From positions 130,432 to 194,431 of the IMG/VR virus record IMGVR_UViG_3300044878_000087: a stretch of 64,000 bases of DNA. One strand, 5' to 3'. The stretch comes from a virus (taxonomy: Duplodnaviria; Heunggongvirae; Uroviricota; Caudoviricetes). Made by a program: the position numbers and the translations under genes. Below the pieces are notes generated by a model. The model did no database searches. It was given only the letters and a program-made list of their open reading frames with translations, and had not been told where the DNA came from. Shown in pieces: positions 1 through 64,000 of the stretch (the first letter of the stretch is position 1; each line of letters opens with the position of its first letter).

Positions 1-2
1 CG

Positions 3-755
3 GTATTTACTGCGCCAGTTAAAGCAACCGCTGTGTCATATAACGGCCCAGGTCCACAGACACTGATTGACGGCGACCTTGACCTAGGTTATTACGGTAC
101 ATTGACGCAGGCCCAGTTATACACGATCGCTGGATTGTTCAGTGCTTCTGGGTTGGGTACTGGTGGTACAATGAACCCTACGAACACTGCCTTGACCTGG
201 CATAAGTTTTCCCGTAATGGGAAAACACTGTTCGTTCCAAGTACATTCATTGCATCCACAACCTGCTGGACTAACCTGTATAACAAAGGTTTAGTTTATG
301 GCGTCGATGGTAATGGTCCACAGAACCCAGGCACTGGTGTAAATCAGAAAGTTGTTTTACAAGTGGGTAATGACAGATTCTTAATCCGGTTACCTACCAA
401 TTATGATGATCGCGCTAACCCTAACCGTACAACCCCTGCTGGCGTAACTACAGCTGATACCAGCTCTGGTCGCAAATACAGTGAAGCAGCTGACCTGCTC
501 TGGTCATTGCTTCCATATGCACCCGCATTCCAACGGTTCGCAAGAAAGTCCCCATACTACACCACTGCCTCTATGGAATGGTTATCGGCCGGTCAAGGCT
601 ATCGATTGATCGGCCAAGAGCAAAGTAGCGGGAACGTAATAATGAACACAAACATCGATTCCATCGGTGGTATGTCTGCCGGTGTATCGCTAGCAATTGG
701 TGTATCGGGTGGCGCTAATGGATGGCGTCCAATATTGGAACTCATCGACGATTAA
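3..755 (+). CDS. paralog-family protein 1 (5' partial; open to window start); GPGP..GYYG..W.KF..GK.LF.P motif shared with 770 and 1927 genes; putative virion/host-recognition protein
   Basis: ORF open upstream of the GTG listed at 33; ~120-aa core homologous to the two downstream genes. Confidence 0.6.
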   Translation, partial: VFTAPVKATAVSYNGPGPQTLIDGDLDLGYYGTLTQAQLYTIAGLFSASGLGTGGTMNPTNTALTWHKFSRNGKTLFVPSTFIASTTCWTNLYNKGLVYGVDGNGPQNPGTGVNQKVVLQVGNDRFLIRLPTNYDDRANPNRTTPAGVTTADTSSGRKYSEAADLLWSLLPYAPAFQRFARKSPYYTTASMEWLSAGQGYRLIGQEQSSGNVIMNTNIDSIGGMSAGVSLAIGVSGGANGWRPILELIDD

Positions 756-769
756 TCATGGAGCATTAA

Positions 770-1657
770 ATGACCATTCGTTTAACCTGGACGAATCCGA
801 ACACTGCGTCCGATTCAGTAACAATCTATCGCGATACCAACCCCATCAACCCTGCTAGTCTGCCTGCACCATTGGCAACAATCACTGATGGGTCAACAAC
901 GTATGACGATAGCAATAACCTAGTGCGTAATACGTTGTATTACTATGCCTTTAGTGTCAATAAAAATGGAGACGCTTCTCTTTCGGCACAAAAGGTCATT
1001 TGTAATATGCCCAACACTGGACCTGGGCCAACCTCGTTTGTCCGAGGGGATTGGCTATTGGGTTATTTTGGTGACCTAACCACAGCCGAATTATTCACTG
1101 CCACGCAATTGCAATCGTTGGTTGGATTAAACGCCGCAACTGGCTTGGACTCCTTTACTTGGAGTAAGTTTGCATACAAAGGGAAAGTACTATACTTCCC
1201 TTCGCAGCATCTGCACAACTCCGTTGGATGGAACCTGCTGTATAGCAAAGGCTTGGTATTTGGAACGACGGACACTGGCCCAACTGGTCATAGCAACACA
1301 CCAGTAAACCAACAAATAAAAGTTACTAAAGGTAGTGATGAGTTCATTGTGCGATTACCACGCACTAACTTAACACCTGGTTATGTACAGGGCACTATTG
1401 ATACAGCCAGCGAATGGTACCAATGTGTGGTGGCTCAATGGTCAGCATATAACAGCGGTCTATTGGCACTAAACCAATTAGCGCCAACATGGACTGGTTC
1501 GCCTGCACCCATGGCTGAATTTGTAGCCGGTGTCACAACCCTGGGATGTGCCTATGTCACGGGTAGCCCAGTACCGAATACAGCCACCCCAGGAACATGT
1601 GCACGCAGTTCATCGTCATATCTGTGGCGCCCTGTATTGGAATACGTTCCATCGTAA
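770..1657 (+). CDS. paralog-family protein 2; FN3-like N-terminus (W.NP....Y.V.R......YYYA.S.NKNG) followed by the GPGP core; contains an RGD tripeptide
   Basis: ATG 15 nt after the previous stop; shared core motif with 33 and 1927 genes. Confidence 0.65.
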   Translation: MTIRLTWTNPNTASDSVTIYRDTNPINPASLPAPLATITDGSTTYDDSNNLVRNTLYYYAFSVNKNGDASLSAQKVICNMPNTGPGPTSFVRGDWLLGYFGDLTTAELFTATQLQSLVGLNAATGLDSFTWSKFAYKGKVLYFPSQHLHNSVGWNLLYSKGLVFGTTDTGPTGHSNTPVNQQIKVTKGSDEFIVRLPRTNLTPGYVQGTIDTASEWYQCVVAQWSAYNSGLLALNQLAPTWTGSPAPMAEFVAGVTTLGCAYVTGSPVPNTATPGTCARSSSSYLWRPVLEYVPS

Positions 1658-1671
1658 AAGGTAATCGGTCT

Positions 1672-1866
1672 ATGAGCCTACACAAGTTGTTGGAAGCTGT
1701 AGAGCGCTTGGAGAACCTTACTCCAGAAGAGAAGCGCGCACTACACGAGCGTGCAGCCGAACGCATGCGTAAGTTTGATGAAGAATGTGCTGAACGTATT
1801 CGTAAGAGTATTCCATCACAAGAACTGTTGAACAAAGTTTGCAACTGGGGTACCCTATATGGCTGA
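1672..1866 (+). CDS. small helical hypothetical protein (64 aa, MSLHKLLEAVERL...)
   Basis: RBS AAAGGTAA upstream of the ATG at 1672; the ORF track start at 1597 probably lies too far upstream. Confidence 0.45.
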   Translation: MSLHKLLEAVERLENLTPEEKRALHERAAERMRKFDEECAERIRKSIPSQELLNKVCNWGTLYG

Positions 1867-1882
1867 GCAGCTACGGCTGCTC
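1865..1882 (+). terminator. hairpin GAGCAGC-TACG-GCTGCTC followed by the TTATGCCGCTATCCTAT box
   Basis: perfect 7-bp stem directly after the stop at 1866; same box as at 3938. Confidence 0.4.
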
Positions 1883-1926
1883 TTATGCCGCTATCCTATG
1901 TTAAAAATATATTAAAATAAAGGGAT

Positions 1927-2676
1927 ATGAGGAAGAGCATGTTTGAGGTACTATTAAGTGGTGGGGCACCCGCTACAAAAACAGTTTATCCCAATAGTGG
2001 CCCAGGCCCACAGACACTATTGTTAGGGGATGAGAATATCGGTTACTTTGGAGAGTTATCGGCCGGCGAAGTAATCACCAATGCTGACTTGAAGGCCTTC
2101 CTTAATCCATCGATGCAAAGTAGCGTTATGGTCGATAAAGGATGGTTTAAATGTTTCCACAAAGGCAAAGTAAAGTTTATCTCTAAAGGGGGTACATTTA
2201 CTAACACTGCATGGACTGCACTATATGCTTCCGGTGGCGTCTATGGTACCAATGACAATGGCTTATATCCAATCGGCACAGCTACAAACCAGTATAAGCC
2301 GTTTAACATCACTAATGGTCCTGTGACATGGAAATTGATTCCTAAGCTTATGTCAGGTGGTCAGAATGATCCTAGTAGTAGTTCCCCAGGGGATGATGGT
2401 AGCGAATATACCGATCTAATGTACCGTATGTTTACAGGCACCCATCCGAATGGAGGTGCATTCTTAAAGTATCTTAAAGCAGATGTTGCAATGAACTCGG
2501 CACATGCCTGCGTAGAATCGAAAGACACATTAACAACCAGCACCATTGTTCGTGGTTATACTGGCGTTATTAGTAACTCGGCACAGGTATTGACTAAAGG
2601 CGACAGATCCGGCTATGGGCAAATCTGTCGAATGGTTCTAGTAGTTGAGGGTGATCCAAAAGTCTTACCCGTATAA
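1927..2676 (+). CDS. paralog-family protein 3 (GPGPQTLLLGDENIGYFGEL...)
   Basis: RBS AAGGGA; homologous core to the 33 and 770 genes. Confidence 0.65.
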   Translation: MRKSMFEVLLSGGAPATKTVYPNSGPGPQTLLLGDENIGYFGELSAGEVITNADLKAFLNPSMQSSVMVDKGWFKCFHKGKVKFISKGGTFTNTAWTALYASGGVYGTNDNGLYPIGTATNQYKPFNITNGPVTWKLIPKLMSGGQNDPSSSSPGDDGSEYTDLMYRMFTGTHPNGGAFLKYLKADVAMNSAHACVESKDTLTTSTIVRGYTGVISNSAQVLTKGDRSGYGQICRMVLVVEGDPKVLPV

Positions 2677-2680
2677 GAAA

Positions 2681-2710
2681 TAAAGAAATACTGAGAGTGT
2701 AATAGTATAC
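2681..2710 (+). promoter_or_regulatory. plus-strand promoter-like motif TAAAGAAATAC-N14-TATAC
   Basis: one of five copies (2681, 4885, 6239, 6581, 7037); begins at or next to the upstream stop codon and precedes the tRNA cluster. Confidence 0.4.
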
Positions 2711-2827
2711 GAGAGACTGCCGTTAAAGTCTCCAAACGAGCGTAAGAGTAGGAATCCCCTATAGCCTACTCGACAGGGACCAGGGATATCGGTTAGCCTG
2801 GTTTAACAAAAACCCGACCAAGTTTCA

Positions 2828-2903
2828 GGGTGTGTAGTTCAATTGGCAGAGTAGCGCGCTCCAAACGCGTTGGTTCCAGGTTCGAGTCCAGCCATGCCCG
2901 CCA
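2828..2903 (+). tRNA. tRNA-Trp: tRNA-Trp (anticodon CCA), 76 nt; T-stem carries two mismatches
   Basis: acceptor GGGTGTG/CATGCCC (2 GU pairs), D arm GTTC/GAGT, anticodon arm GCGCG-CTCCAAA-CGCGT, T-loop GGTTCGAGTCC, 3' GCCA. Confidence 0.55.
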
Positions 2904-3623
2904 AACACCACAGACGTCAGTCTGCAAGTCCCCTGGCCTAACCCGCCTTGGGCACCTAAGTTAGTAGTTGAGATATCAGGAGGGTGGGTGTTGCGATTGC
3001 CTCCACTGGTCTGAATAGATCGCGTCAATCGGAATCTATAGTACTTAAAGCCGATTGAGGTAAAGTGGTAAGATCGTCATATCTCCGCTACAAACCCATT
3101 CTCCCTTGAGAGTGGTAAGACCCTCGCAATGGCGTGGGCAGGTCATACACCGATGCCTGATTAATCCTCAGACTAGGGCACCGAGCTGCATGGTGTGTGA
3201 TTATCGAACCCTAAGACGGTTGGCAAAAGATCAGAATAGCCGACTAGCAGGGAAGCTCAAAGCCCGATCCGACAAATACCCCAAAGACCTGATGATCCAG
3301 GTTACTAAGGCGTCATACCGAAGACACGTGAAGACTCGGCTGCAACGGATCAGATGTCCGTCACAGGTTGGCATGGAACAATAGTTCTGTGCGCAACCAC
3401 ATATTCTCAATTACTTGCCCTCCATCGTACTGAAGCTTTGCATGGCGAGTAAGTAGATAGACCTAACGAAACGGTTCGACCTCTAGCGGAATGCCGCGAC
3501 CAGCCCGTGCTGTACATTAGGATAAAAAGCTCGCCCAGCGGCGATCTACACCATACCCGCAATCTGCAGGAATGGATAACCAAGGCTTGAATCTTGGATG
3601 CTGGGAACGAATTTTAGAAACAC
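2904..3623 (+). ncRNA. ORF-poor ~700 bp spacer inside the tRNA cluster; candidate stable structured RNA(s), or degenerate intron/homing-endonuclease remnant
   Basis: no ORF >=60 aa except an Arg-rich 92-aa frame without an RBS; flanked by tRNAs; T4-type tRNA clusters are known to carry stable small RNAs. Confidence 0.3.
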
Positions 3624-3711
3624 GCGGGGATGGTGGAGCGGTATACGCAGCGGCCTTAAAAGCCGCCGCCCTTTACGGGCTCGCTGGGTTCGAATCCCGC
3701 TCCCCGCACCA
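3624..3711 (+). tRNA. tRNA-Leu: tRNA-Leu (anticodon TAA), class II with long variable arm
   Basis: acceptor GCGGGGA/TCCCCGC+ACCA; anticodon arm GCGGC-CTTAAAA-GCCGC; T-loop GGTTCGAATCC. Confidence 0.9.
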
Positions 3712-3717
3712 TATACA

Positions 3718-3805
3718 GGAAGCATGGCCGAGTGGCTCAAGGCAACGGTCTTGAAAACCGTCGGGTGTAATAGCCCCTAGAGTTCGAATCTCTATGCTTC
3801 CGCCA
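3718..3805 (+). tRNA. tRNA-Ser: tRNA-Ser (anticodon TGA), class II
   Basis: acceptor GGAAGCA/TGCTTCC+GCCA; anticodon arm ACGGT-CTTGAAA-ACCGT; T arm TAGAG-TTCGAAT-CTCTA. Confidence 0.9.
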
Positions 3806-3809
3806 GATC

Positions 3810-3885
3810 GCCGACATAGCTCAGATGGCAGAGCAACTGACTTGTAATCAGTAGGTCTTCGGTTCGATTCCGAATGTCGGCACCA
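3810..3885 (+). tRNA. tRNA-Thr: tRNA-Thr (anticodon TGT)
   Basis: acceptor GCCGACA/TGTCGGC+ACCA; anticodon arm ACTGA-CTTGTAA-TCAGT; T-loop GGTTCGATTCC. Confidence 0.9.
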
Positions 3886-3918
3886 GTTATTGTTATTGGC
3901 CTATAGAGCCCCTCGCTT

Positions 3919-3938
3919 GGCCTACCTTTGGGTAGGCT
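3919..3938 (+). terminator. hairpin GGCCTACC-TTTG-GGTAGGCT followed by TTTATGCCGTTATCCTATAC; likely terminator of the tRNA cluster
   Basis: GC stem followed by a T-rich tract immediately after the last tRNA. Confidence 0.5.
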
Positions 3939-3981
3939 TTATGCCGTTATCCTATACATTCTTTTAAGATGGATAACGGTA

Positions 3982-4887
3982 ATGTTTGAAGCACTATTAC
4001 TGGGTAAAGGTTCAAGTGCCCCAATTGGTGGTGCATGGTTAAAATTAGGCGGTTCATTTCCAGGCCGTTATGCTGGCGCCGGAGCAGTATCTGGCGGAAA
4101 GATATATTTATTCGGTGGATACAATGCCGGTGGCCCCACTTATTACAATGACATGCAGTGTTATGATCCTGCATTACAGACATGGTCAGCAAAAGCCACT
4201 GGACCAGCAGGGCGATACAACCACGTAATGGTAGAATGTAATGGATACCTATATCTCCATGGCGGTGTTAACGGTGGTGGCTATTTATCAGACATGTGGC
4301 GTTATGATCCTGTAGGTAATACATGGTTAGCTAGGGCTTCTACAGGTAGTGGTGGCCGTGATGGTGGTGCAATGGCGGCAGTCGGGACTAAGATCTATGC
4401 TGTTTGTGGATATGTTCCTAACGTCTATAGTACCGAAATGCGCATATATGACACGGTAGCAAACACCTGGTCATTAGGAACACCACTACCAGCAACAGGG
4501 CGTTCGAATGCCACAATGGTGGCGATTGGTACAAAGCTTTACTTGTATGCTGGTCAAGCGCCATCAATGAATGATTTGTGGTGTTTCGATACGGTGGCTG
4601 GAACATGGACACAACTGGCCGATGGTCCAAGTGCACGTACCAACCATACTGCTACGGTATTGAATGGCAAGATGTATATGCATGGTGGTTCAGGCACAGT
4701 GGAAGGTACATCTGCAAAATTCTATAGCTATGACCCTAACACAAATCTATGGACTACGCTAACGGCCAGTCCTACAGGTAGTCAACGTTCCGATGCTTGC
4801 CTAGTTGCGATGGATGGAAAGATTTATCTTACCGGTGGCTACAACCCACCAACGTACCCTACAGACATTTATCAGTTCACGCCATAA
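3982..4887 (+). CDS. Kelch-repeat beta-propeller protein (about 6 repeats: GG..G...ND...YDP..N.W)
   Basis: repeated Kelch motifs; ATG at 3982 preferred over the TTG at 3928 that falls inside the hairpin box. Confidence 0.75.
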   Translation: MFEALLLGKGSSAPIGGAWLKLGGSFPGRYAGAGAVSGGKIYLFGGYNAGGPTYYNDMQCYDPALQTWSAKATGPAGRYNHVMVECNGYLYLHGGVNGGGYLSDMWRYDPVGNTWLARASTGSGGRDGGAMAAVGTKIYAVCGYVPNVYSTEMRIYDTVANTWSLGTPLPATGRSNATMVAIGTKLYLYAGQAPSMNDLWCFDTVAGTWTQLADGPSARTNHTATVLNGKMYMHGGSGTVEGTSAKFYSYDPNTNLWTTLTASPTGSQRSDACLVAMDGKIYLTGGYNPPTYPTDIYQFTP

Positions 4888-4914
4888 AGAAATACCCTCA
4901 ACAAAAACTATATA
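4885..4914 (+). promoter_or_regulatory. plus-strand promoter-like motif TAAAGAAATAC-N13-TATAT (contains the Kelch stop codon)
   Basis: family member; about 50 nt upstream of the 4965 ATG. Confidence 0.4.
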
Positions 4915-4964
4915 GGGGACCTCCGGGTTTCCTTTATAGCCCAATACCCCAATAGGACTTTCCA

Positions 4965-5354
4965 ATGTATACAAGATTCATGTACCCCCCACGTAGGAAA
5001 ACGCCAACTGACCGTATTCGTGAAGGCGAAGCTCACCGTGCACGTCTAGCTATACGAGAAGCCATTGAAGCCGAAAATACTCGGTTCAAAGGACCAGAAC
5101 CAATTGGTGAGGCAGTAGTAGCTTACGGTGCCGGAATGCATACTGTGTTTCAGCGTATGCGTGGTGATGCCGTGTACAGTAGTGACCAGACGCGTGCGTT
5201 ACTTGAAGATGCGATGTGTAACATACGCAAAGAGTTCACGGAACGACAACGTGAATATCATCGGTATGAACCAACTGTAGTCATCATGACAGACGGCAAA
5301 AGAGATTATTTCTCTCTTCGTTTGGATGGATGGGAAATAATGAGGATCAGCTAA
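4965..5354 (+). CDS. hypothetical protein (129 aa)
   Basis: ORF; its stop TAA overlaps the next start (TAATG). Confidence 0.55.
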   Translation: MYTRFMYPPRRKTPTDRIREGEAHRARLAIREAIEAENTRFKGPEPIGEAVVAYGAGMHTVFQRMRGDAVYSSDQTRALLEDAMCNIRKEFTERQREYHRYEPTVVIMTDGKRDYFSLRLDGWEIMRIS

Positions 5355-6241
5355 TGGAAACACTACCATTGATATACAAAGAACACCTATCTGAACTGGA
5401 TCAATCCGTTAACTTCGAACATCGCATGACCGATCACAAAGGAATGTTAGAAGCACGTTACGTACGACGTAGCGATGATTACTTCATTGTTTATTTGTCG
5501 TCTCAAACAGGATGTAAACAAGCCTGTCGTATGTGTCATCTAACAGCTACGGGTCAAACAGATCTTCGCGACACTACTATCGAAGAATACTGGGATCAAG
5601 CTGATCGTGTACTGAGGTACTATGCTAACAAAACTCCTGCCCGGATGGTGCACTTTAACTTCATGGCTCGTGGTGAACCATTGGCTAATAAGATCTTCCT
5701 AGAGAATGCCGACTTGATTCTGCGTGGTCTAGCTAATCGGGCAAAAGCATTAGGGTTGGAATATAAATTCCTCATATCCACAATCTTCCCAAAAGAGTTT
5801 GATGTCTATGAACTCACCGATGTTTTTAAAGACCCTGCTTTAAGACCGGAACTTTATTACTCGTTGTATTCAACGGATCGTGACTTCCGTAGAAAGTGGC
5901 TAGGTAAAGCAATTGAACCTGGTATTGCACTTACCCTGCTCGGACGTTGGAATCGATCTACTGGTAAAGTACCTAAGATCCATTATGCATTCATTGATAA
6001 TGAAAACGATTCACTCGGTGATGTAAAGCGTTGCATTGATCTGATCCAGCATTATAACGTTCCCGTCAATTGGAACATTGTTCGATATAATCCACCTAAC
6101 GATAAATCGAAAGAGACCATCGAAGGACAAATCAATTACCTGGCTGGTTACATTCGTAGTCGTCTACCGAAGGCACGAGTGAAAGTAATCCCACGGGTCG
6201 GTACAGATGTAAAAGCCAGCTGTGGTACGTTCTTGAAATAA
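5354..6241 (+). CDS. radical SAM enzyme, RlmN/Cfr-like RNA methyltransferase core (SSQTGCKQACRMC...; C-terminal ASCG), lacking the usual N-terminal domain
   Basis: CxxxCxxC preceded by the RlmN/Cfr SSQ.GC hallmark and a C-terminal Cys in an (A/S)CG context; RBS GAGGA; alternative start at 5330. Confidence 0.7.
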   Translation: METLPLIYKEHLSELDQSVNFEHRMTDHKGMLEARYVRRSDDYFIVYLSSQTGCKQACRMCHLTATGQTDLRDTTIEEYWDQADRVLRYYANKTPARMVHFNFMARGEPLANKIFLENADLILRGLANRAKALGLEYKFLISTIFPKEFDVYELTDVFKDPALRPELYYSLYSTDRDFRRKWLGKAIEPGIALTLLGRWNRSTGKVPKIHYAFIDNENDSLGDVKRCIDLIQHYNVPVNWNIVRYNPPNDKSKETIEGQINYLAGYIRSRLPKARVKVIPRVGTDVKASCGTFLK

Positions 6242-6268
6242 AGAAATACTACAGTCGGTATCATATAC
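6239..6268 (+). promoter_or_regulatory. plus-strand promoter-like motif TAAAGAAATAC-N14-TATAC (overlaps the radical-SAM stop)
   Basis: family member. Confidence 0.35.
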
Positions 6269-6277
6269 GACCAGAGC

Positions 6278-6400
6278 ATGTGTTGTAAGCGGTTTGCATG
6301 CGCATGGTGGAAGAGACACATACAAACGACGGCTGTCAACTGTCGAACCGAATGCCTTATTTACGCATGTGACAATGTGTCTATTAAGGAAGTCGTGTAG
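6278..6400 (+). CDS. possible 40-aa Cys-rich peptide (MCCKRFACAWWKRHIQTTAVNCRTECLIYACDNVSIKEVV), immediately downstream of the radical SAM gene
   Basis: ATG about 10 nt after the TATAC element (would be near-leaderless); weak RBS; 6 Cys in 40 aa. Confidence 0.25.
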   Translation: MCCKRFACAWWKRHIQTTAVNCRTECLIYACDNVSIKEVV

Positions 6401-6551
6401 CCAAGCACTACGGAGATGACCTATCCTGCTGATTGCAGGGGCTTTGAAGTAGTACCACTGGAACGCGGCGCCGGATAACACCGTGATCCCTGATTACTTG
6501 GGGAAAAGCTGGCCGGCCATGGAGATATCTGGTTTAACTTACGCAACGAGT

Positions 6552-6567
6552 CTCACCTGCGGGTGGG
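6552..6567 (+). terminator. hairpin CTCACC-TGCG-GGTGGG followed by ACTTTATGCAGCGTAAAG
   Basis: hairpin plus TTTATGC box family. Confidence 0.45.
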
Positions 6568-6580
6568 ACTTTATGCAGCG

Positions 6581-6610
6581 TAAAGAAATACTCGCGGTAA
6601 TACAATATAC
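6581..6610 (+). promoter_or_regulatory. plus-strand promoter-like motif TAAAGAAATAC-N14-TATAC
   Basis: family member; upstream of the 6677 gene. Confidence 0.4.
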
Positions 6611-6676
6611 AGGACTATACGTTCAAGCACTTAGAAGATGAAGAGCATCTTTATCAAAGCTTGAAAGGTATAAAAC

Positions 6677-6988
6677 ATGTTTTACAATGATTGGTCCGAA
6701 AGTGGTATTGAAGGTTTGATGTGTGACTTCCGCATTAGCGAAAGCGAAATGGATGGGGTAACAATCATTTACGCTACTTATACTTACGAAGATTACAGTG
6801 GGTCCGCCTACGTACTATTCGTCAAGCATGGGAAGTATTATGAAGTCCATGGTTCTCACTGCTCCTGTATGGGACTGGAAGAACAATGGGACCCAGAGGA
6901 ATGTACCTACGTGGAATTGGCAGAGATGCTGACAAGGCGAGGTGATACTGAAGTCGCTCAGGCTCTCAATACTTACTTGGATAAATGA
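6677..6988 (+). CDS. hypothetical protein (103 aa) with a possible metal-binding HGSHCSC motif
   Basis: RBS AAAGG. Confidence 0.55.
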   Translation: MFYNDWSESGIEGLMCDFRISESEMDGVTIIYATYTYEDYSGSAYVLFVKHGKYYEVHGSHCSCMGLEEQWDPEECTYVELAEMLTRRGDTEVAQALNTYLDK

Positions 6989-7007
6989 ACTGTAGTTCTG
7001 TAGGTAG

Positions 7008-7027
7008 GAGTTCCCTTCGGGGAGCTC
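7008..7027 (+). terminator. hairpin GAGTTCCC-TTCG-GGGAGCTC (UUCG loop) followed by TTATGCCGTTAAAAG
   Basis: family member. Confidence 0.5.
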
Positions 7028-7036
7028 TTATGCCGT

Positions 7037-7066
7037 TAAAAGAATACTGGCGGTGTCAGTGTATGT
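7037..7066 (+). promoter_or_regulatory. plus-strand promoter-like motif TTAAAAGAATAC-N14-TATGT (variant), upstream of rtcB
   Basis: extended similarity to the 6581 copy over about 40 nt. Confidence 0.35.
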
Positions 7067-7100
7067 AACACTCCCTCTTTCCACTCGCGTGAGGCTTTAT

Positions 7101-8366
7101 ATGAAACAACAAACTCGTACATTCGAAATTCTCGGTGGTGAACCAGAACCAGGTTCTAAACCAATCAAAGGTTGGACCGTTGGTGTTCCCGTAGAACCCG
7201 ATGCAATCAAGCAACTCAAGAACTTGGCAGCTCTGCCATTCATCCAATCCCACCTGGCGGTAATGCCAGACGTGCATGTGGGTAAAGGTGCGACTATCGG
7301 TTCTGTGATCGCTACCAAAGGCGCAATCATTCCAGCAGCCGTAGGCGTTGACATCGGTTGTGGTATGGCGGCTTATCGCCTGAACGCTTCTGCTAAAGAT
7401 CTGCCTGATTCGTTGGGTCACGTTCGTGCAGCTATCGAAGCGGTAATCCCTCATGGCCGTACAGATAACGGCGGGAAGAACGACCGTGGTGCCTTCGGTA
7501 CTGTAAAAGTATTCAACCACCCAGTCAAGGCTGTCCGTGAAGAAGCTGAAAAGCTCAAGCGTGAACTGGAAGTCATCGTTCAGAAATATCCGAAGCTCTC
7601 TAAGGCTGCTGAGCGTGCATGGATGCATATCGGTACTCTCGGCACAGGTAATCACTTCGTAGAGCTGTGCTTGGACGAAGCGGACCGTGTATGGGTAATG
7701 CTGCACTCTGGTTCCCGTGGGATCGGTAACGCAATCGGTACACTGTTCATCAACCTGGCCAAAGAAGAGATGCGCCGCTTCTTTATCAACCTGCCAGATC
7801 AAGAACTCGGCTACTTGCCGTACGGTTCCAAGTACTACGCCGACTACCTGCATGCAGTACAGTGGGCACAACGTTTCGCTGCTCTGAATCGTTCTGTGAT
7901 GATGCATGCTACTTTGGATGCAATTCATCGTACCCTCGGTCTGCCAATCGATTCCGATATGGAAGCGATCAACTGCCACCACAACTACGTATCGGAAGAG
8001 CGTCACTTCGGTGATAACGTTCTGGTAACACGTAAAGGTGCAGTAGCGGCCTATGAAGGTAAGCTCGGGATCATTCCAGGTTCGATGGGCGCTAAGTCTT
8101 TCATCGTTCGTGGTAAAGGCCATCGTGATTCGTTCTGTTCATGTTCGCATGGTGCAGGTCGTGTAATGTCACGTAAGGCAGCAGAGCGTGTGTTCACGCT
8201 AGAGGACCACATTCGTGATACGGCTGGAGTTGAGTGCCGTAAAGACGAAGGCGTCCTAGATGAGACACCAAAGGCTTACAAGAATATCGATGATGTGATG
8301 GCAGCCCAAGCTGAACTGGTTGACATCGTCCATACCCTGAAACAAGTTCTTTGCGTTAAGGGTTGA
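7101..8366 (+). CDS. rtcB: RtcB 3'-phosphate/5'-OH RNA ligase
   Basis: hallmark GTGNHF, CHHNY and SCSHGAGR motifs; RBS GTGAGG before the ATG at 7101 (track start at 7053 is probably too early). Confidence 0.9.
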   Translation: MKQQTRTFEILGGEPEPGSKPIKGWTVGVPVEPDAIKQLKNLAALPFIQSHLAVMPDVHVGKGATIGSVIATKGAIIPAAVGVDIGCGMAAYRLNASAKDLPDSLGHVRAAIEAVIPHGRTDNGGKNDRGAFGTVKVFNHPVKAVREEAEKLKRELEVIVQKYPKLSKAAERAWMHIGTLGTGNHFVELCLDEADRVWVMLHSGSRGIGNAIGTLFINLAKEEMRRFFINLPDQELGYLPYGSKYYADYLHAVQWAQRFAALNRSVMMHATLDAIHRTLGLPIDSDMEAINCHHNYVSEERHFGDNVLVTRKGAVAAYEGKLGIIPGSMGAKSFIVRGKGHRDSFCSCSHGAGRVMSRKAAERVFTLEDHIRDTAGVECRKDEGVLDETPKAYKNIDDVMAAQAELVDIVHTLKQVLCVKG

Positions 8367-8367
8367 T

Positions 8368-9318
8368 ATGGACTACATCGGTTTCTGTGATGCAGTCGAT
8401 AAGTCTGCACTGAAACACGTGAGTGATATATCGAAACGACATTATCTGACAGCAGCCCAAGCCCCGGTGTACATCATCGGGCGTATCAATGAGGAACTGT
8501 TAGCGCAGTTCCCTGGGGCTAAGATTGCTACGGATTATTCCACGTATTATGATCCTCACGAATGGGGCGGCTGGTATTACTACGTCACCTCTACAATCAT
8601 TCAAAAAGAAATCACCTTCCAGTACTGTGCAGAGATTCATAATGCAATCGGTAAGAAAGAGTTTACCCTCGTAAATAAGGAAAGACCACCAGTGACTAAA
8701 TTTCAAGAACGTGTACAGAAATACTCTGCGGAAGTATTTGCTTCTCTGGTAGCAGATTCGACTCTGTCCTCCAGTCAGTTCATTACAGCATTCGAACGTG
8801 ACCTGATCGCCCGGTTGGAAGAGACTTACGACCGTAAAGGTTTCGAAGTATCACTGACCATCAGTCACGGAGCCTGTATCAGTTACAGTGCTGTCGTAGA
8901 AGACACTGTCGATGGGACAGAAGTAAAGTTGGATATCGGACGTGAAGATTACGTCACTGAAGATGAAACTGTTAAAGGGCTAAAGTGGTCAAAAGACTTC
9001 AGTCTGAAAACTGTCTATGCGAACGATCCAGAGTTCTTTACTAAGCTGTCGAAAGTTCGTGCAACCATCGAGTTCACTCGCATTGCAACCAATGCCTTGT
9101 CTGATGCTTTCCTGAGCCATGAAGACAGGCTCGATACACTGGATGGCGCTTTGGCTGTTCATGGACACGTCATGAGTGTTCTGCAAGAAGCTGCACCTCC
9201 ATGCAAGTTCACCATCAATGTAACTATCGAAAACCGTACTGCAACTTTGAACGTGGAAGAAGCCGTCACCAAAGTTAAGTTCCGTCTTCGTGCAACTCGT
9301 CAACCGGATGCCGTATAA
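8368..9318 (+). CDS. hypothetical protein (316 aa), translationally coupled to rtcB
   Basis: ATG 1 nt after the rtcB stop. Confidence 0.6.
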   Translation: MDYIGFCDAVDKSALKHVSDISKRHYLTAAQAPVYIIGRINEELLAQFPGAKIATDYSTYYDPHEWGGWYYYVTSTIIQKEITFQYCAEIHNAIGKKEFTLVNKERPPVTKFQERVQKYSAEVFASLVADSTLSSSQFITAFERDLIARLEETYDRKGFEVSLTISHGACISYSAVVEDTVDGTEVKLDIGREDYVTEDETVKGLKWSKDFSLKTVYANDPEFFTKLSKVRATIEFTRIATNALSDAFLSHEDRLDTLDGALAVHGHVMSVLQEAAPPCKFTINVTIENRTATLNVEEAVTKVKFRLRATRQPDAV

Positions 9319-9729
9319 ATGAAGAAGATCGTAATTGCTTTAAGCCTCGCTCTGGCGATGGCTGTTCCAGCTCATGCTGCTTCTGTGGTGCGCCAACACT
9401 CAGCGTGGGTCGAGTCTGCTAACTGCGTGTTGGTAGATCGTAAAGAATCCGTATCGGGTGGCCTGGTAGGCGGTGCGCTCGGTGGTGTTGGTGGTGCTCT
9501 GGTAGGTAGCCTGTTCGGTAAGAAAGGGCGCACAATCGGTGCCATCGGCGGTGCATTGGGTGGAGCCGCTTACGGTTCCTCCGGTGACAAAGTCTACAAC
9601 TGTTCAGTACTCGCCAGTCTGAATGATGGCTCCAAGCATCTGATCACCAAGATCACGAATACTCAAATCACAACCCAAGACAAGATCGGTGTAGTCGAAT
9701 TGTCTGATGGTACATTCCAAGCCTTGTAA
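9319..9729 (+). CDS. secreted glycine-zipper protein (signal peptide ...AHA/AS; GxxxG-rich segment)
   Basis: N-terminal signal peptide; Gly-zipper; ATG abuts the previous stop. Confidence 0.65.
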   Translation: MKKIVIALSLALAMAVPAHAASVVRQHSAWVESANCVLVDRKESVSGGLVGGALGGVGGALVGSLFGKKGRTIGAIGGALGGAAYGSSGDKVYNCSVLASLNDGSKHLITKITNTQITTQDKIGVVELSDGTFQAL

Positions 9730-9738
9730 GGAAGCATA

Positions 9739-11625
9739 ATGAAAACTGCATCTGAAATTCTCTCAGCTATCACGTTCGCCATTCAAGAAGTCGCTAGCCC
9801 TCTGGCGAAAGTTCCACCAGACTTCGGCTTGCGTGTAGCGCGTCACCTGCAAGGCACACCGTTCAACTACTCAACCAGTACTTCGACTCAAGGTCCTGAT
9901 GAGTTCATCATCTTCCTGGATGACTTCAAACAGAAAGACTGGATGGTAACGATCAAAATCCAAGGTGACTTCCAGTATACACTGGATGGCCCACATGAAG
10001 TAGGTCGCGATATCCCGGACACTGAAGAACTAAAAGCTCCAGAGGGACCTATCGTTCCTGGTGAACCAGAGATCACTGTAGCTCAAGCCATGGCCCGTAT
10101 CCGTGCTGCAATCGCAAGTGACGAAGGTTATGCATGGGGTTGGCAGTCTAATCTGGCGATGCCAATCTTGGATGACCTGGGTGTTAATCACAAACTGGCT
10201 AATCGTGCTGGTGCCCGCCTGCTGCAACACTTGTTCGGTTACGATATTACCAAGCAAAAAGAATACACTGATATCCAAAACCGTGTTGAAACCACCACGG
10301 TAGAAGATGATGTCGCTGACAGTATGCTCCACATCACTGTGACAGGTTACAAAGCCAATTCTGGCGCAGAAGAACTGTCACGTCGTTTGGCCGAGTATCT
10401 GAAGATGGGTGGTTATGAGGCACTGATCAATATCGCAGATACCACACTGGCCGGGGAAGAACGCTCAGTGGCACTGCCGCCAGAAGGTGTACGTATTCAT
10501 GTAACTGGCGTTGAATCTCGCTGGCATTCTGATCGTGTTGCTGAACCGGAAGATGTAGATATCCCATGTGGTGAAGGTGATGACTTCGGTGGCGACGATC
10601 CTTTAGATAGCGCTGATTCAGATGGTCCATGGGAAGTAGAAAGTGGTGCATTCGAATCTCAACCTAAACTTACACTACATGTAACCATCCCGAAGTATGA
10701 GTGTAACCCAACTCAAATCATCGATGCGTTGCGTGATCAGTATCCTGATGCTGACATCAGTGCCAAGATCAAACTTGATAACTTCGGTTGCGACTCGATC
10801 AAGGCTAACGCTGCCCTCAAGAAAGCTGTACGGTTCACTATCCATCCAGATGATCCAAATCCAGCAGCTACTATTGGGTACCTGCAGAACGAGTTCCGTA
10901 AAGCCTACGGCCTGGAACCAGTTATTCCAACCGTAGCTGAGCACCGCATTGGTTATGTAGAACCAATGGTGACGGATAGTGGTGAAGATACCGTCGAGTC
11001 TACGATTCAACCTACACTGACTATGGTCAAGGAAAAGATGATGCTATCTAATCCTGAGGATCGTGCCAATGCTTATCTCTTCGAACGTCGTGAAGGGGAT
11101 ACCTATCGGAACGTGTTGTTCCATGTTGACGTAGATGCAGAAGGTTTCGATGTTGAGCAGATCACTGGTGAAGGCTGGGGTATCGTAGAAGCATCACCTG
11201 GAGTATTCAATACCCTCCTGGAAAAAGTATCTCCGGAAGTTGTTCGATACTCGTTGGACTTGTACGAGAACAATGCTCGTTGGTTGAACCGTTTCGGCGA
11301 CGGTAAAGAGATCGCTACTCGTACACATGAAGGTCCATTCACACTGTACACTATCGGACAAGGAGCAATCCCAAAAGCGATCTATGGTGAAGTGGAAGAA
11401 TGCTGGACTGCTTTCCAAAACATCGATCGTCTACAGGAGCTCTCTGAGGAACTACGCGATCCATCTATTGTTATCGGGGCAGAAGACTACCTCAAGATAA
11501 CTCATGGTGGTTGCATGACAGTACGCGAACACCCGCGGTTGGAAGAACTGTTCTTGAAGTATATTCACTACAAGGCAACGTTCAACCCACTGATCGATCG
11601 TTGGATTAAATCTTTCGGTCTGTAA
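9739..11625 (+). CDS. large acidic hypothetical protein (628 aa)
   Basis: RBS AAGGAAG; long ORF. Confidence 0.6.
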   Translation: MKTASEILSAITFAIQEVASPLAKVPPDFGLRVARHLQGTPFNYSTSTSTQGPDEFIIFLDDFKQKDWMVTIKIQGDFQYTLDGPHEVGRDIPDTEELKAPEGPIVPGEPEITVAQAMARIRAAIASDEGYAWGWQSNLAMPILDDLGVNHKLANRAGARLLQHLFGYDITKQKEYTDIQNRVETTTVEDDVADSMLHITVTGYKANSGAEELSRRLAEYLKMGGYEALINIADTTLAGEERSVALPPEGVRIHVTGVESRWHSDRVAEPEDVDIPCGEGDDFGGDDPLDSADSDGPWEVESGAFESQPKLTLHVTIPKYECNPTQIIDALRDQYPDADISAKIKLDNFGCDSIKANAALKKAVRFTIHPDDPNPAATIGYLQNEFRKAYGLEPVIPTVAEHRIGYVEPMVTDSGEDTVESTIQPTLTMVKEKMMLSNPEDRANAYLFERREGDTYRNVLFHVDVDAEGFDVEQITGEGWGIVEASPGVFNTLLEKVSPEVVRYSLDLYENNARWLNRFGDGKEIATRTHEGPFTLYTIGQGAIPKAIYGEVEECWTAFQNIDRLQELSEELRDPSIVIGAEDYLKITHGGCMTVREHPRLEELFLKYIHYKATFNPLIDRWIKSFGL

Positions 11626-11646
11626 CAAAAAAAAATAAGGCATATT

Positions 11647-11666
11647 GGCTCTCCTCGAGGAGAGCC
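11647..11666. terminator. bidirectional palindromic hairpin GGCTCTCC-TCGA-GGAGAGCC at the convergence point of the + and - blocks; flanks CATATT / TTTATGCC
   Basis: perfect 8-bp stem between convergent stops (11625 and 11684); near-identical copy at 60020. Confidence 0.5.
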
Positions 11667-11683
11667 TTTATGCCGTAACAAAG

Positions 11684-12193
11684 TTACATTGGGGTAATCG
11701 ATACACCTTCTGGCAATTCATGAATGTAGCGAACTTGTCCACTCATCATTACCAGGAAGCCTGCAATCGGAGTACCGGCGGCATGAATGTTCAGAGACAC
11801 GAAACCAGCAACATCTTCAGTCAGTGCACCTGGCCACCGTTGAATGAAATGGAAACAGACATCGTCACCATTCTTCAACAGTTCACCAAATGCATCAATG
11901 ATCAGAGTTCTACGAGCTTGAGACATATCCACTCGGCCAGTGGATTCAATCTCGGTGTAACGAAGGAATGCTTCACGCGTCAAGCACCATTCTTGTGGAT
12001 TCGCTGCGCCAGCCGTACCACGGGTTTGAATCTTTACACGTATCACGTTTGCATCACCCATAGTCACGACAGCCACATCGCCATCGAGTCTTTGGATAGA
12101 ACCACGTAACAGGTTACCAGTTGCCGAGTAATACTCAACTGGTACCGATTGATCTTTTTGGGCGTAGAATGCTGCCAGAGCTTTCAGGTGCGA
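11684..12193 (-). CDS. hypothetical protein (about 170 aa from MSHLKALAAF)
   Basis: RBS AAGAGG before the internal ATG; the track start at 12259 probably lies too far upstream. Confidence 0.55.
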   Translation of the reverse strand, partial: SHLKALAAFYAQKDQSVPVEYYSATGNLLRGSIQRLDGDVAVVTMGDANVIRVKIQTRGTAGAANPQEWCLTREAFLRYTEIESTGRVDMSQARRTLIIDAFGELLKNGDDVCFHFIQRWPGALTEDVAGFVSLNIHAAGTPIAGFLVMMSGQVRYIHELPEGVSITPM

Positions 12194-12206
12194 CATGGTC
12201 AGCCTC

Positions 12207-12375
12207 TTAGCACATTGGGGTAACGATGAACATCTGCCAGTCACGCACATGTTGGCCAACGGTCAGGAATGGATAGTTAGCCTTGAGGTTCAAGCCAGTA
12301 TCGCTGACCATGGTAACTTCATTACCGTTCAGGTCTTTAACTTGCAGATTGTACATGCTAGTGTTTTGCAGTTCC
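12207..12375 (-). CDS. small hypothetical protein (56 aa, MELQNTSMYNLQVKDL...)
   Basis: RBS AAGAGGA; below the 60-aa cutoff of the ORF track. Confidence 0.4.
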
Positions 12376-12416
12376 ATTATAACGTCCTCTTGAATTCTTG
12401 GGGTGGTTGCAATAAA

Positions 12417-12435
12417 GTAATATAGATCTGAGATT
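12417..12435 (-). promoter_or_regulatory. minus-strand promoter-like motif AATCTCAGATCTATATTAC
   Basis: 19-nt element repeated at 36427 and 63897 (variants at 55677, 41612, 29186, 60384); about 45 nt upstream of a start codon. Confidence 0.4.
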
Positions 12436-12444
12436 GCTTACAAC

Positions 12445-12717
12445 TTAGCTATACACGCAGCCACAGATAAACCATGCAAAGATCCAGGCGAAGCAAAGCA
12501 GTATCGACCACTTAAACCAGAGCTTCGTTGTGTAGTAGCGGTGGACCTTATGCTTGGCCACAGCCTTAGCAAAGTTCCACTCAGTTAAGATATGGTCGAA
12601 TTGCCAGTCTGACCAGTACGTCTGAGTAATGGCAAAGGCGTAAGCACCGAAGTGCAACACAGCCATCAAACCAATACCCCAATAAGCAATACCGAAGTAA
12701 TCCATAGTCACACCCAT
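12445..12717 (-). CDS. small membrane protein (90 aa)
   Basis: hydrophobic ORF in a co-directional array. Confidence 0.5.
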   Translation of the reverse strand: MGVTMDYFGIAYWGIGLMAVLHFGAYAFAITQTYWSDWQFDHILTEWNFAKAVAKHKVHRYYTTKLWFKWSILLCFAWIFAWFICGCVYS

Positions 12718-13052
12718 TTAGGTAGATGGTAAATGTTAGTTACGTCCAGCATGACAATGATTACCCAATAAACCATCAGGAGTAGTATAGCCACACTCAG
12801 GGACAAGGTAATCCACGAAAGCCTGCCCTCGAACATTACTTCTCGGAACAGCTTGTTGAACAGCATCGCACGAGCTTCTTGATAAGGATCTACAGAAGAA
12901 TCCCAACCAGGTTTCAGTGGACACATTACTCGACGGATCTCATCGTCACTTGGACGGAACTTCTGTTTGATTACTAACCGGCACAGATGGAACCAACCAA
13001 TCCAAACCAGTATAAGTCCTATGCCACCACCTACGGTTATTTGTGTGATCAT
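12708..13052 (-). CDS. membrane protein (114 aa)
   Basis: ORF with TM segments; overlaps its neighbours. Confidence 0.5.
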   Translation of the reverse strand: MITQITVGGGIGLILVWIGWFHLCRLVIKQKFRPSDDEIRRVMCPLKPGWDSSVDPYQEARAMLFNKLFREVMFEGRLSWITLSLSVAILLLMVYWVIIVMLDVTNIYHLPKWV

Positions 13053-13205
13053 CTATCCAACCATCGCCTTAATTAATTCAAATGTCGCTATGACGATTAC
13101 AGAGCCTATAAAGACCATCATCGCCATACGTTGTATGATATCAAGTCGGTTTGCTTTCTGCCGACGGCGCATCCTGTCTAATAGAGGGGTTTGCACAATA
13201 CATCC

Positions 13206-13394
13206 TTATTTGCGAATGACTCCGCCTTGAATAGCACAAATGCCGAACCAGATCAATGCACTACCAATCCAGTAATCCCAGGTATGCATATCGAAATGCA
13301 AACCGTAGCGTTGTTCCAAACCGGTTTCAATGCACAGCACACACAGAACCAATAATGCAAACTTACCAAGCGTCATAACAGCTCCAGACGGCAT
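13206..13394 (-). CDS. small membrane protein (62 aa)
   Basis: hydrophobic ORF. Confidence 0.4.
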   Translation of the reverse strand: MPSGAVMTLGKFALLVLCVLCIETGLEQRYGLHFDMHTWDYWIGSALIWFGICAIQGGVIRK

Positions 13395-13525
13395 AAAGCC
13401 AGCACAGCGGCTGGCTTTATAAATAGGTGGGAGTCGCGTGGCACCAACACACCGACGGGTAGGTGATAAGTTGGGAGATGTTCCACGGATTCCCGGTTCG
13501 TCTATATATAGTTGTACATAGACTA

Positions 13526-13861
13526 CTAATCATCCAAGCTCCAGGCTTGCGATTCGGGGACCGGTTCTTCAACAGTTGGTTTACAACGGAACAGACGGTA
13601 ATGATAGCTGTCATCATCGCCATTAGTCTCGATCAACCAGCCTGCCTTTTGGTACTGCTTCTTCAACCACTCGGTTATTTCACTGTGAACGTACAGGCCA
13701 TTGTTAATGTGCACGTACAAGTATTCAAACCGACCACACTGCCAATCCCCATTGAGGATAGACGTGTTAATGGCTTCGCTGAGTTCTTTAATCTGATCGC
13801 CATACAGGTTAGCGATCCGATCATCTTCTGTTGGGATATTGAGTGTAATCATAGCTTCCAT
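13526..13861 (-). CDS. hypothetical protein (111 aa)
   Basis: ORF in the array. Confidence 0.5.
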   Translation of the reverse strand: MEAMITLNIPTEDDRIANLYGDQIKELSEAINTSILNGDWQCGRFEYLYVHINNGLYVHSEITEWLKKQYQKAGWLIETNGDDDSYHYRLFRCKPTVEEPVPESQAWSLDD

Positions 13862-14070
13862 CTTTTCTTGGTGTGACGATACAATACGGTACCGAGCCTA
13901 GCGAAGACAACAACCCCCGCTAGGGCTACGGGTGGCAACCACATGACAGCATTAGACATCCCTGCCATTAGTGCACAGAAAGAAACAAGAGCAATGGCCC
14001 ATGAGAAAGCCATTGCTAATGCAATCCCTATCGTCTTCGTTTCTTTTATTAGAAGTGCTTTAGTACTCAC
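13849..14070 (-). CDS. small membrane protein (73 aa)
   Basis: hydrophobic ORF. Confidence 0.45.
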   Translation of the reverse strand: MSTKALLIKETKTIGIALAMAFSWAIALVSFCALMAGMSNAVMWLPPVALAGVVVFARLGTVLYRHTKKRWKL

Positions 14071-14078
14071 GTTTAACC

Positions 14079-14528
14079 TTAGTTGTATTCCGCATGGAAA
14101 TTGAAGGTGTGGAAAGTACTGATCCTGTATTTGTATTTACGGATAAGCTCCTGGAAGAACTCTTTGGTGTAGTGCTTACGTGGACCAAATCGTTCTACGT
14201 TGTGGAGGTCCCGCTCGGTCACGCTGACAGCTTCGTTGCACAGAGTGCGACGTAGGTATGCCACCGCATCGTTACGGTCTTCCAGTGTACGCTCAGGCAG
14301 CACTTCGATGTTGATATGCAGACCACTGCCGTGTTCTGGGCAAGTAGCTACCAGGTAAGGCTGGATGGTTTTATCAGATGGTACAACCATGCGAACAACG
14401 GTGGACTCAGAGAAGTTCACGTGTTCATCGGCTTCGAACTGACGGCGCATTACTGTGGCTTTGCAAAGAAAGCGCAACAGGGTTGCTTTTTGGAACGGCA
14501 GTTCTTCTTCAGTAAATGTGTAATACAT
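14079..14528 (-). CDS. hypothetical protein (149 aa from MYYTFTEE)
   Basis: strong RBS AAAGAGGAA before the second ATG; the first ATG lies inside the terminator box. Confidence 0.55.
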   Translation of the reverse strand: MYYTFTEEELPFQKATLLRFLCKATVMRRQFEADEHVNFSESTVVRMVVPSDKTIQPYLVATCPEHGSGLHINIEVLPERTLEDRNDAVAYLRRTLCNEAVSVTERDLHNVERFGPRKHYTKEFFQELIRKYKYRISTFHTFNFHAEYN

Positions 14529-14567
14529 AGCGTTCCTCTTTTCGTTCAATGGTCTTAACAACATAAA

Positions 14568-14585
14568 GCCTACCCGAAGGTAGGC
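14568..14585 (-). terminator. hairpin GCCTACC-UUCG-GGTAGGC followed by TTTATGTTGTTAAG
   Basis: family member on the - strand. Confidence 0.45.
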
Positions 14586-14759
14586 CGATGATTGTGTCTG
14601 GCAACCCAGACCACTGGCAACAGTCGATGACCGATGCCGAGTAGGTGAAGGGAATCTAACCCTACTAGTCGTTTTGCACTAAATTGTTAAAGAGCAGATC
14701 AAGAGAAAGGAAACAACACATGCAGTATCACCACATATATAGTTGTGCACTTTTCTCAA

Positions 14760-15194
14760 TCAAACGAGTTCTCGTGATGGAGGGTCTTCGAGCGTCCAGT
14801 CTAAATTTGTCGGGGGTTCCAGATATTCACCTTTCGGTTTGAATATGCACCTGGTAATCCGGCCCTCGTGGCGCACGACCTGACAGTTCGCTTCTAAGAC
14901 AACCTCATACTGTCGTGACAGTTTCATCAGAGCCTTATCCAGTACAGTCCGCTCTAGGATCTCACCCAGCCCACCATCTCGACGGACTGGAACATTATTA
15001 GGGTCTCCCCAATCAATGATGATCTCAAAGAGCGTTGCACCGTATTCAGGATGATACCCGTATTGACGGATCTTAAATAGTTCCATGTCTTTGTCGGCGT
15101 AGGACGCTAGACATGTTAACGGTTCCCCTGAAACACGGGGGAACGTAAGGGAAACAGGGGTGGGTATTATTTCAACCAGCACCAAGTGAGACAT
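14760..15194 (-). CDS. hypothetical protein (144 aa)
   Basis: ORF. Confidence 0.5.
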   Translation of the reverse strand: MSHLVLVEIIPTPVSLTFPRVSGEPLTCLASYADKDMELFKIRQYGYHPEYGATLFEIIIDWGDPNNVPVRRDGGLGEILERTVLDKALMKLSRQYEVVLEANCQVVRHEGRITRCIFKPKGEYLEPPTNLDWTLEDPPSRELV

Positions 15195-15844
15195 TACGCC
15201 TCCCGACGCTTATTCCGTGTGCGTTCGACGTGACGATCAACTTGCACGAAGTCCTCTTCGTTCTCATCGAAGATCTCTGGGAATTGACGGATCAATGCAC
15301 GAGAGATAATGGATTTGGCTACTTCTGTGTCGATGTAGTTGTAGAGGATCACACCACGGTGATACAGGAAGAAGTGATACCACCGATTGTTAATCACGAG
15401 TTCCCCTTCGAAGCCACCATAAGAAAGCGTGTCAGCGTTAGGGTGATCGCGGTAAACATCCAATTGAACGTTACCGTCAGTGTGCAGTTGCAATAGATCA
15501 TTGCCTAACCCACCGAACAACGTTGGACGCTTACGTGAACTCACCACGTCAGAGATGGAATCCATCAGACGCGGCATGTCGGTAACCAGTTCCTGAATAT
15601 CGCAGATCTTCTCCAGACCATCGCGAATTTCTTTTTCGATCTGATCGCGAATCTCGACTGACCAGTTCTGGGCCGGTGCTTCCAGGATGTGAACACCGAA
15701 CCATGCGAAACCATTGTTGTGTTTTACTTTGATGCAAAGATGAGGAATGTTCCCCTCACCGTACTGCCGATTTACCGTATAGTTTTCTATACGCTTTAAG
15801 AGGATCTTGATTTGGTCAGGGACTTCGACAATGTGGGCACTCAC
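15194..15844 (-). CDS. hypothetical protein (216 aa)
   Basis: ORF; coupled to its downstream neighbour. Confidence 0.55.
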   Translation of the reverse strand: MSAHIVEVPDQIKILLKRIENYTVNRQYGEGNIPHLCIKVKHNNGFAWFGVHILEAPAQNWSVEIRDQIEKEIRDGLEKICDIQELVTDMPRLMDSISDVVSSRKRPTLFGGLGNDLLQLHTDGNVQLDVYRDHPNADTLSYGGFEGELVINNRWYHFFLYHRGVILYNYIDTEVAKSIISRALIRQFPEIFDENEEDFVQVDRHVERTRNKRREA

Positions 15845-15920
15845 GATACATAAACCTTTTGGACATTTGAGAATTCATTGATTGTGGCATTTTTTGCTCA
15901 CTAAATAATAAAGCTGCGTA

Positions 15921-16592
15921 TTAATCTACAGCTTTGAAATTGAGGTTAACGCCATACTTCGACGAATCGATATACTCCTGCCGTTTGGCGTACTCTTCAT
16001 CACGATCTTTGAACGTGCCGATAAACGTGATATCGAACCCACGTTGGTTCAGAATATCAGAAGCTTGATCTGTTACGAAGTCGCACAGCTTCTCGTTACG
16101 GGAACCACCAGCCATGTTCATGAGACGAATATAGAAGCTGCTGAGCAACGTAGACGGTAAAGTATTCTCTTGGCGGTTGGTCACCACGAAGTAAGCATGT
16201 GTCGCACGATGTCGAACAACATACAGCGAACCAGCACCAGTCTTATCGATCTGTTTACGGGAAGCCAACAGGTTAGCTTCGTACAGCTCGTTCTCAAGCT
16301 CTTGAGCCGAGAAACGTTCTGGCTGGGTCAAGAACCACAGTTCCAGTTCCGCCCCACGTTGCTTAGCCTTCTTCACGACGTCAGCAGTAGTTTGGGTCTT
16401 ACTGTGGAACGAGGTAATAACACCAGCAAAGTTCTTGGACTCACCCAGCCATACTTCGCCAGTATCACTGATGAGTACAGCAAAGAAACCACCCTTCACA
16501 GATTTTGGTGCAGTACGCTGTTTGGTGTAGTCCGCCATGTAACGACGCAGAATGCCACGGGAAATATCACGATTCGACTTAACTTGGGACAT
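15921..16592 (-). CDS. hypothetical protein (223 aa); weak GIY-YIG-like N-terminal resemblance
   Basis: RBS TAGGAG; the motif resemblance is weak. Confidence 0.55.
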   Translation of the reverse strand: MSQVKSNRDISRGILRRYMADYTKQRTAPKSVKGGFFAVLISDTGEVWLGESKNFAGVITSFHSKTQTTADVVKKAKQRGAELELWFLTQPERFSAQELENELYEANLLASRKQIDKTGAGSLYVVRHRATHAYFVVTNRQENTLPSTLLSSFYIRLMNMAGGSRNEKLCDFVTDQASDILNQRGFDITFIGTFKDRDEEYAKRQEYIDSSKYGVNLNFKAVD

Positions 16593-16649
16593 CTTTAAAA
16601 ACTCCTAATGTGTTTGATTCTATTGTTGTGATATAGCCTTCAGATGCTT

Positions 16650-16943
16650 TTAAACATCTTTAGGCATTGGGTATACCTGGGTGGCAATCGATGCACAGTC
16701 ATAGACCATTTTACCGGTTTGATGATCCAGTACCCGTTCATCGCGTTCGCATTCGGCTTTGTAACGCAAACGTAGCTCGATGGTTCCTTCACGAACCATT
16801 CGCTTAGCCATGTCAATTGCAGGGCGTGGATCAGGCTGTGCTGCTTGATACTGCTGGATACCTAGAGCTGCGGTACCCAAGACAAAACAAGCCATGAAGA
16901 AAGCACCGGTGTTATTCAACATGTTCGGCTTTCCACTCAGCAA
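16650..16943 (-). CDS. hypothetical secreted or membrane protein (97 aa)
   Basis: ORF with a hydrophobic N-terminus. Confidence 0.45.
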   Translation of the reverse strand: MLSGKPNMLNNTGAFFMACFVLGTAALGIQQYQAAQPDPRPAIDMAKRMVREGTIELRLRYKAECERDERVLDHQTGKMVYDCASIATQVYPMPKDV

Positions 16944-17229
16944 ATTCTTTCAGTGGGTGTTGTGCTACGGAAGCATTGTAGCAGGCTTGCTCATCCAGTG
17001 GGGTCAGTTCAGCACCACTATGATTAACCGTCAGCTGTGCGATACAGTCAGCCCGCAGGTATTGGCGAGCAGCCATAGTCGGCTGGACTTCTTCTTGCAA
17101 CCACTGTGCGATCAGATGATCATCAGGATGTACCCGCAGGGCCTTGACGATCAAGCAAGTAGCCACGACCGCAACCAATGCGAACACAGCGAGTACTGGG
17201 ATAAACAGTTTTGCTCTGGGCTTCTTCAT
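16912..17229 (-). CDS. membrane-anchored protein (105 aa, MKKPRAKLFIPVLAVFALVAVV...)
   Basis: ORF with an N-terminal TM helix. Confidence 0.5.
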   Translation of the reverse strand: MKKPRAKLFIPVLAVFALVAVVATCLIVKALRVHPDDHLIAQWLQEEVQPTMAARQYLRADCIAQLTVNHSGAELTPLDEQACYNASVAQHPLKEFAEWKAEHVE

Positions 17230-17257
17230 TCTTAGTTTCTCATTAGACGAAATAAAT

Positions 17258-17275
17258 GCAGCCCCGAAGGGCTGC
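17258..17275 (-). terminator. hairpin GCAGCCC-UUCG-GGGCTGC followed by ATTTATTTCG
   Basis: located 3 nt after the stop of the 17278 gene. Confidence 0.45.
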
Positions 17276-17277
17276 GC

Positions 17278-17484
17278 TTATGCAACTTCTGTAAAATGCA
17301 ACACCGACATTGGTGGGCATTCTGGATTAGTGCCACGCATGTAGTAATAACCAGTCAAGTTCTCATGCGGTGCAACTACACGGAACTCATCGTTTGCACG
17401 GCCCAAAACAATATGCGAACGACCACGACGGGCACGGACAGCAATATCTTGTTTCAGACGAACGACTTGTCTTTTTTGCAGCAT
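17278..17484 (-). CDS. small hypothetical protein (68 aa)
   Basis: ORF. Confidence 0.4.
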   Translation of the reverse strand: MLQKRQVVRLKQDIAVRARRGRSHIVLGRANDEFRVVAPHENLTGYYYMRGTNPECPPMSVLHFTEVA

Positions 17485-17533
17485 TGGTATTACCTGTTAT
17501 CGGATTGAAGGGTCATCTAATAGACAACCCTAG

Positions 17534-18454
17534 TTATTCTTTCTCGAACATCTTTTTGACAGTGCTACGGAATTCGAGCCACTCGTCATCCCATACACCA
17601 GTACGAGCATCTGGCAGACGCCACATCTCATCATTATAATGCAGATCAGCATGACGCATTTCTTTCTTCCAGCCATTACGCATTTTGCGCAGTTCGGCTG
17701 CCATTGAGAAACGAACCACCCGGCCGTTCTCTTTGGTGTCATCGAAGCAGATACCTGGGCCCCCGTCCAACCGTACATTCAAAGCTTGTGCAGCTTCTAC
17801 CAAACGGTTCGTAACGTTATGCCAACGAATAGCACGTTGTTGGATATCCAGATAGGTATCCATCTGATAGTTCAAGCCACCAGGTGTGTGTGACATCCAC
17901 TCTGGGAACAACACCGTCATGTAGTGAATCCAATCCGGGTTGCTCGTTAGTTCCTTATATCGATCGAACATTTGTTCTTTCTTGATAGTTTTCGCAACAA
18001 CGTTACGTTCGGCTGGTGTTTTCTTCTCATACGTCAGAGATTGGTCACGGTTCCCTTTTGCCAGTAGGAATGCTTTCATTGCAACACGGAACTCTTCCCA
18101 GAGCTTGGTATCTTCTTTGCTTTCGCCAACGGACCATTCGTCTACAGCAGACCAGATCTTCATGCCGTCACAGAGCGCACGCCATTTCTTACGGTCCGTA
18201 CTGAACGTACCATGTTCGAGATAGCGTTGCAGTAACCCAACAGGTGTATAACGCACAGGCTTGCCCAATTGGCCAACATGTGATACACCAGTCATCTCAG
18301 CTATCATGAGGAATGACTTACATGCTTTATAGGTTTCTTCTACCCGTTCTTCTACAGAGCGAGTCAGGTCATAACTTACCCCAGTAGGAAAGAAGGACTG
18401 GAACCATGGCTGGGTTTTTGTCAGGAATGTTACGTGATTATTTTGCACAGTCAT
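17534..18454 (-). CDS. hypothetical protein (306 aa)
   Basis: long ORF. Confidence 0.6.
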   Translation of the reverse strand: MTVQNNHVTFLTKTQPWFQSFFPTGVSYDLTRSVEERVEETYKACKSFLMIAEMTGVSHVGQLGKPVRYTPVGLLQRYLEHGTFSTDRKKWRALCDGMKIWSAVDEWSVGESKEDTKLWEEFRVAMKAFLLAKGNRDQSLTYEKKTPAERNVVAKTIKKEQMFDRYKELTSNPDWIHYMTVLFPEWMSHTPGGLNYQMDTYLDIQQRAIRWHNVTNRLVEAAQALNVRLDGGPGICFDDTKENGRVVRFSMAAELRKMRNGWKKEMRHADLHYNDEMWRLPDARTGVWDDEWLEFRSTVKKMFEKE

Positions 18455-18804
18455 TACAGATAGCCTTTCAAAAATTCGATGATGGTATTAACAGATTCTT
18501 GGTTCACATTCTCGGGAGTAGGTTCCCGGTAATAAATAGGCATCTGCTTTTCTTTCAAGTACTCATTGATCATTGCAACATCGATCTTGCCTAAGTGCTT
18601 TACTCGAATGATATCTTCAACCGTTTCGCCTTTCTTGTTCAACGACGTATAGACCGTGATGATGTAGCCATGGTCTTTCACGCCATCAAACATATCCACT
18701 TGGGAAACGAATGTATTTTTGCTTGCCTTATACCACGGGACATAAGCCTTGCCTTGCATGATTACCCCTAGTACAGAATGCCATGGTTCATGAAATAAAC
18801 ACAC
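18454..18804 (-). CDS. hypothetical protein (116 aa)
   Basis: ORF, coupled. Confidence 0.5.
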   Translation of the reverse strand: MCLFHEPWHSVLGVIMQGKAYVPWYKASKNTFVSQVDMFDGVKDHGYIITVYTSLNKKGETVEDIIRVKHLGKIDVAMINEYLKEKQMPIYYREPTPENVNQESVNTIIEFLKGYL

Positions 18805-18962
18805 ACCGAGATCAGCGCCAGTGTGAACGCGGTGTATCCGAACGTTGCAGCCAACACCTTACCAGCCAAGTGGTTGTAGCGATGGTTAGTCAGCATCACA
18901 AGCCAGGTTATCCAGAACCCGAAGGTCATAAAGATCGACCCTATCGTAAAACCAGAAAGCAT
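18768..18962 (-). CDS. small membrane protein (64 aa)
   Basis: hydrophobic ORF. Confidence 0.4.
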   Translation of the reverse strand: MLSGFTIGSIFMTFGFWITWLVMLTNHRYNHLAGKVLAATFGYTAFTLALISVCVYFMNHGILY

Positions 18963-18983
18963 AAAACCCCCAAACGAAATAAG

Positions 18984-19001
18984 GCGAGCCCGAAGGCCCG
19001 C
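18984..19001 (-). terminator. hairpin GCGGGCC-UUCG-GGCTCGC followed by a U-rich tract
   Basis: after the stop of the 19005 gene. Confidence 0.45.
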
Positions 19002-19004
19002 TCT

Positions 19005-19394
19005 TTATGCAGCTTTAGCTTGACGATCTAGCAGATAGTTGTCACGCACAATGCGCCACTGATCTGCTAGATTAATTCGGTTGTAGTTCGACTTCAGATG
19101 CTTCAGGAAATCCTTCGATGGACGTGCAGCTAGTCCTTCGAGATCTTCCGGGTCCCAAGGATGACCGGTAACTGAGACTTGTGCAGCTTTACCCAGTTCC
19201 AGCATCTCCAGGGCTTTCTGCTCCAGGATAGCCTCGCCACGATGGCCAGGCATACCCGGAAACAGATCCAGGAACTTCGGCCATTGTTCCAGGATGTACT
19301 CTTTACGCAAACGCGCCAACTTTTGTTCTTTAGTTTCGACAACGGTCGATTGAATGGTTGTGTTACCCACGACTATATCCTTGTTTGATTGCAC
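19005..19394 (-). CDS. hypothetical protein (129 aa)
   Basis: ORF. Confidence 0.5.
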   Translation of the reverse strand: MQSNKDIVVGNTTIQSTVVETKEQKLARLRKEYILEQWPKFLDLFPGMPGHRGEAILEQKALEMLELGKAAQVSVTGHPWDPEDLEGLAARPSKDFLKHLKSNYNRINLADQWRIVRDNYLLDRQAKAA

Positions 19395-19815
19395 CTACGA
19401 ATGGTTCACCAGATAAATGGAAGTTCTGGCACACCATTGGCTTGAAACGTAGATTTAAACTGGCCCGCAGATCTACTTTGTATACGTTCAGGAAATGCGT
19501 ACCCGAACGATAACCTTCCGGGTGGTCGTTAGCATCGAGTGGATACCGCTCACCTAGCTTCCGCATCTCAGGGATAACGAAATCAACGATCCATTGGTTA
19601 TGGTCCATGTGATCGCCGAAGCGCGTGATGGTTGGCAAGCGAGCCCATTGGGCCAGTTCACTACCGCCACGCAAATCGAAATACCAACTATCGTTAGGAT
19701 CTTCAGAGTGATGGCCAAACAACATAAACGTCTTGTTGTCGGCTTTGCGGATTACTTCGACAACATAGAACGTTTCGTTAACCATTCTTTTGCTCCTTAG
19801 AGACAGACCAAACAA
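19363..19815 (-). CDS. hypothetical protein (150 aa)
   Basis: ORF. Confidence 0.5.
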   Translation of the reverse strand: MFGLSLRSKRMVNETFYVVEVIRKADNKTFMLFGHHSEDPNDSWYFDLRGGSELAQWARLPTITRFGDHMDHNQWIVDFVIPEMRKLGERYPLDANDHPEGYRSGTHFLNVYKVDLRASLNLRFKPMVCQNFHLSGEPFVGAIKQGYSRG

Positions 19816-20323
19816 TTTCGGCGTTGGTTACATTAGCATCTTTACCGATGTATTCAACCGACACAAAACCAGTCTTATCGATCTTCACATGTAGTAGATC
19901 AGAACGACAATGGATATCAGTCGTGGTCAAATTGGCCACATACTTAGGACGGCATTCATACAGCACACCAGCCTGAGTGGGAACACCTTCGTCAAGATCT
20001 TCAAGATCCACAAAGAATTCTTTGGTAATGCGGAAGATATCATGAGTAGCAAAACGTTCATTGATATCCAGGCATTCGACCATGCGACCAAAACCATCGC
20101 CATTGGTCAGGAATACTTTCTCCAGCGTGAACACACGTTTGTACTGGGTATCCCCTTTGCACCACCAGATGAAGATGCCCATCGTTGGGATGAGCCAGAG
20201 TGGTACCCACAAGCCTAATCGCAGAGCAACTTGACTACTGTCCGTGACCAGTACGTTCAGTACCAGGTTAAAGGAACACCAGTACCAAACGATCATTGCG
20301 ACTACAGCTATCAAACCACGCAT
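19778..20323 (-). CDS. membrane-anchored protein (181 aa)
   Basis: ORF with an N-terminal TM segment. Confidence 0.5.
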   Translation of the reverse strand: MRGLIAVVAMIVWYWCSFNLVLNVLVTDSSQVALRLGLWVPLWLIPTMGIFIWWCKGDTQYKRVFTLEKVFLTNGDGFGRMVECLDINERFATHDIFRITKEFFVDLEDLDEGVPTQAGVLYECRPKYVANLTTTDIHCRSDLLHVKIDKTGFVSVEYIGKDANVTNAEIVWSVSKEQKNG

Positions 20324-20333
20324 AACTTTCCCC

Positions 20334-20498
20334 TTAAACTGCCGAAGCAGTACCGATCAGAACAACAGTGGCGAAGACCATCAACAGAGCACTGTACTTA
20401 GTATTCTCGTGCTTTGGGCCATATTCCATTAATGTGCCTCCTGTGATACAGAATGCAACAGCGGTAAGAATACCAAACAGAACTGCAACGAAACCCAT
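20334..20498 (-). CDS. small membrane protein (54 aa, MGFVAVLFGILTAVAF...)
   Basis: RBS GGAG; below the track cutoff. Confidence 0.4.
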   Translation of the reverse strand: MGFVAVLFGILTAVAFCITGGTLMEYGPKHENTKYSALLMVFATVVLIGTASAV

Positions 20499-20525
20499 AG
20501 CTTACTCCATAAGACGACATAAAGA

Positions 20526-20541
20526 TGAGCCCGAAGGCTCA
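20526..20541 (-). terminator. hairpin TGAGCC-UUCG-GGCTCA (overlaps the stop of the 20539 gene) followed by CTTTATGTCGTCTTATGG
   Basis: family member. Confidence 0.4.
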
Positions 20542-20835
20542 CCCTGCAAAATCAAACTCGAACACAGCATCCGAGCTTTGGCGTGAAACGTTCCACAGCA
20601 TCACGTAGTATTCCCCAGCTGGTTGTTTCAGCTTCTTGAGGAACTTGGTGAGTTCAGCAGGCTCATTCACATAGCCTGATGCCATCATCATACCCACGTG
20701 ATAGTCTGCGGTATCAGCGATCGTATTGCTGGTGCCCTTAGGACACCACAACAACCGCTTAACCTTGGACGCTTCACATACTTGACCGATTGGGTCTTTA
20801 CCCGCCCGGTCACGACACACGCGGACTACGTGCAT
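20539..20835 (-). CDS. hypothetical protein (98 aa)
   Basis: ORF. Confidence 0.5.
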   Translation of the reverse strand: MHVVRVCRDRAGKDPIGQVCEASKVKRLLWCPKGTSNTIADTADYHVGMMMASGYVNEPAELTKFLKKLKQPAGEYYVMLWNVSRQSSDAVFEFDFAG

Positions 20836-21233
20836 TATTTCTGCCCGCGAGTGATGTCGAAACCTTCTTCACGGGTACGACGGGTGATGTCACCATTGAT
20901 AGCCAGGATAGCTTCATCTTTGGTGATGACCACGAAGTCGCCGATAGTGAACATCGAGTACTCGGCCAGAGTAGTCTGATCGATATTCTTACCGCTACGC
21001 AGGATCTTGATCAGATCACGCACGGTAGCGCCAGCATGTTGGTTACCCAGGCATGCTACAGCTTCCACCACTTTGCCTTCGAACTTGGCATCGTCTGGAG
21101 TCCGAAAGTGTTCATTGAACTCACTCGACTCTTCGTTGGAACTTACGGTGTAAGAACCGACGTTTACCTGCAAACGGTAATAGTGGGTCGATTGGTTGAA
21201 CAGCTTCAGATTCGTTGGTTGCAACTCAGACAT
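20835..21233 (-). CDS. hypothetical protein (132 aa)
   Basis: ORF, coupled. Confidence 0.5.
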   Translation of the reverse strand: MSELQPTNLKLFNQSTHYYRLQVNVGSYTVSSNEESSEFNEHFRTPDDAKFEGKVVEAVACLGNQHAGATVRDLIKILRSGKNIDQTTLAEYSMFTIGDFVVITKDEAILAINGDITRRTREEGFDITRGQK

Positions 21234-21594
21234 CTTTTACTTCCTTCTTGACGTAATACGGCAAACATGCCACAGGTTCATTTTCAAAGGTTTGAACGAT
21301 AAGCAAATTATATCTGCCAACCGGTACATTACAGACTGACGTACGGCCAATCTGTATCATTGCATCGCGAGCTTGTTGGTACTCCACGAAATAGACACGT
21401 TCAGTCTTTTCACCAAGCTTCACAAAATGGGCTTTACGTGTAGATTTAACCCGAGAGTAAACCTTACCGACAACGCGAGCATATTCATAAAGCGGATTAC
21501 TCGATTCATCCGCTAGTACGATGTAATACTTACGTCCCCAGTTTACGTTCCGCCGTTGGTCATCCCGGTAGTCCCACGGGCTCGACATACACAT
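21226..21594 (-). CDS. hypothetical protein (122 aa)
   Basis: ORF. Confidence 0.5.
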   Translation of the reverse strand: MCMSSPWDYRDDQRRNVNWGRKYYIVLADESSNPLYEYARVVGKVYSRVKSTRKAHFVKLGEKTERVYFVEYQQARDAMIQIGRTSVCNVPVGRYNLLIVQTFENEPVACLPYYVKKEVKDV

Positions 21595-21820
21595 AACCCT
21601 CAGGCATCTTTTCCATCATCGCTTCTGTTACTGGTGCATTGCGATATGGTTCACCATGAACACGAATACCGTAAGGTTCTTCTTTGGATGGGTCATACGA
21701 CATGATCCGAACCACGGTATCTTTAGGTGCATACAGGACTTGTCCCACACCTGGCTTGTTGATGAACACGTCCACATTTAACTGAACATATTCACAAACT
21801 CCGAATTTACGATCTACCAT
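21560..21820 (-). CDS. hypothetical protein (86 aa)
   Basis: ORF. Confidence 0.45.
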   Translation of the reverse strand: MVDRKFGVCEYVQLNVDVFINKPGVGQVLYAPKDTVVRIMSYDPSKEEPYGIRVHGEPYRNAPVTEAMMEKMPEGYVYVEPVGLPG

Positions 21821-21827
21821 TTTTACC

Positions 21828-22451
21828 TCAGTGCAGATATTTTGCCAAAGCTTGACGCGCTGGATGTTGATCGAATTCGACAGTAGCTCCGAATGGTTCT
21901 ACATCGAGTAGTACTTGCGGAACGTTGTTGTAACCTTCTTCGTTCGGCAAGCGACCTTGTTCATCTGGGAATACCAGTTGGATTACTTGAGCACTAGCTC
22001 GTTCGTCTTCAGTATAGAAAGCTGCGTGCTGCCAGCCTTGTCCAGCGAACCAACGATCTTTATCAATCCGACGAAGATGCAAACGATCAGTCGGTTTGAT
22101 TGGGGGCACAGTGGTATAGCCACGATGCTGCACTACGAAGGCGTAGTAGTCTTCGATATCGAGATCACCATCGACTGGTTCTTTATGCCACTCGAGGTAA
22201 GCCAACAAATTACCGATGGTTTCCCGAACGATCCCGAGTTGTTTATCGGTCAGGTTAACCCCCAGCACGATATCTGGTTGCCCATGACGAGCATTACCGA
22301 TCGTGGCCATTACCGGCGCCAGATCAGTATCACGACCGCTCTCGATGAATTCCCATTTGGCGTCACCCAGGTTCTCACGAATCTGTTCAACAGCCATCAG
22401 ACGAACTTCAGCAATACCAGCCTTACTGTGAAACTGGGTATACGACAGCAT
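21828..22451 (-). CDS. hypothetical protein (207 aa)
   Basis: ORF. Confidence 0.55.
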   Translation of the reverse strand: MLSYTQFHSKAGIAEVRLMAVEQIRENLGDAKWEFIESGRDTDLAPVMATIGNARHGQPDIVLGVNLTDKQLGIVRETIGNLLAYLEWHKEPVDGDLDIEDYYAFVVQHRGYTTVPPIKPTDRLHLRRIDKDRWFAGQGWQHAAFYTEDERASAQVIQLVFPDEQGRLPNEEGYNNVPQVLLDVEPFGATVEFDQHPARQALAKYLH

Positions 22452-22460
22452 TACATGTCC

Positions 22461-22838
22461 TCAGTTAGTCATATTTGATTCGCAACCGTGTTCTTTCATA
22501 CTACAGCGCAACCGTGCTTCTAATGCTTTTGCATCTTTGACAGACTTGGTAGGAAACTCCATGATCTTAATGTCAATAGCTTTTGGATCTCTTTCGGGAT
22601 CTACTAGGTATTGACTCAGGAATCTCTTATTTGGATGTCTGCCATTTTGAAACAGTTCGATTTGCTTATCCACTTCGGCGCTGACAGTACGCGAATGACC
22701 GATGATGCACCAACCAGTGTTGATGTGATCGATTATGTACGCACCGCTTGTTACCAGTTCAGCTCGTGCACCTCTACCAGCTCGGGTTGAGGACCACGTA
22801 TAAAACTTGTCATCTACTTTAAACATCACGCACTCCAA
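22461..22838 (-). CDS. hypothetical protein (125 aa)
   Basis: ORF. Confidence 0.5.
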   Translation of the reverse strand: MECVMFKVDDKFYTWSSTRAGRGARAELVTSGAYIIDHINTGWCIIGHSRTVSAEVDKQIELFQNGRHPNKRFLSQYLVDPERDPKAIDIKIMEFPTKSVKDAKALEARLRCSMKEHGCESNMTN

Positions 22839-22866
22839 TAATCACATTGGATTTAGGGTGCGAGTA

Positions 22867-23295
22867 TTACTTACCCACCAATACACCACGGCCAGACCAC
22901 AGTGCTTTAGCCCAGTCCAGGAAAGCAGTCACAAGTGGCACACTGGCCTCTAGACGCTCTTCTAACAGACGATCTGCATCAACAGCAGTGATGGGTTGAT
23001 CGATCGGTTGAATCGTCTCTGTTGCAGGCTGGAGAGCTTTCAAGTATTCGATCAGGCTCAGACGCATGTCCAGATAGATAATCCGGGTGCGACTACCTTT
23101 CGCTTCGAATGCCCACAGATACAGTTCTTCCAGATTCTTTACGGCAGGGAAGTCCTTAACGAATTCCTCGCGGTATGTGTCCAGGTCCAACAACTTGACC
23201 AACGTGGATTGACCCGCATTGGTTGGGATGTACGGATGTGGGATCAGATGTTTCTTGCAGACTTGACGAACGCGATCATTAAGAGCAGTAGCCAT
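22867..23295 (-). CDS. hypothetical protein (142 aa)
   Basis: ORF. Confidence 0.5.
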   Translation of the reverse strand: MATALNDRVRQVCKKHLIPHPYIPTNAGQSTLVKLLDLDTYREEFVKDFPAVKNLEELYLWAFEAKGSRTRIIYLDMRLSLIEYLKALQPATETIQPIDQPITAVDADRLLEERLEASVPLVTAFLDWAKALWSGRGVLVGK

Positions 23296-23506
23296 TTACT
23301 TGTTCCTTAGTAACGTAGAAATCGATTCCGTCTTTACCCTTGACGTTTAGGGTATTGCCGAGGTCTTCGATGAGTTCTAACTCATCACCTTTACTAGCGG
23401 CTGTTACGCCACCTTCAACTTCCCCGAAGGAAAGCTTGATGTCTTCTTTAGCTGTTAATGCCATCGACCCATACATCCTTACTGAAACCACGAGAAGCAC
23501 TGGCAC
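23279..23506 (-). CDS. small hypothetical protein (75 aa or shorter from an internal ATG)
   Basis: ORF; start uncertain. Confidence 0.4.
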   Translation of the reverse strand: MPVLLVVSVRMYGSMALTAKEDIKLSFGEVEGGVTAASKGDELELIEDLGNTLNVKGKDGIDFYVTKEQVNGYCS

Positions 23507-23792
23507 CGGATTTGGAGATCAGCATTTCGATTTCCGCATGGATGTCAGCGAGTTGGTAAATCAAATCAGCCCGACGCAAACGGTTAGCATCAGTACCAGC
23601 AGCCCGCTCAGCCTGGAATGCCATTTGGAACAGCATCTCGGCAGTTTGGCCAGCTGGTTGAATGCCCGTCTTGGAAAGGCAACGTACGACTTTCAGGTAA
23701 ACGATGCCGTGGATGTTCTTGTTCAGAAAATCCGTTTCCAGATCGTAACCGTAGGTCTGGCTGATGTAATCTTGAATGTTGTCAAATTCCAT
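23448..23792 (-). CDS. hypothetical protein (114 aa)
   Basis: ORF. Confidence 0.5.
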   Translation of the reverse strand: MEFDNIQDYISQTYGYDLETDFLNKNIHGIVYLKVVRCLSKTGIQPAGQTAEMLFQMAFQAERAAGTDANRLRRADLIYQLADIHAEIEMLISKSGASASRGFSKDVWVDGINS

Positions 23793-24076
23793 TATTTATA
23801 CTCGTTGAATGTATCGTCAAGGTCATGTGGGTTTACGGAGCCGACTTCACCGAAGTTGTCGACGTTAGTACAAACGAACATTTCGCCAGGGCGAAGATCG
23901 TCCGAATGTTCGATCTTGATCTGGTCCCCTTCATGGGCATACGGAATGTCGTGTTGGTTACCGTTACGATCGAGGATGGTAACGAAGATATCACGGGCTG
24001 CGGTCAGAACCATGCCCGGCTCTACCTTGGCCGCCGCAATTCCACACACAGCAAAGCGCAGTAGATTACCGATCAT
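23792..24076 (-). CDS. hypothetical protein (94 aa)
   Basis: RBS AGGAG. Confidence 0.5.
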   Translation of the reverse strand: MIGNLLRFAVCGIAAAKVEPGMVLTAARDIFVTILDRNGNQHDIPYAHEGDQIKIEHSDDLRPGEMFVCTNVDNFGEVGSVNPHDLDDTFNEYK

Positions 24077-24156
24077 GTTGATACTCCTAGATTGTCAATA
24101 ATGTCGCTCTCGTTACCAATCAGTAATGTAGAGCTGTAATTTTTTGCAACATAAAA

Positions 24157-24174
24157 GAGTCCCCGAAGGGACTC
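24157..24174 (-). terminator. hairpin GAGTCCC-UUCG-GGGACTC followed by TTTTATGTTGCAAAAAATTAC
   Basis: located 3 nt after the stop of the 24178 gene. Confidence 0.45.
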
Positions 24175-24177
24175 CAT

Positions 24178-24639
24178 TTAATCGAACTGTAGCTTCAAGC
24201 CTACGATCGGAGATTCACGATCAACATGGATCGTGCATTGACCATTCTTCGGGTCGAGTGTGAGATGGAAGCCCCAGCGTAGGCCAACCAGTTTGGTTAC
24301 GTGACCGATATCAATCTTGGCCACACCTTTACTTACATAAGCTGGATCTTGCAATACCACTGGTGCCATCCGCGTAACGGAATGGACCTGCAGGTTATCC
24401 CCTTTGTCGATATAAGCGATTGCTTTAATAGACATCGTTTTGCTACGACCATCGTTCTGGCACAGAGCGTACAGATCGATTGATTCTTCACCAGTTACTT
24501 TTACGAAACCGGTTTCAACAATATCACCACTCGGCAGACTTACCCGCTGAGGCATGGATTGCTGGTGTTGAACGAACAGCTGCGCATTGCTGTTTCGTTG
24601 GAATACTGGGAACTGCCCAGGACTGAGTTTTTCTGACAT
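24178..24639 (-). CDS. hypothetical protein (153 aa)
   Basis: ORF. Confidence 0.5.
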   Translation of the reverse strand: MSEKLSPGQFPVFQRNSNAQLFVQHQQSMPQRVSLPSGDIVETGFVKVTGEESIDLYALCQNDGRSKTMSIKAIAYIDKGDNLQVHSVTRMAPVVLQDPAYVSKGVAKIDIGHVTKLVGLRWGFHLTLDPKNGQCTIHVDRESPIVGLKLQFD

Positions 24640-24739
24640 GCTTTGTTCCTCACGAACGTTGACGTTACTACGATACCGAGTGCAGCTACAAGGCTTAGAA
24701 GAAACGTGATCTCGCCAAATGACGGACTGCTCACTTTTC

Positions 24740-25156
24740 TCACTGGGCTTTGCTCCACTTAAGCGATGCTATCGGCTTAGAAAGATTGGTCTGATCAAAC
24801 CGGACAATACGTTGTCCAACCAATCTGATTTGTAGCCGGAAGAACAGGATGTCTTCGGAGCTTCGTAGGATTGGGTTCAGCAATGCTGCTGACCCAGGAG
24901 TATGGTATCGTACAACACGATCCGTGATCGTTACATAGAAGTCATTCAACCCAGCGTTAAGCTTCTTACCGCCTTCTTCTGAGGTAAGCTTGTGGTTCTC
25001 AATAACTCGCTGATTACCATACAGCGTGGTAACGTCTACAGAATCGAAGTTCATTACCATTACAGGTTTGCTAACCCAATTAATCAGCCAATACACAGCT
25101 GCCATCGCCCCAAGTACAATCAGGGCCAATTTTGTTGCATCTACCTCAAACATCAT
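24740..25156 (-). CDS. membrane-anchored protein (138 aa)
   Basis: ORF with an N-terminal TM segment. Confidence 0.5.
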   Translation of the reverse strand: MMFEVDATKLALIVLGAMAAVYWLINWVSKPVMVMNFDSVDVTTLYGNQRVIENHKLTSEEGGKKLNAGLNDFYVTITDRVVRYHTPGSAALLNPILRSSEDILFFRLQIRLVGQRIVRFDQTNLSKPIASLKWSKAQ

Positions 25157-25425
25157 GCCTCCTCAACGTACGCCTTAGTTGCCTTTATCGTGTTCGCCAC
25201 AGAGTGACCTTTCGGGATCTCCAGTTCCGTGAGATCATCTCCCGTAGCTAGACTTCGTACGTTTTCCAACGTACCATCCAAACCGATATTAAACTCAACG
25301 GCCCCAGATGGGTGAATCCCAAGTGAGCGCCAGTTAACCAAATCCGAATCAATAATGAAGTGCCGCAATTTACCCAGAAACTCAGTAACCCACACATTGC
25401 CACATTTGATCAACTTGACGCTCAC
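25153..25425 (-). CDS. hypothetical protein (90 aa)
   Basis: ORF, coupled. Confidence 0.45.
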   Translation of the reverse strand: MSVKLIKCGNVWVTEFLGKLRHFIIDSDLVNWRSLGIHPSGAVEFNIGLDGTLENVRSLATGDDLTELEIPKGHSVANTIKATKAYVEEA

Positions 25426-25437
25426 AATCGCTGCTCC

Positions 25438-25869
25438 TTATGCTTCTTGTTTTGCCATTTCTGTACGCAACAGATCACCGATAGTGCGTGCTGGCTTTTT
25501 CTTCACTATAAGATCACCGAACTCAAGTTCTTTTGCCGTATCTGCTAACAACCGCAGATCAGCCAGAATTGTTTCGAACATCTGCTTACGACCAGTCACG
25601 ATAGAGATAGGGCCAGGTGCAGAACCGCCTTTCTCCAAAATGACCATCGCATTGATGTAATCATCGATCTCTTGTTGGATCATTTTGATGGTGTAACCAC
25701 TAGCCCAACGGAAACGCAGGTGCATGCCGCCAACCCGAGTTTCTGGAAAACGATCCAGGATAGTGCGGAAGTGTTCTTGTGGTACGAAGAAGCCCCAGCT
25801 ACGATACAGCGTGATAATGCTTTTGCGATCGGCCTTATCTGGGAAGCTATAGTTTTGCAGATCCATCAT
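25438..25869 (-). CDS. hypothetical protein (143 aa)
   Basis: ORF. Confidence 0.5.
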   Translation of the reverse strand: MMDLQNYSFPDKADRKSIITLYRSWGFFVPQEHFRTILDRFPETRVGGMHLRFRWASGYTIKMIQQEIDDYINAMVILEKGGSAPGPISIVTGRKQMFETILADLRLLADTAKELEFGDLIVKKKPARTIGDLLRTEMAKQEA

Positions 25870-26309
25870 TAGTCCTTAGGCAAGAATGCTTCGTAATGTT
25901 TCATCTTGTACAACATCGGTGTGAACATGCGACCGAACCGATGTGTGTAACGTTCGTTCTTCAAATCACGATTATCCATGAGCCACTTAAGTGCACGCTC
26001 TTGAATATCCTGGATATGCTTACCCATGACCAATACATGTGCCGTCTTGAATTGGTACTTGAGTGCCGAGTCCCAACGATTATCTTTAACGCACACAGCA
26101 ACTTCGAATACACCGTAACCACCGAACTTGTCGTACTGGCAGGTTTGCCAAGTCAAGTCTTCTGGTTCGATAATCAACAGATCCTGATAGCAGTATGATT
26201 CACGGATGCGAATATCGGACATCTCGGTTTTGCTTTCGATCTCATCTAAGTGGTATTCTTGTGAGATCACAAACTGCCGTAGATCACGCAGCTCCAACAT
26301 TAGCTTCAT
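25869..26309 (-). CDS. hypothetical protein (about 146 aa from MKLMLELRDL)
   Basis: RBS AAAGGA before the internal ATG; avoids the 164-bp overlap implied by the track start. Confidence 0.5.
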   Translation of the reverse strand: MKLMLELRDLRQFVISQEYHLDEIESKTEMSDIRIRESYCYQDLLIIEPEDLTWQTCQYDKFGGYGVFEVAVCVKDNRWDSALKYQFKTAHVLVMGKHIQDIQERALKWLMDNRDLKNERYTHRFGRMFTPMLYKMKHYEAFLPKD

Positions 26310-27012
26310 TCCTTTTGCGAAGGTCTTTGAGCATGGCGATACCCGCAGCATCCCACAGGTTGAATGCACAGAGCGTGGCGCAGTAATGCAATATTTCCGT
26401 AGTATGTTCACTTGCACGAGAAGCATGAATATCAACGCTTTCTTCATGTTCCTCGATAGCAGTAATCTGGAACTCTGCGGCTTTCAACCGTGCCAGCCCG
26501 ATAAGGGCCTGTTCACGTTCTTCATCAACCATGTTATCGAGCCAATGGGAGACCTGTCCCATCATGTCATCCCATTCGATATTGCCCACACGACCAATCG
26601 AAACCTGAGTAACATTGATTGGCCATGGCAGGAAGCAATTCGAGTAAGCCTCATGCAACACTTGGTATTTGTGAGCAGCAATCATTCGTGCAACAATGTT
26701 ATCTGGTTCTGCTGTCCGTACAACTTTGAATGGCGCACAAGCATTGCCATTTTCAGTGATACCATGATAACCGTAAGTATCACGGGAATTACCAACCATG
26801 TTTGCATTTGCCAACAGTTGGGCGTAATGTTCCGCTTCTTTCGGACTAGCGAAAACGATAACCCGAGAATCCATGGTAAACATGCGATGCAGATGGCGAT
26901 CCGCCTCATAGAACGTTTCCCACATGCCGAGAGAACCAGCTTCGTTGACATACGAACGGCGAGGAGCTTCACCACGGATTGGGGTATCGATGTAAACTAC
27001 GCATTGAGTCAT
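26284..27012 (-). CDS. hypothetical protein (242 aa)
   Basis: ORF. Confidence 0.55.
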   Translation of the reverse strand: MTQCVVYIDTPIRGEAPRRSYVNEAGSLGMWETFYEADRHLHRMFTMDSRVIVFASPKEAEHYAQLLANANMVGNSRDTYGYHGITENGNACAPFKVVRTAEPDNIVARMIAAHKYQVLHEAYSNCFLPWPINVTQVSIGRVGNIEWDDMMGQVSHWLDNMVDEEREQALIGLARLKAAEFQITAIEEHEESVDIHASRASEHTTEILHYCATLCAFNLWDAAGIAMLKDLRKRNEANVGAA

Positions 27013-27014
27013 TC

Positions 27015-27239
27015 TTAAATTACCTTGTTCTTTTCTTTATCAAAGATTACGTTAACGGAGAAGAAGCTGGCTACCGAAAACCGGTGAGGCCAGCCCATGG
27101 GTTTTGGATCAGGGATAACGATGTCATCGACGACAAAGCTAACCACATTGTTGTTGACCCGTACCAGACGATCTGGCATGTAAACTTTGGGTCCGTGCAG
27201 CGGGCATGTATCGTACACGCCATCAGCTAGTTTATTCAT
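27015..27239 (-). CDS. small hypothetical protein (74 aa)
   Basis: ORF. Confidence 0.4.
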   Translation of the reverse strand: MNKLADGVYDTCPLHGPKVYMPDRLVRVNNNVVSFVVDDIVIPDPKPMGWPHRFSVASFFSVNVIFDKEKNKVI

Positions 27240-27933
27240 AGCCGAAGCTCTTCGTAACGAATGGGATTTTGAAGTCCATCAAGTGATCCATGACCTTGTG
27301 GAATTCTTCTTCGTTAGTTGGGAGGAAGCGCAGCTCTTCACCGAGATTCCAGATGTACGGAACACCGGTATCTTCTTCGATCATCTCACAAACAGTCAGA
27401 GAACCTTTCTCTTTCCATTCGTAAGGATCTAGTGAGATCTCTTTACGTTGATGGACCATGAACTCTTTCTTGAGTTCGATCATCTCGATCACATACAACG
27501 CGTCATTACCGTCTTTCGGCAGATAGGTCATGTAACCTTCGGCCTTCTGGCATGGTTGGTAATGCCCTTCCATGTAGTTGTGGATCAGATCGACTTCTTG
27601 TGCAGCTTTGGTGTCGTACTGATTGAATCGCACGGTGATCGGTAGAGGATTACCCGCATTGTCCAACAGGTTCAGACGACGCTTAAGCAACTGGCGGAAG
27701 TGAATCCAGTTCCCTTGCCAGAGTTCAATGAACACGAACTCACCTTTCGGATCATGAGAACCACCCTGAAAGAATGCACCTGAACCTTCACGAGCTTTGT
27801 AGTACTCGCAATTGTAACGATTGGCATTCATGAATCGAGAGAAGATCTGATGGACCGACTCGGTAACATGTTTACCATGAATAAAGATACCTGGCCCTTT
27901 GCCCTGTACTGGACGAACTGGAATGGCGATCAT
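27232..27933 (-). CDS. hypothetical protein (233 aa)
   Basis: ORF. Confidence 0.55.
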   Translation of the reverse strand: MIAIPVRPVQGKGPGIFIHGKHVTESVHQIFSRFMNANRYNCEYYKAREGSGAFFQGGSHDPKGEFVFIELWQGNWIHFRQLLKRRLNLLDNAGNPLPITVRFNQYDTKAAQEVDLIHNYMEGHYQPCQKAEGYMTYLPKDGNDALYVIEMIELKKEFMVHQRKEISLDPYEWKEKGSLTVCEMIEEDTGVPYIWNLGEELRFLPTNEEEFHKVMDHLMDFKIPFVTKSFGYE

Positions 27934-28229
27934 GCTGCTTTCTCCGTAAATTGATACAGCCGAGAGTTAACCGTGGTATTAGCGCTACCCAGACGCTTAC
28001 GCGCCAACAGATGGACAGAGCGTTCCCATTGTTCATCTACTTTCAACAGCTTACGCATATCGGCCACAGGCATGCCCATCAACGAATCGATGACCTGCTT
28101 AGCTTCGGTACACGTATTGAACGTAATCGCATTACGCTCTTGTGGAGTTACTTTGATGCGACCACTTTCTTTACGGCCCAGATACATGTGATCTTTGCCG
28201 CGAACGATTTCGAGTACATATTCAGACAT
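27930..28229 (-). CDS. hypothetical protein (about 99 aa from MSEYVLEIVRGK)
   Basis: internal ATG forms a TGATG overlap with the upstream stop; the track start would overlap by 160 bp. Confidence 0.45.
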   Translation of the reverse strand: MSEYVLEIVRGKDHMYLGRKESGRIKVTPQERNAITFNTCTEAKQVIDSLMGMPVADMRKLLKVDEQWERSVHLLARKRLGSANTTVNSRLYQFTEKAA

Positions 28230-28735
28230 CAAGACATCTCCACAGAATGCAACACATACCAACCAGTAAACCAGCGGTAGTACCGCCGTTCTTCGATGAG
28301 TTCTACTACAACAGGACCTTGTTTCCAGTTGTGTGCAGTTTCCATCCATGCCAGCTTCTTGCATTCGTAATGAATGAATGCATCCCATGCACTACGATAA
28401 GTATCGAATACCCAGGCAAACCGAGGATACTTATTCAACCCACGAGTTAGGTGGGATACATCGGCAGGTGACATGACAGCCGAGTTTATAATAGCATGCC
28501 GCTCTTCTATATTCTCACATTGCTGTGCCAGATACGTGCACTTCCAACGCTTTTCATAACCGCTCCAGTCTTGGTAACGGAATCGTATCATGTAACGACG
28601 ATCGCCACCACTACCGGGCTTGTTGTTCATGCGTTCATCTTGCCAGTGTGCACCGATTGCCAACAAGGCAGTGCAAACACAGAAAAGTGCCATCGCACCA
28701 ATGAATATCCAGATCGGTTGGATGTTAGAAAACAT
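28229..28735 (-). CDS. membrane-anchored protein (168 aa)
   Basis: ORF with an N-terminal TM segment. Confidence 0.5.
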   Translation of the reverse strand: MFSNIQPIWIFIGAMALFCVCTALLAIGAHWQDERMNNKPGSGGDRRYMIRFRYQDWSGYEKRWKCTYLAQQCENIEERHAIINSAVMSPADVSHLTRGLNKYPRFAWVFDTYRSAWDAFIHYECKKLAWMETAHNWKQGPVVVELIEERRYYRWFTGWYVLHSVEMS

Positions 28736-28788
28736 TGCTTTTCCTTAATTTCACACAAAAAGAAAATGGGCCCCTGGTGGCCCACCTT

Positions 28789-29151
28789 TCAAGACTGAGT
28801 GTCTACCACAAGCTTCCGAAAACGCACGGAGGCTTTGTGATGGACATTGTCAGTCTTAAAGATGATGTGGTTGAAGCGGTTTGCAGCGAACCGTTTGGTT
28901 TCAGTGTCGAGGGTGTAGGTGAGGTTATCAAAACCTTCCTTCGCCCAAACTACACGAAAATTCAAATGGCCTTCTTTCACTTCCATGGTAATGCTGGAAA
29001 CATTGCGGCCTGGGTTTGCAGCGAAGAGTTCAAACAGCGGGGACTCTACGCCAAAAGATTCGTGGTATTGAGCTACCGATGCAGTCAGTTCTTTTTCAAA
29101 CTTTGCAATGTGCTTCGGCAGAGCTGCCGCAATCTGTTCTTTCGTAGGCAT
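28789..29151 (-). CDS. hypothetical protein (120 aa)
   Basis: RBS AGGAAG. Confidence 0.5.
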   Translation of the reverse strand: MPTKEQIAAALPKHIAKFEKELTASVAQYHESFGVESPLFELFAANPGRNVSSITMEVKEGHLNFRVVWAKEGFDNLTYTLDTETKRFAANRFNHIIFKTDNVHHKASVRFRKLVVDTQS

Positions 29152-29185
29152 AATGTTTTGCTTCCTAGTGTGTTAATCCATAAAA

Positions 29186-29205
29186 GTAATATAGGCCTTT
29201 AAAAG
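29186..29205 (-). promoter_or_regulatory. minus-strand sigma70-like promoter TTGATT-N17-TATATT (core CCTATATTAC)
   Basis: between terminator 29249 and the ATG at 29151. Confidence 0.45.
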
Positions 29206-29248
29206 TTTTAAATCAAGCTTTATTTGCAATAAAAAAAGACAGCATAAG

Positions 29249-29266
29249 GCCTCCCCGAAGGGAGGC
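29249..29266 (-). terminator. hairpin GCCTCCC-UUCG-GGGAGGC followed by TTATGCTGTCTTTTTTTATTGC
   Basis: GC stem plus a U-run, 7 nt after the stop of the 29274 gene. Confidence 0.5.
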
Positions 29267-29273
29267 ACTTATG

Positions 29274-29813
29274 TTAGGCTGTAACGTTAACAGTCTTGGT
29301 GACGCTGTACTTGCCAGCTTCAGAGACAGTGATAACGGAGCTACCGGTAGCAACACCAGTAACCAGACCACTACCCGATACAGTGGCCTTAGCCGGAGTA
29401 CCAGAACTGAAGGTTGGGCTAGGAGTGTACGGCGCGCCGTTCTTGGTAACAGTCACGACCAGTTGTACTGTTCCGCCAGTAGCCACAGATGGGTTAGTTG
29501 GGGTAACAGTTGCTACATAGACGTCAACCTTCGGATTAACCTGGAAGGAAACGACCACGCGCTTAGGTTCTTGTGCAACGATAACTTCATTCCAGCCAGC
29601 AGCTTCGATAGCAGCTTTCAGAGAAGCTTGAGCAGCTACGGTCAGTTGAACACCATCAACAATAACGCGCAGAGCAGGGTTATCGATTTCGTCATTGGTG
29701 ACGTAGTCGACAGTACGCTGAGCAGTCAGGTGTTCGTTGATCGCAGCTTCGATCGGAGTAAGGTCAAGTGCAACACGTGCAGCAATAGCGGCAGCTTTAT
29801 TCAGAATAGCCAT
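29274..29813 (-). CDS. Ig-like (Big_2-type) domain protein; possible virion decoration protein
   Basis: C-terminal TVTPTNPSV..G.TVQL...V......VT..SS....A.V...G..TGVA.G...ITV pattern; RBS AAGGAG before MAILNK. Confidence 0.6.
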   Translation of the reverse strand: MAILNKAAAIAARVALDLTPIEAAINEHLTAQRTVDYVTNDEIDNPALRVIVDGVQLTVAAQASLKAAIEAAGWNEVIVAQEPKRVVVSFQVNPKVDVYVATVTPTNPSVATGGTVQLVVTVTKNGAPYTPSPTFSSGTPAKATVSGSGLVTGVATGSSVITVSEAGKYSVTKTVNVTA

Positions 29814-29872
29814 ATCGGGCTCCTTGTAATCACAGCACCTACGGATGTAGATACATAAGATCACACAGATCC

Positions 29873-30241
29873 TTAGCTATTAATGTAGCCTACCCAGCGG
29901 TCAGTCATCGAAATCATGTCTGGCCCGTGGTCAGTGATCTGAACGTTGAGCATTCGATCGTCACCATCGATCAACAACACGTTCTTGGTATCAATGGCAT
30001 TGAATACACATTCAACACCACGATTCAGTCCAGACCGAAAAGCCTGTGACATGGTTGAACCTTTATCAAACTTCGGTGGGTTCTGATCCAGCACATTCGC
30101 TTGAACCTCAGCAAAGAAGAATCCACGTGCCATCTCAGATTCTTCTTCGAGTTCTTTTTCCATCTCGGCAACCATGGCGTAAGCTTTTTCAAGCTCTTCC
30201 TTGGTTACCTTTGAACGACTATTCACAGGCAGAGTCCTCAA
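29873..30241 (-). CDS. hypothetical protein (122 aa)
   Basis: ORF. Confidence 0.5.
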   Translation of the reverse strand: MRTLPVNSRSKVTKEELEKAYAMVAEMEKELEEESEMARGFFFAEVQANVLDQNPPKFDKGSTMSQAFRSGLNRGVECVFNAIDTKNVLLIDGDDRMLNVQITDHGPDMISMTDRWVGYINS

Positions 30242-30680
30242 TGATCGGTTCGATCTCAGTGATGCTGATGCGGTTGTAGACTACTTGCAACGCAATCTGT
30301 CCGCCTTCGAGTTGCTCCAGATCCATACCGAAATCATAAGCAACCAAATCCTTTTCATGGGATTCATCTTTACCATCCAGCGAATTAGCTGAACGAGCAA
30401 AGGTATCGACTACGGAGAAACGACCGAGATTTTCAGCATGGTCATATTCTAGGCAGATCGGTGTTTCTAGCTTAGCTACGGTGTCAATGCCATGACGTTT
30501 GTAGCGGAACCCTGTCAACCAAGTGGGTTTAGGAGTGTGAACAATATCGGGGAAATCATTATCAACCCACTCCTTCAGGCCAGCGCCGGTAGCACTGATA
30601 AAACCTACCCAGGTATAGTAGGCGGCGATTCCAACGATTACGATTGCAGCAAGGGTAAGTACGGGAGCAGCGGTCAACAT
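30219..30680 (-). CDS. membrane-anchored protein (153 aa)
   Basis: ORF with an N-terminal TM segment. Confidence 0.5.
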   Translation of the reverse strand: MLTAAPVLTLAAIVIVGIAAYYTWVGFISATGAGLKEWVDNDFPDIVHTPKPTWLTGFRYKRHGIDTVAKLETPICLEYDHAENLGRFSVVDTFARSANSLDGKDESHEKDLVAYDFGMDLEQLEGGQIALQVVYNRISITEIEPIIEDSACE

Positions 30681-30847
30681 TGTTTTTCCTTGGGGTCAGC
30701 TGAGACCAGTAGTAGTGGCGATTGCGATGTACAGTGCTCCAATTAGAGCTAACCCGAGTGGGTTACGATACTCATAGAAGAAGGCGATAAGCTTTTGTTT
30801 CATGTTGGTGTTCCGATGGTTGTTACATACGAGTAGCCGGCAAGTAT

Positions 30848-31129
30848 TTATTCCTCAGAACGTTTACGCATGATTACATCTCGAAGAGTCTGAGGATCAT
30901 CCATTTCAGCCGAGTAGGCAAACTCATGCCACTTCTCATAGATTTCCATGGGGATATGACCAGCTTCAGCCATGGTGCGATACCCAAGAGTAATCCCTAA
31001 GATAGTACCGTGTCGTGTGCCATCATTGTAAGCTGCTGAGATGGGATTTGTTTGTCCCGATCGATCCGCATAGGCTACCCCTTGCGATTCTATGATCATG
31101 TCATGGAACAGGTCTCTGTAATCGGTCAT
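30848..31129 (-). CDS. hypothetical protein (93 aa)
   Basis: ORF. Confidence 0.45.
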   Translation of the reverse strand: MTDYRDLFHDMIIESQGVAYADRSGQTNPISAAYNDGTRHGTILGITLGYRTMAEAGHIPMEIYEKWHEFAYSAEMDDPQTLRDVIMRKRSEE

Positions 31130-31157
31130 GCAACCTCACAAAAGAAAACAACAGAAA

Positions 31158-31177
31158 GCCTACCCCGAAGGGTAGGC
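31158..31177 (-). terminator. hairpin GCCTACCC-UUCG-GGGTAGGC followed by TTTCTGTTGTTTTC
   Basis: after the stop of the 31186 gene. Confidence 0.45.
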
Positions 31178-31185
31178 AGTCTATG

Positions 31186-31542
31186 TTACGAGTTGATCGA
31201 TGCTGCGAATGCTTCAGCAAGACTGACGCTACTGTACGTATCGTCTTCATGACCGGTAAGGTTGATGCAGGAATCGTCAGCGAAGACCGCTAGGTCAAAC
31301 TTGTCGATAGTCTGCATCACAACAGCCGCACCTTCACGCAACCCAACCCGATGAGCTGTGCCAGCCTCTGGATTGTCTGCAAAGAACGTGCCGCTATTAC
31401 CTTTAGCCATCAAGCCTTCAACCACAGCACCCATGAAGAGATTGCGGTTGGTAGTTCGATCATGTTCATCTTGCTTTCGGCGATCCGACAACATGCCGAT
31501 AGCTTTTTCAAGACTATCTGACATCTTGATTAGATCACTCAT
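31186..31542 (-). CDS. hypothetical protein (118 aa)
   Basis: ORF. Confidence 0.5.
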   Translation of the reverse strand: MSDLIKMSDSLEKAIGMLSDRRKQDEHDRTTNRNLFMGAVVEGLMAKGNSGTFFADNPEAGTAHRVGLREGAAVVMQTIDKFDLAVFADDSCINLTGHEDDTYSSVSLAEAFAASINS

Positions 31543-32405
31543 TACTTGTTGAAGATGCGCTGGGACAGACCGGTGTTGCCCAGAGCCTCGTAAGGCACGA
31601 ACACAGCAGCTTTGTTCTCAGCCATTTGTGCTTGGACGTCCAGAGCTTTGTAAGCCAGCAGCATTGGGCTCAGGCCATCGGCAGTGATGGCGTTCGAGTC
31701 ACGCAGGGTACGAGCTTTGGTCAGTTCGATATCGCGATCCAGTTGTGCCAGGGCCAGTTGGTTGGTACGCTTGGTGGTCTCGATGGCTTGCTGGTTGGTT
31801 TCGGTTTCGATAGCCAGACGACGTTCCGATTGCTTCTCGATAGCCGAGGTGATCACTTCTGGGTAACGCAGGCCACCCAGAGTAATGTTGGAAACTTCCA
31901 GTGGAGAGTTCACCATTGCTTTGGTCAGACGTTCAGCCAGTTCGGAAGTGATGGTATCGAAGTTAGCGCCAACTTCTTCGGTCTTGTATTTGCCGACAAC
32001 CGAACGAGCAGTGGATTGCACTACGTCCAGACCATACACGCCATAGACTTGTTGCAGGGTGACACGCTTGTCCTTGACTTGAATGTCGTTGAACATGGCG
32101 TTCAGGACTTTCTCGTTACCGCCGATGCGAGTACGGAACTTCACATCGAAGGTCAGGTCGAGCTTGTCTTCCATCTTCACGGTGATGGTTTCAGCAACGG
32201 TACGAGTACCGGTTTCCAGCAGGACCAGTTCATCACGACCCCACAGAGTCGTTTTGCCTGGTTCCAGAATTTCTTTGTTGTAGCCAGTGGTGGTCAGCAC
32301 CTTACCTTTGAAAGCAGGAGGGATGACTTCGAACGAGCAGCCTTGCAGTGCAATGACAGCGACCATAGCGAGTGCAGCGGATTTGATTACAGACAACAGT
32401 TTCAT
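31542..32405 (-). CDS. SPFH/Band-7 (prohibitin/HflKC-like) domain lipoprotein
   Basis: signal peptide with lipobox LQGC; SPFH-like core followed by a coiled-coil tail. Confidence 0.7.
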   Translation of the reverse strand: MKLLSVIKSAALAMVAVIALQGCSFEVIPPAFKGKVLTTTGYNKEILEPGKTTLWGRDELVLLETGTRTVAETITVKMEDKLDLTFDVKFRTRIGGNEKVLNAMFNDIQVKDKRVTLQQVYGVYGLDVVQSTARSVVGKYKTEEVGANFDTITSELAERLTKAMVNSPLEVSNITLGGLRYPEVITSAIEKQSERRLAIETETNQQAIETTKRTNQLALAQLDRDIELTKARTLRDSNAITADGLSPMLLAYKALDVQAQMAENKAAVFVPYEALGNTGLSQRIFNK

Positions 32406-32443
32406 GCAGCTTTTCCTTTTGAATTCGATTTGTGTGCAGCTAA

Positions 32444-32788
32444 TTACTTGTTGAGGTTACCAGCGTCAATTTCTTTACGCAGTGCAGCGGCAGCATCTTT
32501 TGCAGATTGTGGGGAGGCAGCTTCTACCTTCACCCGTTCAGTCTTTTCGGTCAGTGTACCAACCTGATCGAAACGAGCGCGGTCACCTTCGACGTTGTGG
32601 ATACCAACGTTAACAAACGTGAGCAGCCAGATCAACGGCAGGAAGAACGCAGCCAGCCAACGATTGCGTCGAGTGAACCATTTCATCCATTCCGCTTTGG
32701 TGCGGATCAACCAGGTACAGAGTACGATGAGGAACACAACGCCCATGATCGCACCGATAACGCTACCTTGCCAGTATACTGGAAACAT
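32444..32788 (-). CDS. small two-TM membrane protein (114 aa) upstream of the SPFH gene; possible NfeD-like partner
   Basis: hydrophobic N-terminal half; adjacent to the SPFH gene. Confidence 0.5.
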   Translation of the reverse strand: MFPVYWQGSVIGAIMGVVFLIVLCTWLIRTKAEWMKWFTRRNRWLAAFFLPLIWLLTFVNVGIHNVEGDRARFDQVGTLTEKTERVKVEAASPQSAKDAAAALRKEIDAGNLNK

Positions 32789-32797
32789 CTTGAGTCC

Positions 32798-33067
32798 TTA
32801 CGAGTTGATTGCAACAGCCCATTGTTCACCGAGATCACTTACGATCGGACCAGCTAGACCATCATCCATTTTCAGATGCCAGTAGCCAGCCATGTCAATA
32901 GTGACAAGCGTTTGATGTGTTGCCCGATTAGCGATATTGTCCATTGCAGCGAGAACTGTTTCTTTGGTATAATTACCATCGAGTTCTTTCAGTTCATCAC
33001 AAACAATCTCATCGCGATTGTTCTTGAGGGATTGGAGTATGTTCGCTACAGTTCCGTTAACATCCAT
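32798..33067 (-). CDS. hypothetical protein (89 aa)
   Basis: ORF. Confidence 0.45.
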   Translation of the reverse strand: MDVNGTVANILQSLKNNRDEIVCDELKELDGNYTKETVLAAMDNIANRATHQTLVTIDMAGYWHLKMDDGLAGPIVSDLGEQWAVAINS

Positions 33068-33597
33068 CAGGAGTTAACTGCTTCGGCCCAGGACTCGGAC
33101 AGAGCGGTCGACAGACCTTGAACAGTTGCAATGCCACCGGAAGCGAAAGCTTCTTCCAGAACGACGACAGTGCCGATGATGGCAGTGTTGACTGCTTCTG
33201 TTTTGTCTTCTACAGCGAGAGCTTCATTACGCAGATCGTTGATAGCGATAACTACGATTGCGTTGTTGGTTTCGGTGGTGTTGGTGGCTTGAGCTTCGTT
33301 CACGACATGATTCCTTGTTTGGGTATCCCAGAGGTTCAGATGAACACCCCAGAGTTCGGTATGGCTTGCGACCATAGCTACGTGGTTGTTGATTGTGCAT
33401 GCTGCATCGGTAATGGCGTCTTGGACGGCACCACGGATTACTGCATGGTATTGCATGGGCAAGTGATTTTTTGCACGAGCAACAATTACATCTCGTTGTC
33501 GTTGCAAGCTTTCACGGAGTGGTTGCAGTGCGTATGACGGTTCTTCATATGCAGTCCATGAGATGCTACCGTCACGAGGAGGATGAGGGATACCCAT
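33067..33597 (-). CDS. hypothetical protein (about 176 aa from MGIPHPP)
   Basis: the track start is a GTG that overlaps its neighbour by 77 bp; the internal ATG has an AAAGAG RBS. Confidence 0.5.
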   Translation of the reverse strand: MGIPHPPRDGSISWTAYEEPSYALQPLRESLQRQRDVIVARAKNHLPMQYHAVIRGAVQDAITDAACTINNHVAMVASHTELWGVHLNLWDTQTRNHVVNEAQATNTTETNNAIVVIAINDLRNEALAVEDKTEAVNTAIIGTVVVLEEAFASGGIATVQGLSTALSESWAEAVNS

Positions 33598-33667
33598 GTC
33601 GACAAGCTCTTTGGCAATGTCGTATTCAAGAGCATCTTCATCATCGTCCTTTAACTGATCCCACCAT

Positions 33668-33922
33668 TCAGACTTGCTTGGTAGGGGTTGTAAAGGCAAG
33701 GATGTCCTCCAGGGATCGTTTCTCTTCAGCCCGATTGATCGCACCCATAGCTTCTTCGATGCGACCTTTGGTACCGATGAAAATAATCCCAGCTTTGGTC
33801 AAGGCATCCAGCGTAGCTTCTACACCAGGTGCCAACCTTTCGAATTCATCTTCATCCAAAGATCTTGCCCACTCGATTAGTTCACGAGCAGCAATATCGA
33901 TCTCTGATTGACGATGACCCAT
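33668..33922 (-). CDS. hypothetical protein (84 aa)
   Basis: ORF. Confidence 0.45.
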   Translation of the reverse strand: MGHRQSEIDIAARELIEWARSLDEDEFERLAPGVEATLDALTKAGIIFIGTKGRIEEAMGAINRAEEKRSLEDILAFTTPTKQV

Positions 33923-34182
33923 TACGAGTTCACTTCTTCGATGAAACGATCAGCAGCACCCATGAACTCGGTAGCGCAACCACCTGCAGATACTTCCAGG
34001 CAGAAGGCGTTCTCGTAAGTACGAGCGGTTTCAGCGATAGCGTGAATCACAGCTTGTTGCTGAGGCATTGCTTCTGCCTCGATGCGAATGCCGATCAGGC
34101 TATCCAGAATTTCTTTTTGCTTGTTGTCATTGGCTTCAGCTACACCAGTGATCAGTTCTTCAGCGTTGTCGATAGTGCTCAT
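33922..34182 (-). CDS. hypothetical protein (86 aa)
   Basis: ORF, coupled. Confidence 0.45.
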   Translation of the reverse strand: MSTIDNAEELITGVAEANDNKQKEILDSLIGIRIEAEAMPQQQAVIHAIAETARTYENAFCLEVSAGGCATEFMGAADRFIEEVNS

Positions 34183-34191
34183 TGCAGTTCC

Positions 34192-34485
34192 TTACGAATT
34201 GATTGCATCGATGTAAGCTTCCGATAACTCTTCATTATCGAAAAATGGTTGACAACCCAGTTCTACTCCCGGTGGTGAGTGCGGGAAGATCTGAGCTTGA
34301 GATTCGATGACTTGCAGCGTCAGTAAGGTAGCATCTTGCAATGCGCCCTTGACAGCTACGGCTTGCTCGATAGTGAAAGCGAGGTCTTGGTCATCAAGTC
34401 TTTCTTGAACTTGTTGGTTTGCATCTAACAGATCACCAAGCAGCTTTTCGCGTGCATTGATCATCCCGGTGCTACGTGCGGTCAT
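34192..34485 (-). CDS. hypothetical protein (97 aa)
   Basis: ORF. Confidence 0.45.
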   Translation of the reverse strand: MTARSTGMINAREKLLGDLLDANQQVQERLDDQDLAFTIEQAVAVKGALQDATLLTLQVIESQAQIFPHSPPGVELGCQPFFDNEELSEAYIDAINS

Positions 34486-34664
34486 ACGCGTACATCCACG
34501 AGGTATTCAGGGTTAGGCTTGAGTTCCAGGCGATCCTTCTGTTGGATGGGTTCAGGTAGTTCCTTCGTTTCAGGTAGGTGACGGTTGGCAATCAACGCGC
34601 CGCCCATCACACTAGCTAAGACTTCTTCAAACGACAGGTTCTCTGGGAACTGGTCTTTTGCCAT
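34482..34664 (-). CDS. small hypothetical protein (60 aa)
   Basis: ORF. Confidence 0.35.
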   Translation of the reverse strand: MAKDQFPENLSFEEVLASVMGGALIANRHLPETKELPEPIQQKDRLELKPNPEYLVDVRV

Positions 34665-34965
34665 GTTCTATGTCCTCTCCATGTAGCCAACTGAGAACGA
34701 TTTCGTCCTCATCTGTTAGCGAACCCACGTATAAAATTCTTGCTTCACCATCGAAACAGAATTGATACGGGGTGGTTCCTTCCTTTTTGATGAGCCATTT
34801 GCGACGTTTGGTTACATGCTCTTCACAGGACTCATAGAAGCGCCCACAAGCTTGTGTAACGATGTATTCACCCGGTAGGGGTATATGGTTCGGCGTTAGC
34901 CACCAGAACTCGTTACGCAGTCTTTTGAGTTGTTTCTCTAATACATCGCAAATGTCTATCGTCAT
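34627..34965 (-). CDS. hypothetical protein (112 aa)
   Basis: ORF. Confidence 0.45.
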   Translation of the reverse strand: MTIDICDVLEKQLKRLRNEFWWLTPNHIPLPGEYIVTQACGRFYESCEEHVTKRRKWLIKKEGTTPYQFCFDGEARILYVGSLTDEDEIVLSWLHGEDIEHGKRPVPREPVV

Positions 34966-35261
34966 ACTACCATTTCAGTAGGAGTAGGGACAGCAGGGAG
35001 ATTACCGATTGCAACCCAACCCAACGAATTACGATCAGAGTTCAGTGCCACGATACGACGTGCTTCAGCATCCGGTACCAACAGGTACTGGAAGTAATCA
35101 CCGCGATCAGAGAATGCCCATACTTCCATGCCCTGAGCTTTCATCAGCTCCATGAACTTGGTTTCGGTTTCTTTGTCGTCTTTGCGGAACGAACACAATA
35201 CATCACCAGGACGGAATGTGTCATTAGTAGCCAAATCAATCACGGAGACGCGCCTCTTCAT
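34962..35261 (-). CDS. hypothetical protein (about 99 aa from MKRRVSVIDL)
   Basis: the track start would overlap by 233 bp; the internal ATG is more plausible. Confidence 0.45.
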   Translation of the reverse strand: MKRRVSVIDLATNDTFRPGDVLCSFRKDDKETETKFMELMKAQGMEVWAFSDRGDYFQYLLVPDAEARRIVALNSDRNSLGWVAIGNLPAVPTPTEMVV

Positions 35262-35601
35262 CTTTATCAACTTGTGCCCAGTATGCTTCATAAAGAGCAA
35301 CTGGTGGCAGAGTGTACTCGATAGCAGTCGTGCGGTTGTCGGTACCGGGACCATCGAATAGTTCGATGTCAATAAAGCCCAGTGCCCGAAGTTCTCGAAC
35401 GATCTTCTCACCGGCCATGGATGAGCTACGGATGTCAACTGGATGGTAAACGATGAACACCAGGCCATCGTGGGTAATGCGGTCAGGTTGCGGAACAGGC
35501 TTCTGGTAGTGCTTATCCATCACCAGCTTCACTACTTCATTAGCGACTGATTCCTGGATATCGTTAACCAGTTTATCTGCATCGGGATACATGTGGCACA
35601 T
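35236..35601 (-). CDS. hypothetical protein (121 aa)
   Basis: ORF. Confidence 0.5.
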   Translation of the reverse strand: MCHMYPDADKLVNDIQESVANEVVKLVMDKHYQKPVPQPDRITHDGLVFIVYHPVDIRSSSMAGEKIVRELRALGFIDIELFDGPGTDNRTTAIEYTLPPVALYEAYWAQVDKDEEARLRD

Positions 35602-35927
35602 TACAAATCACCTTTGCGTACAGTGATAGACATACGTGTTTCACCAGGCTCGAAACTGCTGTATGGGTTAAAGTGCACTTGATCGAAACTTTTCTCAACC
35701 AAGGCATCTCGAACTGCGTGCTGCAGAATTTCCGGCACTTCCATCTTCAGTTCCATGAACCACTGCCAATGGGTACCTTTATCAACGGCCTTAGCCATGA
35801 TGTTATCAGAAGGGAACTCATCAACAACTTGTTCGAGGATCGATGTTACTTGTGCTTCAAGCCCTTTCTTCACAAGTTCATCCTTGTGAGGAATCCGACT
35901 CAATGCTACTTCCAGCTTGTTGCTCAT
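35601..35927 (-). CDS. hypothetical protein (108 aa)
   Basis: ORF. Confidence 0.45.
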   Translation of the reverse strand: MSNKLEVALSRIPHKDELVKKGLEAQVTSILEQVVDEFPSDNIMAKAVDKGTHWQWFMELKMEVPEILQHAVRDALVEKSFDQVHFNPYSSFEPGETRMSITVRKGDL

Positions 35928-36396
35928 TACCCACCTTCATGTATTTCAGCTTCTCGATGAACTGCCCATCGAATTGATTCGTCTCAACCGCATCTTTAAT
36001 GCATACCAGATCCGGTTCCATGTCTTGCCACACTAACGCGCTACGTAAAACCAATGCCGCCATAATCGGAGAACTGTCATTAGACAACTCTCCAAGTATG
36101 TGAAAATTCTGTTTCGGTGTTAGCGCTTCCAACCAGCCTCTGCTAACTGACTCGCTGAAAGATTGCCCTTGGTACCCAGTCGTGCTACTAACTGAGGTGG
36201 GGGCGCAAACGAAAGTACTCGACGATTTGCCGCATGTTGAGTCTGTTCTTCCGTCAGTTGTTGCGAATGCTGATACATGTAGCGTCTCTCCGTTACGTCC
36301 TATTATTTCAAGTGTGGGATGCAAATAGAGTCGGAACGTATGATCGTGATCAAGGCGCCATTCCCCATGGGCAATAGCTAATTTTGCAAAAGCCAT
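35878..36396 (-). CDS. hypothetical protein (172 aa)
   Basis: RBS AGGAG; first gene after the promoter at 36427. Confidence 0.5.
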   Translation of the reverse strand: MAFAKLAIAHGEWRLDHDHTFRLYLHPTLEIIGRNGETLHVSAFATTDGRTDSTCGKSSSTFVCAPTSVSSTTGYQGQSFSESVSRGWLEALTPKQNFHILGELSNDSSPIMAALVLRSALVWQDMEPDLVCIKDAVETNQFDGQFIEKLKYMKVGNEQQAGSSIESDSSQG

Positions 36397-36426
36397 TGCT
36401 TTGCTCCTATAACAGATGCAATCAAG

Positions 36427-36445
36427 TAATATAGATCTGAGATTT
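36427..36445 (-). promoter_or_regulatory. minus-strand promoter-like motif AATCTCAGATCTATATTAC
   Basis: identical 19-mer to the 12417 copy; lies between terminator 36477 and the ATG at 36396. Confidence 0.45.
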
Positions 36446-36476
36446 TTTGCAGTAGAAAAAAAAAGAGGGGCAGAAT

Positions 36477-36494
36477 GCCTCCCCGAAGGGAGGC
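36477..36494 (-). terminator. hairpin GCCTCCC-UUCG-GGGAGGC followed by a T9 run
   Basis: 7 nt after the stop of the 36502 gene; GC stem plus U tract. Confidence 0.5.
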
Positions 36495-36501
36495 AGACTA
36501 C

Positions 36502-36720
36502 TTACTGGAGAGAGGCCCGATGCGCGAGCGTCTTCTTCAGATCCTCTCGACAGGCCACGTCGAAGCTAAAGATATACCACTCCGCCGAACAGACCACCAC
36601 TGTATCACCGATGATGTGTTCTTCACGCGTCATGACTGGAATTATCGCCCCACACAGCATCCAGATGATCAGACCTTTGAACAGCCACTCACCAACAAAC
36701 TCTAAAGTTTTGCTCCACAT
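36502..36720 (-). CDS. small membrane protein (72 aa)
   Basis: hydrophobic ORF. Confidence 0.4.
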   Translation of the reverse strand: MWSKTLEFVGEWLFKGLIIWMLCGAIIPVMTREEHIIGDTVVVCSAEWYIFSFDVACREDLKKTLAHRASLQ

Positions 36721-37160
36721 TACGAATCGAATCCTTTTGTCGTGAGTTCTTTAGGTACTTTGTAAATCGTACCTTTAGCTTCATTAGCTGCACAGAGCTG
36801 TTTCATACGAATCCCAACGAGTTCCACTTTGGTGTACTTAGGCAATGCCTTAGCCATCTTAGCGATTTCATCAGACTCGTACTGTTTGCGGATAAAGGCC
36901 GTAGCTTCACGAACCATAGACCACGCCACATACAGTTCTTTGTTATTGAAGCTTTCAGCGATCTCATGATCTGCCCATGCATTGACTGAATCATCAGTAT
37001 GTCCGAGTGAGATCTTCACCAGAGATACATCAGATGCAGTCTCGACATAGTTGCAGATTTGTGGTGTAATGCGGACACTATCAAAGTCTTCCGCTTTAGC
37101 ACCACAAGAAGCCACCATTACCAGGGACAAGCACAATGCAACCCAATGAGCAAGCTTCAT
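36720..37160 (-). CDS. putative lipoprotein (146 aa; ...VMVASCGAKAE)
   Basis: signal peptide with a Cys lipobox. Confidence 0.55.
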   Translation of the reverse strand: MKLAHWVALCLSLVMVASCGAKAEDFDSVRITPQICNYVETASDVSLVKISLGHTDDSVNAWADHEIAESFNNKELYVAWSMVREATAFIRKQYESDEIAKMAKALPKYTKVELVGIRMKQLCAANEAKGTIYKVPKELTTKGFDS

Positions 37161-37624
37161 TCTACAATCCCATCAATCTTGAGTGGTTCGACTTTCGGTT
37201 CGTCTGGCATCACGCGGTTTTCCAGGTTGTAGCAAACCATCTGCACATCGAAGTGCTTAGCCTGTAGCTCAGCGTGTTTCAGTTCGATGTACTTGGCTTT
37301 CTTATCGAAGTCAGCCGGCAATACCGTGAGTTCGATCTGATACTGTTGTTGCATCAGACGGATGGCCAGTTCACGAGGACCACCATACGGATCGATTGGT
37401 TGTTCCTGACCTGAGGTTTCTTTATCGAAACCCAGCATGGCTTCATAGTGACGGCGAGCAATGTCTTCACCACGAGCATTGTCCACGATGATCCACAGAA
37501 CCGCTTTGTCACTACCCATGGCAGGCACAGCAACAGTGCACAGGGATTTGCGGAACAGGTCTTGTGCAGCGACGTAACGATCACCGAAGACATCGCGCAG
37601 TTGACGAATCAGAGTCATATCCAT
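37157..37624 (-). CDS. hypothetical protein (155 aa)
   Basis: ORF, coupled. Confidence 0.5.
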   Translation of the reverse strand: MDMTLIRQLRDVFGDRYVAAQDLFRKSLCTVAVPAMGSDKAVLWIIVDNARGEDIARRHYEAMLGFDKETSGQEQPIDPYGGPRELAIRLMQQQYQIELTVLPADFDKKAKYIELKHAELQAKHFDVQMVCYNLENRVMPDEPKVEPLKIDGIVE

Positions 37625-37629
37625 AGTTT

Positions 37630-38049
37630 TTACTCGAAGGTAGCGTATTGTTTTCCGTCTGCTTCAACGCAGTCAGAGATTTGTTTTTGCCGTATGGTGG
37701 ATTCTTTAAACGACTTGCTTAGAGCAACTCGAATCGCACCAACGTTTAGCTTTACGATCATCACACCCACATAAGCCTGTGGTTGCTTTTTCGGATCTGG
37801 TGTTTCTTTATCGAGGTACGACATGATCTCGAGGTTTTGCCGCCCCTCTTGAATCATGTGGATTGTTTCAGCAACGTACCGGTCAGCCGTGGTACAACTG
37901 GTTGTGCCCAAGCTAACATTGATAGTCGGCTCAGGCAGAGCCATAACGGGATGACATGACATCATCCCGAATGCGAATACAGAACTAAGCAACAGTTTTA
38001 AGAATCGCATGGATCTCTCCAGAAGTGATTCATCGGATCGTGCAGCCAT
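37630..38049 (-). CDS. secreted hypothetical protein (139 aa)
   Basis: N-terminal signal peptide. Confidence 0.5.
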   Translation of the reverse strand: MAARSDESLLERSMRFLKLLLSSVFAFGMMSCHPVMALPEPTINVSLGTTSCTTADRYVAETIHMIQEGRQNLEIMSYLDKETPDPKKQPQAYVGVMIVKLNVGAIRVALSKSFKESTIRQKQISDCVEADGKQYATFE

Positions 38050-38435
38050 ACCTGCTGACCATCAACATCAAGCAGATAAATGTCGGGGATTTTATCCAGT
38101 GGGATATCCAAGAGGTTTGCAATATCCGGCAGATCACCATGCCGAATATCTGTAATTATCGACCATCCTTCCTTATTGTGTTTTATCACACGAGAAAGAA
38201 GTGTTTGTAATCCCTCTGGTTTATTGCCATCCCACAACGTTACGACTTGACCTACCCATTCCTGAGTAGAATACATCATGGGTGGATTAGGTTTCAACAT
38301 CCACTCACTACGCGCTTGTTTCCACAATGCGAGCAATTCATTTTCCATCCGATAGCGGCGACGGATCTGGCCCTGCAAGATGTTAGACAACACCTTTACA
38401 TAACCGACTTCAAGATGCTCCATTGCTTCCCCCAA
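37998..38435 (-). CDS. hypothetical protein (145 aa)
   Basis: ORF. Confidence 0.5.
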   Translation of the reverse strand: MGEAMEHLEVGYVKVLSNILQGQIRRRYRMENELLALWKQARSEWMLKPNPPMMYSTQEWVGQVVTLWDGNKPEGLQTLLSRVIKHNKEGWSIITDIRHGDLPDIANLLDIPLDKIPDIYLLDVDGQQVWLHDPMNHFWRDPCDS

Positions 38436-38679
38436 AATAACCAGTTAATGCAATTGCAATAAATGCTGCCCAGATAAAGACTGACACCGCACAGATCAGT
38501 TTAAAGTATTCAAACTTCTTCCGACCTTGTTCGATGTAGTCACTCCCATGAATGCTTGGTTTGTATCGTGCTGCATGGCGCTTGGTTTCTAAGTACAGAC
38601 TAATCATCCGATACAGAAACCAAACACCAGAAATTCCCAACGGGATAAGAAAAGCTAGTAGGTGGGTTACGGCGGTCAC
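38410..38679 (-). CDS. membrane protein (89 aa)
   Basis: hydrophobic ORF. Confidence 0.45.
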   Translation of the reverse strand: MTAVTHLLAFLIPLGISGVWFLYRMISLYLETKRHAARYKPSIHGSDYIEQGRKKFEYFKLICAVSVFIWAAFIAIALTGYFGGSNGAS

Positions 38680-39161
38680 GCTACCGCACCACGTACAGCT
38701 TGGTTACGCATGTTCTGGAATGCATCTGCTACGTCTTCACTGGCAATAGCCGAAAAGCCAGTACCACCGAGGGACATCTCACGCTTCTCACCCAACACGG
38801 TGTATTCCGTGGAGAGTTGGATCAAAGCCATCGCCAGTTCATTGGCAATCCACAGATAGTTCTTTGGCCAAGGTTTCTGGGTTTTGGTTTCCACACGAGT
38901 TTCACCAACGTCACCACGCCGAGTGATGTGGTGAACTTCCTCCCACTTACCAGTCAGAGGTTTCTCAATACGCAGTATCAATACCTCTGCGTTACCTTCA
39001 CGCACTTTGCCCACGATCAAATTCGTTTGTGGGTTCAGTTGGAACAGCTTGGACTTAGTGTCCTTATTGAAAATGGCCATGTAACCACTTTCAATGAAAT
39101 CGCGAGTTGCAGCGTCGATCATTGCCATGCCGATACGTTTAGTGCTAGTAGCTGGGTTCAT
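38676..39161 (-). CDS. hypothetical protein (161 aa)
   Basis: ORF. Confidence 0.5.
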   Translation of the reverse strand: MNPATSTKRIGMAMIDAATRDFIESGYMAIFNKDTKSKLFQLNPQTNLIVGKVREGNAEVLILRIEKPLTGKWEEVHHITRRGDVGETRVETKTQKPWPKNYLWIANELAMALIQLSTEYTVLGEKREMSLGGTGFSAIASEDVADAFQNMRNQAVRGAVA

Positions 39162-39172
39162 TATTCTTAGCC

Positions 39173-39622
39173 TTAAATATTGCAGAGAGTTCGTGCAGCG
39201 GTGATTTCTTGAATAGAACGGCGTTGGCCATCCCAGTTATAACCACACATCGTGCTAGTGATAACACCATGTAGGTTCTTAGCGACATCGAGGACAGTGT
39301 AGCCAGCAGATTCAATCTCTACGCCCTGCACCCGATAGTGGTAGTCCATGCGTACTCGCACTTTATACCACTTGTCGGTGTCATGATTACGACGGATAAT
39401 CGAGAAGATATATTCCGGTACATCCCTGTTGAGTTCTTCAGTCTCAACTGTCACACGGTCTACTTTGTCGCCATCATGACGATTGTAGAATGCCATACCG
39501 GACTTAGCAAAATGACTCAAGAGAGTCACATAGCCGTATTCTAGCCAGCGATCGATTAAGCCGATCACCATGCCGTTAGCCAGATCTTTCGATACATCAA
39601 AATCAAATGGTGCCTTATCCAT
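39173..39622 (-). CDS. hypothetical protein (149 aa)
   Basis: ORF. Confidence 0.5.
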   Translation of the reverse strand: MDKAPFDFDVSKDLANGMVIGLIDRWLEYGYVTLLSHFAKSGMAFYNRHDGDKVDRVTVETEELNRDVPEYIFSIIRRNHDTDKWYKVRVRMDYHYRVQGVEIESAGYTVLDVAKNLHGVITSTMCGYNWDGQRRSIQEITAARTLCNI

Positions 39623-40335
39623 TACTTCCCTTCCATTTCCTGAAGTTGCTTCTGGATATCCGCCAGATGATCCTTCGCATAATTTTCGTTATGCTGTTTG
39701 GCCAAGACACGTTTCTCTTCTTGAGCAGGCGACGCAGTAGGATTCACAGGGAAGTTGAATGTCTTCATGTCCATACCGAATGGTTGCGGATAATCCGATT
39801 CCATGCCGAGCGGTTTAGCCAGTTCATCAGCATCCCAATCTTTCATATGAAAGGTTGAGTATTCTGGAATCTCTTTGCGGGCCATCGCAGACGACCACTT
39901 GTCGGTTGGTGCATCATAGCCGAATTGTTGTGCTTTCCGCTTACGGATCAGCGTATCGGTAGGATCAGCCCAGAAGATGTAAGACCAGGTCTCTTGCTCT
40001 TCGTAGATGGTCCGAGCCAGTACTTCGCCTTCACGCATGTTAAGCCATGGCTGGATTTCATGCAAGAAGAATGCGAGTTTTGTTTCATCGTGTTTCCAGC
40101 TACTGTTTACTTTCAGATGCCAGTAACTACCATTGATTGGATCACCATCAACCCAACGCAGCGCACCACCTTTCCAATCTTCGAAGTCACCAGTCGTACC
40201 ACGACCAGTCAGCATCGAGTTCATGTCTTCGATGTTGCCTTCGCCCATGCAATGCTTGGCCAGCCAGGTTGCGATCTGTGGAGGTAGGTTACCACCCAAA
40301 CGCAGATCGATTTGTACACCAGTGTAATGACCCAT
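39622..40335 (-). CDS. hypothetical protein (237 aa)
   Basis: ORF. Confidence 0.55.
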   Translation of the reverse strand: MGHYTGVQIDLRLGGNLPPQIATWLAKHCMGEGNIEDMNSMLTGRGTTGDFEDWKGGALRWVDGDPINGSYWHLKVNSSWKHDETKLAFFLHEIQPWLNMREGEVLARTIYEEQETWSYIFWADPTDTLIRKRKAQQFGYDAPTDKWSSAMARKEIPEYSTFHMKDWDADELAKPLGMESDYPQPFGMDMKTFNFPVNPTASPAQEEKRVLAKQHNENYAKDHLADIQKQLQEMEGK

Positions 40336-40344
40336 CTTGTTTCC

Positions 40345-40713
40345 TTATGCGTAAAGTTTATCGTAAAACTCATCAAGCGTCAATGGCTTTTTACTGATGA
40401 GGTTTTTTATATCGAATCGGCACTGCTTCCGACCACGTTCAATTTCTGACACTTCCACTTCAACAATCACACCACCTTTGGCGTAGATGTCTTCAGGGTT
40501 AATATCGTCCATCCAGTTAATAAGTTGACTGGTGGTAGAGAACCCATAGTGGTCGCGTGTGTCTATAAGTCCCCACAAGCCATCATTATCAGGCGCAGGA
40601 CGATGTGGATAACAACCCATGTCCATACCCAACCGAAAGGCTAGTGAGTCCTTATAGTTACCATAACCATAGAGACCTTCTCCAGTTATGGATTCAATTC
40701 GCAGGACGCGCAT
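40345..40713 (-). CDS. hypothetical protein (122 aa)
   Basis: ORF. Confidence 0.5.
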   Translation of the reverse strand: MRVLRIESITGEGLYGYGNYKDSLAFRLGMDMGCYPHRPAPDNDGLWGLIDTRDHYGFSTTSQLINWMDDINPEDIYAKGGVIVEVEVSEIERGRKQCRFDIKNLISKKPLTLDEFYDKLYA

Positions 40714-40987
40714 CGATCAGCTCCGCTTTATCAGGTTGCATGGCCAGATCCTTTTCGTAACGGATCTCAGCGGTATGTATCTGACGCAGGGCAAACGAGT
40801 TCAAGTTCCAGATGGTACTGAACAAGTTCCACCACAGCATGATAATAACCCACTTAGGCCATTTGCCGTTCTCTTGCTGGATGCTTTGCAGTGCGGCAAT
40901 TGCACCCAATCCGCACAACACCCAAACCAAAGACAACCACGCCTGTGTATAAATACCAAACCACATCTTTTCATTCCTTGTAAACAA
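40694..40987 (-). CDS. membrane protein (97 aa)
   Basis: hydrophobic ORF. Confidence 0.45.
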   Translation of the reverse strand: MFTRNEKMWFGIYTQAWLSLVWVLCGLGAIAALQSIQQENGKWPKWVIIMLWWNLFSTIWNLNSFALRQIHTAEIRYEKDLAMQPDKAELIDARPAN

Positions 40988-41016
40988 GTGAGCCCTCTTT
41001 CGAGGGCCCTTGTTAG

Positions 41017-41223
41017 TTAAGCTGTGTGAAGTCTTTCAATCGCTTCACGTTGGAGTGCTTGGCGTTCCGTATCAGAGAGGCTGAATACCGACAGCGTTTC
41101 TGATACTGCGATCCCTTGCGGCTTGTGGGATTCGCGGCCCTCTGCGATTGCAGCTCGCAGTACATCGGACAGGTAACCAGCGCGAAGCTGGGTGGAGCGG
41201 TGCAGCAGTTCCTCGTACTTCAT
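41017..41223 (-). CDS. small hypothetical protein (68 aa)
   Basis: ORF. Confidence 0.4.
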   Translation of the reverse strand: MKYEELLHRSTQLRAGYLSDVLRAAIAEGRESHKPQGIAVSETLSVFSLSDTERQALQREAIERLHTA

Positions 41224-41320
41224 TTTACTTCCTTACTGTTGGTTTGTGCTTACATTCTACCATAAGCACACCTAGTGTCAACACTTAGTTTGGTAAAACA
41301 TGCATCTTTTTTTTGCAGCT

Positions 41321-41578
41321 CTACAGCGTGATTTGCCTGCAGGTGGATTCACGACGCACTATATCGTTTCCGGTAGTACCATACTTTTCAGTAGATATCT
41401 TCCGCTCACCATCAACGGTGACTGCGCCGATATGGAAGGACGCTTCTAATGCCCGACAAACAGACATCGAACTCGACCCTTCAATAATCGTGGTTTCTTT
41501 TACTGGGACGGGTGGACGAGAATTACTGCCGCTGATCCCGATCATCACAGTCATTAATACTGCTGCAACAGAAGCCAT
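41321..41578 (-). CDS. small secreted protein (85 aa)
   Basis: signal-peptide-like N-terminus. Confidence 0.45.
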   Translation of the reverse strand: MASVAAVLMTVMIGISGSNSRPPVPVKETTIIEGSSSMSVCRALEASFHIGAVTVDGERKISTEKYGTTGNDIVRRESTCRQITL

Positions 41579-41611
41579 AAGTCAAATCCTTTTTGTGGTA
41601 ATATTAAAAAT

Positions 41612-41630
41612 GTAATATAGGCTTAAAAAT
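41612..41630 (-). promoter_or_regulatory. minus-strand promoter-like element CCTATATTAC (tandem TAATAT copies), upstream of the 41578 gene
   Basis: -10-like core shared with the other copies. Confidence 0.4.
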
Positions 41631-41653
41631 GATTTAAATAAAAAACGACATAA

Positions 41654-41673
41654 GGCTTCCCACAGGGGAAGCC
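41654..41673 (-). terminator. hairpin GGCTTCCC-CUGU-GGGAAGCC followed by TTATGTCGTTTTTTATTT
   Basis: perfect 8-bp stem plus a U-run after the stop of the 41680 gene. Confidence 0.5.
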
Positions 41674-41679
41674 AATATG

Positions 41680-41925
41680 TTATTCTGTTCCATCCATCCA
41701 CTTAGTGACTTCAGGACGCCATGTACTGAAACCATTCTTACCTGTCACTGAATCATCTTCAGTATGGTAAACACCAACGTACCATTGGTTGAATGGTTCA
41801 AAGTAATACAAAACCCGCTGTTGATCAGCAGGACGATCTTCGCCATCATAGATAGCTTTTGTACCAATAGGCTCAGCCATGTTTTCCTCAGATGTCGGGA
41901 CGTTCATCGAACAGATCCCAATCAA
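41680..41925 (-). CDS. hypothetical protein (81 aa)
   Basis: ORF. Confidence 0.45.
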   Translation of the reverse strand: MIGICSMNVPTSEENMAEPIGTKAIYDGEDRPADQQRVLYYFEPFNQWYVGVYHTEDDSVTGKNGFSTWRPEVTKWMDGTE

Positions 41926-41946
41926 GTTCGTGCTGCATATAAACTC

Positions 41947-42216
41947 CTAGATGTCTGGACGGACATCCCATTGCGATTCACGTTTCATACCGGATTTCTC
42001 CAATTGGTAGTCGTAGCGGAATTGTTTAGCATCACGTGCCCAACCGCGGCAAGTCTTGCAGCTGCAGTTCATAGACTTGCGTTTACGGAAACCAGACTGC
42101 TTGTTAGCAGACAACCAATTACGGCTGTTGTACAACAAGAAGATTGCGGTCTGATTACGAACTGCGCGATAATCTTCGTAGCGGTTTTGAGCACGTGTTA
42201 CTTTGTTTGCGGACAT
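41947..42216 (-). CDS. hypothetical basic protein (89 aa)
   Basis: ORF. Confidence 0.45.
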   Translation of the reverse strand: MSANKVTRAQNRYEDYRAVRNQTAIFLLYNSRNWLSANKQSGFRKRKSMNCSCKTCRGWARDAKQFRYDYQLEKSGMKRESQWDVRPDI

Positions 42217-42275
42217 TGCGAATTCTCACACTGCGGTGCCCGCCTCGGATTGAGACGGGCTACCGTATGCTTAAA

Positions 42276-42473
42276 TTAGCCATGGATTAGCCCTCTTGCT
42301 ATTTCTGCAGCACTGTATCCCGATGGGGCATCAAGTGCTTTGTGATCACGTAAGAACTGACGCAATTGCTTAGCGCCAGCTAACCCACGTGGGATTCGTA
42401 ATGAAGGACCGGCAACGGCTTTCTTCATACGGTCTAGATCAAAGTTAAATGGTACTTCCGTGGTGGACACCAT
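42276..42473 (-). CDS. small hypothetical protein (65 aa)
   Basis: ORF. Confidence 0.35.
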   Translation of the reverse strand: MVSTTEVPFNFDLDRMKKAVAGPSLRIPRGLAGAKQLRQFLRDHKALDAPSGYSAAEIARGLIHG

Positions 42474-42699
42474 TCGACTCCTTTAACATTGCTGGATTCC
42501 ATGGGAGACGACCTTCCAACATCAGCTCACGTGGGGTGAGTTCTGACACGGGTTTGCGGCCTTCCATCTTACGCCACGTTTTATCCAGTTCATCCATGTG
42601 CTTATCGAGTTCTTTGTGTTTACCGGCCAAAGCCAGTTCATGTCCACCAGTACCCGGTTGCATCAACACACCGCTTTTGTGTCGGATTGGATTAGCCAT
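42445..42699 (-). CDS. hypothetical protein (84 aa)
   Basis: ORF. Confidence 0.4.
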   Translation of the reverse strand: MANPIRHKSGVLMQPGTGGHELALAGKHKELDKHMDELDKTWRKMEGRKPVSELTPRELMLEGRLPWNPAMLKESNGVHHGSTI

Positions 42700-43108
42700 T
42701 CTTCACGATCTCGAAAAGTGATTGCATGTATTCAACAGTTCCGCTATCATAGCCGTCACTGTCATCCCAGATGTAGTAACCAGGTTTGAGCTTCAGTGTA
42801 CCATAGCCAACTGTGACATGTGCTTCGCCATTAGGCCAGAACATGTAGTGCGCGTAAGGTCCAACGAATTGTTGCAAGCCGATCTGGCTGATACCGTCCC
42901 AGCGATAAGCCAAGCGAGCGTCATCAGAGCTCCGCGACTTTATTACAGTGTTCCCCTTCGTCCGGTTCGATTGGAACTTCGACTTGGTTGAGGGTAACAT
43001 CAAAAAGGAGTTTGACTTGTTCACCGATGATCGGTATAGTTTTGCCATCGACGAAAAGAATGAGATCACCGGGATATACCAGGGATTTGTATTGGTTGTT
43101 GTCGCCAT
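42692..43108 (-). CDS. hypothetical protein; the start is unresolved and 185 bp overlap the 42924 gene (possible frameshift or alternative start)
   Basis: the C-terminal half looks protein-like; the N-terminal part overlaps its neighbour. Confidence 0.35.
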   Translation of the reverse strand: MATTTNTNPWYIPVISFFSSMAKLYRSSVNKSNSFLMLPSTKSKFQSNRTKGNTVIKSRSSDDARLAYRWDGISQIGLQQFVGPYAHYMFWPNGEAHVTVGYGTLKLKPGYYIWDDSDGYDSGTVEYMQSLFEIVKNG

Positions 43109-43349
43109 GTGTTATCTCCCAAACTGCGTAATCGACGGATACATCAGCCCTGCGAAGTGTGTGACCAAACAAAGCCAATTGGTCTTCAGGCCAGAGTTCT
43201 AATGCAGTAGTCAAATAGAATGGCTGACCATCCAATTCGTTGTTCCCACAGCATTCAGCTAAACCAGCCTGTAGCCCTTCGTAAACATTACCGGCCTTGT
43301 CTGTAATCTTTGCAACTGTTCTGATTTTACGAATTACTGGCTGATCCAT
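42924..43349 (-). CDS. hypothetical protein (141 aa)
   Basis: ORF. Confidence 0.5.
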   Translation of the reverse strand: MDQPVIRKIRTVAKITDKAGNVYEGLQAGLAECCGNNELDGQPFYLTTALELWPEDQLALFGHTLRRADVSVDYAVWEITHGDNNQYKSLVYPGDLILFVDGKTIPIIGEQVKLLFDVTLNQVEVPIEPDEGEHCNKVAEL

Positions 43350-43636
43350 TACTCGTCTCCTACGATACGATATTCATTTTGTCCTGTCTTAACAACAGAT
43401 ACTTCTTTACCGATCAGACGAGAATAACCACGGTCAACCGGAAAAGAAGTCCCTTTACCATCGGCACTGAATACCACAGCAACACAATCGCCTTCGATCA
43501 TGGCAGCAGGTATACCACGACCAGCACTGAGTTTGCAGGAAGCTCCTTTGAGTACACCTGTCGTAACAAATTCAGCTTGACGCGGGGTACACCCCATCAG
43601 CAATAATGGTAACAAGCATAATGCAAGTCGTTTCAT
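43349..43636 (-). CDS. putative lipoprotein (95 aa; LLMGCTPRQ)
   Basis: signal peptide plus lipobox. Confidence 0.5.
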   Translation of the reverse strand: MKRLALCLLPLLLMGCTPRQAEFVTTGVLKGASCKLSAGRGIPAAMIEGDCVAVVFSADGKGTSFPVDRGYSRLIGKEVSVVKTGQNEYRIVGDE

Positions 43637-43797
43637 TTAATCTGTTCCAGTTGATGACGCTCAACAATAACTTGATTCATTTTGTAATAGGTGCCACATG
43701 CTAGGGCAATACCGATTACAATCCCCAGTATCCATTTCGGCCATGGCGAAGGCTTGATCATCCTCCATTCATTTAGCCAGTAGTTGCTCGTAGGCAT
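43633..43797 (-). CDS. small membrane protein (54 aa, MPTSNYWLNEW...)
   Basis: RBS AAGGAAA; ATGA overlap with the lipoprotein gene. Confidence 0.35.
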   Translation of the reverse strand: MPTSNYWLNEWRMIKPSPWPKWILGIVIGIALACGTYYKMNQVIVERHQLEQIK

Positions 43798-43809
43798 TTC
43801 TTTTCCTTA

Positions 43810-44169
43810 TTAGCCGATGACAGAGGCTATATTGAATGGCTTGGGGTTTGGCTCAACCCGTCGATGGGATTCAAACACGCGGTTTTCCAGATGATCGTAA
43901 ACGTAAGCATGTTCGTAGATACGGCGAGTAAAGAATGATTTCTTTAGTTCCATCGATACTTTGTAGGTATGATGGCTACCTCTTCTGATAGAGGCGACGG
44001 CTTCATTGATGCATGAGAACTTATCAGTTGGTAAAGCTCTCAAGACAGCGATTACGTCATCACTGTACCCGCTGGTGTAAAATTCAGTCACGTTATTTCC
44101 TTCTATGTGCTTTACTTCTAATTGTTGCGGTGCAGAATGAACTTGATTGCCGATCATGTCGTAGATCAT
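43810..44169 (-). CDS. hypothetical protein (119 aa)
   Basis: ORF. Confidence 0.5.
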   Translation of the reverse strand: MIYDMIGNQVHSAPQQLEVKHIEGNNVTEFYTSGYSDDVIAVLRALPTDKFSCINEAVASIRRGSHHTYKVSMELKKSFFTRRIYEHAYVYDHLENRVFESHRRVEPNPKPFNIASVIG

Positions 44170-44188
44170 CTTATCCCCATGGCATAAA

Positions 44189-44204
44189 CGGACCCGAAGG
44201 TCCG
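44189..44204 (-). terminator. hairpin CGGACC-UUCG-GGTCCG followed by TTTATGCCATGGGG
   Basis: 8 nt after the stop of the RNA ligase gene. Confidence 0.45.
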
Positions 44205-44211
44205 CGTATGG

Positions 44212-45567
44212 TTATTCATCAGCCTTCTTTAGCAAATAGCTATTGCTGATGCACTTGAACGACAGGATCTTGTTACGAGCTTTGAACACGAAGCCTTCGC
44301 GGTAGGTACCTTTCTTCTGGTTGAAAGCACGTTGACCTTCAGCCATAGCCAGGATATCTTTCACGGTAGCATCTTTCGGGATCACGAACGACTCGTGTGC
44401 AACAGGAACGTAGGTCAGACCCAGTTCAGCTACGATGACACGAGCTTCATCCGGCAGCAGTTCTTCGTTACCATTGCGGAACACCGAGAACACGTAGAAC
44501 TCATGTTTCTCAACGCCTTCGAAGTTCGACTGGATGTCAGGACCGATCAGCTCACCTTGAACGGTGATGTACTGACCAGTACGAGCTTGGTATGCTTTCA
44601 GCTTCTGGACGACTTCATGTTCTTTCACGTAGCGGGTGAAGTTGTTCTCAGTAACCAAAGCCCCCTTACGCCATTCAGGCCAGTGGATGCGTTTGACTTT
44701 GAACATCTTACGGTTACGTGCCAGGAAAGAACCAGTCCAGTAACGAATCTGATCTAGCAGCGACCACGGTGCAGCATCCCCCAGCGACAGCTCGAAGTTA
44801 CGCGAGCAGACACCGGTACGAACACCACTATCGTCGAGGCAGAACACAGTCATCGAAGAACCATCCAGCTTATAGGTAACTTCGAATTCAGTTCCGTCTT
44901 CTTGAGCCAGAGTGAACGCAACAGTTTTGTTCTGTACGCGATCTTGGTCGGACTTGATCAGTTGACCAGGCCATGGCATCAGCGAACCATCCAGACCTTT
45001 CAGGATGCGACGAACCAACCGACCATACCAATCCGAAGCTGCTACCGCGCCATTACCGTCACGTTCAGTTTGTGGCTTTGGCTCGTACTTCAGGATACCG
45101 AGCTCCAGAGTCAGGTTGGTATCTACTGGCAGATCCTTGTACTTGTCAGGGACCGGAACCAACAGACCTTGCGACAGTTCTTTACGCAGCTTGATGGTAG
45201 ACAGGCGATGGTAGTTCTCACCGTTTACACGACGGTTCGACGAACGACGTTCTTCCAGGAAACCGAAGAGTTCCACGTTCGACAGTGGAAGCAGAGAGTC
45301 GATCTCACAATAAACTGCGCGTTCGCCTTTCTTGTACTCACCGATCTTGACACACAGTTGCCAGCCACCTACAACTGCCAGTTCCAGTGCATCGGCATTA
45401 GGGTGCTTAACCACATCATTGATTTCCACGATACGGGCAAGCTTACGATCTTTTTCTACAACACCGAAACCATCACGGATCGGCTTTTCTTCAACTACAG
45501 GTGCTACAACTGCTTCGGTCATTGCAAGTTCCTCGTGTGATATTGAAACAGATTCCTCTGTAATCAA
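44212..45567 (-). CDS. ATP-dependent RNA ligase fused to an N-terminal tRNA-binding OB-fold (Myf/EMAP-like, KHPNADALELAVVGGWQ) domain
   Basis: nucleotidyltransferase motif I YKLDGSS, motif IV REGFVFK, motif V LSFKCISNSYLLKK; N-terminal KHPNAD tRNA-binding signature. Confidence 0.75.
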   Translation of the reverse strand: MITEESVSISHEELAMTEAVVAPVVEEKPIRDGFGVVEKDRKLARIVEINDVVKHPNADALELAVVGGWQLCVKIGEYKKGERAVYCEIDSLLPLSNVELFGFLEERRSSNRRVNGENYHRLSTIKLRKELSQGLLVPVPDKYKDLPVDTNLTLELGILKYEPKPQTERDGNGAVAASDWYGRLVRRILKGLDGSLMPWPGQLIKSDQDRVQNKTVAFTLAQEDGTEFEVTYKLDGSSMTVFCLDDSGVRTGVCSRNFELSLGDAAPWSLLDQIRYWTGSFLARNRKMFKVKRIHWPEWRKGALVTENNFTRYVKEHEVVQKLKAYQARTGQYITVQGELIGPDIQSNFEGVEKHEFYVFSVFRNGNEELLPDEARVIVAELGLTYVPVAHESFVIPKDATVKDILAMAEGQRAFNQKKGTYREGFVFKARNKILSFKCISNSYLLKKADE

Positions 45568-45586
45568 TAATCAACACGAGTACTTT

Positions 45587-45970
45587 TTAGCAGATCACTG
45601 TAATAGTAGTGACCTTGTTGTTGCTAACGCCAGACTCGACACGGAATGTCCATGCGTCTGTGCCGACACGCCAATGCGGATAACGCATTACCGTTACAGC
45701 CATGTCTGGTGTATATTGAACCTGCAACGTTTTGATGACTTGATCTACGCTGTATGGCTTATCTACCAAAGTGTCAAGCGTAGCGATGGTAACGCGTTTG
45801 TAAGACCATGGGCGAGTAAACAATGTGAGTATCCAGAACACCCACACGATACATGCAATCAGACTATCGATGATGCTGTTCTGAATATACCAGTACCATG
45901 CCTCATCTTTAGGCTTACGACGTTTCAGTTCACCTGTGGCCAAAGAAAACAAATACATCAACTTTTCCAT
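45587..45970 (-). CDS. membrane protein (127 aa)
   Basis: ORF with a TM segment. Confidence 0.45.
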   Translation of the reverse strand: MEKLMYLFSLATGELKRRKPKDEAWYWYIQNSIIDSLIACIVWVFWILTLFTRPWSYKRVTIATLDTLVDKPYSVDQVIKTLQVQYTPDMAVTVMRYPHWRVGTDAWTFRVESGVSNNKVTTITVIC

Positions 45971-46197
45971 TACACGATCTCCTCAAGGTATTGCAAATCA
46001 GCTTTAGTAAAGAATGCCGTGTCACTAACAGGTTTGCCTTCATGCATGATGAACCACCATTTCTCACCATACGCTGGCATGAGTTCAATGTCAACGCCAG
46101 TGGTCAGAATGCCGGGATAATTATTACAGAAGCATTCTCCACCGAAAACATTGTTCTCGAACTCACTTCTTTCTTTTACCTTTACTCGCTTCTTCAT
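45970..46197 (-). CDS. small hypothetical protein (75 aa)
   Basis: ORF, coupled. Confidence 0.4.
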   Translation of the reverse strand: MKKRVKVKERSEFENNVFGGECFCNNYPGILTTGVDIELMPAYGEKWWFIMHEGKPVSDTAFFTKADLQYLEEIV

Positions 46198-46588
46198 GTG
46201 CGGTATCCTGTTGGTTTTCGGTCAGGATGAAATCAAGTTGCATGATTTCGGTTACGTTACCATTAGAGTCACGCATCATACGTGCACCCAAAGTAACTTT
46301 GCCACGATGGCGTTCCAGTGCATCACGTCGACCACCATGGAAGTGGGCAACGAAAGAATAGGAGTTTTCTCCAGCGTCGTATACAGGCTCTTTGAGCACA
46401 GCGCATACGTTGGATGGGTTGATCTGCTGCAAGCGCCACAGGCGACGCTTAGGTTCCTTGTATGGAGTCAGATCAGGAATACCATACTCGGTCTGCATAC
46501 CGATGACTTTGTGTTTGGCGATATACGCTTCGAGAGCTTCTTTATAGCCTTCTGGTTTTGTATTGAGGTCAATCTTTGTTCGAAACAC
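46163..46588 (-). CDS. hypothetical protein (141 aa)
   Basis: ORF. Confidence 0.5.
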   Translation of the reverse strand: MFRTKIDLNTKPEGYKEALEAYIAKHKVIGMQTEYGIPDLTPYKEPKRRLWRLQQINPSNVCAVLKEPVYDAGENSYSFVAHFHGGRRDALERHRGKVTLGARMMRDSNGNVTEIMQLDFILTENQQDTAHEEASKGKRKK

Positions 46589-46601
46589 TTGTTCTTCCTT
46601 T

Positions 46602-46814
46602 TTACATCAAGTTGTGGTAGTATTGTTTTTCTGCTCCGCCAACCAGGCAGACCATCAGCATTAATAACAGAAAGGCAATGGCTACACCGAAACACCAGTC
46701 TACTCGATCCCTGGCATCGATGCGATCCGTATAGCATCCCCAGAATACAAACAGGGCCATTAACATACCCAAGCCCAGAGTTACCAGTGCTGAAATGAGT
46801 GTAATCATAATCAT
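46602..46814 (-). CDS. small membrane protein (70 aa)
   Basis: hydrophobic ORF. Confidence 0.4.
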   Translation of the reverse strand: MIMITLISALVTLGLGMLMALFVFWGCYTDRIDARDRVDWCFGVAIAFLLLMLMVCLVGGAEKQYYHNLM

Positions 46815-46824
46815 CCAGAATAAA

Positions 46825-46843
46825 GCCTCCCCATAAGGGAGGC
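46825..46843 (-). terminator. hairpin GCCTCCC-UUAUG-GGGAGGC followed by TTTATTCTGG
   Basis: after the stop of the thymidylate synthase gene. Confidence 0.45.
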
Positions 46844-46852
46844 AGTATGTCG

Positions 46853-48313
46853 TTATACAGCCACAGGTGCTTCAATGGCAGGCTGTGGATTGTAGCCCAC
46901 AACTTCCAAGTCATGATAAGTCATGTCGAGGATCGAAGTACCGATTGGGAGTTTGATGTTCAACCGAGGTAGCTCATTATGCGGTGTGCGCTCTTGTTGT
47001 TCTCTTACCTGATCTAGATGGTTCAGATAAATGTGAGCATCGCCGACCATGTGCACGAGTTCTTCACCGTACATGTTGAATTGATGTGCCAGCTTGTGCG
47101 TCAAAGACGAATAGAACGTCAGGTTGTATGGTGCACCCAAGAACACGTCATTAGAACGCATATAGAAGATGCAAGTCAAGCCACGACGTGGAACATTCAG
47201 TTCATCGAGATAAGCATGGAGTTTATGCTCATCCCGTTTATAAGAACCATCTTCCACATGCATGAACACACCCAATGGATACGGTTCATGTGTCGTATAG
47301 ATGTCAGCACGACTACGCTTTGCGATGTCACTATGCAGCTCATCACGTTCACGCATCCAACGCTTCACGTAAATGTCATAGCGTTTTTCAGCAGACAGCT
47401 CACGCGTCCAGAACTGAATGAACGAGTGGCATGGAGGTAAAGCTTGTTCATCTACATACGCTGGGTTCCATGGGCACAGAATCAAGCGACGGGAATCTGG
47501 ATTGTTTTCCAGATCACGCAATAAGTTAGCTACCTGATCGATCTTACGAGTCATGCAGCGCTCATAACCTGAATCCATTGCAATCGTAAACCCGCGAGCT
47601 TTCATCTTCTCAGTAAGGGCTTCAAATTCTGCAATGGCGATATCTTGCTCTTCTGGATTACTCCACGAACCACACTTGATGTGACGGGTGTCTTCGATGT
47701 TACGGAACATCTCACCGTAGACTTTACCGAGTTCACCATCAACTACTTCTTGATCAGAGATACCCAGAGCTACGAAGAACTTGAACCAGATTGGATCTTC
47801 TTGATCCATCCAACTCATCCAGTTCTTGGCATCCTCGGTTTTGTCGAAAATGCCGTGGTGCTTCTTGATCCCTGGGGTTCCTACGTATTCGTAGATATTA
47901 AAGTCATCGCTTTCATAGACAAGTGTCCATACTGGTACAACGTCAGGCGTAGCACCAATGTCTAATACTACTGGCCGATCCCAACCGAAATGGTTACGCT
48001 TGTAGACACGACGCATTTCTTTCAGCAAACGTGGGCGATAGGTACCCGTACCTTCCAGTACCCATTCATCCCAGATGTTACAGTTGTTCTCTTTCAAGAA
48101 CTTCAGGCGGGTATCACCGGAGATCATCCAGTCTTCTTCGACCTGACCAGTTTTCAGATGAATCTTTTTGGTCGACACTGCAGCCAAGCGATAATCACTG
48201 ATGTCATAACGACGCATAACACCAGGTGCAGAAATTGTACCCGTTTTGGTGCGGTCTTCTTTTTGTGTACCACGATGCAGAACTTCCGTCTGCATAGTCA
48301 AGTAGTCTTTCAC
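46853..48313 (-). CDS. thymidylate synthase family enzyme (ThyA or dUMP hydroxymethylase-like) with a ~110-aa insertion after the NIWDEW motif
   Basis: N-terminal MKDYL..VL..GT.K.DRT.TGT; LPPCHSFIQFW active-site Cys; RSNDVFLGAPYN (Asn suggests uracil specificity). Confidence 0.8.
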   Translation of the reverse strand: MKDYLTMQTEVLHRGTQKEDRTKTGTISAPGVMRRYDISDYRLAAVSTKKIHLKTGQVEEDWMISGDTRLKFLKENNCNIWDEWVLEGTGTYRPRLLKEMRRVYKRNHFGWDRPVVLDIGATPDVVPVWTLVYESDDFNIYEYVGTPGIKKHHGIFDKTEDAKNWMSWMDQEDPIWFKFFVALGISDQEVVDGELGKVYGEMFRNIEDTRHIKCGSWSNPEEQDIAIAEFEALTEKMKARGFTIAMDSGYERCMTRKIDQVANLLRDLENNPDSRRLILCPWNPAYVDEQALPPCHSFIQFWTRELSAEKRYDIYVKRWMRERDELHSDIAKRSRADIYTTHEPYPLGVFMHVEDGSYKRDEHKLHAYLDELNVPRRGLTCIFYMRSNDVFLGAPYNLTFYSSLTHKLAHQFNMYGEELVHMVGDAHIYLNHLDQVREQQERTPHNELPRLNIKLPIGTSILDMTYHDLEVVGYNPQPAIEAPVAV

Positions 48314-48336
48314 ATCTAACTCCTATTGGTTATACA

Positions 48337-48921
48337 TCATTGCCACAGTGCGTCATTTTTCCAGGTTGGGTGTTCTGGATTGAATACCACACAGAGATCA
48401 CGATTATGATGCAGTACCAATCGTGGCCAATCAGTAACTTTGTTCAGCGCTATTTGTAACTGTGTCAAGGTATAGTCGTAGATATCCAGATGACCACTGA
48501 GTTGGATACCTGCGGACAAATTCGGTACACGGTATACTCCATCACCTAATTCTAGATAGAGTGGTTTTTCCATGTGGTCTTTTGTCAGCGTCAGTCGAAC
48601 TTTCTCAAATTCAATCCGAGCCAAGTTCTGAATACGGATCTCACCCGTCGTGGTGTTGAACTGAATGGTGGAGATCAGTTCATCGAATGGTAAGCGATTA
48701 CGATAGATGTTCACATGCTTACGTTCACCATAGCTGGAGTACTGTACGGTAAACCCACCTTTAGGCATAGCGCCTTCTTTCGTCAACAATGTACCGCTAA
48801 CGAAATCTACGTTATTACCGATCAGTTCTGCCATGACCATTGCAGCACTGGTAAAGTGGATATCCACATCGAACTCAGTACGTTCACCTGTTGGTTTTTC
48901 ACAACCTGCACAGCAACCCAT
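48337..48921 (-). CDS. hypothetical protein (194 aa)
   Basis: RBS TAGGAG. Confidence 0.5.
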   Translation of the reverse strand: MGCCAGCEKPTGERTEFDVDIHFTSAAMVMAELIGNNVDFVSGTLLTKEGAMPKGGFTVQYSSYGERKHVNIYRNRLPFDELISTIQFNTTTGEIRIQNLARIEFEKVRLTLTKDHMEKPLYLELGDGVYRVPNLSAGIQLSGHLDIYDYTLTQLQIALNKVTDWPRLVLHHNRDLCVVFNPEHPTWKNDALWQ

Positions 48922-48955
48922 TTAATGCTCCTAATGACAAAAAAGAAAATAGGAT

Positions 48956-48973
48956 GGGGACCCGAAGGTCCCC
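48956..48973 (-). terminator. hairpin GGGGACC-UUCG-GGTCCCC followed by ATCCTATTTTCTTTTTTG
   Basis: GC stem plus a U-run after the stop of the NAMPT-like gene. Confidence 0.5.
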
Positions 48974-48979
48974 GTCCGA

Positions 48980-50812
48980 TTATGCGGCTTCTTTGAGTTC
49001 TGTGAAGAACGATTCGCGTGCGATCGACGCTTCGATACGTTCACGCATCTCAGACAACTTCACTTGACGCAGGAACTTACCATTACGGAACAACGGTTTC
49101 AGTTCACCCGATCCTTCCATCAGATTATCCCAGGTCATTTCGACTTCCTGTTCGAGACGGTAGTTGTGATCAGCATCCCGTACTACGCGCAGGAAGCCTT
49201 TAGCAGACTTCTTGGACAGTGCGGTCTTCGGATCTTTGTACAGCTCGATCAGTTCATCGTTCACTTCACAAGCAGTGGCCTTCATCGCCATGCCGAAAGT
49301 ATCACGGGTGTTCATCTGGTAGGTATAGGAACCGATACCCAGTACAACGTTCGACGATGCGAAGCCTTTCTCCGCCAGACGACGGAAGATTTCTTCAGTA
49401 CGTTCTACAGTGATCGAGTCACCATAGATCAGACCGATGTATTCATTCAGGACTTTGTAGCCCTTGGTGTTTACATGGCCACCGAAAGAAGCCCACAGCG
49501 ATTCGATAGCACCACGAGCTTCCACTTCACGCATTTCACGACCGAGGAATTCCTCAGCAGTGGAGTTGCTGAACTGGTGCGGGTTGCGGTGATTCTGGAG
49601 TTCGTAGTATTTGTCACCGATACGGATAGCTTCACCGTTGACAGCTTCCCAACCGAAGTCGTGCAACGCGGTCTTGAATGCTTCCATCGAGCCGAATTCG
49701 ACAAGATAGAAACCGCAGATCACGTGAACTGGATTACCCGAGTCTGGACGCACAACAACTTTGGCCAGACCGATCTCGTTCTTGATACGGCTTTCGATCT
49801 CAGCACGGATCGAAGGCAGCAGGTCTGCGATCACCGACCAGAAGTCGAACGAGTCACATACCAACGAGATGATACCGGTCTTCACTTTCTGCAGGATGAT
49901 TTCCAGAATGTATTCACGCTCACATTCCAGTTTCAGCTTGTCGACGAAAGCAGCCCAGTTCTCAGGAGCCACGGAATCCAGCTTGGAATCTTTGTCCAGC
50001 CATTTCAGCTTTTGTTTCAGGCGGGTCAGGATATTCGCAGTAGCCACGGCGTGTTCGGTAGCAGTAACAGAACCAGCAATGAGTTCCACGTCCGAATTCG
50101 CGTGATACAGTGCTTCCAGGTAATCGATAGCCGGGATGGTATCGGTACCAGCGAAAGGTAGCATGTGGCCAGCATTGGAACGACCAGCAGCTTCTGGACC
50201 AGGCATACCACGGAACGAGAAGTCGTGACCTTGCCAGATGATGTGATCACGGTTATCACAGGTACGCTCAGCCCAGTCTTCCATAACCCGACGATATTCG
50301 TAGGCGATGGTAGCGTTGGTGATCGACTGCCAGTTATACGAACTGGTGATGGTTTCCAGGTAGTTAACCAACCAGTAGTGTTCTTTATTATCATCGGAAC
50401 TGTAGACAACCCACAGCGGGATACCGATGTTAACACGTTCACCTTCTTCCAGTGCCAACACCGTGACAGGCAGGTAACCCAGGTCGTGCAGCTTAGCGAT
50501 CTGTTTGGTGGAGATGACGTCTTTACCACAAGCGTTATCGAAACGACGCTTGGTTTCTTTGATTGCTTTCTTCTTCTCTACTTGGAAGAAGGTACGATCC
50601 CACAGCTCAACCAGTTCTTGCCAGGTGCCATAGAGACCGAAGTTCACGACTTTGTTATCGTAGTGAACGGAGCAGGATTTCGAGTTCAGGAAGTTCTTCG
50701 CCGAACGCGGGGTGAAGTTTGAATACTTCCGGGTCGTGCCTTCCGGATACAGAGGACCGTGACCAGGTTTGTAGAAGTCGGTACCAGTTGCTGCTTTAAG
50801 CCATTGTGCCAT
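48980..50812 (-). CDS. NAMPT/PBEF-family phosphoribosyltransferase (610 aa); candidate Namat (nicotinamide ADPR transferase) or NadV
   Basis: matches to NAMPT motifs: HDFSFRG...AGTDT, RPDSGNP, IYGDS, LGIGSYTYQ; sits next to the Prs-like gene. Confidence 0.85.
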   Translation of the reverse strand: MAQWLKAATGTDFYKPGHGPLYPEGTTRKYSNFTPRSAKNFLNSKSCSVHYDNKVVNFGLYGTWQELVELWDRTFFQVEKKKAIKETKRRFDNACGKDVISTKQIAKLHDLGYLPVTVLALEEGERVNIGIPLWVVYSSDDNKEHYWLVNYLETITSSYNWQSITNATIAYEYRRVMEDWAERTCDNRDHIIWQGHDFSFRGMPGPEAAGRSNAGHMLPFAGTDTIPAIDYLEALYHANSDVELIAGSVTATEHAVATANILTRLKQKLKWLDKDSKLDSVAPENWAAFVDKLKLECEREYILEIILQKVKTGIISLVCDSFDFWSVIADLLPSIRAEIESRIKNEIGLAKVVVRPDSGNPVHVICGFYLVEFGSMEAFKTALHDFGWEAVNGEAIRIGDKYYELQNHRNPHQFSNSTAEEFLGREMREVEARGAIESLWASFGGHVNTKGYKVLNEYIGLIYGDSITVERTEEIFRRLAEKGFASSNVVLGIGSYTYQMNTRDTFGMAMKATACEVNDELIELYKDPKTALSKKSAKGFLRVVRDADHNYRLEQEVEMTWDNLMEGSGELKPLFRNGKFLRQVKLSEMRERIEASIARESFFTELKEAA

Positions 50813-50830
50813 GTTGAATCAATTCCTTGT

Positions 50831-51775
50831 TTACAGGTGCGTAAATGCGATCAGGTTTTCAGGATTGGTTTCACGTTCTGGAAGATCAACGTGATAGGTG
50901 TTCATGGTGTAGACTTTGTCGAAGACGTCAGTCAGGACCTGGACACCAGCAGAGAAGATGCCGTGAGTTACATACAGCGACAACGAACCCAGATCGTAGT
51001 CCTTCAGAACTTTTGCCAGTTCAGTAAAGGTACGGCCACCATCACAGATGTCGTCAACGATCAACAGGTCTTCACCAGCCAGATCAGTCAACTCCATAAC
51101 TTCATTGCCAGCAACGAAGCTATCGACGGTAGTACGCAGGATCTTGCCGTCACGAGTATTACGAACTTTGTTGGCGTATACTACACCTTTAAAGCCGAAC
51201 TCTTTGGCTAGCGATTCTACTTTCTTGCGTGCCCCAGCATCAGGCGCTACCAGAATGGTATTCGAAGGATCGATGCGATGATCACTCGCCCAGTCCAGCA
51301 TGTGCTTACGGAACAGATCGTTCAGCGAGAACACGCGTGCATTGTTCAGTACCGAGCCGATTACGTCTGAGTGTGGATCGGTCAGAATCACACGTTCTAC
51401 GTCCAGGCTGTTGATGACATGAGCAAATGCCTTAGCCGAGTTCGCTTCACCTGGATTGCACACACGGTCTTGACGAGCGTATGGCATGTAACCGATGTCC
51501 AACGTGATCGATGGGTTGGCCACAACGGCGTTCTCACGGATAGCGTTCACAGCCATGATCAGAGACCATGCTGCAGCAGCGTCGGGTAATGCGGCAACGA
51601 TACGATAGCTTTCGCCTTTGTACCACTGACCTTCACGACCCAGGCCATCTTCACGAGGGATCGATACGTTTACTTCACCTGCAGGAAACATCCGACCGTC
51701 ACGAATTTTGGATGGGAATGTATGTGTCACCCCCAAACCTTCTTGCGAAACGATCAACTTCAAATTCTGACTCAT
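50831..51775 (-). CDS. ribose-phosphate pyrophosphokinase family protein (Prs/Adps-like)
   Basis: IGYMPYARQDR and the PRPP-binding motif LLIVDDICDGGRTF; 314 aa. Confidence 0.85.
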   Translation of the reverse strand: MSQNLKLIVSQEGLGVTHTFPSKIRDGRMFPAGEVNVSIPREDGLGREGQWYKGESYRIVAALPDAAAAWSLIMAVNAIRENAVVANPSITLDIGYMPYARQDRVCNPGEANSAKAFAHVINSLDVERVILTDPHSDVIGSVLNNARVFSLNDLFRKHMLDWASDHRIDPSNTILVAPDAGARKKVESLAKEFGFKGVVYANKVRNTRDGKILRTTVDSFVAGNEVMELTDLAGEDLLIVDDICDGGRTFTELAKVLKDYDLGSLSLYVTHGIFSAGVQVLTDVFDKVYTMNTYHVDLPERETNPENLIAFTHL

Positions 51776-52113
51776 GCAGCTTCCTTTTCTTCCGCTTTGT
51801 GAATTGCAGTGAACACCAGGACAACATCACCCAGTTTTGTTTTGATATTGCTTTCAGCTTCATACCGGCAAGTGGTCAGGTCCATGTCGAGATGGGTTTC
51901 CTGATCACCACAACGTACCAGGAATCGTGCAACCTTCCCGAGTTCTACACCGCGTGCAATCACTTCGACTTCATTCGTCAGAATGTTATCGCCATGGAAA
52001 GCACCAACGAACGTAACTACATCGCACCCAGCATCACGTTGCAGGAAACGATCTTTGTGATAGGTCATTTCTTCTGGGTAAACACTGAAGTCATGACGTA
52101 CGAAATTGTCCAT
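51772..52113 (-). CDS. hypothetical protein (113 aa), coupled between the AAA+ ATPase and the Prs-like gene
   Basis: ATGA overlap with the Prs-like start. Confidence 0.5.
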   Translation of the reverse strand: MDNFVRHDFSVYPEEMTYHKDRFLQRDAGCDVVTFVGAFHGDNILTNEVEVIARGVELGKVARFLVRCGDQETHLDMDLTTCRYEAESNIKTKLGDVVLVFTAIHKAEEKEAA

Positions 52114-52122
52114 GTTATCCTC

Positions 52123-53490
52123 TTATGCAGCCGATACTAACTCCTGTGTGGGAGCAGTGCTTTTGTTCTTGAGTGGGCGCGGTGGCTCTGGTTGTATAGC
52201 GTAGTTCTCCGCGACGTATTTGTCGTCCAACGTTCCCAGCTTATCAATGAAAGCCAGGTGATCGTTAGGATGCTCCATGAAGATCCCTGCCAAAGTAGAA
52301 GCGGGAGTATCTGGGTACATTACATTACGATCGTAAGTAGGATTATCATACATCGTATCGATATAGCGCTTGATCTCAGGATCTTTAAGCGGCAGCACTT
52401 CGATCAGCTTGTTCACACGAGACGGACGGTAGACCGCTGGGTCGATCAGTTCCAGGTGGTTAGTAGTCAGTACGATAATAATGTCATCGAGCTCTACAAC
52501 ACCTTGCAGGACGTTGAGGAAGGTACTGAGCTGGATCTCACAGTCCATCAACAACGCTTCTGGTTTCTTATCAGCTCCACCGCCATCGAAGTCGGAGATC
52601 TCCATCTTCTTCGGACCGGTACGACGATGCAATGTCTTCACATCATCGAAGTCTTCAATGACCAGCATATCACCCGGCGAGAGCTTACCCATTAGTTCAA
52701 CGAGTTGTCTGCCATGGGACGCCAGGTTCAAGAAGTGGATGTCACGTTTGTACTTACGGGCACCACGTTTGATAAGCGACGTTTTACCAGTACCCGGAGG
52801 ACCGTGGAGAACGATGGTGTGCTTGTAAGCCAAACCACGTTTACGATACCAGGATTCATTGTTGATGTACCAGTCAATAGAACCGAAGAAGTCTTTCTCT
52901 ACTTCGGGATCGATAACTAGCGTTTCATCAACATCTAAACGCAAACGACCCTGATAACTCCAGCCCTCGTTATGAGGACCGTAGATACGGATGGAATCTT
53001 TGCATGGTTTGATTCGGAACTCTTCCACTAGTTCTTCGAATGGTTGTGTGGTTCGACCGAAAGTGTAGAGGGTGAACTCTTCCTTCTCGATATCGGTACC
53101 AGACGAATCCAAACGACGTACGTTGAACCAGAAGTAACGACCTTTCCAGATAAACCAGTGGAAGCCACCACCCGGACCGAATGCAGGATTATCACGATCG
53201 AAGGTTACCCGACGATTGCGATCGTACTTAGCCCATTTCGAATTGGAGAACCAACGCATGAACTCAGCGTAGTTCTGCAAGTCCATGGAGTACGTACCAG
53301 CACGCGTGAACGTCATCGATGAAATCGTGTTACGCTTGACGAAGTTCCACGCCGAAGTGGGGATAGTCCGCCCCAAATAACCCAACAGACCCATGAGACC
53401 TAACGTCATGAAACCTTTGACGGTAGAGTCCCCTGAGCTGAGCATTTCAAGCGTCTTGTGAAAGAACGCCAAGATGTCCGTGATTAACAT
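52123..53490 (-). CDS. BCS1-like membrane-anchored AAA+ ATPase
   Basis: N-terminal TM helix; Walker A LHGPPGTGKTS; Walker B MLVIEDFDD; BCS1-type architecture. Confidence 0.8.
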   Translation of the reverse strand: MLITDILAFFHKTLEMLSSGDSTVKGFMTLGLMGLLGYLGRTIPTSAWNFVKRNTISSMTFTRAGTYSMDLQNYAEFMRWFSNSKWAKYDRNRRVTFDRDNPAFGPGGGFHWFIWKGRYFWFNVRRLDSSGTDIEKEEFTLYTFGRTTQPFEELVEEFRIKPCKDSIRIYGPHNEGWSYQGRLRLDVDETLVIDPEVEKDFFGSIDWYINNESWYRKRGLAYKHTIVLHGPPGTGKTSLIKRGARKYKRDIHFLNLASHGRQLVELMGKLSPGDMLVIEDFDDVKTLHRRTGPKKMEISDFDGGGADKKPEALLMDCEIQLSTFLNVLQGVVELDDIIIVLTTNHLELIDPAVYRPSRVNKLIEVLPLKDPEIKRYIDTMYDNPTYDRNVMYPDTPASTLAGIFMEHPNDHLAFIDKLGTLDDKYVAENYAIQPEPPRPLKNKSTAPTQELVSAA

Positions 53491-54206
53491 TATTCCATCC
53501 CAGGCATTAGTAGTACGGTTGTGTCGAAACCATCAGCACGAATGAAGTCAAAGAATGCACCTTCCATATCAGCTTCTTCTTCTTCTTCTGGTGCCCCGAG
53601 TTCTTTCAGGTGGTTATCGCAATAAGCAACAACCGCTTCTGTTTGGCGTCTCACCAGTCTTAGCATTTCTGCCGTAAGTAATAGCACTACAGTGATGGTC
53701 AAGTGCGTGGTGGTACGTGGGTTATCGTAATGATGATCTTCCCGCGTATCCAGCCCTGCACCAGCTACCACCATATCGAAGTTCTCACGGAGCTGATCAT
53801 AATGCATCAACGGCTGCGAGCGAAGCCCAGCTGTTTCTACTCTGATCCCCCAGGACATGACGTGATTAATCGTTGCGGCATTTACCATGTCATGTACAGC
53901 GCCGTACGAATTGGAGATCTCGTTCAGATCGGGCCAATACGTTTTGATGTCTTCTGGTAATACCCACAGGTTACCATCACCCATACGAGCAACAGGAATA
54001 GTGTGGATATTAACCTGGATCAGTTCTTTTGAATCGATCGATAGCTTTTCTGGTAGCCATGCCAATTGATCATACAGCAGATCATTCAAGTCGTACTTGT
54101 TGATCTGTGTGAATTCTGGTTTGTTGCTCAACTCACGAAAGATCTGGCCATCACGCTGAAAGAGATCACGCTTGACGATGTGGGCCTTTTGTTCCACCAG
54201 GTTCAC
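53490..54206 (-). CDS. hypothetical protein (238 aa), coupled upstream of the AAA+ ATPase
   Basis: 1-nt stop/start overlap. Confidence 0.55.
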   Translation of the reverse strand: MNLVEQKAHIVKRDLFQRDGQIFRELSNKPEFTQINKYDLNDLLYDQLAWLPEKLSIDSKELIQVNIHTIPVARMGDGNLWVLPEDIKTYWPDLNEISNSYGAVHDMVNAATINHVMSWGIRVETAGLRSQPLMHYDQLRENFDMVVAGAGLDTREDHHYDNPRTTTHLTITVVLLLTAEMLRLVRRQTEAVVAYCDNHLKELGAPEEEEEADMEGAFFDFIRADGFDTTVLLMPGME

Positions 54207-54919
54207 GCTTTACCTCCTTGGTGTACTTGCCAGCCAGCTGGCAGACTACGACGGGTTTTAGGTGCGGGCAATGCGGTACCACTTACATTGCCGAAGTTCA
54301 GCAATGGGGCAGCCTGTTCTTTAGCAGCAGGTTTTTCAGCACGCTGTGCAATGGTCGGACGGCGCATGAGTTCAACGTTGGTTGGCAGTTTATTACCTTC
54401 CTCATCATGGGTCTGTAGTTCGATACCGTGGACAGCGTAAGGTGCAGCTTCAATTGGTTTAGCGGCAGAGAAGGTTGGCGGCATGGTGTCTTGTGCAGAA
54501 CCGGGCCATACCACACCACTTTCATTCAGCATTTTGTGCAGATCTTGAACTTGCTGAATGGCGTACAGTTCACGCTCGTAGTTCGGAATCTGGAGAATGC
54601 TTTCATGTTGGTCACAGGTCGGCACAACGAAAGCCAGTACAGCTTCGTATGGAACTTCCAGAGAAACGTCTGCACCATTGAAGCCACACATGAAACTGAA
54701 GTTGTCTTCATTGTAGCGGAAGTTGCGTGTTGCTTGTGCAGCGATGTTCAAACGAATCTGATACAACCCGTTCACTTGTGGTTCCAACAAACCGACATCA
54801 AACATCCGAGCATCTGCGATGATGTGGATGCGACTGGAAATACCCATGTCGACGAACCATTGGATCATCGCGTTCATAATTACACGGCACATGTTGGTAT
54901 CATTTTGTACTTGATTCAC
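54203..54919 (-). CDS. hypothetical protein (238 aa), first gene of the AAA+ operon
   Basis: ATGA overlap. Confidence 0.55.
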   Translation of the reverse strand: MNQVQNDTNMCRVIMNAMIQWFVDMGISSRIHIIADARMFDVGLLEPQVNGLYQIRLNIAAQATRNFRYNEDNFSFMCGFNGADVSLEVPYEAVLAFVVPTCDQHESILQIPNYERELYAIQQVQDLHKMLNESGVVWPGSAQDTMPPTFSAAKPIEAAPYAVHGIELQTHDEEGNKLPTNVELMRRPTIAQRAEKPAAKEQAAPLLNFGNVSGTALPAPKTRRSLPAGWQVHQGGKA

Positions 54920-54929
54920 TTTTTATTCC

Positions 54930-55640
54930 TTAGTTGAATTGCCAGTTGGGATATTTGGAACTTTTTGCACGTCTTTTAGCTGATGACTTTGAAATACCAA
55001 ATGCCTTAGCTGCAAAGGAGGCACTTGGATAAACAATCCCATCAACGCTAATTGGATAACCTAACTTTTCTGTCGGTGCTGTACGTTGCCGATCTGTTAC
55101 TTCTACAAGTGCAGCTTTCGCTTTTCTCTCAGGTGTCCATGATTTAAGACTTGCCTTAGACATAGCTTCACGTCTTTCTGGTGACCATTGTTCTTTAACA
55201 GCTATACTTTTCTTAGCTCGTTCTTCATCAGTCCAGCGTTCTGATGATACCGCACTATGGGCTAATCTTTTATCGTCAGTCCACGCGATTGCCATTGCTG
55301 TCGCATGTTCTGCTTTTCTTTCAATCGTCCACGATGCAGATATTGCTTCTTTAACTACATCAGTGCGTGGCCGCCCCACTTGGTTCATCATGGCGATATT
55401 GTCGACATTATCATGGATCAAATGTAATTCGTGGGCGCGTGCATCTTCTATAGTCGCTTGCTCAGTAAACTCCCAGATTAGTTTCTTATCCAGATTAAAG
55501 TTGTACTGTAGCATTTCGTTAACATGTACTCCTCGCCGAAGATCGGACAAGTGGTAATGTCGACGTTTGATAAAGTTTTCAGTGCTGCCGATATAAAACA
55601 TCCCGGTAAAGGGATGGGTGATTCTGTATGTACCGATCAT
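54930..55640 (-). CDS. Seg-like GIY-YIG homing endonuclease with C-terminal repeated W(T/S)xER(K/R) NUMOD-like DNA-binding motifs
   Basis: GTYRITHPFTGMFYIGSTENF... GIY-YIG signature; four or more W.xER repeats; RBS AAGGAG; own promoter copy at 55677. Confidence 0.75.
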   Translation of the reverse strand: MIGTYRITHPFTGMFYIGSTENFIKRRHYHLSDLRRGVHVNEMLQYNFNLDKKLIWEFTEQATIEDARAHELHLIHDNVDNIAMMNQVGRPRTDVVKEAISASWTIERKAEHATAMAIAWTDDKRLAHSAVSSERWTDEERAKKSIAVKEQWSPERREAMSKASLKSWTPERKAKAALVEVTDRQRTAPTEKLGYPISVDGIVYPSASFAAKAFGISKSSAKRRAKSSKYPNWQFN

Positions 55641-55676
55641 ACATGGTCCTAAAATTCTCCTTTGGTATCAAGTTAG

Positions 55677-55695
55677 TTATATAGATTTCAGATTT
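55677..55695 (-). promoter_or_regulatory. minus-strand promoter-like motif AAATCTGAAATCTATATAAC (variant of the 19-mer family), upstream of the homing endonuclease gene
   Basis: family resemblance. Confidence 0.4.
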
Positions 55696-55701
55696 GTTGC
55701 A

Positions 55702-55917
55702 CTAAGCCCGCAGCACACCAAATATACAAAGCGCATCCACCACGCAGGCGACGAGCAAAATATACTTAAAGCGTCTTTTTGTTTTGGGTAGGTAGAAGGA
55801 CCACCACGTGTAGGCTGATCCACACCCAACCAAGATACCGATAGACAGGGTCTGAGCAATCGCCCAGAAGACGATAAACAGAATCGTGTGCTCGTTCATC
55901 GTTTCCAGATCTTCCAC
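55702..55917 (-). CDS. small membrane protein (71 aa or 65 aa from the second ATG)
   Basis: hydrophobic ORF. Confidence 0.4.
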   Translation of the reverse strand: MEDLETMNEHTILFIVFWAIAQTLSIGILVGCGSAYTWWSFYLPKTKRRFKYILLVACVVDALCIFGVLRA

Positions 55918-56019
55918 AGTGTACTGCCAAGTTCATAAAGGCCATAGCAAACTAATCCTACAGCTACAACCATCATGCCCAGTTCGATATACATGTCTTG
56001 CGCATTGAATAGAATCATT
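55897..56019 (-). CDS. possible 40-aa membrane peptide (MILFNAQDMYIELGMMVVAVGLVCYGLYELG...)
   Basis: ATGA/AATGA overlaps with both neighbours; no clear RBS. Confidence 0.25.
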
Positions 56020-56191
56020 TTATTAGCATCGCTATTAATACACCGATTAACATTAACACCAGTCCAGCAAACCCTTGGTCAGCAGCTGCTCGACCGGTGT
56101 CGTGTGCATCTGCCTGTGATTCCCGACGCTCGAAGAAGATACTACATCCAGTCGAGAATATTACAATTGCTACTACCCACAACACCCACAT
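56016..56191 (-). CDS. possible 58-aa two-TM peptide (MWVLWVVAIVIFSTGC...)
   Basis: TAATG overlap with the upstream gene. Confidence 0.3.
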
Positions 56192-56373
56192 TACTTCGCT
56201 CCCAGTACCAACAAGCCAATACCAACAAAGAACATAAACCAGAAGATCGCTTTAGCTACTCCTGTGTGAATGTCTTTGGAAGTAGCCAGCATAAAACCAA
56301 AGAACATCAGTATCGAACCGATGACTTGGGTGAGTGTAGCGGGGTTCGTATATGCCAACATGTTAAACTCCAA
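56191..56373 (-). CDS. small membrane protein (60 aa)
   Basis: hydrophobic ORF. Confidence 0.4.
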   Translation of the reverse strand: MEFNMLAYTNPATLTQVIGSILMFFGFMLATSKDIHTGVAKAIFWFMFFVGIGLLVLGAK

Positions 56374-56572
56374 TGAGATGAATTAGAGCACCTGCAATGA
56401 TTGCCACCACACTACCAGCAACAACCGGTTTGTTAGTTCCCAACATATCGCCAAAGCCGAAAAAGAATCCCATGAATCCCAGGGTAATTAAGGTTGTTCC
56501 GAATGTTTCCATATAAATCTCGATACATGAAAAGGGACATAAAGCCTTCCGCGAGGGAAGGCTAAATATCAA
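56363..56572 (-). CDS. small membrane protein (69 aa)
   Basis: hydrophobic ORF. Confidence 0.4.
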   Translation of the reverse strand: MIFSLPSRKALCPFSCIEIYMETFGTTLITLGFMGFFFGFGDMLGTNKPVVAGSVVAIIAGALIHLIGV

Positions 56573-56943
56573 TACGCTAATGTTACGGTATGCCCGTAAT
56601 CATTCTGCATGCAGCTGACGTACGAAGTCTGATACGTGTCAATAGGATTTTTCTTTTCCCGATAGACTGTATCCACTTCTGTTACCGCTTTAGGAAGAAT
56701 GCTGTAAAGAACGTTATCTTTATTCTTCACAACGTATCCCTTTAGGGAGAGAAGGTTAGAGCGCCATTGTTGCTTGGACTCCCCGCGTGATTTCGCTTCT
56801 GCTCCAGCCTTGGCCATTTCGGCTAGACTTTCACAGTAGGTACCATTCACGACAACCGTCTCTGTTGCCATTGAATTACTCGCAGCCGCTAATGCGGTTA
56901 CAAGAACCAACGACCTCAGTACGTGTGTTAAACATTGCATCAC
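56569..56943 (-). CDS. secreted hypothetical protein (124 aa)
   Basis: N-terminal signal peptide. Confidence 0.5.
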   Translation of the reverse strand: MMQCLTHVLRSLVLVTALAAASNSMATETVVVNGTYCESLAEMAKAGAEAKSRGESKQQWRSNLLSLKGYVVKNKDNVLYSILPKAVTEVDTVYREKKNPIDTYQTSYVSCMQNDYGHTVTLAY

Positions 56944-56988
56944 GTTGCCTCATGGTTGATGGGTCAGAATATAATGACACTCAAGTCA

Positions 56989-57435
56989 TTATTCGTAGAG
57001 CCCATTGATCCGCAATGCGTAATAGCCATTGGCATTATCCAGCGTGAATCCGGTACGTGTGGTGCCTTTTACGCGCTTGTCTTTAGGAACCAGGACATTG
57101 CCCAGATCACGGCGCAGACACAGCAAACTGGTCAATGGATTGTGATCACTGGTGTGATATGGGAACAAATCGCTATTACACCCAACGATCTTTTCCCCGT
57201 CCATGTAACCAACACCGACACCAACAACGAACTTACCTTCTGGGATAACCAGAGGGTTTACTTTGAGGTCTTGCTCAGACGTCGTAGGGATTGCTTTGTT
57301 GATCAAATCATCCATTGTGTATGAATCATCTAAATCTTCATTCCATACCCAGAGGTCTTTATCTGGCTCTTTCTGCATGAAGCCTTTGAGCGTTGCCAGG
57401 TGTTCGTTGTCCAATAGGTAAAAGGTGGTCGACAT
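56989..57435 (-). CDS. hypothetical protein (148 aa)
   Basis: ORF. Confidence 0.5.
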   Translation of the reverse strand: MSTTFYLLDNEHLATLKGFMQKEPDKDLWVWNEDLDDSYTMDDLINKAIPTTSEQDLKVNPLVIPEGKFVVGVGVGYMDGEKIVGCNSDLFPYHTSDHNPLTSLLCLRRDLGNVLVPKDKRVKGTTRTGFTLDNANGYYALRINGLYE

Positions 57436-57897
57436 TTATACGTTCCGATCAATTTGAGTAACAGCTGCGATATGGTTACGACACAAGGCAACACTCTCGC
57501 CTTCTTCGTCCCAACCCATACCCCAGCCACGAATTTCCATACCCACCATCATAAAGCCATGGGTGGTACGAGCATGTGCGATTACTGCATCTTTGCTATC
57601 TGCCAGGACCACTTGTAACGAAGTATCGGTATCACCCGATAGATTCGTCCACACAACGTCCTGAGCATGTACTGTACCATTGTGGTTCAGCACCAAACGT
57701 GTACCGATTTGGAGTTCCGTTTCCGGATCATACCCAACCAGTTCACCAGAGCGATTCTTTCGCAGCCAACGCGCTTCCCGCATCAGCAGCTTTTCTACGA
57801 GTGCAGCTTGCAACGAGCCTTCAGGTAAGTAGGTATTAGCAGTGATGTTAATCCCCACGTCTTCGAAAGCCTTTCTGGCAATTACGGGATGCAGCAT
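57436..57897 (-). CDS. hypothetical protein (153 aa)
   Basis: ORF. Confidence 0.5.
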   Translation of the reverse strand: MLHPVIARKAFEDVGINITANTYLPEGSLQAALVEKLLMREARWLRKNRSGELVGYDPETELQIGTRLVLNHNGTVHAQDVVWTNLSGDTDTSLQVVLADSKDAVIAHARTTHGFMMVGMEIRGWGMGWDEEGESVALCRNHIAAVTQIDRNV

Positions 57898-57900
57898 AGT

Positions 57901-58113
57901 CTACCTTTTCTTTTTCTCTAACTCTTCCACGCGGGCTTCGAGTTCTGCATTCTTCTTAACCAACCCACTCATCTGTTTAACCAGCTTAAGGTTATCATCA
58001 ATGAGTGTTTGCATCTGGTCCTGAAGTGCATGTATCATCTCAGTCTTTGTCTTCATGATTAGATCGTTATCGAAAACCCAATCATGGCGATGGGTCTTGT
58101 TGTGGAATGCCAC
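57901..58113 (-). CDS. small coiled-coil protein (70 aa)
   Basis: heptad-like KLVKQMSGLVKKNAELEARVEELEKKK. Confidence 0.4.
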   Translation of the reverse strand: MAFHNKTHRHDWVFDNDLIMKTKTEMIHALQDQMQTLIDDNLKLVKQMSGLVKKNAELEARVEELEKKKR

Positions 58114-58129
58114 AGATACCTAACCTTCT

Positions 58130-58507
58130 TCATACTGCTATACTCCACAGGTGTGAAGATATTGCAGGATCTTGAGAAAACTCCACTACAGTTTGGAATG
58201 GGGTTAACCGACGCATGCTAACAGGTTTGATCCAACGGAATCGCTTGAGCTGTAATTCAACTTCCAGTTCAGCAATCATCTCGTTTTGAATGCGATCGAA
58301 GAATGTAAAGATAATCCGATTAGGGAATTCGAGTTGGGGCTCTTTATAGAATCCCAATTCTGATTCGTAAATCTGTGGCCCTTGTGTTACGGACAGTACA
58401 TTGGCATCAATGAACGTGTGGTCCTTTGAGCCAACGTGTACTAACGAGTGCGACCTGCCTGATACTACTCCGGGATTGGAATAGTCAAGCGTAAGTTGCG
58501 TCTTCAT
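58130..58507 (-). CDS. hypothetical protein (125 aa)
   Basis: ORF. Confidence 0.5.
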   Translation of the reverse strand: MKTQLTLDYSNPGVVSGRSHSLVHVGSKDHTFIDANVLSVTQGPQIYESELGFYKEPQLEFPNRIIFTFFDRIQNEMIAELEVELQLKRFRWIKPVSMRRLTPFQTVVEFSQDPAISSHLWSIAV

Positions 58508-58916
58508 GAATATCCTCGTATTGAACGAGGAAAGCTACTGTCACTTGCTGCGCAGCTTGAACAATCTCTTCCGGGATGTTGCCACTTAACAATTCAGAAC
58601 CGATGACGATCCGATTATGTGGACCACCTACCAGTATGGCAGCTACCCGATGCAGGTTGCTCCAAACATCAACCCATTGCCCACTGAAATCATCAATGTG
58701 GCCTGGACGAATGGTGAATGTAAAGCCTGGAGCTGGAACACCGGTGTACTGTGCAGAAATTTGAACTGGGGTAATCCAATGGAACTTGGCATTATCAACA
58801 CCTAAGACATTAGGCAATTGATGACAATCTTGTCCTTGGATTGGAACCTGAACAATAACTTGCTTTACGCCGCTGCTTTCATCGACTGGCATTCTGCGGA
58901 TGGACAGTTCTGACAT
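58485..58916 (-). CDS. hypothetical protein (143 aa)
   Basis: ORF. Confidence 0.5.
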   Translation of the reverse strand: MSELSIRRMPVDESSGVKQVIVQVPIQGQDCHQLPNVLGVDNAKFHWITPVQISAQYTGVPAPGFTFTIRPGHIDDFSGQWVDVWSNLHRVAAILVGGPHNRIVIGSELLSGNIPEEIVQAAQQVTVAFLVQYEDIHEDATYA

Positions 58917-59299
58917 TTGCTTTCCTCGGTGGGTTGAACGGTAACGTGTAGATCCAGACCAGCTGGACGGTGCAACGGGTTACTGAGTCTCAGAGTATAA
59001 ACTCCGGCTTTCAGGTCAATGAACAGTGTACCAAGTTTGGTAGACTCGCTCGGACCCTTCTCGTAAATCGTGCGCTGATACACCCCAGGGATGAGTGCTT
59101 CATTCGCAATGAAATAATCTTTAGTTTCTACGCCTTGTGCATCGAGCAGCTTGCAGCAGATGATCTTTTCAATTTTAGTGCCATCTTTGAAAAGTGTACG
59201 GCTATCATCAGAGCCAATATCGAGTACGGGAATCAGTGCAACTTTAGTCAACGTCTTAACTCCGGTTATTGTATTTAAGGATAAGGATGTTGCATGCAA
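58865..59299 (-). CDS. hypothetical protein (144 aa)
   Basis: ORF; 52-bp overlap with the downstream gene. Confidence 0.5.
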   Translation of the reverse strand: MHATSLSLNTITGVKTLTKVALIPVLDIGSDDSRTLFKDGTKIEKIICCKLLDAQGVETKDYFIANEALIPGVYQRTIYEKGPSESTKLGTLFIDLKAGVYTLRLSNPLHRPAGLDLHVTVQPTEESKCQNCPSAECQSMKAAA

Positions 59300-59464
59300 C
59301 CATGTTACAGAATAAAAGCCTCCCTCCTTTGCTCTTAGTGGGACTGTTCACCTATACTAAGAGGAGGCTGAGTATAAAAAAGAAAAAATGAGTAGTATGG
59401 ACTCCCCTAACCCGAAGGCCAGAGGAGTCCATTCCGAATAGGAAGAACTATGCTGATGAAACCC

Positions 59465-59659
59465 TTAAAGCATAGTTGTATCACCGATGCCGTGCATTGC
59501 TACGGTTGAGACGTCTGCACTCCGATAGTGAGAGTCAGTAGCAGTAACAGCTGTCTGGTGGTGTGTGAATTGGGGTATGAAGCGATCAACCATGCGATAC
59601 GCTGGGATCAGGTCTTCAAAGGAAATAATGGTATTATTTAGATTAAGATGTGCAAGCAT
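59465..59659 (-). CDS. small hypothetical protein (64 aa)
   Basis: ORF. Confidence 0.35.
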   Translation of the reverse strand: MLAHLNLNNTIISFEDLIPAYRMVDRFIPQFTHHQTAVTATDSHYRSADVSTVAMHGIGDTTML

Positions 59660-59706
59660 GAGAACCTTCCTCCTGGAAGTAAATCATCCTGGCTACAGTA
59701 ATTAGA

Positions 59707-59994
59707 TTACGGTAGTCGGAACAACTGCAGCTGTAACTGTACGATTTGCAACCGATACTCGCCGGTGTAGCGTTCAGTATTGTAGTAATGGTCGTAGATT
59801 GCATTCACTCTGGTTGTGATGCTTTCTAATACCTCCATTGCCCTGCTGATATCGCGTTGAAAAATCAACTCGGTATTTAACAGGATGTTTAGGTGTTTCA
59901 CGATCTTACGAATATCTTCTGGTGGAGCACCATGTAGGTAAAGACGGGCTGTCTCTAGTACACAAAGCTTCCAGACTTCTGGGCTTATCATCAT
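59707..59994 (-). CDS. hypothetical protein (95 aa)
   Basis: RBS AAGGAG. Confidence 0.45.
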   Translation of the reverse strand: MMISPEVWKLCVLETARLYLHGAPPEDIRKIVKHLNILLNTELIFQRDISRAMEVLESITTRVNAIYDHYYNTERYTGEYRLQIVQLQLQLFRLP

Positions 59995-60019
59995 AGCTTA
60001 CTCCTTGCTGGGACATATT

Positions 60020-60039
60020 GGCTCTCCCGGAGGAGAGCC
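60020..60039. terminator. palindromic hairpin GGCTCTCC-CGGA-GGAGAGCC with flanks CATATT / TTTATGCG; near-identical to the element at 11647
   Basis: about 32-nt match (CATATTGGCTCTCC..GGAGAGCCTTTATGC) to the convergence-point element. Confidence 0.45.
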
Positions 60040-60053
60040 TTTATGCGATGGGT

Positions 60054-60344
60054 TTATACAACGTAGTCTTCGTAGCGGGGGAGATCGATCACTTGTCCGA
60101 TGGCTTGCTGATCGTCACGGCATTCCAGCACGAAGGCATAGAACTCCGCATTAGACGATTCACGGAACCACTGCATTACATCATGGTATTCGCCGATCTT
60201 CTTGCGCTGCTCCAACAACAAGCGTCGTACTTCTGACAGCTTCGCTGGATACCGACTACCATTGCAATTGATCGCGAAATCAATTACGGAATAAGACATC
60301 TTCTTCACAGTGCGTGCACGATGAAACTCAAAATCGATTTCCAT
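60054..60344 (-). CDS. hypothetical protein (96 aa)
   Basis: RBS AAGGA. Confidence 0.45.
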   Translation of the reverse strand: MEIDFEFHRARTVKKMSYSVIDFAINCNGSRYPAKLSEVRRLLLEQRKKIGEYHDVMQWFRESSNAEFYAFVLECRDDQQAIGQVIDLPRYEDYVV

Positions 60345-60383
60345 GATGTAATCCTTACTAATTTGAGGGCTAGCTTCAAGACC

Positions 60384-60400
60384 GTAATATAGTCCCCAGA
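60384..60400 (-). promoter_or_regulatory. minus-strand sigma70-like promoter CTGATT-N17-TATATT (core GACTATATTACG)
   Basis: lies in the 66-bp gap between the 60411 stop and the 60344 start. Confidence 0.4.
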
Positions 60401-60410
60401 TAGTTTTAAA

Positions 60411-61685
60411 TCAGTAGGTCGGTGCTTCCGGATACAGCTCGTTGGTAATGATGAATGGACCACTTGGAACATCGTGATCACTACGTGGTGCACGTGTAAA
60501 ATATACCCGTTCCCACTTCGGCAAGAATGGCTCAGCTCCAATGTCAGAGAATCCTGCCGGGCTAGAGCTATGCTCCGATCCATCCTTCAGCAAGTAGCGG
60601 ATGTTATCCACATACAGCCGACCATTCATCTCACAGCGTTCGAGTGCCAACCGATTCGATGCAGCTTGGTACAACTTACCGAGGTTGACGATCATGCCCT
60701 TGTAGAGTACCTCTGAGTCGACTTCGATACGGAACCGTTGACGAGTGAAGGTATCTTTCATCTTGCCTTCTACGAGGGCTACGTAAGCTTCAGAGCCTAC
60801 GTCTTCATCGTCCTTCAACCGGATTACTCGGATAGGATCAAATAGCGTTACGATCTTTTTGTCATCCCCACAGTACAGTTCAAACGTCCCAGCCTTTTTC
60901 ATCATCTCTTCCATCACCCACAACAACATGTCGGTATGTGGAAGAACAGCTTCATCTGTAGCTTCATTGTAGAGCATGATCGAAACTGAGCGCGACAAAG
61001 ACTTGTATTCGATTTTGTCATAGCTATCGAATGGCGTGAGTACGAGGGAACCATTGTCCAACTTACCCAACACAATCAACTTGGTTTTATTCCATTCCTC
61101 AGCAACTTTGAATCGAACGAGCAATTGCGACACGCCAGGAAAGATCGTGTTGTCTATGTAAGCATCGGTATTCTTATAATGACGGTGCATGAGATGATGA
61201 TGACTAGGACGCTTCTTATAATGCACCTGGTTAGTAAACCGTGGCATTACTTGGTACGTCTGTGGATCGATTTCATGTCGTTCAGGATCACGATGACGAT
61301 AGTCTTCTTCATCACCGTGATACACAGATGTGGTATGGAGATACTTGCCACACTCTACACCCTGCTCGTAGATATCCGACAGCGATACTGGCAGCAACGT
61401 ATTGCAGTCAAAGAGCGTGATGGATTTTTCCATGGCATCAACGATGTCAGCACCATAGCCAATCGAGCACACCCCACGATAGATCGTATCGTTGTTGTAG
61501 CACTTGATTTCGATCCGCGTGGCTTGGGTATGCTTGATGTCTTTGTTCAGCGCAGTCAACCAATCATTGTAACGATTGGAACGACAGAAAGTCTCTGGTG
61601 GTTTTTCTTCTGGTGCAGCTGGTGTTACTTCAACAGTCTTACCGAACAGCTTACTCGAAACCCAATCACAAAATGACATCTTCAA
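60411..61685 (-). CDS. hypothetical protein (424 aa)
   Basis: long ORF. Confidence 0.6.
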   Translation of the reverse strand: MKMSFCDWVSSKLFGKTVEVTPAAPEEKPPETFCRSNRYNDWLTALNKDIKHTQATRIEIKCYNNDTIYRGVCSIGYGADIVDAMEKSITLFDCNTLLPVSLSDIYEQGVECGKYLHTTSVYHGDEEDYRHRDPERHEIDPQTYQVMPRFTNQVHYKKRPSHHHLMHRHYKNTDAYIDNTIFPGVSQLLVRFKVAEEWNKTKLIVLGKLDNGSLVLTPFDSYDKIEYKSLSRSVSIMLYNEATDEAVLPHTDMLLWVMEEMMKKAGTFELYCGDDKKIVTLFDPIRVIRLKDDEDVGSEAYVALVEGKMKDTFTRQRFRIEVDSEVLYKGMIVNLGKLYQAASNRLALERCEMNGRLYVDNIRYLLKDGSEHSSSPAGFSDIGAEPFLPKWERVYFTRAPRSDHDVPSGPFIITNELYPEAPTY

Positions 61686-61688
61686 TCC

Positions 61689-62603
61689 TTAAGGAAAACC
61701 AACTGGAAGTTTTGCTGCGTATTTGTAATCACAGGTACCATGGAATCCGGCACTCGTTGTTTCCTTCAGAAAGAAACGATTATCGGGGTGTTCATTCTTG
61801 AGCCACTTGATACGCTGTGGCTTAGGGTTCATACCAAACTTGACATTGATCATATCAACATCAAGAGACCAGCTACCTTCACCATGATCGTAACCATCCT
61901 TTACAGACTTGACGAACACACCTAGATCCACGACTGGGAAGGCACTGTTGTCGAGCAAGTCAATATTGAATATTACGTCATAGGAAATGAATTCTTTTAT
62001 TCCAGGGCAACCTTCGATATCACGCAGTTGTGTATACGCACCCATCTTGTCATCGGTAACAGGGACAATCTCAACAATCGGCTTCCAACGCGCTACGAGT
62101 TCATTTGTCATCAGATCCCATAGTTTTACGGTATATGGGTCACCAACAATTCGAGAACTCCCACCCAAGTTATCGAGCAACATACTGGGGAATCGGACTA
62201 CTTCTGCGCCGGCAGTGTAGAATTGCATCCAGTCGCCTTGCACGCTATCGATGGTAAGGTACATTTCCTCATCACCGATACACATGAAACGTATCCCCTC
62301 GAAAGGGAGTGCTCCACGCATTTTCATGAAGGCGACCAATGCAACTGCCGCATGATGAAGGTAACCGTAATTTTCACGATCCCGCGAATACCAACTGCAC
62401 GAACCTGGGCAGGGGATAGTCAGCAACAACGGATCGATCGGACGAAGAGAATTGGTAAGATAGGCTTTAAGATCGCCATTCTTATCTCTTGCCAGAGTAG
62501 CATTTGTTTTAGCATCAACTCGCCATAATGGAGCATACGTGGCGATATCTTCATGCTTAAGCATTTTCTGGAGACGGCGTTCATTGCGGTACGACTCAAA
62601 CAT
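61689..62603 (-). CDS. hypothetical protein (304 aa)
   Basis: long ORF. Confidence 0.6.
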   Translation of the reverse strand: MFESYRNERRLQKMLKHEDIATYAPLWRVDAKTNATLARDKNGDLKAYLTNSLRPIDPLLLTIPCPGSCSWYSRDRENYGYLHHAAVALVAFMKMRGALPFEGIRFMCIGDEEMYLTIDSVQGDWMQFYTAGAEVVRFPSMLLDNLGGSSRIVGDPYTVKLWDLMTNELVARWKPIVEIVPVTDDKMGAYTQLRDIEGCPGIKEFISYDVIFNIDLLDNSAFPVVDLGVFVKSVKDGYDHGEGSWSLDVDMINVKFGMNPKPQRIKWLKNEHPDNRFFLKETTSAGFHGTCDYKYAAKLPVGFP

Positions 62604-62612
62604 TACAACTCC

Positions 62613-63587
62613 TTAGTAGGTACGAGGGAACAGCCCATTGTCGCGAGTGTGGAAAGTCTTACGACCTTCTGGGCGATTGAAGAAATATTTGTTGCCATAG
62701 ACACCATGCATCAACATACCGTGATTTTGTTCACCATCAATGACGAACTCAATCCGATCAAGATCCAGTGTGACTTTCCGGTTAGGGAACTCAGCCTGGA
62801 CGATGTCGTTCAAGATATAGTAGATGTTCAGCACCTGGTTTTCCTCTAACATTCCTGTTAGATCCAACGTCAAACGGTACGACTTCTTTTCATGCAACCC
62901 CTGACCTTTATCGATCAGTACGACTATGGAATCATCATGATCCATTTCGCTAAGGGTGTATATCTCACGCAGACCTTTCCGAACAGGAACAGAAGACACA
63001 GCGGTTAATGCGACACTACTATCGATAACCTCGCGGTTATCCAGTGTCAACCGATGTATGAACCACTGACCGCCGTATTGGTCCAACAGGTCCATCATAA
63101 CCCAACCGTAGCGACCTATGTCACTGGTAATAGCCCGTTTGGTCCATAACCTTAGTTGGTCACCGGCATTGCTATTTATTGTGGCATACCACTTAACACC
63201 GTCAGGATCAGTGTAAATGTGGATACCTTCATGTGTCGCCAGCTGACGGAGCACATGGATTTGATCCTTCAACAAAGCAACATTCCCCATCACATCTGGT
63301 GAATGCTCCAGGTACTTCACGTGGGACGCGCCATTGCGGGTATGGAACACGAAGCTATACTGAGATATATCGGCATCCTCATTCATCGATACCCGGCCAA
63401 TCTCTAGACCTTCGCCCATACGGTGCAAACCAATGTATGGTGCATAACCGTAGGACACGGATTCCAGAAAAACCAACCATTGGTTCTTATTAGAATCGGT
63501 AGCGATTGCGAAGTCAACATCGTGTAGGTGCAGTACACGATTTAACCAAGCATGTTTCCCTTCAAAGAAACGCCTGCGAATACTCAT
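62613..63587 (-). CDS. hypothetical protein (324 aa)
   Basis: long ORF. Confidence 0.6.
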   Translation of the reverse strand: MSIRRRFFEGKHAWLNRVLHLHDVDFAIATDSNKNQWLVFLESVSYGYAPYIGLHRMGEGLEIGRVSMNEDADISQYSFVFHTRNGASHVKYLEHSPDVMGNVALLKDQIHVLRQLATHEGIHIYTDPDGVKWYATINSNAGDQLRLWTKRAITSDIGRYGWVMMDLLDQYGGQWFIHRLTLDNREVIDSSVALTAVSSVPVRKGLREIYTLSEMDHDDSIVVLIDKGQGLHEKKSYRLTLDLTGMLEENQVLNIYYILNDIVQAEFPNRKVTLDLDRIEFVIDGEQNHGMLMHGVYGNKYFFNRPEGRKTFHTRDNGLFPRTY

Positions 63588-63590
63588 TAG

Positions 63591-63860
63591 TCAAAACCCC
63601 TTAAGTGTTAGACCTAGTTCGAAACGCTTTTCGATTACCCGAATACGATCAGTTAGGAAATCTAACTCATCATTCAGGAGCACTACGGCGGAGAGGAACT
63701 CTTTACTACGTCCCACAAACCGTTCCGATTCTTTATCGAATTCGATTGTGTAACGCGCTGCCTTTGCATGCAGGAGTTCCAGTTCTTTCCTTAATTGTGC
63801 TAGACGGGTTGTTCTCCGACGCATATTAAGGCGAAGCTTTATAAATGCGCGAATGCCCAT
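63591..63860 (-). CDS. hypothetical protein (89 aa); first gene after the promoter at 63897
   Basis: ORF. Confidence 0.45.
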   Translation of the reverse strand: MGIRAFIKLRLNMRRRTTRLAQLRKELELLHAKAARYTIEFDKESERFVGRSKEFLSAVVLLNDELDFLTDRIRVIEKRFELGLTLKGF

Positions 63861-63896
63861 CTTTTTATTTTCCTTTATTGAATTAATGCCAAGAGG

Positions 63897-63915
63897 ATAA
63901 TATAGATCTGAGTTT
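63897..63915 (-). promoter_or_regulatory. minus-strand promoter-like motif AAACTCAGATCTATATTATC
   Basis: third copy of the CTCAGATCTATATTA core; lies between terminator 63947 and the ATG at 63860. Confidence 0.45.
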
Positions 63916-63946
63916 CTTTCGAGTACAAAAAAAAATACAACATAGA

Positions 63947-63964
63947 GCCTCCCCGAAGGGAGGC
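63947..63964 (-). terminator. hairpin GCCTCCC-UUCG-GGGAGGC followed by an A9/T9 run
   Basis: same stem sequence as the 29249 and 36477 copies; follows a stop near 63968. Confidence 0.5.
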
Positions 63965-64000
63965 CTTATGCTTTATTCTTGCAGAGCAGTTATCTGGTCA

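Follow-up and report, generated by a model that had tools for sequence, protein, structure and literature searches.

Hairpin-box elements behind the genes of a Psa21- and D6-related phage as probable phiKZ-type intrinsic terminators

What are the GC-rich hairpins, most with a conserved box behind them, that recur along this stretch of phage DNA, and why is the box conserved? In the window, by which we mean the whole 64,000-nt stretch analysed, about 26 such elements were counted in all, most of which close a gene or short unit and lie on the coding strand (Table 1). The original prediction described them as intrinsic terminators or RNA-stability elements and suspected that the box serves as an additional recognition site for a protein or an RNase. 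With a probability of roughly 85%, we take them to be factor-independent (intrinsic) transcription terminators of a type conserved in the phiKZ-like jumbo phages (Chimalliviridae). Judged by protein similarity and gene order, the window is part of a chimallivirus related to the Pseudomonas phages Psa21 and D6, which together with RVTF4 are its nearest relatives; Tepukevirus Psa21 has been placed in Chimalliviridae, as has Phikzvirus. Early promoters of the phiKZ type (AATCTCAGATCTATATTAC) occur in the window as well, as do motifs resembling middle promoters (AAAGAAATACT).

A GC-rich stem-loop is present at all 19 sites that had first been picked out; the folding energies run from -14.2 to -21.7 kcal/mol, and comparison with dinucleotide shuffles puts the z-scores between -2.9 and -5.9. 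The stems of 6-8 bp described for them were borne out, as was the UUCG or similar loop: TTCG caps 12 of the 19, and the other loops are TACG, TTTG, TGCG, TCGA, CTGT, TCCG and TTATG. Loop polarity does follow the direction of transcription, in that all 15 occurrences of CCTTCGGG lie on the coding strand, a number to be compared with the 1.25 expected in the window and attained in 0 of 100 shuffles. A covariance model (R1) trained on only seven window copies finds 20 sense copies in the window at E<0.1, 13 of them beyond the training set, and the largest families returned by a repeat finder are these same elements.

The family, its folds and its polarity therefore stand as originally described, but the exact box words, the distance to the stop codon and one stem count do not. 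The count of at least 19 copies holds for every copy but is incomplete, having overlooked those at 4914, 13385-13421, 28756, 40980 and 56533 and two within 59300-59435. A position 0-10 nt after a stop codon is true for 13 of the 19 sites and not for the other six: the distance is 19 nt at 7008, 21 nt at 11647 and 14 nt at 60020, site 3919 comes after tRNA-Thr rather than a stop codon, and the gap back to the last called gene, in which no convincing ORF was found, measures 310 nt at 6552 and about 175 nt at 14568. The stem GCCTCCC/GGGAGGC, reported three times, occurs four times (29249, 36477, 46825, 63947). The supposedly recurring box words TTTATGCCGTTA and TTTATGTTGTTA are found once each in the window, and the actual consensus is the looser YTTATKYYGT; TTATKYYGT occurs 16 times in the window against 4.8 expected, 11 of the 16 immediately 3' of a hairpin, and TTATT or TTCTG replaces TTATG at 5 of the 19 sites.

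Table 1. Hairpin elements of the window, classed by their predicted role (R1, covariance-model score; kcal/mol, folding energy).
Position	Strand	Class	Stem	Loop	Tail	R1; energy	Remarks
1865..1892	+	terminator	GAGCAGC/GCTGCTC	TACG	TTATGCCGCT	E=0.21; -17.1 kcal/mol	stop codon TGA overlaps start of stem
3919..3948	+	terminator	GCCTACC/GGTAGGC	TTTG	TTTATGCCGTTA	48.1 bits	closes tRNA cluster; 33 nt 3' of tRNA-Thr
4914..4941	+	weak variant	GGGGACC/GGTTTCC	TCCG	TTTATAGCC	E=1.8	two G-U pairs in stem
6548..6581	+	terminator	AGTCTCACC/GGTGGGACT	TGCG	TTATGCAGCG	E=0.88; -16.5 kcal/mol	ends unit of ~300 nt without ORF
7008..7037	+	terminator	GAGTTCCC/GGGAGCTC	TTCG	TTATGCCGTT	43.9 bits	middle-promoter-like AAAAGAATACT on 3' side
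11637..11676	.	bidirectional terminator	GGCTCTCC/GGAGAGCC	TCGA (palindromic)	TTTATGCCGT on +, AATATGCCTT on -	matches both strands	between convergent genes 9739-11625 (+) and 11684-12196 (-); conserved in D6 and Psa21, where stem changes compensate each other
13385..13421	-	terminator	AAGCCAGC/GCTGGCTT	CGCTGT	TATGCCGTC	E=0.094	tail TTATGCCGT retained in D6, Psa21
14557..14586	-	terminator	GCCTACC/GGTAGGC	TTCG	TTTATGTTGTTA	48.1 bits	
17247..17275	-	terminator	GCAGCCC/GGGCTGC	TTCG	ATTTATTTCGT	E=0.04; -17.4 kcal/mol	
18974..19001	-	terminator	GCGGGCC/GGCTCGC	TTCG	CTTATTTCGT	E=0.006	7 pairs, one of them G-U
20513..20543	-	terminator	GGTGAGCC/GGCTCATC	TTCG	TTTATGTCGT	E=0.008	stop codon TGA within stem
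24146..24175	-	terminator	GAGTCCC/GGGACTC	TTCG	TTTTATGTTGC	29.7 bits	leads directly into early-promoter-like motif; conserved in D6, Psa21
28756..28785	-	variant, ordinary U-tract	TGGGCC/GGCCCA	ACCAGG	TTTTCTTTTTGTG		identical tail at D6 orthologue
29239..29266	-	terminator	GCCTCCC/GGGAGGC	TTCG	CTTATGCTGT	47.6 bits; -21.5 kcal/mol	tail pairs with upstream CATAAG
31148..31177	-	terminator	GCCTACCC/GGGTAGGC	TTCG	TTTCTGTTGT	32.2 bits; -20.7 kcal/mol	UCUGU pairs with upstream AUAGA
36467..36495	-	terminator	(T)GCCTCCC/GGGAGGC(A)	TTCG	TTCTGCCCC	42.6 bits; -21.7 kcal/mol	T-run, then early promoter, 3' of tail
40980..41009	-	hairpin after stop codon, no box	GGGCCCTC/GAGGGCTC	GAAA	ACTTGTTTAC		membership in the family doubtful
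41644..41673	-	terminator	GGCTTCCC/GGGAAGCC	CTGT	TTATGTCGTT	44.5 bits	early promoter on 3' side
44179..44205	-	terminator after RNA ligase gene	CGGACC/GGTCCG	TTCG	TTTATGCCAT		orthologues in D6, Psa21, RVTF4: stems differ, loop and tail type same
46815..46843	-	terminator after thyA	GCCTCCC(T)/(G)GGGAGGC	TTATG	TTTATTCTGG	E=0.0055	loop also readable as triloop TAT
48946..48973	-	hairpin after NAMPT gene	GGGGACC/GGTCCCC	TTCG	ATCCTATTTTCTTTTTTG	-20.0 kcal/mol	site 48956; stem-adjacent TTATG box absent, likewise in orthologues; Psa21 orthologue has compensated stem GGGTCCC/GGGACCC
56533..56563	-	terminator	AGCCTTCC/GGAAGGCT	CTCGC	TTATGTCCC	32.3 bits, E=4e-6	
59305..59435	-	two tandem long-stem terminators					
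59394-59435	-	tandem member	CC-TTCG-GG tip		T-run		
~59305-59352	-	tandem member	AGCCTCC...GGAGGGAGGCT		TTTATTCTGT		
60010..60039	-	terminator	GGCTCTCC/GGAGAGCC	TCCG	AATATGTCCC	E=0.45; -20.9 kcal/mol	94% identity to 11647 copy over 33 nt (repeat finder, repeat family labelled D6)
63937..63964	-	terminator	GCCTCCC/GGGAGGC	TTCG	TCTATGTTGT	46.0 bits	T-run, then early promoter, 3' of tail

We read the window elements as phiKZ-type terminators because they have the same sequence and structure as the motif conserved in phiKZ and 201phi2-1. In phiKZ, 61 intrinsic terminators share BCCYCCCCHWWDGGGRRGGBYTTATKYYGT (E=1.7e-212) at 3' ends found by ONT-cappable-seq (Putzeys et al. 2024, Microlife; PMC10914365). 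Motif A of 201phi2-1 (n=59, E=2.6e-250) "strongly resembles" the phiKZ terminator motif, motif B co-occurs with it and makes the hairpin longer, and a terminator trap in uninfected P. chlororaphis showed activity for eight 201phi2-1 terminators, of which six equalled or surpassed lambda T0 (PMC11512511). R1 matches in both phages lie immediately 3' of annotated stop codons; one phiKZ copy reads CATATC at 23521 and then, from 23527, GCCTCCC TTCG GGGAGGC TTTATGTTGTTAA (R1 44 bits). Calling the elements intrinsic terminators or RNA-stability elements was thus right, as the same motif sits at mapped 3' ends in phiKZ and 201phi2-1; that 3' ends should map to the hairpins is what these relatives display, and the box does not vary freely among related phages. 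Termination at the window elements would follow by homology with the mapped relatives, and since 3' ends have been mapped and function tested in two relatives, the case made here is a real but ordinary one.

Conservation points the same way. Over 45 copies from five phages, 96.9% of stem cells are paired, and both sides have changed in 59 cells as opposed to 7.2 in shuffles. At orthologous junctions in D6, Psa21 and RVTF4 the hairpin and tail are kept and the stems differ with compensation. As a further sign of a structure at the RNA level, TTCG caps 31 of 57 hairpins in tandem context, against only 3 of 24 at convergent ends.

The box is likely to be the terminator's own tail and release point, because published 3' ends fall inside it. 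All six 201phi2-1 TTS coordinates (PMC11512511) lie at the second Y of TTTATGY[Y]GT, 8 nt past the stem, and at 22 phiKZ motif terminators (Table S4) the TTS range from K-4 to K+3 around TTAT[K], phiKZ calls being spread over about 8 nt and ONT 3' ends by themselves recording termination, processing and exonuclease trimming alike. The conserved G of the window copies comes after 7-9 tail nucleotides, with a mode of 8. As a canonical U-tract the tail is poor: no more than 9 of the 19 sites reach 5 T within their first 8 tail bases, and of the 8 sites in the first 20 kb a simple terminator scan picked up 3. When hairpins were picked regardless of tail, the base after the 3' end was G in 32 of 65 and the next was T in 45 of 65; lying beyond the RNA 3' end, this G and T point to recognition at the level of the DNA or of the transcribing complex, and not of the released RNA. 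With published 3' ends inside the box, its conservation needs no extra protein or RNase site of the kind originally suspected.

We suspect that the nascent RNA folds during transcription into a 7-8 bp GC-rich stem, mostly under an extra-stable UUCG tetraloop, and that a weaker lower helix often extends this stem as the upstream (C)AUAA pairs with the UUAUG of the tail. Flanks contribute a mean of -3.9 kcal/mol (-5.3 in the window) versus -2.8 with shuffled upstream flanks, and 0 of 200 shuffles match. Release would occur about 8 nt past the stem, at the second pyrimidine of (Y)UUAUKY[Y] and directly before the conserved G. The "conserved box" would then comprise the 3' tail of the terminator, a U-rich tract with one tolerated A and then YY/G, along with the first template positions past the release point; by our reckoning, YY/G would fit the consensus at which multisubunit RNA polymerases generally pause (G at -10, Y at -1, G at +1). 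A hairpin remaining at the RNA 3' end would also shield the transcript against 3' exonucleases. Where genes converge, a single element may terminate both ways by virtue of its palindromic flanks (CATAA-stem-TTATG).

An unlikely alternative is that the TATG of the box is a late promoter with its G as the start, so that terminator and promoter would be joined compactly in each element and the non-virion RNA polymerase would restart there into the next gene. The phiKZ non-virion enzyme requires TATG with G at +1, and its beta-like subunit GP123 reads TATG base-specifically in the non-template strand (PMC4666361, PMC12809450). Moreover, many window elements end 15-40 nt short of the start codon that follows, and the interval holds a Shine-Dalgarno sequence but no further promoter motif; after the NAMPT gene of D6 and RVTF4 a TTTTATGYCGT stands about 18 nt beyond the hairpin and immediately ahead of the ribosome-binding site, a placement for which the terminator reading does not account. 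Of 119 mapped phiKZ start sites (P008-P126; Table S3), 52 end in TATG, and two late ones (P049, P075) are at a second TATG 12-14 nt past a terminator stem. However, none of these 52 lies less than 12 nt from a GC-rich hairpin, whereas the tail G is 5-7 nt past the stem, and none of the 119 falls at a hairpin box. The TATG G is 2 nt upstream of the mapped 3' ends, and no hairpin precedes P119L, the model late promoter. Among hairpins picked regardless of tail, TATG is commoner at convergent ends (19/24) than in tandem (23/57), which speaks against a promoter because one placed there would yield only antisense RNA. Orthologous sites swap the A for T or C (TTTTTG, TTTCTG), yet each single substitution in TATG strongly lowered late-promoter activity, and phiKZ late promoters, unlike the box with its YYGT, are unconserved downstream of TATG (PMC4666361). 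We conclude that the box is not a promoter.

We also give little credence to the box as a site for an RNase or RNA-binding protein, by which a factor, and not termination alone, would make or protect the 3' ends. A stable hairpin typically halts exonucleases several nucleotides to its 3' side, 3'-end sequencing does not separate processing from termination, and the fixed A followed by K, YY and G exceeds what a U-tract needs. We know of no candidate factor, however; the 3' ends 8 nt past the stem resemble ordinary intrinsic termination, and the conserved G and T would be outside the released RNA. The 201phi2-1 elements terminate in uninfected P. chlororaphis, where phage proteins are absent (PMC11512511).

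Very improbable is a likeness mainly by descent, with terminator and early promoter cassettes spread or homogenised by recombination that shuffles small early genes (in which case sequence conservation would tell little about function): GCCTCCC/GGGAGGC is shared by four copies, 94% identity links the 33-nt copies at 11641 and 60014, a near-identical early-promoter motif lies within 20-70 nt 3' of five elements, and most genes nearby are small and have no known function. Between genera and at orthologous junctions, however, loop and tail persist alongside stems that diverge with compensation, which argues for selection on structure and tail rather than recent copying, and cassette spread would in any case add to termination, not replace it. 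The comparison here is with the T4-type PeSL (promoter-early stem-loop) cassettes, which Arbiol and colleagues reportedly described in 2010 as recombination substrates for modular shuffling. They likewise consist of a repeated intergenic stem-loop and then an early promoter, flanking small early genes, but their sequences are unrelated to the window elements.

As putative intrinsic terminators, the elements share with canonical bacterial Rho-independent terminators, bidirectional ones included, the GC-rich hairpin, predicted release 7-9 nt past the stem, pairable flanks that are A-rich upstream and U-rich downstream, and probable two-way use at convergent gene ends (window 11647). They differ in that the tail is a conserved word with fixed A and G (UUAUGYYGU) instead of a plain U-run. 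This word is specific to phiKZ-like phages among the phages compared here and in PMC10914365, and phiKZ-like phages use their own non-canonical RNA polymerases. phiKZ itself has the GCCYCCC/GGGRGGC-type stem, the tetraloop and the YTTATKYYGT tail straight after the stem, on the coding strand after stop codons and often with an early promoter on the 3' side, and its 23527 copy is nearly identical to those at 14568 and 29249 in the window. It belongs to another genus, with no DNA similarity to the window detectable outside such motifs, and is AT-richer, with more A/T-rich loops (TTAT, ATTGC, CTAG), whereas the window has TTCG in 12 of 19; the phiKZ copies have mapped 3' ends, and those of the window are known from sequence. 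In 201phi2-1, of yet another genus (Serwervirus), we find the same hairpin and tail, the stem-lengthening upstream (C)ATAA and an early promoter, AATCTCAGATTTATATTAC, that almost equals AATCTCAGATCTATATTAC of the window, and it is there that activity was measured, in a terminator trap with host RNA polymerase.

The hairpins of the window are very probably terminators, as first interpreted, and they are of the same kind as those published for phiKZ and 201phi2-1. A GC-rich stem-loop is found at all 19 positions named in the original prediction, with a stem of 6-8 bp and, at 12 of the 19, a TTCG loop; folded as RNA with short flanks, these sites reach -14.2 to -21.7 kcal/mol (z from -2.9 to -5.9 against dinucleotide shuffles). 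The elements have the stable GC-rich hairpin of a canonical Rho-independent terminator, and stems such as GCCTCCC/GGGAGGC, GCCTACC/GGTAGGC and GGCTCTCC/GGAGAGCC, with their 4-nt loops, fit the phiKZ-type stem-loop BCCYCCCC-HWWD-GGGRRGGB (7-9 bp stem, loop of ~4 nt). The family is real, although some details of its first description were overstated. Placement 0-10 nt after a stop codon, for example, applies to 13 of the 19 sites and fails for six: site 3919 lies 3' of a tRNA cluster instead, sites 6552 and 14568 are at the end of ORF-less stretches, and three further sites lie 14-21 nt past the stop codon. The proposal that loop polarity follows transcription fared better, since the octamer CCTTCGGG, present 15 times in the window versus 1.25 expected, is on the local coding strand in all 15 cases (one on + in the + strand gene block, from 1 to ~11.6 kb, and 14 on - in the - strand block). 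This bias indicates that selection acts at the level of the RNA and not of the DNA duplex. The octamer is also found twice inside coding sequence, at 23414-23432 (-) and 18918-18925 (-); where two genes overlap, the copy at 23423 folds into a small hairpin, CTTTCC-TTCG-GGGAAG, that lacks a TTAT tail and may be a chance occurrence or an internal attenuator.

A permissive scan of the window returned 158 hairpins, mostly noise, and was replaced by stricter rules and a covariance model. Because MAFFT placed the stems of 21 copies out of register, the model, R1, was built instead from seven copies of equal geometry. It recovered 13 more sense copies in the window at E<0.1, and with weaker variants the total comes to ~26; the largest direct-repeat families of the window are these elements and the adjoining promoters. 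An Rfam search yielded no family for the element, its sole matches being four tRNAs. Outside the window, R1 finds elements directly 3' of annotated stop codons in phiKZ (up to 44 bits), 201phi2-1 (37.6 bits), Psa21 and D6, some of them almost identical to window copies.

When 45 copies were compared across five phages, 96.9% of the stem cells were paired, with 59 double-sided changes compared with 7.2 in shuffles, and pairing collapsed in slid controls. For 12 window elements the corresponding gene junction could be located in D6, Psa21 or RVTF4, and a hairpin is present at every one. The stems at these junctions often differ from that of the window with compensation: the one following the NAMPT gene is GGGGACC/GGTCCCC in the window and GGGTCCC/GGGACCC in Psa21, and that following the RNA ligase gene is CGGACC in the window, AGCCACC in D6, GTAGGCC in Psa21 and GCGGGACC in RVTF4. 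The TTCG loop and tail, by contrast, are retained, so the box is under selection rather than varying freely among related phages, and the combination of covarying stems with a constant tail shows that this selection acts across the family.

The tail itself is looser than first described. The two words said to recur, TTTATGCCGTTA and TTTATGTTGTTA, occur once each in the window. The consensus TTATKYYGT is found 16 times versus 4.8 expected, 11 of the 16 directly 3' of a hairpin, and T[ATC]TKYYG follows 11 of 19 window hairpins picked irrespective of tail, against a background of 1.5%. Thus YTTATKYYGT typically comes right after the stem, with a minority of copies carrying TTCTG or a plain T-run. 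The tail is U-rich and broken by a conserved A and G; at least five T in the eight bases after the stem are present at 9 of 19 sites, and a consensus terminator scan flagged 3 of 8 sites in the first 20 kb. At one junction the box is detached from the hairpin. The post-NAMPT hairpin of the window (48922-48979, -) is followed by AaCCTaYTTTTCTTTT instead of the box, whereas in D6 (L003, 16506-16568) and RVTF4 (L008, 6201-6259) TTTTATGYCGT lies ~18 nt past the stem, just 5' of the next gene's Shine-Dalgarno sequence; at that position the window and Psa21 carry TTTTTTGTC or TTTTTTGTTGT. None of the explanations considered accounts for this arrangement.

Published 3' ends locate the release point within the tail. 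In 201phi2-1, each of the six printed termination coordinates (PMC11512511) coincides with the second Y of stem-TTTATGY[Y]GT, 8 nt past the stem and 2 nt past the G. For phiKZ, 22 motif terminators taken from the table have 3' ends from K-4 to K+3 around TTAT[K], most commonly at K+1, with offsets good to within ~1 nt given that the termination and start-site sequences were machine-read, with small errors, from a bioRxiv supplement; by genome coordinate, the 3' end of phiKZ T057 is on the second Y too. Part of the tail conservation, the G and then a T, extends past the RNA 3' end. Such conservation is easier to account for if the transcribing complex reads it on the DNA than if a factor acts on released RNA, so the additional protein or RNase recognition site that had been suggested from the box is unnecessary and improbable. 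Pausing by multisubunit RNA polymerases follows the consensus G-10/Y-1/G+1. The element has G in the final positions of its stem, then a U-rich stretch, YY and another G, an order that would fit such pausing, and we infer that the consensus applies to the tail. The existence of a pause consensus common to multisubunit RNA polymerases is reviewed in PMC6336406.

The exact role of the tail could be that of a pause or release signal for phage polymerases. One improbable extension is that the tail is a dedicated signal for the phage's own non-canonical RNA polymerases, beyond a weak U-tract. According to this idea, the pocket for the non-template strand in a GP123-like beta subunit, by which T-A-T-G is read at late promoters, would capture this same word during elongation. 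The polymerase would stall there and let go of its RNA a few bases further on, at YY|G, in a manner similar to the sigma-dependent promoter-proximal pausing of bacteria. If so, termination would be sequence-specific, might not be the same for the virion and non-virion polymerases, and could be tuned by infection stage.

Another reading, in which the tail TATG is itself a phiKZ-type late promoter, was rejected on its enrichment at convergent gene ends, on A-to-T/C changes in orthologous tails, on the mapped 3' ends and on the phiKZ start-site table. In phiKZ late promoters transcription starts at the G of TATG and none of the four bases is dispensable (PMC4666361), the word being read on the non-template strand by GP123 (PMC12809450). 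Among 81 hairpin-strands chosen blind to the tail, by stem quality and position past a stop codon, in the window and seven loci of relatives, TATG follows 19 of 24 at convergent gene ends versus 23 of 57 in tandem context (background 3.6%). This distribution argues against a promoter, since firing into the end of an opposing gene would be senseless whereas one terminator tail per direction is sensible. Orthologous tails sometimes replace the A with T or C (TTTTTG, TTTCTG), and orthologous or paralogous tails with TTTTG, TTCTG or TATT lack the four bases that a late promoter needs. In rows P008-P126 of the phiKZ start-site table, 52 of 119 published start sites end in TATG, and none of the 119 has a GC-rich hairpin less than 12 nt away; no hairpin was found 5' of the model late promoter P119L in its region of phiKZ. 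With the promoter reading contradicted by four tests, the 3' ends inside the tail among them, the box is very probably the 3' tail of a terminator plus the first template bases beyond the release point. Two phiKZ late start sites, P049 and P075 (NC_004629, ~94318-94330 and 145645-145659; published contexts …CTTATGCTATG and …TTATAATGCTATG), lie at a second TATG 12-14 nt past a terminator stem, so points of termination and late initiation can be only a few bases apart.

The flanks appear to contribute to the hairpin as well. Upstream of many copies is (C)ATAA, the complement of the tail; a lower helix of upstream flank and tail is often part of the minimum-energy fold, and in the TTCTG-tailed copies 31158 and 36477 an upstream AGA or TAG preserves pairing. 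A count of ungapped pairs beside maximal stems gave no signal for flank pairing, in a test biased by construction. In an energy test the average contribution of the flanks is -3.9 kcal/mol (window average -5.3), compared with -2.8 for shuffled upstream flanks (0/200) and -3.5 for flanks swapped between elements (9/200; window 0/200). Flank pairing is thus above shuffled flanks and weakly above swapped ones, in agreement with motif B of 201phi2-1, which lengthens the hairpin. Elements at convergent ends have loops other than TTCG, such as the palindromic TCGA at 11647, and the symmetric element there serves both strands.

The phage of the window belongs near Psa21 and D6. In the phage collection its DNA is similar only to D6 (74-77%) and, less strongly, to Psa21 and RVTF4; protein searches and gene order agree, and the AAA-ATPase, PRPP synthetase, NAMPT, thymidylate synthase and RNA ligase block is collinear in the window and all three relatives. 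Psa21 is a Tepukevirus of the Chimalliviridae, the same family as phiKZ. The RNA polymerase genes lie outside the window; the closest relatives are Psa21 and D6, and phiKZ-type early and middle promoter motifs are present. The early-promoter motif CTATATTAC has five exact copies and four with one mismatch, every one of them intergenic and on the - strand; several lie 20-70 nt past a terminator. It is embedded in AATCTCAGATCTATATTAC, nearly the 201phi2-1 early promoter, and the longer consensus is (T-run)...GCAAAAAATCTCAGATCTATATTAC, with AATCTCAGATTTATATTAC as its 201phi2-1 counterpart. On the + strand block, 4-5 copies of AAAGAAATAC(T) sit right behind stop codons or terminators, with TATAC or TATG ~14-18 nt further, and resemble the phiKZ middle-promoter motif, which is A-rich and then has TACT ~22 nt before the start site (PMC8244752, PMC4666361). 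These promoter-like motifs suggest that the tRNA/RtcB block may be middle-expressed. Combined with the terminators, the motifs mark out transcription units in this uncharacterised phage related to Psa21 and D6.

Promoter-like motifs and ORF-less stretches running from such a motif to a terminator in the window
Feature	Position (nt)	Strand	Basis or remark
Early-promoter motif	12417-12425	-	motif match
Early-promoter motif	16628-16636	-	motif match
Early-promoter motif	24123-24131	-	motif match
Early-promoter motif	29186-29194	-	motif match
Early-promoter motif	36426-36434	-	motif match
Early-promoter motif	41612-41620	-	motif match
Early-promoter motif	55676-55684	-	motif match
Early-promoter motif	60384-60392	-	motif match
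Early-promoter motif	63897-63905	-	motif match
Middle-promoter-like AAAGAAATAC(T)	2683-2691	+	motif match
Middle-promoter-like AAAGAAATAC(T)	4887-4895	+	motif match
Middle-promoter-like AAAGAAATAC(T)	6241-6249	+	motif match
Middle-promoter-like AAAGAAATAC(T)	6583-6591	+	motif match
Middle-promoter-like AAAGAAATAC(T)	~7040	+	motif match
ORF-less stretch	6250-6571	+	~300 nt; no convincing ORF
ORF-less stretch	14567-14730	-	~160 nt; starts near ACAACTATATAT
ORF-less stretch	13392-13500	-	~100 nt; starts near ACAACTATATAT

Several other loci attracted our attention. A strong hairpin at 42238-42260 (-), GCCCGTCTC-AATCC-GAGGCGGGC, has a stop codon 15 nt upstream and the next gene 21 nt downstream, and lacks a TTAT tail; its Psa21 counterpart (L002, 23818-23840) has identical flanks (GCATACGGTA ... 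ACCGCAGTGTGAGA) and differs only in the loop (ATGTC). It may be a different regulatory RNA structure. The tRNA cluster at 2828-3885 (+) encodes Trp, Leu, Ser and Thr tRNAs, with a ~720-nt gap devoid of a confident gene call between the end of tRNA-Trp (2903) and the start of tRNA-Leu (3624); the matching region of D6 and Psa21 holds tRNAs and HNH endonuclease genes. The thymidylate synthase gene (46853-48313, -) encodes 486 aa and matches a 335-position family profile over the whole length, which implies a large insertion; its orthologues in Psa21, D6 and RVTF4 are similarly long (1401-1425 nt).

The three ORF-less stretches, for which Rfam gave no match, could be candidate small RNAs; phiKZ and 201phi2-1 are reported to make comparable short, terminated transcripts from 5' UTRs. 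When IMG/VR was scanned with an exact pattern, 15 stretches came up, and 11 of these lie on contigs of 267-315 kb. In phiKZ, ONT-cappable-seq mapped 133 termination sites (Putzeys et al., PMC10914365), and the consensus 5'-BCCYCCCCHWWDGGGRRGGBYTTATKYYGT-3', in which a TTAT region comes after a stem-loop, is common to 61 intrinsic terminators (PMC10914365). The same motif is motif A of 201phi2-1 (n=59), where it co-occurs with motif B (PMC11512511), and we find it in the six terminators named in that study. Termination activity has been measured for eight 201phi2-1 elements, all of them active in a terminator trap in uninfected P. chlororaphis (PMC11512511). Such elements should be of interest for engineering as compact, strong terminators in Pseudomonas. 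Experimental support for this kind of element has thus already been published for two genera of the family. New here are only its occurrence in a Psa21/D6-like phage, by which a terminator word of Phikzvirus and Serwervirus is now also known from a Tepukevirus-like lineage, and some detail of the tail.

Follow-up and report, generated by a model that had tools for sequence, protein, structure and literature searches.

A tRNA-flanked segment of a Pseudomonas jumbo phage genome probably encodes a new family of large structured RNA with several domains

A tRNA cluster in the genome of a Pseudomonas jumbo phage is interrupted by 720 bases that are poor in open reading frames, which raises the question of whether this segment is a gene and, if so, of what kind. 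We addressed it within a window of 64,000 nucleotides, the whole stretch of DNA that was analyzed. ARAGORN and Rfam place tRNA-Trp(CCA) at 2828–2903 and tRNA-Leu(UAA) at 3624–3711; the 3′ end of the former sets the 5′ boundary of the segment (2904), and the 5′ end of the latter sets its 3′ boundary (3623). Two further tRNAs follow, tRNA-Ser(UGA) at 3718–3805 and tRNA-Thr(UGU) at 3810–3885, and all four lie on the + strand. These calls, together with the list of open reading frames, agree exactly with the initial annotation, which had described an ORF-poor stretch bounded by tRNA-Trp and tRNA-Leu(UAA).

The coding content of the segment was assessed first within the window and in its relatives. 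The 92-codon, arginine-rich frame previously pointed out is present at 3106–3384 and starts with TTG. At most 106 codons of the segment are open without interruption, compared with a mean of 94.6 (sd 20.8) in shuffled sequence, and this length is therefore ordinary for shuffles. A Pfam search of the segment returned no match. Among the relatives, the frame is not kept: each carries at least four stops in every frame, with the exception of Phabio, in which a poorly aligned 218-nt stretch over the ORF is open in one frame and was left aside in the stop count. Over the ORF, the relatives differ in length by numbers not divisible by three, and substitutions across it display no 3-base periodicity (21/19/27, 26/27/26 and similar counts by codon position). 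These results demonstrate that segment 2904–3623 is non-protein-coding, and the stops in relatives and the missing periodicity also contradict the earlier suggestion of a homing-endonuclease remnant.

Features of tRNAs were equally scarce. Neither ARAGORN nor Rfam called a tRNA or tmRNA on either strand of 2904–3623, in agreement with the initial annotation that the segment holds no complete cloverleaf, and its proposal of an aberrant or intron-containing tRNA was dropped on the same evidence. The scattered T-loop fragments resembling GGTTCGA that it had listed were reduced to one exact, isolated copy at 3473–3479. Folding of the + strand against dinucleotide shuffles gave z = −5.05, whereas the − strand gave z = −0.56. 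The + strand value indicates more structure than expected by chance, as had been supposed, and covariation among relatives, described below, confirms it.

The window derives from a phage related to D6, Psa21, RVTF4 and Phabio, with a best GenBank DNA identity of ~79% over parts only. Thirteen long-form homologues of the segment occupy the same genomic place, with pairwise identities of 46–86%, in Psa21/D6/RVTF4/Phabio-like Pseudomonas jumbo phages and in metagenomic contigs; the family thus numbers ~13 long forms, all from one narrow clade. Homologues were located in D6 (L002:2815–3520, in our own numbering of sequences), RVTF4 (L004:2994–3845), Psa21 (L001:3650–4468) and Phabio (L003:2566–3190, a shorter form), as well as in contigs L043, L128, L132, L136, L254, L258, L261 and L267 from IMG/VR, JGI, ENA and Logan. 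In every long or mid-size form not cut by a contig end, tRNA-Leu(UAA) lies directly 3′ of the RNA, at a distance of 0–10 nt. On the upstream side stands tRNA-Trp, sometimes together with tRNA-Ser(GCU). An alginate-lyase (PL7) ORF (Pfam PF08787, 1e-39) stands between tRNA-Trp and the RNA in seven relatives. Where the 5′ end can be aligned, this ORF replaces the first ~55 nt, which contain hairpins Ha and Hb, indicating that these 5′ hairpins are optional.

Within window positions 1–5000, DNA-level conservation with most relatives is recognizable only in the RNA, its leader and the tRNAs. The RNA core is 72–85% identical, compared with 66–68% for the downstream RlmN-like gene, and the upstream ORFs are undetectable at the DNA level. 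The family profile scored the window at 399.5 and 209.7 bits. PhiPA3 has no long form, and contigs L137 and L257 carry the RlmN-like gene and lack the element. The pattern ACTTNCCCTCCATCG proved too unspecific for scanning. A metagenome pattern scan retrieved three stretches, namely the new member L132, one contig already in the set and one chance match; a genome pattern scan yielded 81 chance matches and no bacterial homologue, and a domain-B pattern scan added no further long forms. The literature searched contained no description of this RNA.

Structural conservation was evaluated on alignments of these homologues. Compensatory changes occur at 29 of the 77 pairs that RNAalifold predicted from 10 sequences. 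A curated structure of 20 helices and 92 pairs, including two pseudoknotted elements, was scored on alignment A3: 94.8% of cells were paired, compared with 28–41% when the 3′ partners were slid by 1–3 columns, a contrast that is inflated by the derivation of the structure from the same sequences. Less exposed to this effect are the compensatory counts: the curated structure has 35 such pairs, compared with 17.5 ± 2.5 for shuffles and 6–10 for the slid controls. On each of five measures, 0 of 500 shuffles reached the observed value. Because MAFFT misaligns the helices of the variable regions, these were checked by separate minimum free energy (MFE) folds of each member, in which P1, A4, A5, C5 and the V stem form from different sequences. 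Conserved G-U pairs, which bear on the + strand, are numerous in the curated structure. Some helices do not vary among the members, and covariation gives these no support. Taken together, these data demonstrate that the secondary and tertiary structure of the RNA, with its three domains (A, B and C), kissing loop and pseudoknot, is conserved by compensatory change. The initial annotation had named covariation across related phages among its checks, with a lack of structural conservation counting against it, and the outcome was the opposite. There is good support for the segment specifying a functional structured RNA.

Covariation also bears on the reading of the segment as the neutrally drifting relic of a coding gene, an intron or a homing endonuclease. 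Such a remnant could explain the presence of the 92-codon ORF, and the same tRNA clusters of relatives do harbor HNH endonuclease genes and the inserted alginate-lyase ORF. However, the ORF has none of the conservation, codon periodicity, excess length or Pfam similarity of a gene, the segment is conserved above its neighboring genes, and compensatory changes are incompatible with neutral decay. Neutral decay is already refuted by the covariation, and we consider it extremely improbable.

All structural elements lie on the + strand. At the 5′ end, the optional hairpins Ha (2911–2924) and Hb (2930–2952) covary in the members without the alginate-lyase ORF. Domain A (2964–3091) is closed by helix P1, which pairs 2964–2976 with 3079–3091; 8 members with differing sequences each gave this helix in their own MFE folds, for example as GUAAGAG/CUCUUAC or AUGAGAU/AUCUCAU. 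Enclosed by P1 are hairpin A2 (2977–3008), the strand AGAUCGC (3017–3023) and an extra hairpin (3027–3056). A GUGCAC palindrome in the A2 loop was considered as a dimerization signal and rejected, as it is not conserved in the window, Psa21 and L108. Region 3096–3138 follows with hairpins A4 (3096–3115) and A5 (3121–3138), which form in each member from differing sequences.

Domain B (3152–3361) consists of nested helices B1–B5, hairpin B6, and helices B7 and B9. Across 16 sequences, pairing at its 45 pairs reaches 90.7%, compared with 26–44% in slid controls, and 22 of the pairs are compensatory, compared with 4–9. The loop of hairpin B5 (3218–3245) presents GAUCA at 3229–3233, and the loop of hairpin B6 (3286–3303) presents UGAUC at 3293–3297; these two strands form a kissing loop that is complementary in 16 of 16 sequences, with compensatory changes at all 5 pairs. 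Three versions were found, the window type GAUCA/UGAUC, GACUA/UAGUC and AGUCG/CGACU. By eye, both hairpins are apparently missing from Phabio, in which the domain-B covariance model R1 finds no domain B.

The variable region V (3366–3398), which folds as a plain hairpin in the window, separates domain B from domain C (3411–3605), the most conserved part of the RNA. Domain C contains helices C1 (3412–3451), which encloses the invariant CCCUCCAUCG, C2 (3462–3521), C5 (3551–3575) and C3 (3580–3597). Two longer-range helices complete it. C4 pairs 3534–3539 with 3600–3605 as CCAGC/GCUGG, replaced by CCAAC/GUUGG in RVTF4, and C6 pairs 3453–3458 with 3544–3549 in three compensated versions, GUAGAU/AUCUAC, AUAGAU/AUCUAU (RVTF4) and ACAGAU/AUCUGU (L258). 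C6 crosses C4, and the two therefore form a pseudoknot. The blocks CCCUCCAUCG, CUGAAGC, GUAGAUAGACC and GGAUGAAAAGC are invariant and apparently unpaired. A long-range pairing between domains A and C is possible, as the AGAUCGC strand at 3017–3023 is complementary to GCGAUCU at 3541–3547; both strands are invariant and so offer no covariation support, and the pairing overlaps and competes with C6. An unstructured tail (3606–3623) leads to the inferred RNase P site of tRNA-Leu. We propose to define the family by a domain B core with the B5/B6 kissing loop, a domain C with UACUUGCCCUCCAUC, GUAGAUAGACC and GCGAUCUAC, and a position after tRNA-Trp and before tRNA-Leu(UAA); the window has this position and contains all of the motifs.

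The RNA was compared with known families by covariance-model searches. Rfam 15 identified only the four tRNAs, whether the whole window, a 1.8-kb region (E ≤ 1) or three window pieces of ~250 nt (E ≤ 10) were searched, and four relatives searched at E ≤ 5 likewise gave tRNAs only. The GOLLD model matched neither the 1.8-kb region at E ≤ 1, nor the three ~250-nt pieces at E ≤ 10, nor the four relatives, and the ROOL model had no match in the same searches. The RNA thus matches no curated family.

Several specific candidates were rejected along the way. A group I intron is contradicted by the lack of an Intron_gpI match, by flanks that are both complete tRNAs and by a last base that is C and not G; the strings CAGACUA and GAUAGUCC, which resemble group I R/S elements, are in fact hairpin loops and covary as kissing-loop partners. 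No group II intron model matched. The decayed intron that the initial annotation had offered is accordingly discarded, as neither group I nor group II models match and both flanking exons and a terminal G are missing. For bacterial RNase P RNA, no model matched and no complementary CR-V or P4-like pairing was seen by eye; a faintly CR-I-like 5′ string lies in the dispensable part that seven relatives lack. Neither tmRNA nor any curated ribozyme was matched in Rfam 15.

These searches weigh on the idea that the RNA is a ribozyme, either group I-derived or RNase P-like, that processes itself or the adjacent tRNAs. Such an activity would be useful if the phage nucleus shields transcripts from host enzymes, and it would suit an element that is always embedded among tRNAs and whose invariant unpaired blocks in domain C resemble catalytic cores. 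However, ribozyme, intron and RNase P models failed to match even in short, permissive searches, and the missing P4-like pairing, the dispensable CR-I-like part, and the lack of exons and of a terminal G all speak against it. We regard catalysis as very improbable.

The flanking sequence suggests how the RNA may be made. A promoter-like box on the + strand at 2687–2714 consists of AATACTG (2687–2693), a spacer of five bases and GTAATAGTATACGAGA (2699–2714). GTAATAGTATACGAGA is identical in 8 of the 8 phages aligned at the box and occurs once in the window; in Phabio the box directly abuts the RNA, and variants of it precede other tRNA clusters and stand-alone modules. From these features we infer that the box acts as a promoter. 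It is followed by a conserved leader with hairpins (2715–2827, + strand) upstream of tRNA-Trp, which is 69–92% identical to relatives and in which the hairpin GAGACU/AGUCUC becomes GAGGUU/GACCUC in D6 and L043. Downstream, a terminator-like hairpin, GCCUACC uuug GGUAGGC followed by TTTAT, was read at 3920–3942 (+ strand), 3′ of tRNA-Thr, where the initial annotation had placed the only terminator of the cluster. A simple terminator scan misses this hairpin, which is followed by fewer than 5 T; the same hairpin with the signature TTTAT(G/A)CCG ends the stand-alone modules.

A precursor starting from the box at 2687–2714 would therefore contain the leader, tRNA-Trp, the RNA, tRNA-Leu, tRNA-Ser and tRNA-Thr. 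Two cuts would free the RNA, one by tRNA 3′ processing (2903/2904) and the other by RNase P (3623/3624), and with its ends made by tRNA-processing enzymes it would need no ends of its own. The released RNA would fold into a compact particle, which may persist as a stable RNA or serve as an RNA–protein scaffold acting on the host translation and RNA-processing machinery. Transcription, processing sites and stability are all predicted here from sequence features.

Sister phages show that the parts of the RNA can also exist separately. This clade was reached through homologues of the RlmN/Cfr-like gene in Logan, JGI and ENA contigs, and it comprises L259, L260, L265, L268, L269 and the cultured phage Viktualia. 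In the five contigs, domain B is a stand-alone gene of ~300 nt with its own box and its own hairpin terminator, ~2 kb from any tRNA and without tRNA-Leu(UAA) nearby. A module of V and C1 forms a separate element of ~280 nt just after tRNA-Trp in the sister clade, again with its own promoter-like box. A further contig, L270, contains a 384-nt form (6201–6584) with A and V and without B and C, located between tRNA-Met and tRNA-Leu(UAA). Covariance model R1 scored the window at 160.7 bits and the held-out L268 at 138.5 bits, and it recovered the members that have domain B. The RNA is therefore modular, with its modules occurring as separate small RNA genes in sister phages.

R1 also returned a weak match in PhiPA3 (L140:443–568, corresponding to HQ630627.1 ~301376–301501 on the minus strand; 20.2 bits, E 0.006 over 403 kb). 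The intergenic sequence around it shows the same box and terminator, and the match is annotated on the reverse strand as ‘hypothetical protein 368’; we treat this domain-B candidate as a lead only. PHABIO_450, PhiPA3 gene 368 and a Viktualia ORF are probably ‘hypothetical proteins’ mis-called over RNA genes. PhiKZ has an abundant ncRNA of ~100 nt between genes 298 and 297, and a link between it and the PhiPA3 candidate is possible.

The stand-alone genes are informative with respect to a purely local role, in which the element would serve the tRNA operon only in cis, as a structured spacer or leader governing how the downstream tRNA-Leu(UAA) is transcribed, processed or stabilized, and would have no life after processing. 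The close spacing of 0–10 nt to tRNA-Leu(UAA) would fit this role, as would the absence in the window of a promoter or terminator belonging to the element itself. However, domain B in the split clade has both and lies ~2 kb from tRNAs; Phabio and L270 carry tRNA-Leu(UAA) with only a small piece of the element; and ~700 nt with a kissing loop, a pseudoknot and invariant loops exceeds what any known tRNA spacer needs. A cis-acting spacer is consequently quite unlikely.

The variable region V provides a clue to possible partners. In 9 of the 13 long forms and in L270, V contains a three-way junction that matches helices H18-H19-H20 of 23S rRNA in both sequence and topology, with the junction sequence CUGG-UUGGAAU-ACCAG-GCCAUAGA-AGGUGAUAGUCCCGUA. 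A 116-nt search aligned the V region of D6 with the Rfam model LSU_rRNA_bacteria (18.7 bits, E 2.5e-4), covering H18, H19 and H20 at model positions 331–383. A family profile matched archaeal LSU rRNA nt 303–375 with 13.3 bits, compared with at most 0.4 bits for 100 shuffled rRNA decoys, and RVTF4 matched E. coli 23S nt 298–339 by BLAST. The junction topology was obtained in the folds of 6–7 members, and the motif is diverged in the ‘cf’ modules. For uL4 and uL24, which act early in assembly, the minimal binding site on E. coli 23S rRNA is nt 281–359 (PMC6426284).

The window copy differs in this respect. No LSU rRNA match was found in window 3140–3400, and the H20 motif is missing in the window, Psa21, L043 and L254 (4 of the 13 long forms). 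The V hairpin of the window at 3366–3398 is a degenerate remnant of the H18–H20-like junction. The rRNA-like V points to ribosomal proteins as candidate partners in the phages that carry it, and not necessarily of the window copy. A wider likeness to 23S rRNA, of domain B to ~nt 1520–1675 and of domain C to nt 2783–2900, was also considered; local alignments gave z-scores of 0.3–5.2 with several members mapping consistently, and the likeness was rejected for want of support from nhmmer with decoys or from covariance models.

These matches raise the alternative that the whole RNA is an rRNA mimic or decoy, which would sequester or recruit uL4, uL24 or other readers of the site and thereby redirect ribosome biogenesis or translation. 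The D6 match with its H18/H19/H20 structure, the archaeal profile score, the recurrence of the junction and its correspondence to the minimal uL4/uL24 site would all be expected of such a decoy. However, four long forms, including the window, lack the module, so that the core role of the conserved domains A, B and C must lie elsewhere, and the other likenesses to 23S rRNA seen by eye, near nt 1600 and at the 3′ end, are unsupported by nhmmer or covariance models. As an account of the whole RNA, a decoy seems unlikely.

Known RNAs offer closer parallels to the RNA as a whole. Like the window RNA, GOLLD is large (>700 nt), ornate and encoded by phages or prophages in or beside tRNA islands, sometimes with tRNAs inside it, and combines a variable part with a more conserved 3′ part and many pseudoknots and loop–loop contacts. 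The segment shares the genomic context by which GOLLD is recognized (a phage gene of >500 nt within or beside a tRNA island), being 720 nt long and extending from tRNA-Trp to tRNA-Leu. In contrast, sequence and secondary structure are unrelated, the window family occurs in Pseudomonas jumbo phages, and modules existing as separate genes in sister phages are a feature of this family, unlike GOLLD. ROOL (Rumen-Originating, Ornate, Large) is similarly ~600 nt long, encoded by phages or prophages near tRNA islands and complex in fold, with multiple pseudoknots, and is thought to act without protein; it differs in that its covariance model does not match and its architecture is unrelated. GOLLD and ROOL form RNA-only cages.

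The tRNA region of phage T4 encodes stable small RNAs, species 1 and 2, which are simple and ~140 nt long. They resemble the proposed RNA in being non-tRNA RNAs that are co-transcribed with a tRNA cluster and freed by tRNA-processing enzymes; by description, the window RNA belongs to another family, has several domains and is 5 times as long. The stable small RNAs suggested by the initial annotation were thus right as to RNA and wrong as to form, since the segment holds one multi-domain RNA of ~720 nt and not a set of small T4-like RNAs. The 3′ end of the eukaryotic long ncRNA MALAT1 is made by an RNase P cut at a downstream tRNA-like structure (mascRNA); for the window RNA, RNase P would instead make the 3′ end at a genuine tRNA. 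Autoregulatory leaders of ribosomal proteins and the OLE RNA/bS21 complex are protein-binding RNAs that mimic rRNA, as V may do in 9 of the 13 long forms. In contrast to these leaders, the V module lies inside a large phage ncRNA, is close enough to rRNA to be found by the LSU model, and is missing from the window copy.

Because its size, ornateness and place in a tRNA island parallel those of GOLLD and ROOL, the RNA is, by analogy, most likely a stable RNA or RNP scaffold excised from a tRNA precursor. We hold with considerable, though not full, confidence that 2904–3623 is the gene for a multi-domain structured ncRNA of ~720 nt that founds a new family and is released from a tRNA precursor as a stable RNA or RNP scaffold. 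The neighborhood includes a distant RlmN/Cfr-like radical SAM gene (5330–6241; best match 50.7 bits, below the curated cut-off of 290 bits) and a gene for the RNA ligase RtcB (7053–8366). This RNA-island setting, together with the copy of an rRNA site in most relatives, points to the translation apparatus as a possible field of action.

A bolder extension, which we advance as doubtful, is that the window RNA represents the fused state of a modular system (A, B, V and C) in nucleus-forming Pseudomonas jumbo phages, which builds a ribosome-like particle and captures uL4/uL24, by way of the H18–H20 copy, together with other translation factors. If this were true, the modules would assemble in cis or in trans, and the system would represent an RNA-based seizure of host ribosome biogenesis by a phage. 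The kissing loop and the A–C pairing would then be the glue, within or between molecules, as in the cages of GOLLD and ROOL, and the PhiPA3 domain-B candidate would extend the system to model chimalliviruses.

To our knowledge, large ornate RNAs of bacteria and phages are rare (OLE, GOLLD, ROOL, raiA and HEARO), and the phage classes among them are without known function. The RNA described here adds a new class to this short list, from Pseudomonas jumbo phages that are relatives of the nucleus-forming models. Three features make it accessible to experiment: cultured members are available in Psa21, D6, RVTF4, Phabio and Viktualia; phages in which modules are fused, separate or lost provide a natural dissection; and the copy of the uL4/uL24 site suggests candidate protein partners that can be tested.

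The domains of the RNA at window 2904-3623 (+ strand) occur as individual small RNA genes in sister phages. Domain B stands alone in contigs of the sister clade (L259:5727-6061, L260:5669-6009, L265:3240-3560, L268:6945-7247 and L269:6672-6929), where it carries a promoter-like box and a hairpin terminator of its own. The variable region and C1 form separate 'cf' elements at L255:4260-4545 and L268:4647-4981, and further domain combinations exist, such as the relative L270:6201-6584, which comprises only domain A and the variable region.

In most family members, the variable region closely copies the H18-H19-H20 three-way junction of 23S rRNA, the primary binding site of uL4/uL24 (PMC6426284). 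This module lies at L002:3272-3323 in phage D6 and is also present in RVTF4, Phabio and the relatives L132, L128, L136, L258, L261, L267 and L270; its counterpart at window 3366-3398 is a degenerate, plain hairpin.

A weak covariance-model match to domain B (20.2 bits) was obtained in PhiPA3 at L140:443-568, corresponding to HQ630627.1 ~301376-301501 on the minus strand. This candidate is intergenic, has the same promoter-like box and terminator as the stand-alone modules, and is annotated as hypothetical gene 368 on the reverse strand. In PhiKZ, an abundant ncRNA of ~100 nt, possibly related to this candidate, lies between genes 298 and 297 (PMC8545117).

Upstream of the tRNA operon lies the strictly conserved box GTAATAGTATACGAGA (window 2687-2714), which occurs once in the 64-kb window and is likely a phage promoter. 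The leader that comes next (window 2715-2827) is conserved as well and contains covarying hairpins. Downstream of transcription units, a signature recurs in which a hairpin precedes (C)TTATGCCG(Y)TATCCTAT, as at window 1866-1900 and 3920-3950; it probably combines a terminator with a downstream promoter signal in this phage group.

Seven relatives carry an alginate lyase gene (PL7, PF08787; 224 aa) inserted between tRNA-Trp and the RNA (Psa21, L001:2975-3649; L132:6284-6958 (-); L128:6397-7071 (-); L136, L258, L261 and L267); the window lacks this gene. Three tandem paralogous ORFs (window 33-755, 770-1657 and 1927-2676) share the N-terminal motif ...GPGPQTL..G....GY(F/Y)G, matched no Pfam or NCBIfam family and showed no detectable DNA-level conservation with relatives. 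Elsewhere, ORFs of at least 80 codons are absent from window 41021-41312, 55641-55974 and 59300-59706 (290-410 bases each). A distant RlmN/Cfr-like radical SAM RNA methyltransferase gene (window 5330-6241; TIGR00048, 1.3e-13, far under the curated cut-off), the RtcB RNA ligase gene (window 7053-8366) and the tRNAs constitute an RNA-centred gene island that is kept across relatives.

Two 'hypothetical protein' CDSs overlap members of the RNA family, namely PHABIO_450 (L003:2689-2919) in Phabio and one at PV037725.1 ~75240-75459 in the cultured phage Viktualia; both are probably mis-annotations over the RNA.

Follow-up and report, generated by a model that had tools for sequence, protein, structure and literature searches.

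A phage radical SAM protein of the RlmN/Cfr fold with tyrosine at the resolving-cysteine position, encoded beside a candidate ~315-nt structured RNA

What does the radical S-adenosylmethionine (SAM) gene at positions 5354 to 6241 of a 64,000-nt stretch of Caudoviricetes DNA (the window; IMG/VR record IMGVR_UViG_3300044878_000087, positions 130,432 to 194,431) encode, and what lies directly behind it? A first-pass annotation had read the gene as a truncated RlmN/Cfr-like methyltransferase followed by a Cys-rich 40-codon open reading frame (ORF). The explanation that we favor for both together, and consider fairly probable, is a complete and functional enzyme of a distinct subfamily with the RlmN/Cfr fold and, next to it, a separate unit for a structured RNA of ~315 nt. 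Coordinates are window positions on the plus strand unless noted.

The gene encodes 295 amino acids (aa) by ORF calling, not the 296 given earlier. A ribosome-binding site read from the sequence (GAGGA; 5342 to 5356) lies 8 nt upstream of the ATG, which overlaps the stop codon of an upstream ORF (4965 to 5354) as TAATG and suggests that the two are translationally coupled. This 129-aa upstream ORF was considered as an obligate partner of the enzyme and rejected, as its conservation does not extend beyond L010, L011, and L018-20; its match to TiaS-TCKD is weak (E 0.011) and below the cut-off.

Profiles and Foldseek agree in placing the protein in the RlmN/Cfr (class A radical SAM methylase) fold and not in another radical SAM clan, as had been proposed. 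It matched the RlmN model TIGR00048 (E 1e-13; model positions 78 to 341 of 355) and Cfr models (E 1e-12), and its family profile found Cfr 9p0p as the best solved structure (E 8e-18), with RlmN structures at ~1e-7. The AlphaFold model (pLDDT, 90.6) was closest in the PDB to RlmN 6fz6, 3rfa, and 5hr6 (TM 0.75 to 0.80); the top 10 Foldseek matches were all RlmN/Cfr (E 7e-17 to 6e-11; TM 0.62 to 0.80), and the next family reached a TM of only 0.53. Scores were 50.6 bits against a cut-off of 290 bits for TIGR00048, 42.7 bits against 550 bits for TIGR04432 (Cfr), and 17.5 bits against a gathering score of 29.5 bits for Pfam Radical_SAM, with no second domain detected in the Pfam search. Because its scores fall so far under the RlmN and Cfr cut-offs, the label RlmN goes too far for this enzyme. 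Alignments begin at RlmN residue ~85 (model position 78 of 355), and the N-terminal helical accessory (RNA-binding) domain of RlmN is without counterpart; its absence had been recognized earlier, at a size of ~100 residues that we correct to ~75 to 85. The word "truncated" is nevertheless misleading, since ~295 aa is the normal length in the family of the enzyme.

That family is PHROG 27142 ("Fe-S-cluster redox domain-containing"), which is uncharacterized and of which the enzyme is a member (E 2.5e-138; residues 6 to 295 on profile positions 4 to 300 of 300). We collected 2,328 homologues from jumbo phages and bacteria, with 849 representatives after clustering at 50% identity; almost all are between 280 and 310 aa long. 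Identity to the phage homologues is 39 to 72%, and the carriers include 201phi2-1 (gp434), Psa21 (gp398), Phabio, D6, RVTF4, Viktualia, CcrColossus, CcrPW, and Brevundimonas jumbo phages. The enzyme is thus a full-length member of a large and distinct family, not a shortened copy. In GenBank, the Psa21 and D6 homologues are named "ribosomal RNA large subunit methyltransferase N"; "RlmN" and "RNA methyltransferase" names within PHROG 27142 have been transferred by homology only. A literature search found no publications on this family or on the bacterial gene linkage described below, and the radical SAM system "Ophion", which acts against jumbo phages (bioRxiv 2025.09.30.679545), has an unrelated architecture (radical SAM, PHP, and PRTase).

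The residues ascribed to the protein are present, but the RlmN/Cfr hallmark is incomplete. The cluster motif VYLSSQTGCKQACRMC (residues 46 to 61; 5489 to 5536) carries the ligands C54, C58, and C61 (CX3CX2C), invariant in the family, and the C-terminal ASCG (residues 288 to 291), within GxDVxASCGTF, holds an invariant C290 (codon 6221 to 6223), which aligns with C355 of RlmN and C338 of Cfr, the methyl carriers of those enzymes, and sits on a flexible, low-confidence loop of the AlphaFold model. What is missing is the resolving Cys (RlmN C118, Cfr C105), which aligns with Tyr47 (codon 5492 to 5494). Its absence does not depend on the alignment, because C54, in the cluster motif, is the first Cys of the enzyme. 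Among 266 aligned family members, on which the conservation counts are based, conservation is ~100% at each of C54, C58, C61, C290, and Y47, so that the Cys/Tyr active site is under purifying selection. The SAM-binding core is retained (FMARGEP for MGMGEP of RlmN; NIVRYNP for NLIPWNP), and the family-specific invariant aromatics Y168, Y169, Y172, W182, and Y245 replace RlmN residues. Class A enzymes use two conserved Cys, one of which, C118, removes the proton from C2 and without which the crosslink is not resolved (PMC9692996); the RlmN C118A mutant makes no m2A (PMC5130265), and C118/C105 are indispensable in RlmN/Cfr (PMC9692996; PMC5130265).

The nearest comparison is Escherichia coli RlmN (TIGR00048; 3RFA, 5HR7), the dual-specificity m2A methylase of 23S rRNA A2503 and tRNA A37. 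The enzyme shares with it the radical SAM core, including extra N-terminal beta-strands (TM 0.75 to 0.77), the SSQxGCxxxCxxC, GEP, and NP motifs, and the loop with the C-terminal methyl-carrier Cys, but is only ~19 to 23% identical, has neither the helical domain at the N-terminus nor the tail at the C-terminus, and carries YYSxYS for SLHA as well as the invariant Tyr for C118. Cfr of Staphylococcus aureus (TIGR04432; 9P0P), the m8A2503 methylase of PhLOPSA resistance, is the best sequence-profile structure match and has the RlmN-type motifs, but has C105 where the family has Tyr47 and keeps its N-terminal domain. Two other phage-encoded proteins, Tunturiibacter phage Tunturi_5 gp170 and Klebsiella phage 05F01 gene_104, are likewise short, RlmN-like, and free of the N-terminal domain, and share the cluster motif and C-terminal Cys (23 to 28% identity). 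Because the C118 position is Cys in Tunturi_5 and Val in 05F01 (which has an extra Cys in the motif), Tyr47 is specific to the family of the enzyme.

Downstream of the gene, a candidate structured non-coding RNA of ~315 nt occupies 6269 to 6581 (covariance-model match, 6265 to 6581). The element is conserved in 9 phages, at lengths of 305 to 323 nt and with strong compensatory changes in its base pairs; it begins behind a promoter motif that the tRNA genes of the phage also have and ends in a terminator-like hairpin. Its structure model has seven helices. Of the cells, 90.4% were paired (37 to 48% in slid controls), 27 pairs had double changes (8 to 14 in controls), and the observed values were reached in 0 of 500 shuffles. 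The covariance model matched two loci outside its training set (E 8e-29 and E 2e-15). Within the element, a hairpin (6328 to 6344) presents the 7-nt loop CUGUCAA on a stem of 5 bp; the stem is paired in all 9 sequences, with compensatory changes at 4 of the 5 pairs, and the hairpin resembles an anticodon stem-loop in its geometry. The 3' end is a GC-rich hairpin followed by CTTTATGC (6548 to 6576); it resembles a terminator and belongs to one type with other hairpins in the phage (31155 to 31244 and 63935 to 64000 on the minus strand); partial covariance-model matches at 31155 and 63935, considered as extra copies, are ordinary terminator hairpins. From these features, we infer that 6269 to 6581 gives rise to a structured non-coding RNA as a separate transcription unit. 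Against Rfam 15, only tRNAs matched in window positions 1 to 12000, and the best match for 6230 to 6680 was ROSE_2 (E 1.6), which is noise. GOLLD and ROOL are large structured phage RNAs near tRNA genes; the present element is likewise phage-borne, structured, and near tRNA genes, but is only ~315 nt long and has no match at E <= 10 to any Rfam model, those of GOLLD and ROOL included.

The promoter-like motif, AATACT-N13-TATAC, occurs in three strict copies in the 64 kb, all on the plus strand: directly 5' of the RNA element (6245 to 6268), 5' of a protein gene at 6677 to 6988 (PHROG 8792; motif, 6587 to 6610), and 118 nt 5' of tRNA-Trp (2828 to 2903; motif, 2687 to 2710). In related phages, the motif ends 1 to 2 nt 5' of tRNA-Leu genes. 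The TATAC element noted at first is real, although we ascribe it to the non-coding RNA and not to a peptide ORF. Four phage tRNAs (Trp-CCA, Leu-UAA, Ser-UGA, and Thr-UGU) are neighbors of the locus, and an RtcB RNA ligase gene follows at 7053 to 8366. Synteny of RtcB with the radical SAM gene is kept in the Pseudomonas-phage subclade, where the enzyme gene lies among the tRNA cluster, the RNA element, and RtcB. Adjacency to tRNA genes was rejected as independent evidence of function, being confined to that subclade and absent from 201phi2-1 and the Caulobacter and Brevundimonas phages.

In bacteria, the radical SAM homologue adjoins a gene for an AbiEii-family nucleotidyltransferase (PF08843, E 3e-28; PADLOC AbiEii, E 1e-60) in 40 of 75 loci, from Planctomycetota and Myxococcota, at distances of 54 to 340 bp and including complete chromosomes of 7.8 to 9.1 Mb. 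A TIGR02996/LRR protein gene comes after AbiEii in 36 of the 40 linked loci, and a sulfotransferase-like gene follows in 21 loci; an AbiEi antitoxin gene is present in none of the linked loci. One locus (L043) has the changed order radical SAM, AbiEii, LRR on a single strand and retains the adjacency. The linkage is old, since the partners are only 33 to 40% identical between the two phyla. No common neighbor was found among bacterial loci without AbiEii, nor among the bacterial homologues outside the Planctomycetota/Myxococcota clade; tblastn found no AbiEii gene in the 64-kb phage window. The radical SAM protein and AbiEii may be functional partners, with toxicity and neutralization as putative properties.

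For the phage protein, homology and neighborhood lead us to infer a radical SAM enzyme that acts on RNA by way of a methyl-cysteine and has Cys and Tyr in its active site. It is predicted to bind one [4Fe-4S] cluster via C54, C58, and C61. In the first half of the reaction, as in RlmN, SAM would methylate C290; cleavage of a second SAM would then give the 5'-deoxyadenosyl radical, and the Cys-S-CH2 radical that this produces would add to an sp2 carbon of an RNA nucleobase. The second half would differ, with Tyr47 as base and/or hydrogen-atom relay replacing Cys118 in product release; were release to fail, the enzyme would be left covalently joined to RNA. This second half-reaction is conjecture, because Tyr is without a demonstrated resolving role in class A enzymes. 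A tRNA or some other stable RNA is the probable target; since the N-terminal domain that binds RNA is missing, the canonical A2503/A37 pair probably is not.

A competing interpretation, that the gene is a bona fide phage orthologue of RlmN/Cfr producing m2A or m8A at 23S rRNA A2503 and/or tRNA A37, appears unlikely. RlmN and Cfr are nearest by both sequence and fold, the cluster motif and methyl-carrier Cys are conserved, and the Psa21 and D6 homologues are so annotated in GenBank; on the other side are the scores far under both cut-offs, an invariant Tyr for a Cys that is needed for m2A formation, and the missing N-terminal domain and C-terminal tail. Since one catalytic Cys is lacking and the cut-offs are failed, neither m2A nor m8A at A2503 or A37 should be assumed, and the earlier suggestion of such methylation is not supported as stated. 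Its companion suggestion, modification of the phage tRNAs, fares no better, as the four isoacceptors nearby are not RlmN types (the E. coli RlmN tRNA substrates are Arg, Asp, Gln, Glu, and His; PMC5130265). Also improbable, and somewhat more so, is different radical chemistry on the RlmN scaffold, for example a nonmethylating Cys290/Tyr47 relay or a deliberately stable enzyme-RNA adduct. Cys/Tyr hydrogen-atom relays are exemplified by spore photoproduct lyase. The invariant Tyr47 and the five family-specific aromatics in place of RlmN residues would suit such chemistry, as would the trapping on RNA of RlmN without its resolving Cys (5hr6/5hr7; PMC9692996), but RlmN/Cfr have an almost identical GxDVxASCG loop, an argument for methyl-Cys chemistry having been kept, and a single-turnover enzyme would be an unusual solution.

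That the enzyme instead matures a Cys-rich peptide encoded behind it, an alternative raised in the first-pass annotation, is so improbable as to be negligible. The 40-codon ORF (6278 to 6400) exists as described, with six Cys and a TATAC-ending motif upstream, and this adjacency and the six Cys are all that speak for a peptide; it is not a gene. It is one of 57 ORFs of at least 30 aa in the surrounding 5 kb, and tblastn and six-frame inspection found it absent or broken in 8 of 8 related phages that keep the spacer (L003, L010, L011, L013, L018, Psa21, L228, and L229), including the nearest spacer homologue (L011; 78% nucleotide identity), where it stops after 8 codons. Given this local abundance and its conservation in no relative, we regard it as a chance ORF within the RNA gene. 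Substitutions in the spacer keep base pairs rather than codons, and the ATG lies ~9 nt from the putative transcript start, with no clear Shine-Dalgarno sequence. Nor does the enzyme resemble a peptide maturase: neither SPASM/twitch Cys nor a peptide-recognition domain was found (266-member alignment and Pfam), and an auxiliary cluster of the SPASM type is absent because the family has only four conserved Cys. A counter-defense role is a more substantial alternative, if still a doubtful one. AbiEii/MenT toxins attack tRNA 3' ends, and the bacterial family might partner the AbiEii toxin, either antitoxin-like or co-acting, while the phage would carry only the enzyme and use it in infection to protect or alter the RNA target. 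The AbiEii adjacency in two phyla without an AbiEi gene, its age, its persistence in the rearranged L043, and a phage window that lacks AbiEii but carries the RNA-repair ligase RtcB are in keeping with this. However, the AbiEii-linked sequences form one derived clade, to which the phage sequences are sister or deeper branching, and the association may thus be a secondary one; most of the gene pairs are divergent, unlike a classical antitoxin-toxin operon, and the PADLOC library lacks a model of the radical SAM protein.

The family bears on the two-Cys ping-pong mechanism by which class A radical SAM methylases are defined. With the methyl-carrier Cys kept and an invariant Tyr for the resolving Cys, its more than 2,000 proteins are a natural test of whether a thiol is really needed for product release; the other outcome would be new chemistry on the RlmN/Cfr scaffold. 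The labels "RlmN" and "23S rRNA A2503 methyltransferase" on phage and metagenome-assembled-genome proteins of the family are unjustified, as is the implication of antibiotic resistance that a Cfr-like label carries. The conserved AbiEii linkage in two phyla points to a layer of RNA modification within toxin/abortive-infection systems, perhaps borrowed by jumbo phages. As for the ~315-nt RNA, it is a candidate for a new class of phage non-coding RNA, which raw ORF scans misread as a peptide gene.

A bolder and rather unlikely proposal joins the Tyr-swapped enzyme, its AbiEii-linked bacterial cousins, and the ~315-nt RNA into one RNA-conflict module. The Cys-to-Tyr swap would then be a new catalytic solution or make a covalent RNA-trapping enzyme; the phage, carrying only the enzyme, would use it to neutralize tRNA-directed abortive-infection toxins, its cousins being built into AbiEii/LRR systems; the previously undescribed RNA, with its CUGUCAA hairpin, would serve as enzyme substrate or tRNA decoy; and RtcB would repair collateral damage.

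The RNA element was also searched for with DNA patterns. A loose one (GGCCGGCC...CTTTATGC) gave mostly chance matches in GC-rich viruses and was uninformative. Three further matches to a tighter pattern were set aside as chance, without a covariance-model match; otherwise, this pattern placed the element only on contigs already known for the radical SAM gene.

The radical SAM gene (5354 to 6241, + strand; 295 aa) encodes a variant RlmN/Cfr-type enzyme, and its RlmN/Cfr fold is established by the agreement of NCBIfam, family-profile, and AlphaFold matches. Pfam returned only a sub-threshold Radical_SAM match; the nearest NCBIfam families, covering residues 15 to 293, were RlmN (E value, 1e-13; 50.6 bits against a cut-off of 290) and Cfr (E value, 1e-12; 42.7 bits against 550). 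A 46-member family profile matched Cfr structure 9p0p (E value, 8e-18) and RlmN structures (~1e-7), and the ten PDB entries most similar to the AlphaFold model (pLDDT, 90.6; pTM, 0.89) were all RlmN or Cfr structures (TM, ≤0.80), with the next radical SAM family reaching a TM of only 0.53. The first-pass annotation had made the same assignment, and no HMM placed the protein in a non-RlmN radical SAM family; the motifs on which it had drawn, VYLSSQTGCKQACRMC (residues 46 to 61) and a C-terminal ASCG (residues 288 to 291), are both present. Its description of the protein as truncated did not hold: PHROG 27142 matches end to end (E value, 2.5e-138), ~295 aa is typical of the family, and of its homologues (2328 in a large protein collection; 849 cluster representatives at 50% identity), the best are essentially all 280 to 310 aa. 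Members include 201phi2-1 gp434, Psa21 gp398, and proteins of Phabio, D6, RVTF4, Viktualia, CcrColossus, CcrPW, and Brevundimonas jumbo phages. Unlike RlmN, the family lacks a tail past the C-terminal Cys and, as annotated, the N-terminal helical domain, which corresponds to about 75 to 85 RlmN residues rather than the ~100 proposed.

Tyr47 lies opposite the resolving cysteine (RlmN C118, Cfr C105) in four independent alignments, made with Cfr, a C118A RlmN structure, a Sphaerobacter RlmN-like structure, and the E. coli RlmN sequence. Among 266 aligned family members, Tyr47 is ~100% conserved, as is each of C54, C58, C61, and C290 (aligned with RlmN C355), with no further conserved Cys. Because the window protein has no Cys N-terminal to C54, the absence of a C118 equivalent is independent of alignment. 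Two conserved cysteines define the class A radical SAM methylases: C355 is the methyl carrier, and C118, which deprotonates the adduct, is strictly required to release the RNA, the C118A mutant trapping a covalent enzyme-tRNA complex and making no m2A (PMC9692996, PMC5130265). Two other short phage RlmN-like proteins differ from the window family here, with Cys kept in Tunturi_5 gp170 and Val in Klebsiella phage 05F01; Tyr is thus a signature of the protein's own family.

Scanning species-representative bacterial and archaeal genomes gave 76 loci with a family member, 75 of which had a usable match and were tabulated for neighbors. An AbiEii-family nucleotidyltransferase (PF08843 E value, 3e-28; PADLOC AbiEii E value, 1e-60) adjoins the radical SAM gene in 40/75 loci, all in Planctomycetota and Myxococcota and including complete 7.8- to 9.1-Mb chromosomes. 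The gap is 54 to 340 bp in most linked loci, and the arrangement is usually divergent; at locus L043, the radical SAM, AbiEii, and LRR genes are co-directional, with adjacency retained. A ~500-aa TIGR02996/LRR protein follows AbiEii in 36 of the 40 and a sulfotransferase-like protein is next in line in 21, with no AbiEi-type antitoxin gene at the linked loci. Partners are only 33 to 40% identical between the two phyla, so the linkage is old. In a neighbor-joining tree, the linked sequences group into a single derived clade. Together with an alphaproteobacterial MAG pair, this clade forms the sister group of the Pseudomonas-phage clade; the remaining phage and bacterial sequences branch deeper. 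Bacterial loci outside the linked clade had no common neighbor. AbiEii/MenT toxins modify tRNA 3′ ends, and the association is a real lead to RNA-directed conflict systems that falls short of proof of the phage function. The conserved radical SAM/AbiEii/LRR/sulfotransferase-like cluster (L106, 2975 to 7915; L107, 2370 to 7912; about 40 loci among L030 to L102) may represent a toxin or defense system not yet described; some copies also include a 2OG-Fe(II) oxygenase and an anti-Pycsar-like protein of the MBL fold. In another context, a 971-kb Pseudomonas fluorescens megaplasmid (pMPCFBP13716; L070, 4710 to 11404) carries a family member in a co-directional operon of five 360- to 420-aa proteins without Pfam matches; Pseudomonas is the likely host genus of the window phage.

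From the fold, motifs, conservation pattern, and genomic associations, we infer that the protein is probably an active RNA-directed enzyme that shares the first half-reaction of RlmN and finishes with Tyr47. C290 would be methylated, a 5′-deoxyadenosyl radical would form, the resulting Cys-S-CH2 radical would add to a base, and Tyr47, instead of a second cysteine, would complete the reaction. Canonical RlmN/Cfr activity agrees with the fold and is unlikely in a family with Tyr at the resolving position. Countering AbiEii or protecting RNA, suggested by the bacterial linkage, would be an attractive biological role and is likewise unlikely. The 64-kb window contains no AbiEii gene. Nonmethylating or crosslinking chemistry, to which the complex trapped by C118A RlmN and the conserved Tyr47 would point, is less probable again.

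A peptide maturase role, which the first-pass annotation had raised from a six-Cys, 40-codon ORF (6278 to 6400, + strand), is refuted: the reading frame exists, but it stops after 8 codons in L011, is not conserved elsewhere (other related spacers hold unrelated short ORFs), and lies inside a candidate noncoding RNA gene (6269 to 6581, + strand). The 435-nt spacer (6242 to 6676) is conserved at the DNA level (L011, 78% identity; L010 and L013, 62 to 65%; partial matches in L003, L018, and Psa21), and the element, 305 to 323 nt among relatives, ends in a GC hairpin and CTTTATGC, a form matching other terminator-like hairpins of this phage. A covariance model trained on 7 sequences matched two untrained loci, L228 (92 bits; directly 3′ of its radical SAM gene) and L229 (52 bits). 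In the 9-sequence alignment, the structure (39 pairs, 7 helices) had standard pairs in 90.4% of cells (slid controls, 37 to 48%), 27 pairs changed on both sides (8 to 14), and a covariation score of 0.68 (0.09 to 0.15); 0/500 shuffles reached any observed value, and the single-sequence fold gave z = −2.4. Rfam returned no match, and neither the libraries nor the papers covered describe the RNA. It occurs only in phages that also have a tRNA cluster upstream; 201phi2-1 and four other phages have protein genes in its place. One helix (6328 to 6344; 5-bp stem, 7-nt loop, consensus CUGUCAA) has anticodon-stem-loop geometry and resembles that of tRNA-Asp(GUC), possibly by coincidence; relatives have CAGUCAA, CCGUCAA, or CUGCUAA as the loop. 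tRNA-Asp(GUC) is among the E. coli RlmN substrates (PMC5130265).

The promoter-like TATAC element annotated before the Cys-rich ORF is real (6245 to 6268), with that ORF now read as the RNA gene. It belongs to a 24-nt motif, AATACT-N13-TATAC (extended consensus, AATACTGG..GTGTAATAGTATAC), with three copies in 64 kb, all on the + strand: upstream of tRNA-Trp (2687 to 2710), at the start of the spacer, and before a small protein gene (6587 to 6610). In relatives it ends 1 to 2 nt before the mature 5′ end of tRNA-Leu and also lies upstream of tRNA-Trp. Given the three + strand copies and this placement, it is best read from sequence as a promoter for stable RNAs, probably of a class dedicated to the RNA polymerase that the phage itself encodes. 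The motif also occurs in L001, L003, L010, L011, L013, L018, and L228, and in this phage group it marks tRNA genes, the noncoding RNA, and one small protein gene.

The jumbo phage represented by the window is a relative of the Pseudomonas phages Psa21 and 201phi2-1 and has the Psa21 gene order (tRNA cluster, small ORFs, radical SAM gene, ~400-nt gap, small gene, RtcB). Flanking by the tRNA cluster and RtcB is found in the Pseudomonas-phage subclade and absent from 201phi2-1 and every more distant phage compared; it is therefore lineage synteny rather than independent evidence. The start at 5354 is well supported by GAGGA 8 nt 5′ of the ATG and by a TAATG shared with the stop of a 129-aa ORF (4965 to 5354, + strand). 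This translationally coupled ORF, kept only in L010, L011, and L018 to L020, has a weak, sub-threshold match (E value, 0.011) to TiaS TCKD, a domain of a tRNA-modifying enzyme. The interval from the tRNA cluster to the radical SAM operon includes a gene (3928 to 4887, + strand; TTG start uncertain) for a 319-aa protein, a Kelch-repeat beta-propeller with six blades (Kelch_1 E value, 5e-54) that matches virion structural PHROGs of phages. Immediately 5′ of the tRNA region, three tandem paralogues (33 to 2676, + strand; 240, 295, and 249 aa; PHROG 1062/3589 virion structural proteins) mirror 201phi2-1 gp439 to gp442. The ~720 nt from tRNA-Trp to tRNA-Leu (2904 to 3623) hold a single 92-aa TTG ORF without a PHROG match; at this place, Psa21 has a gene for a polysaccharide lyase or HNH endonuclease.
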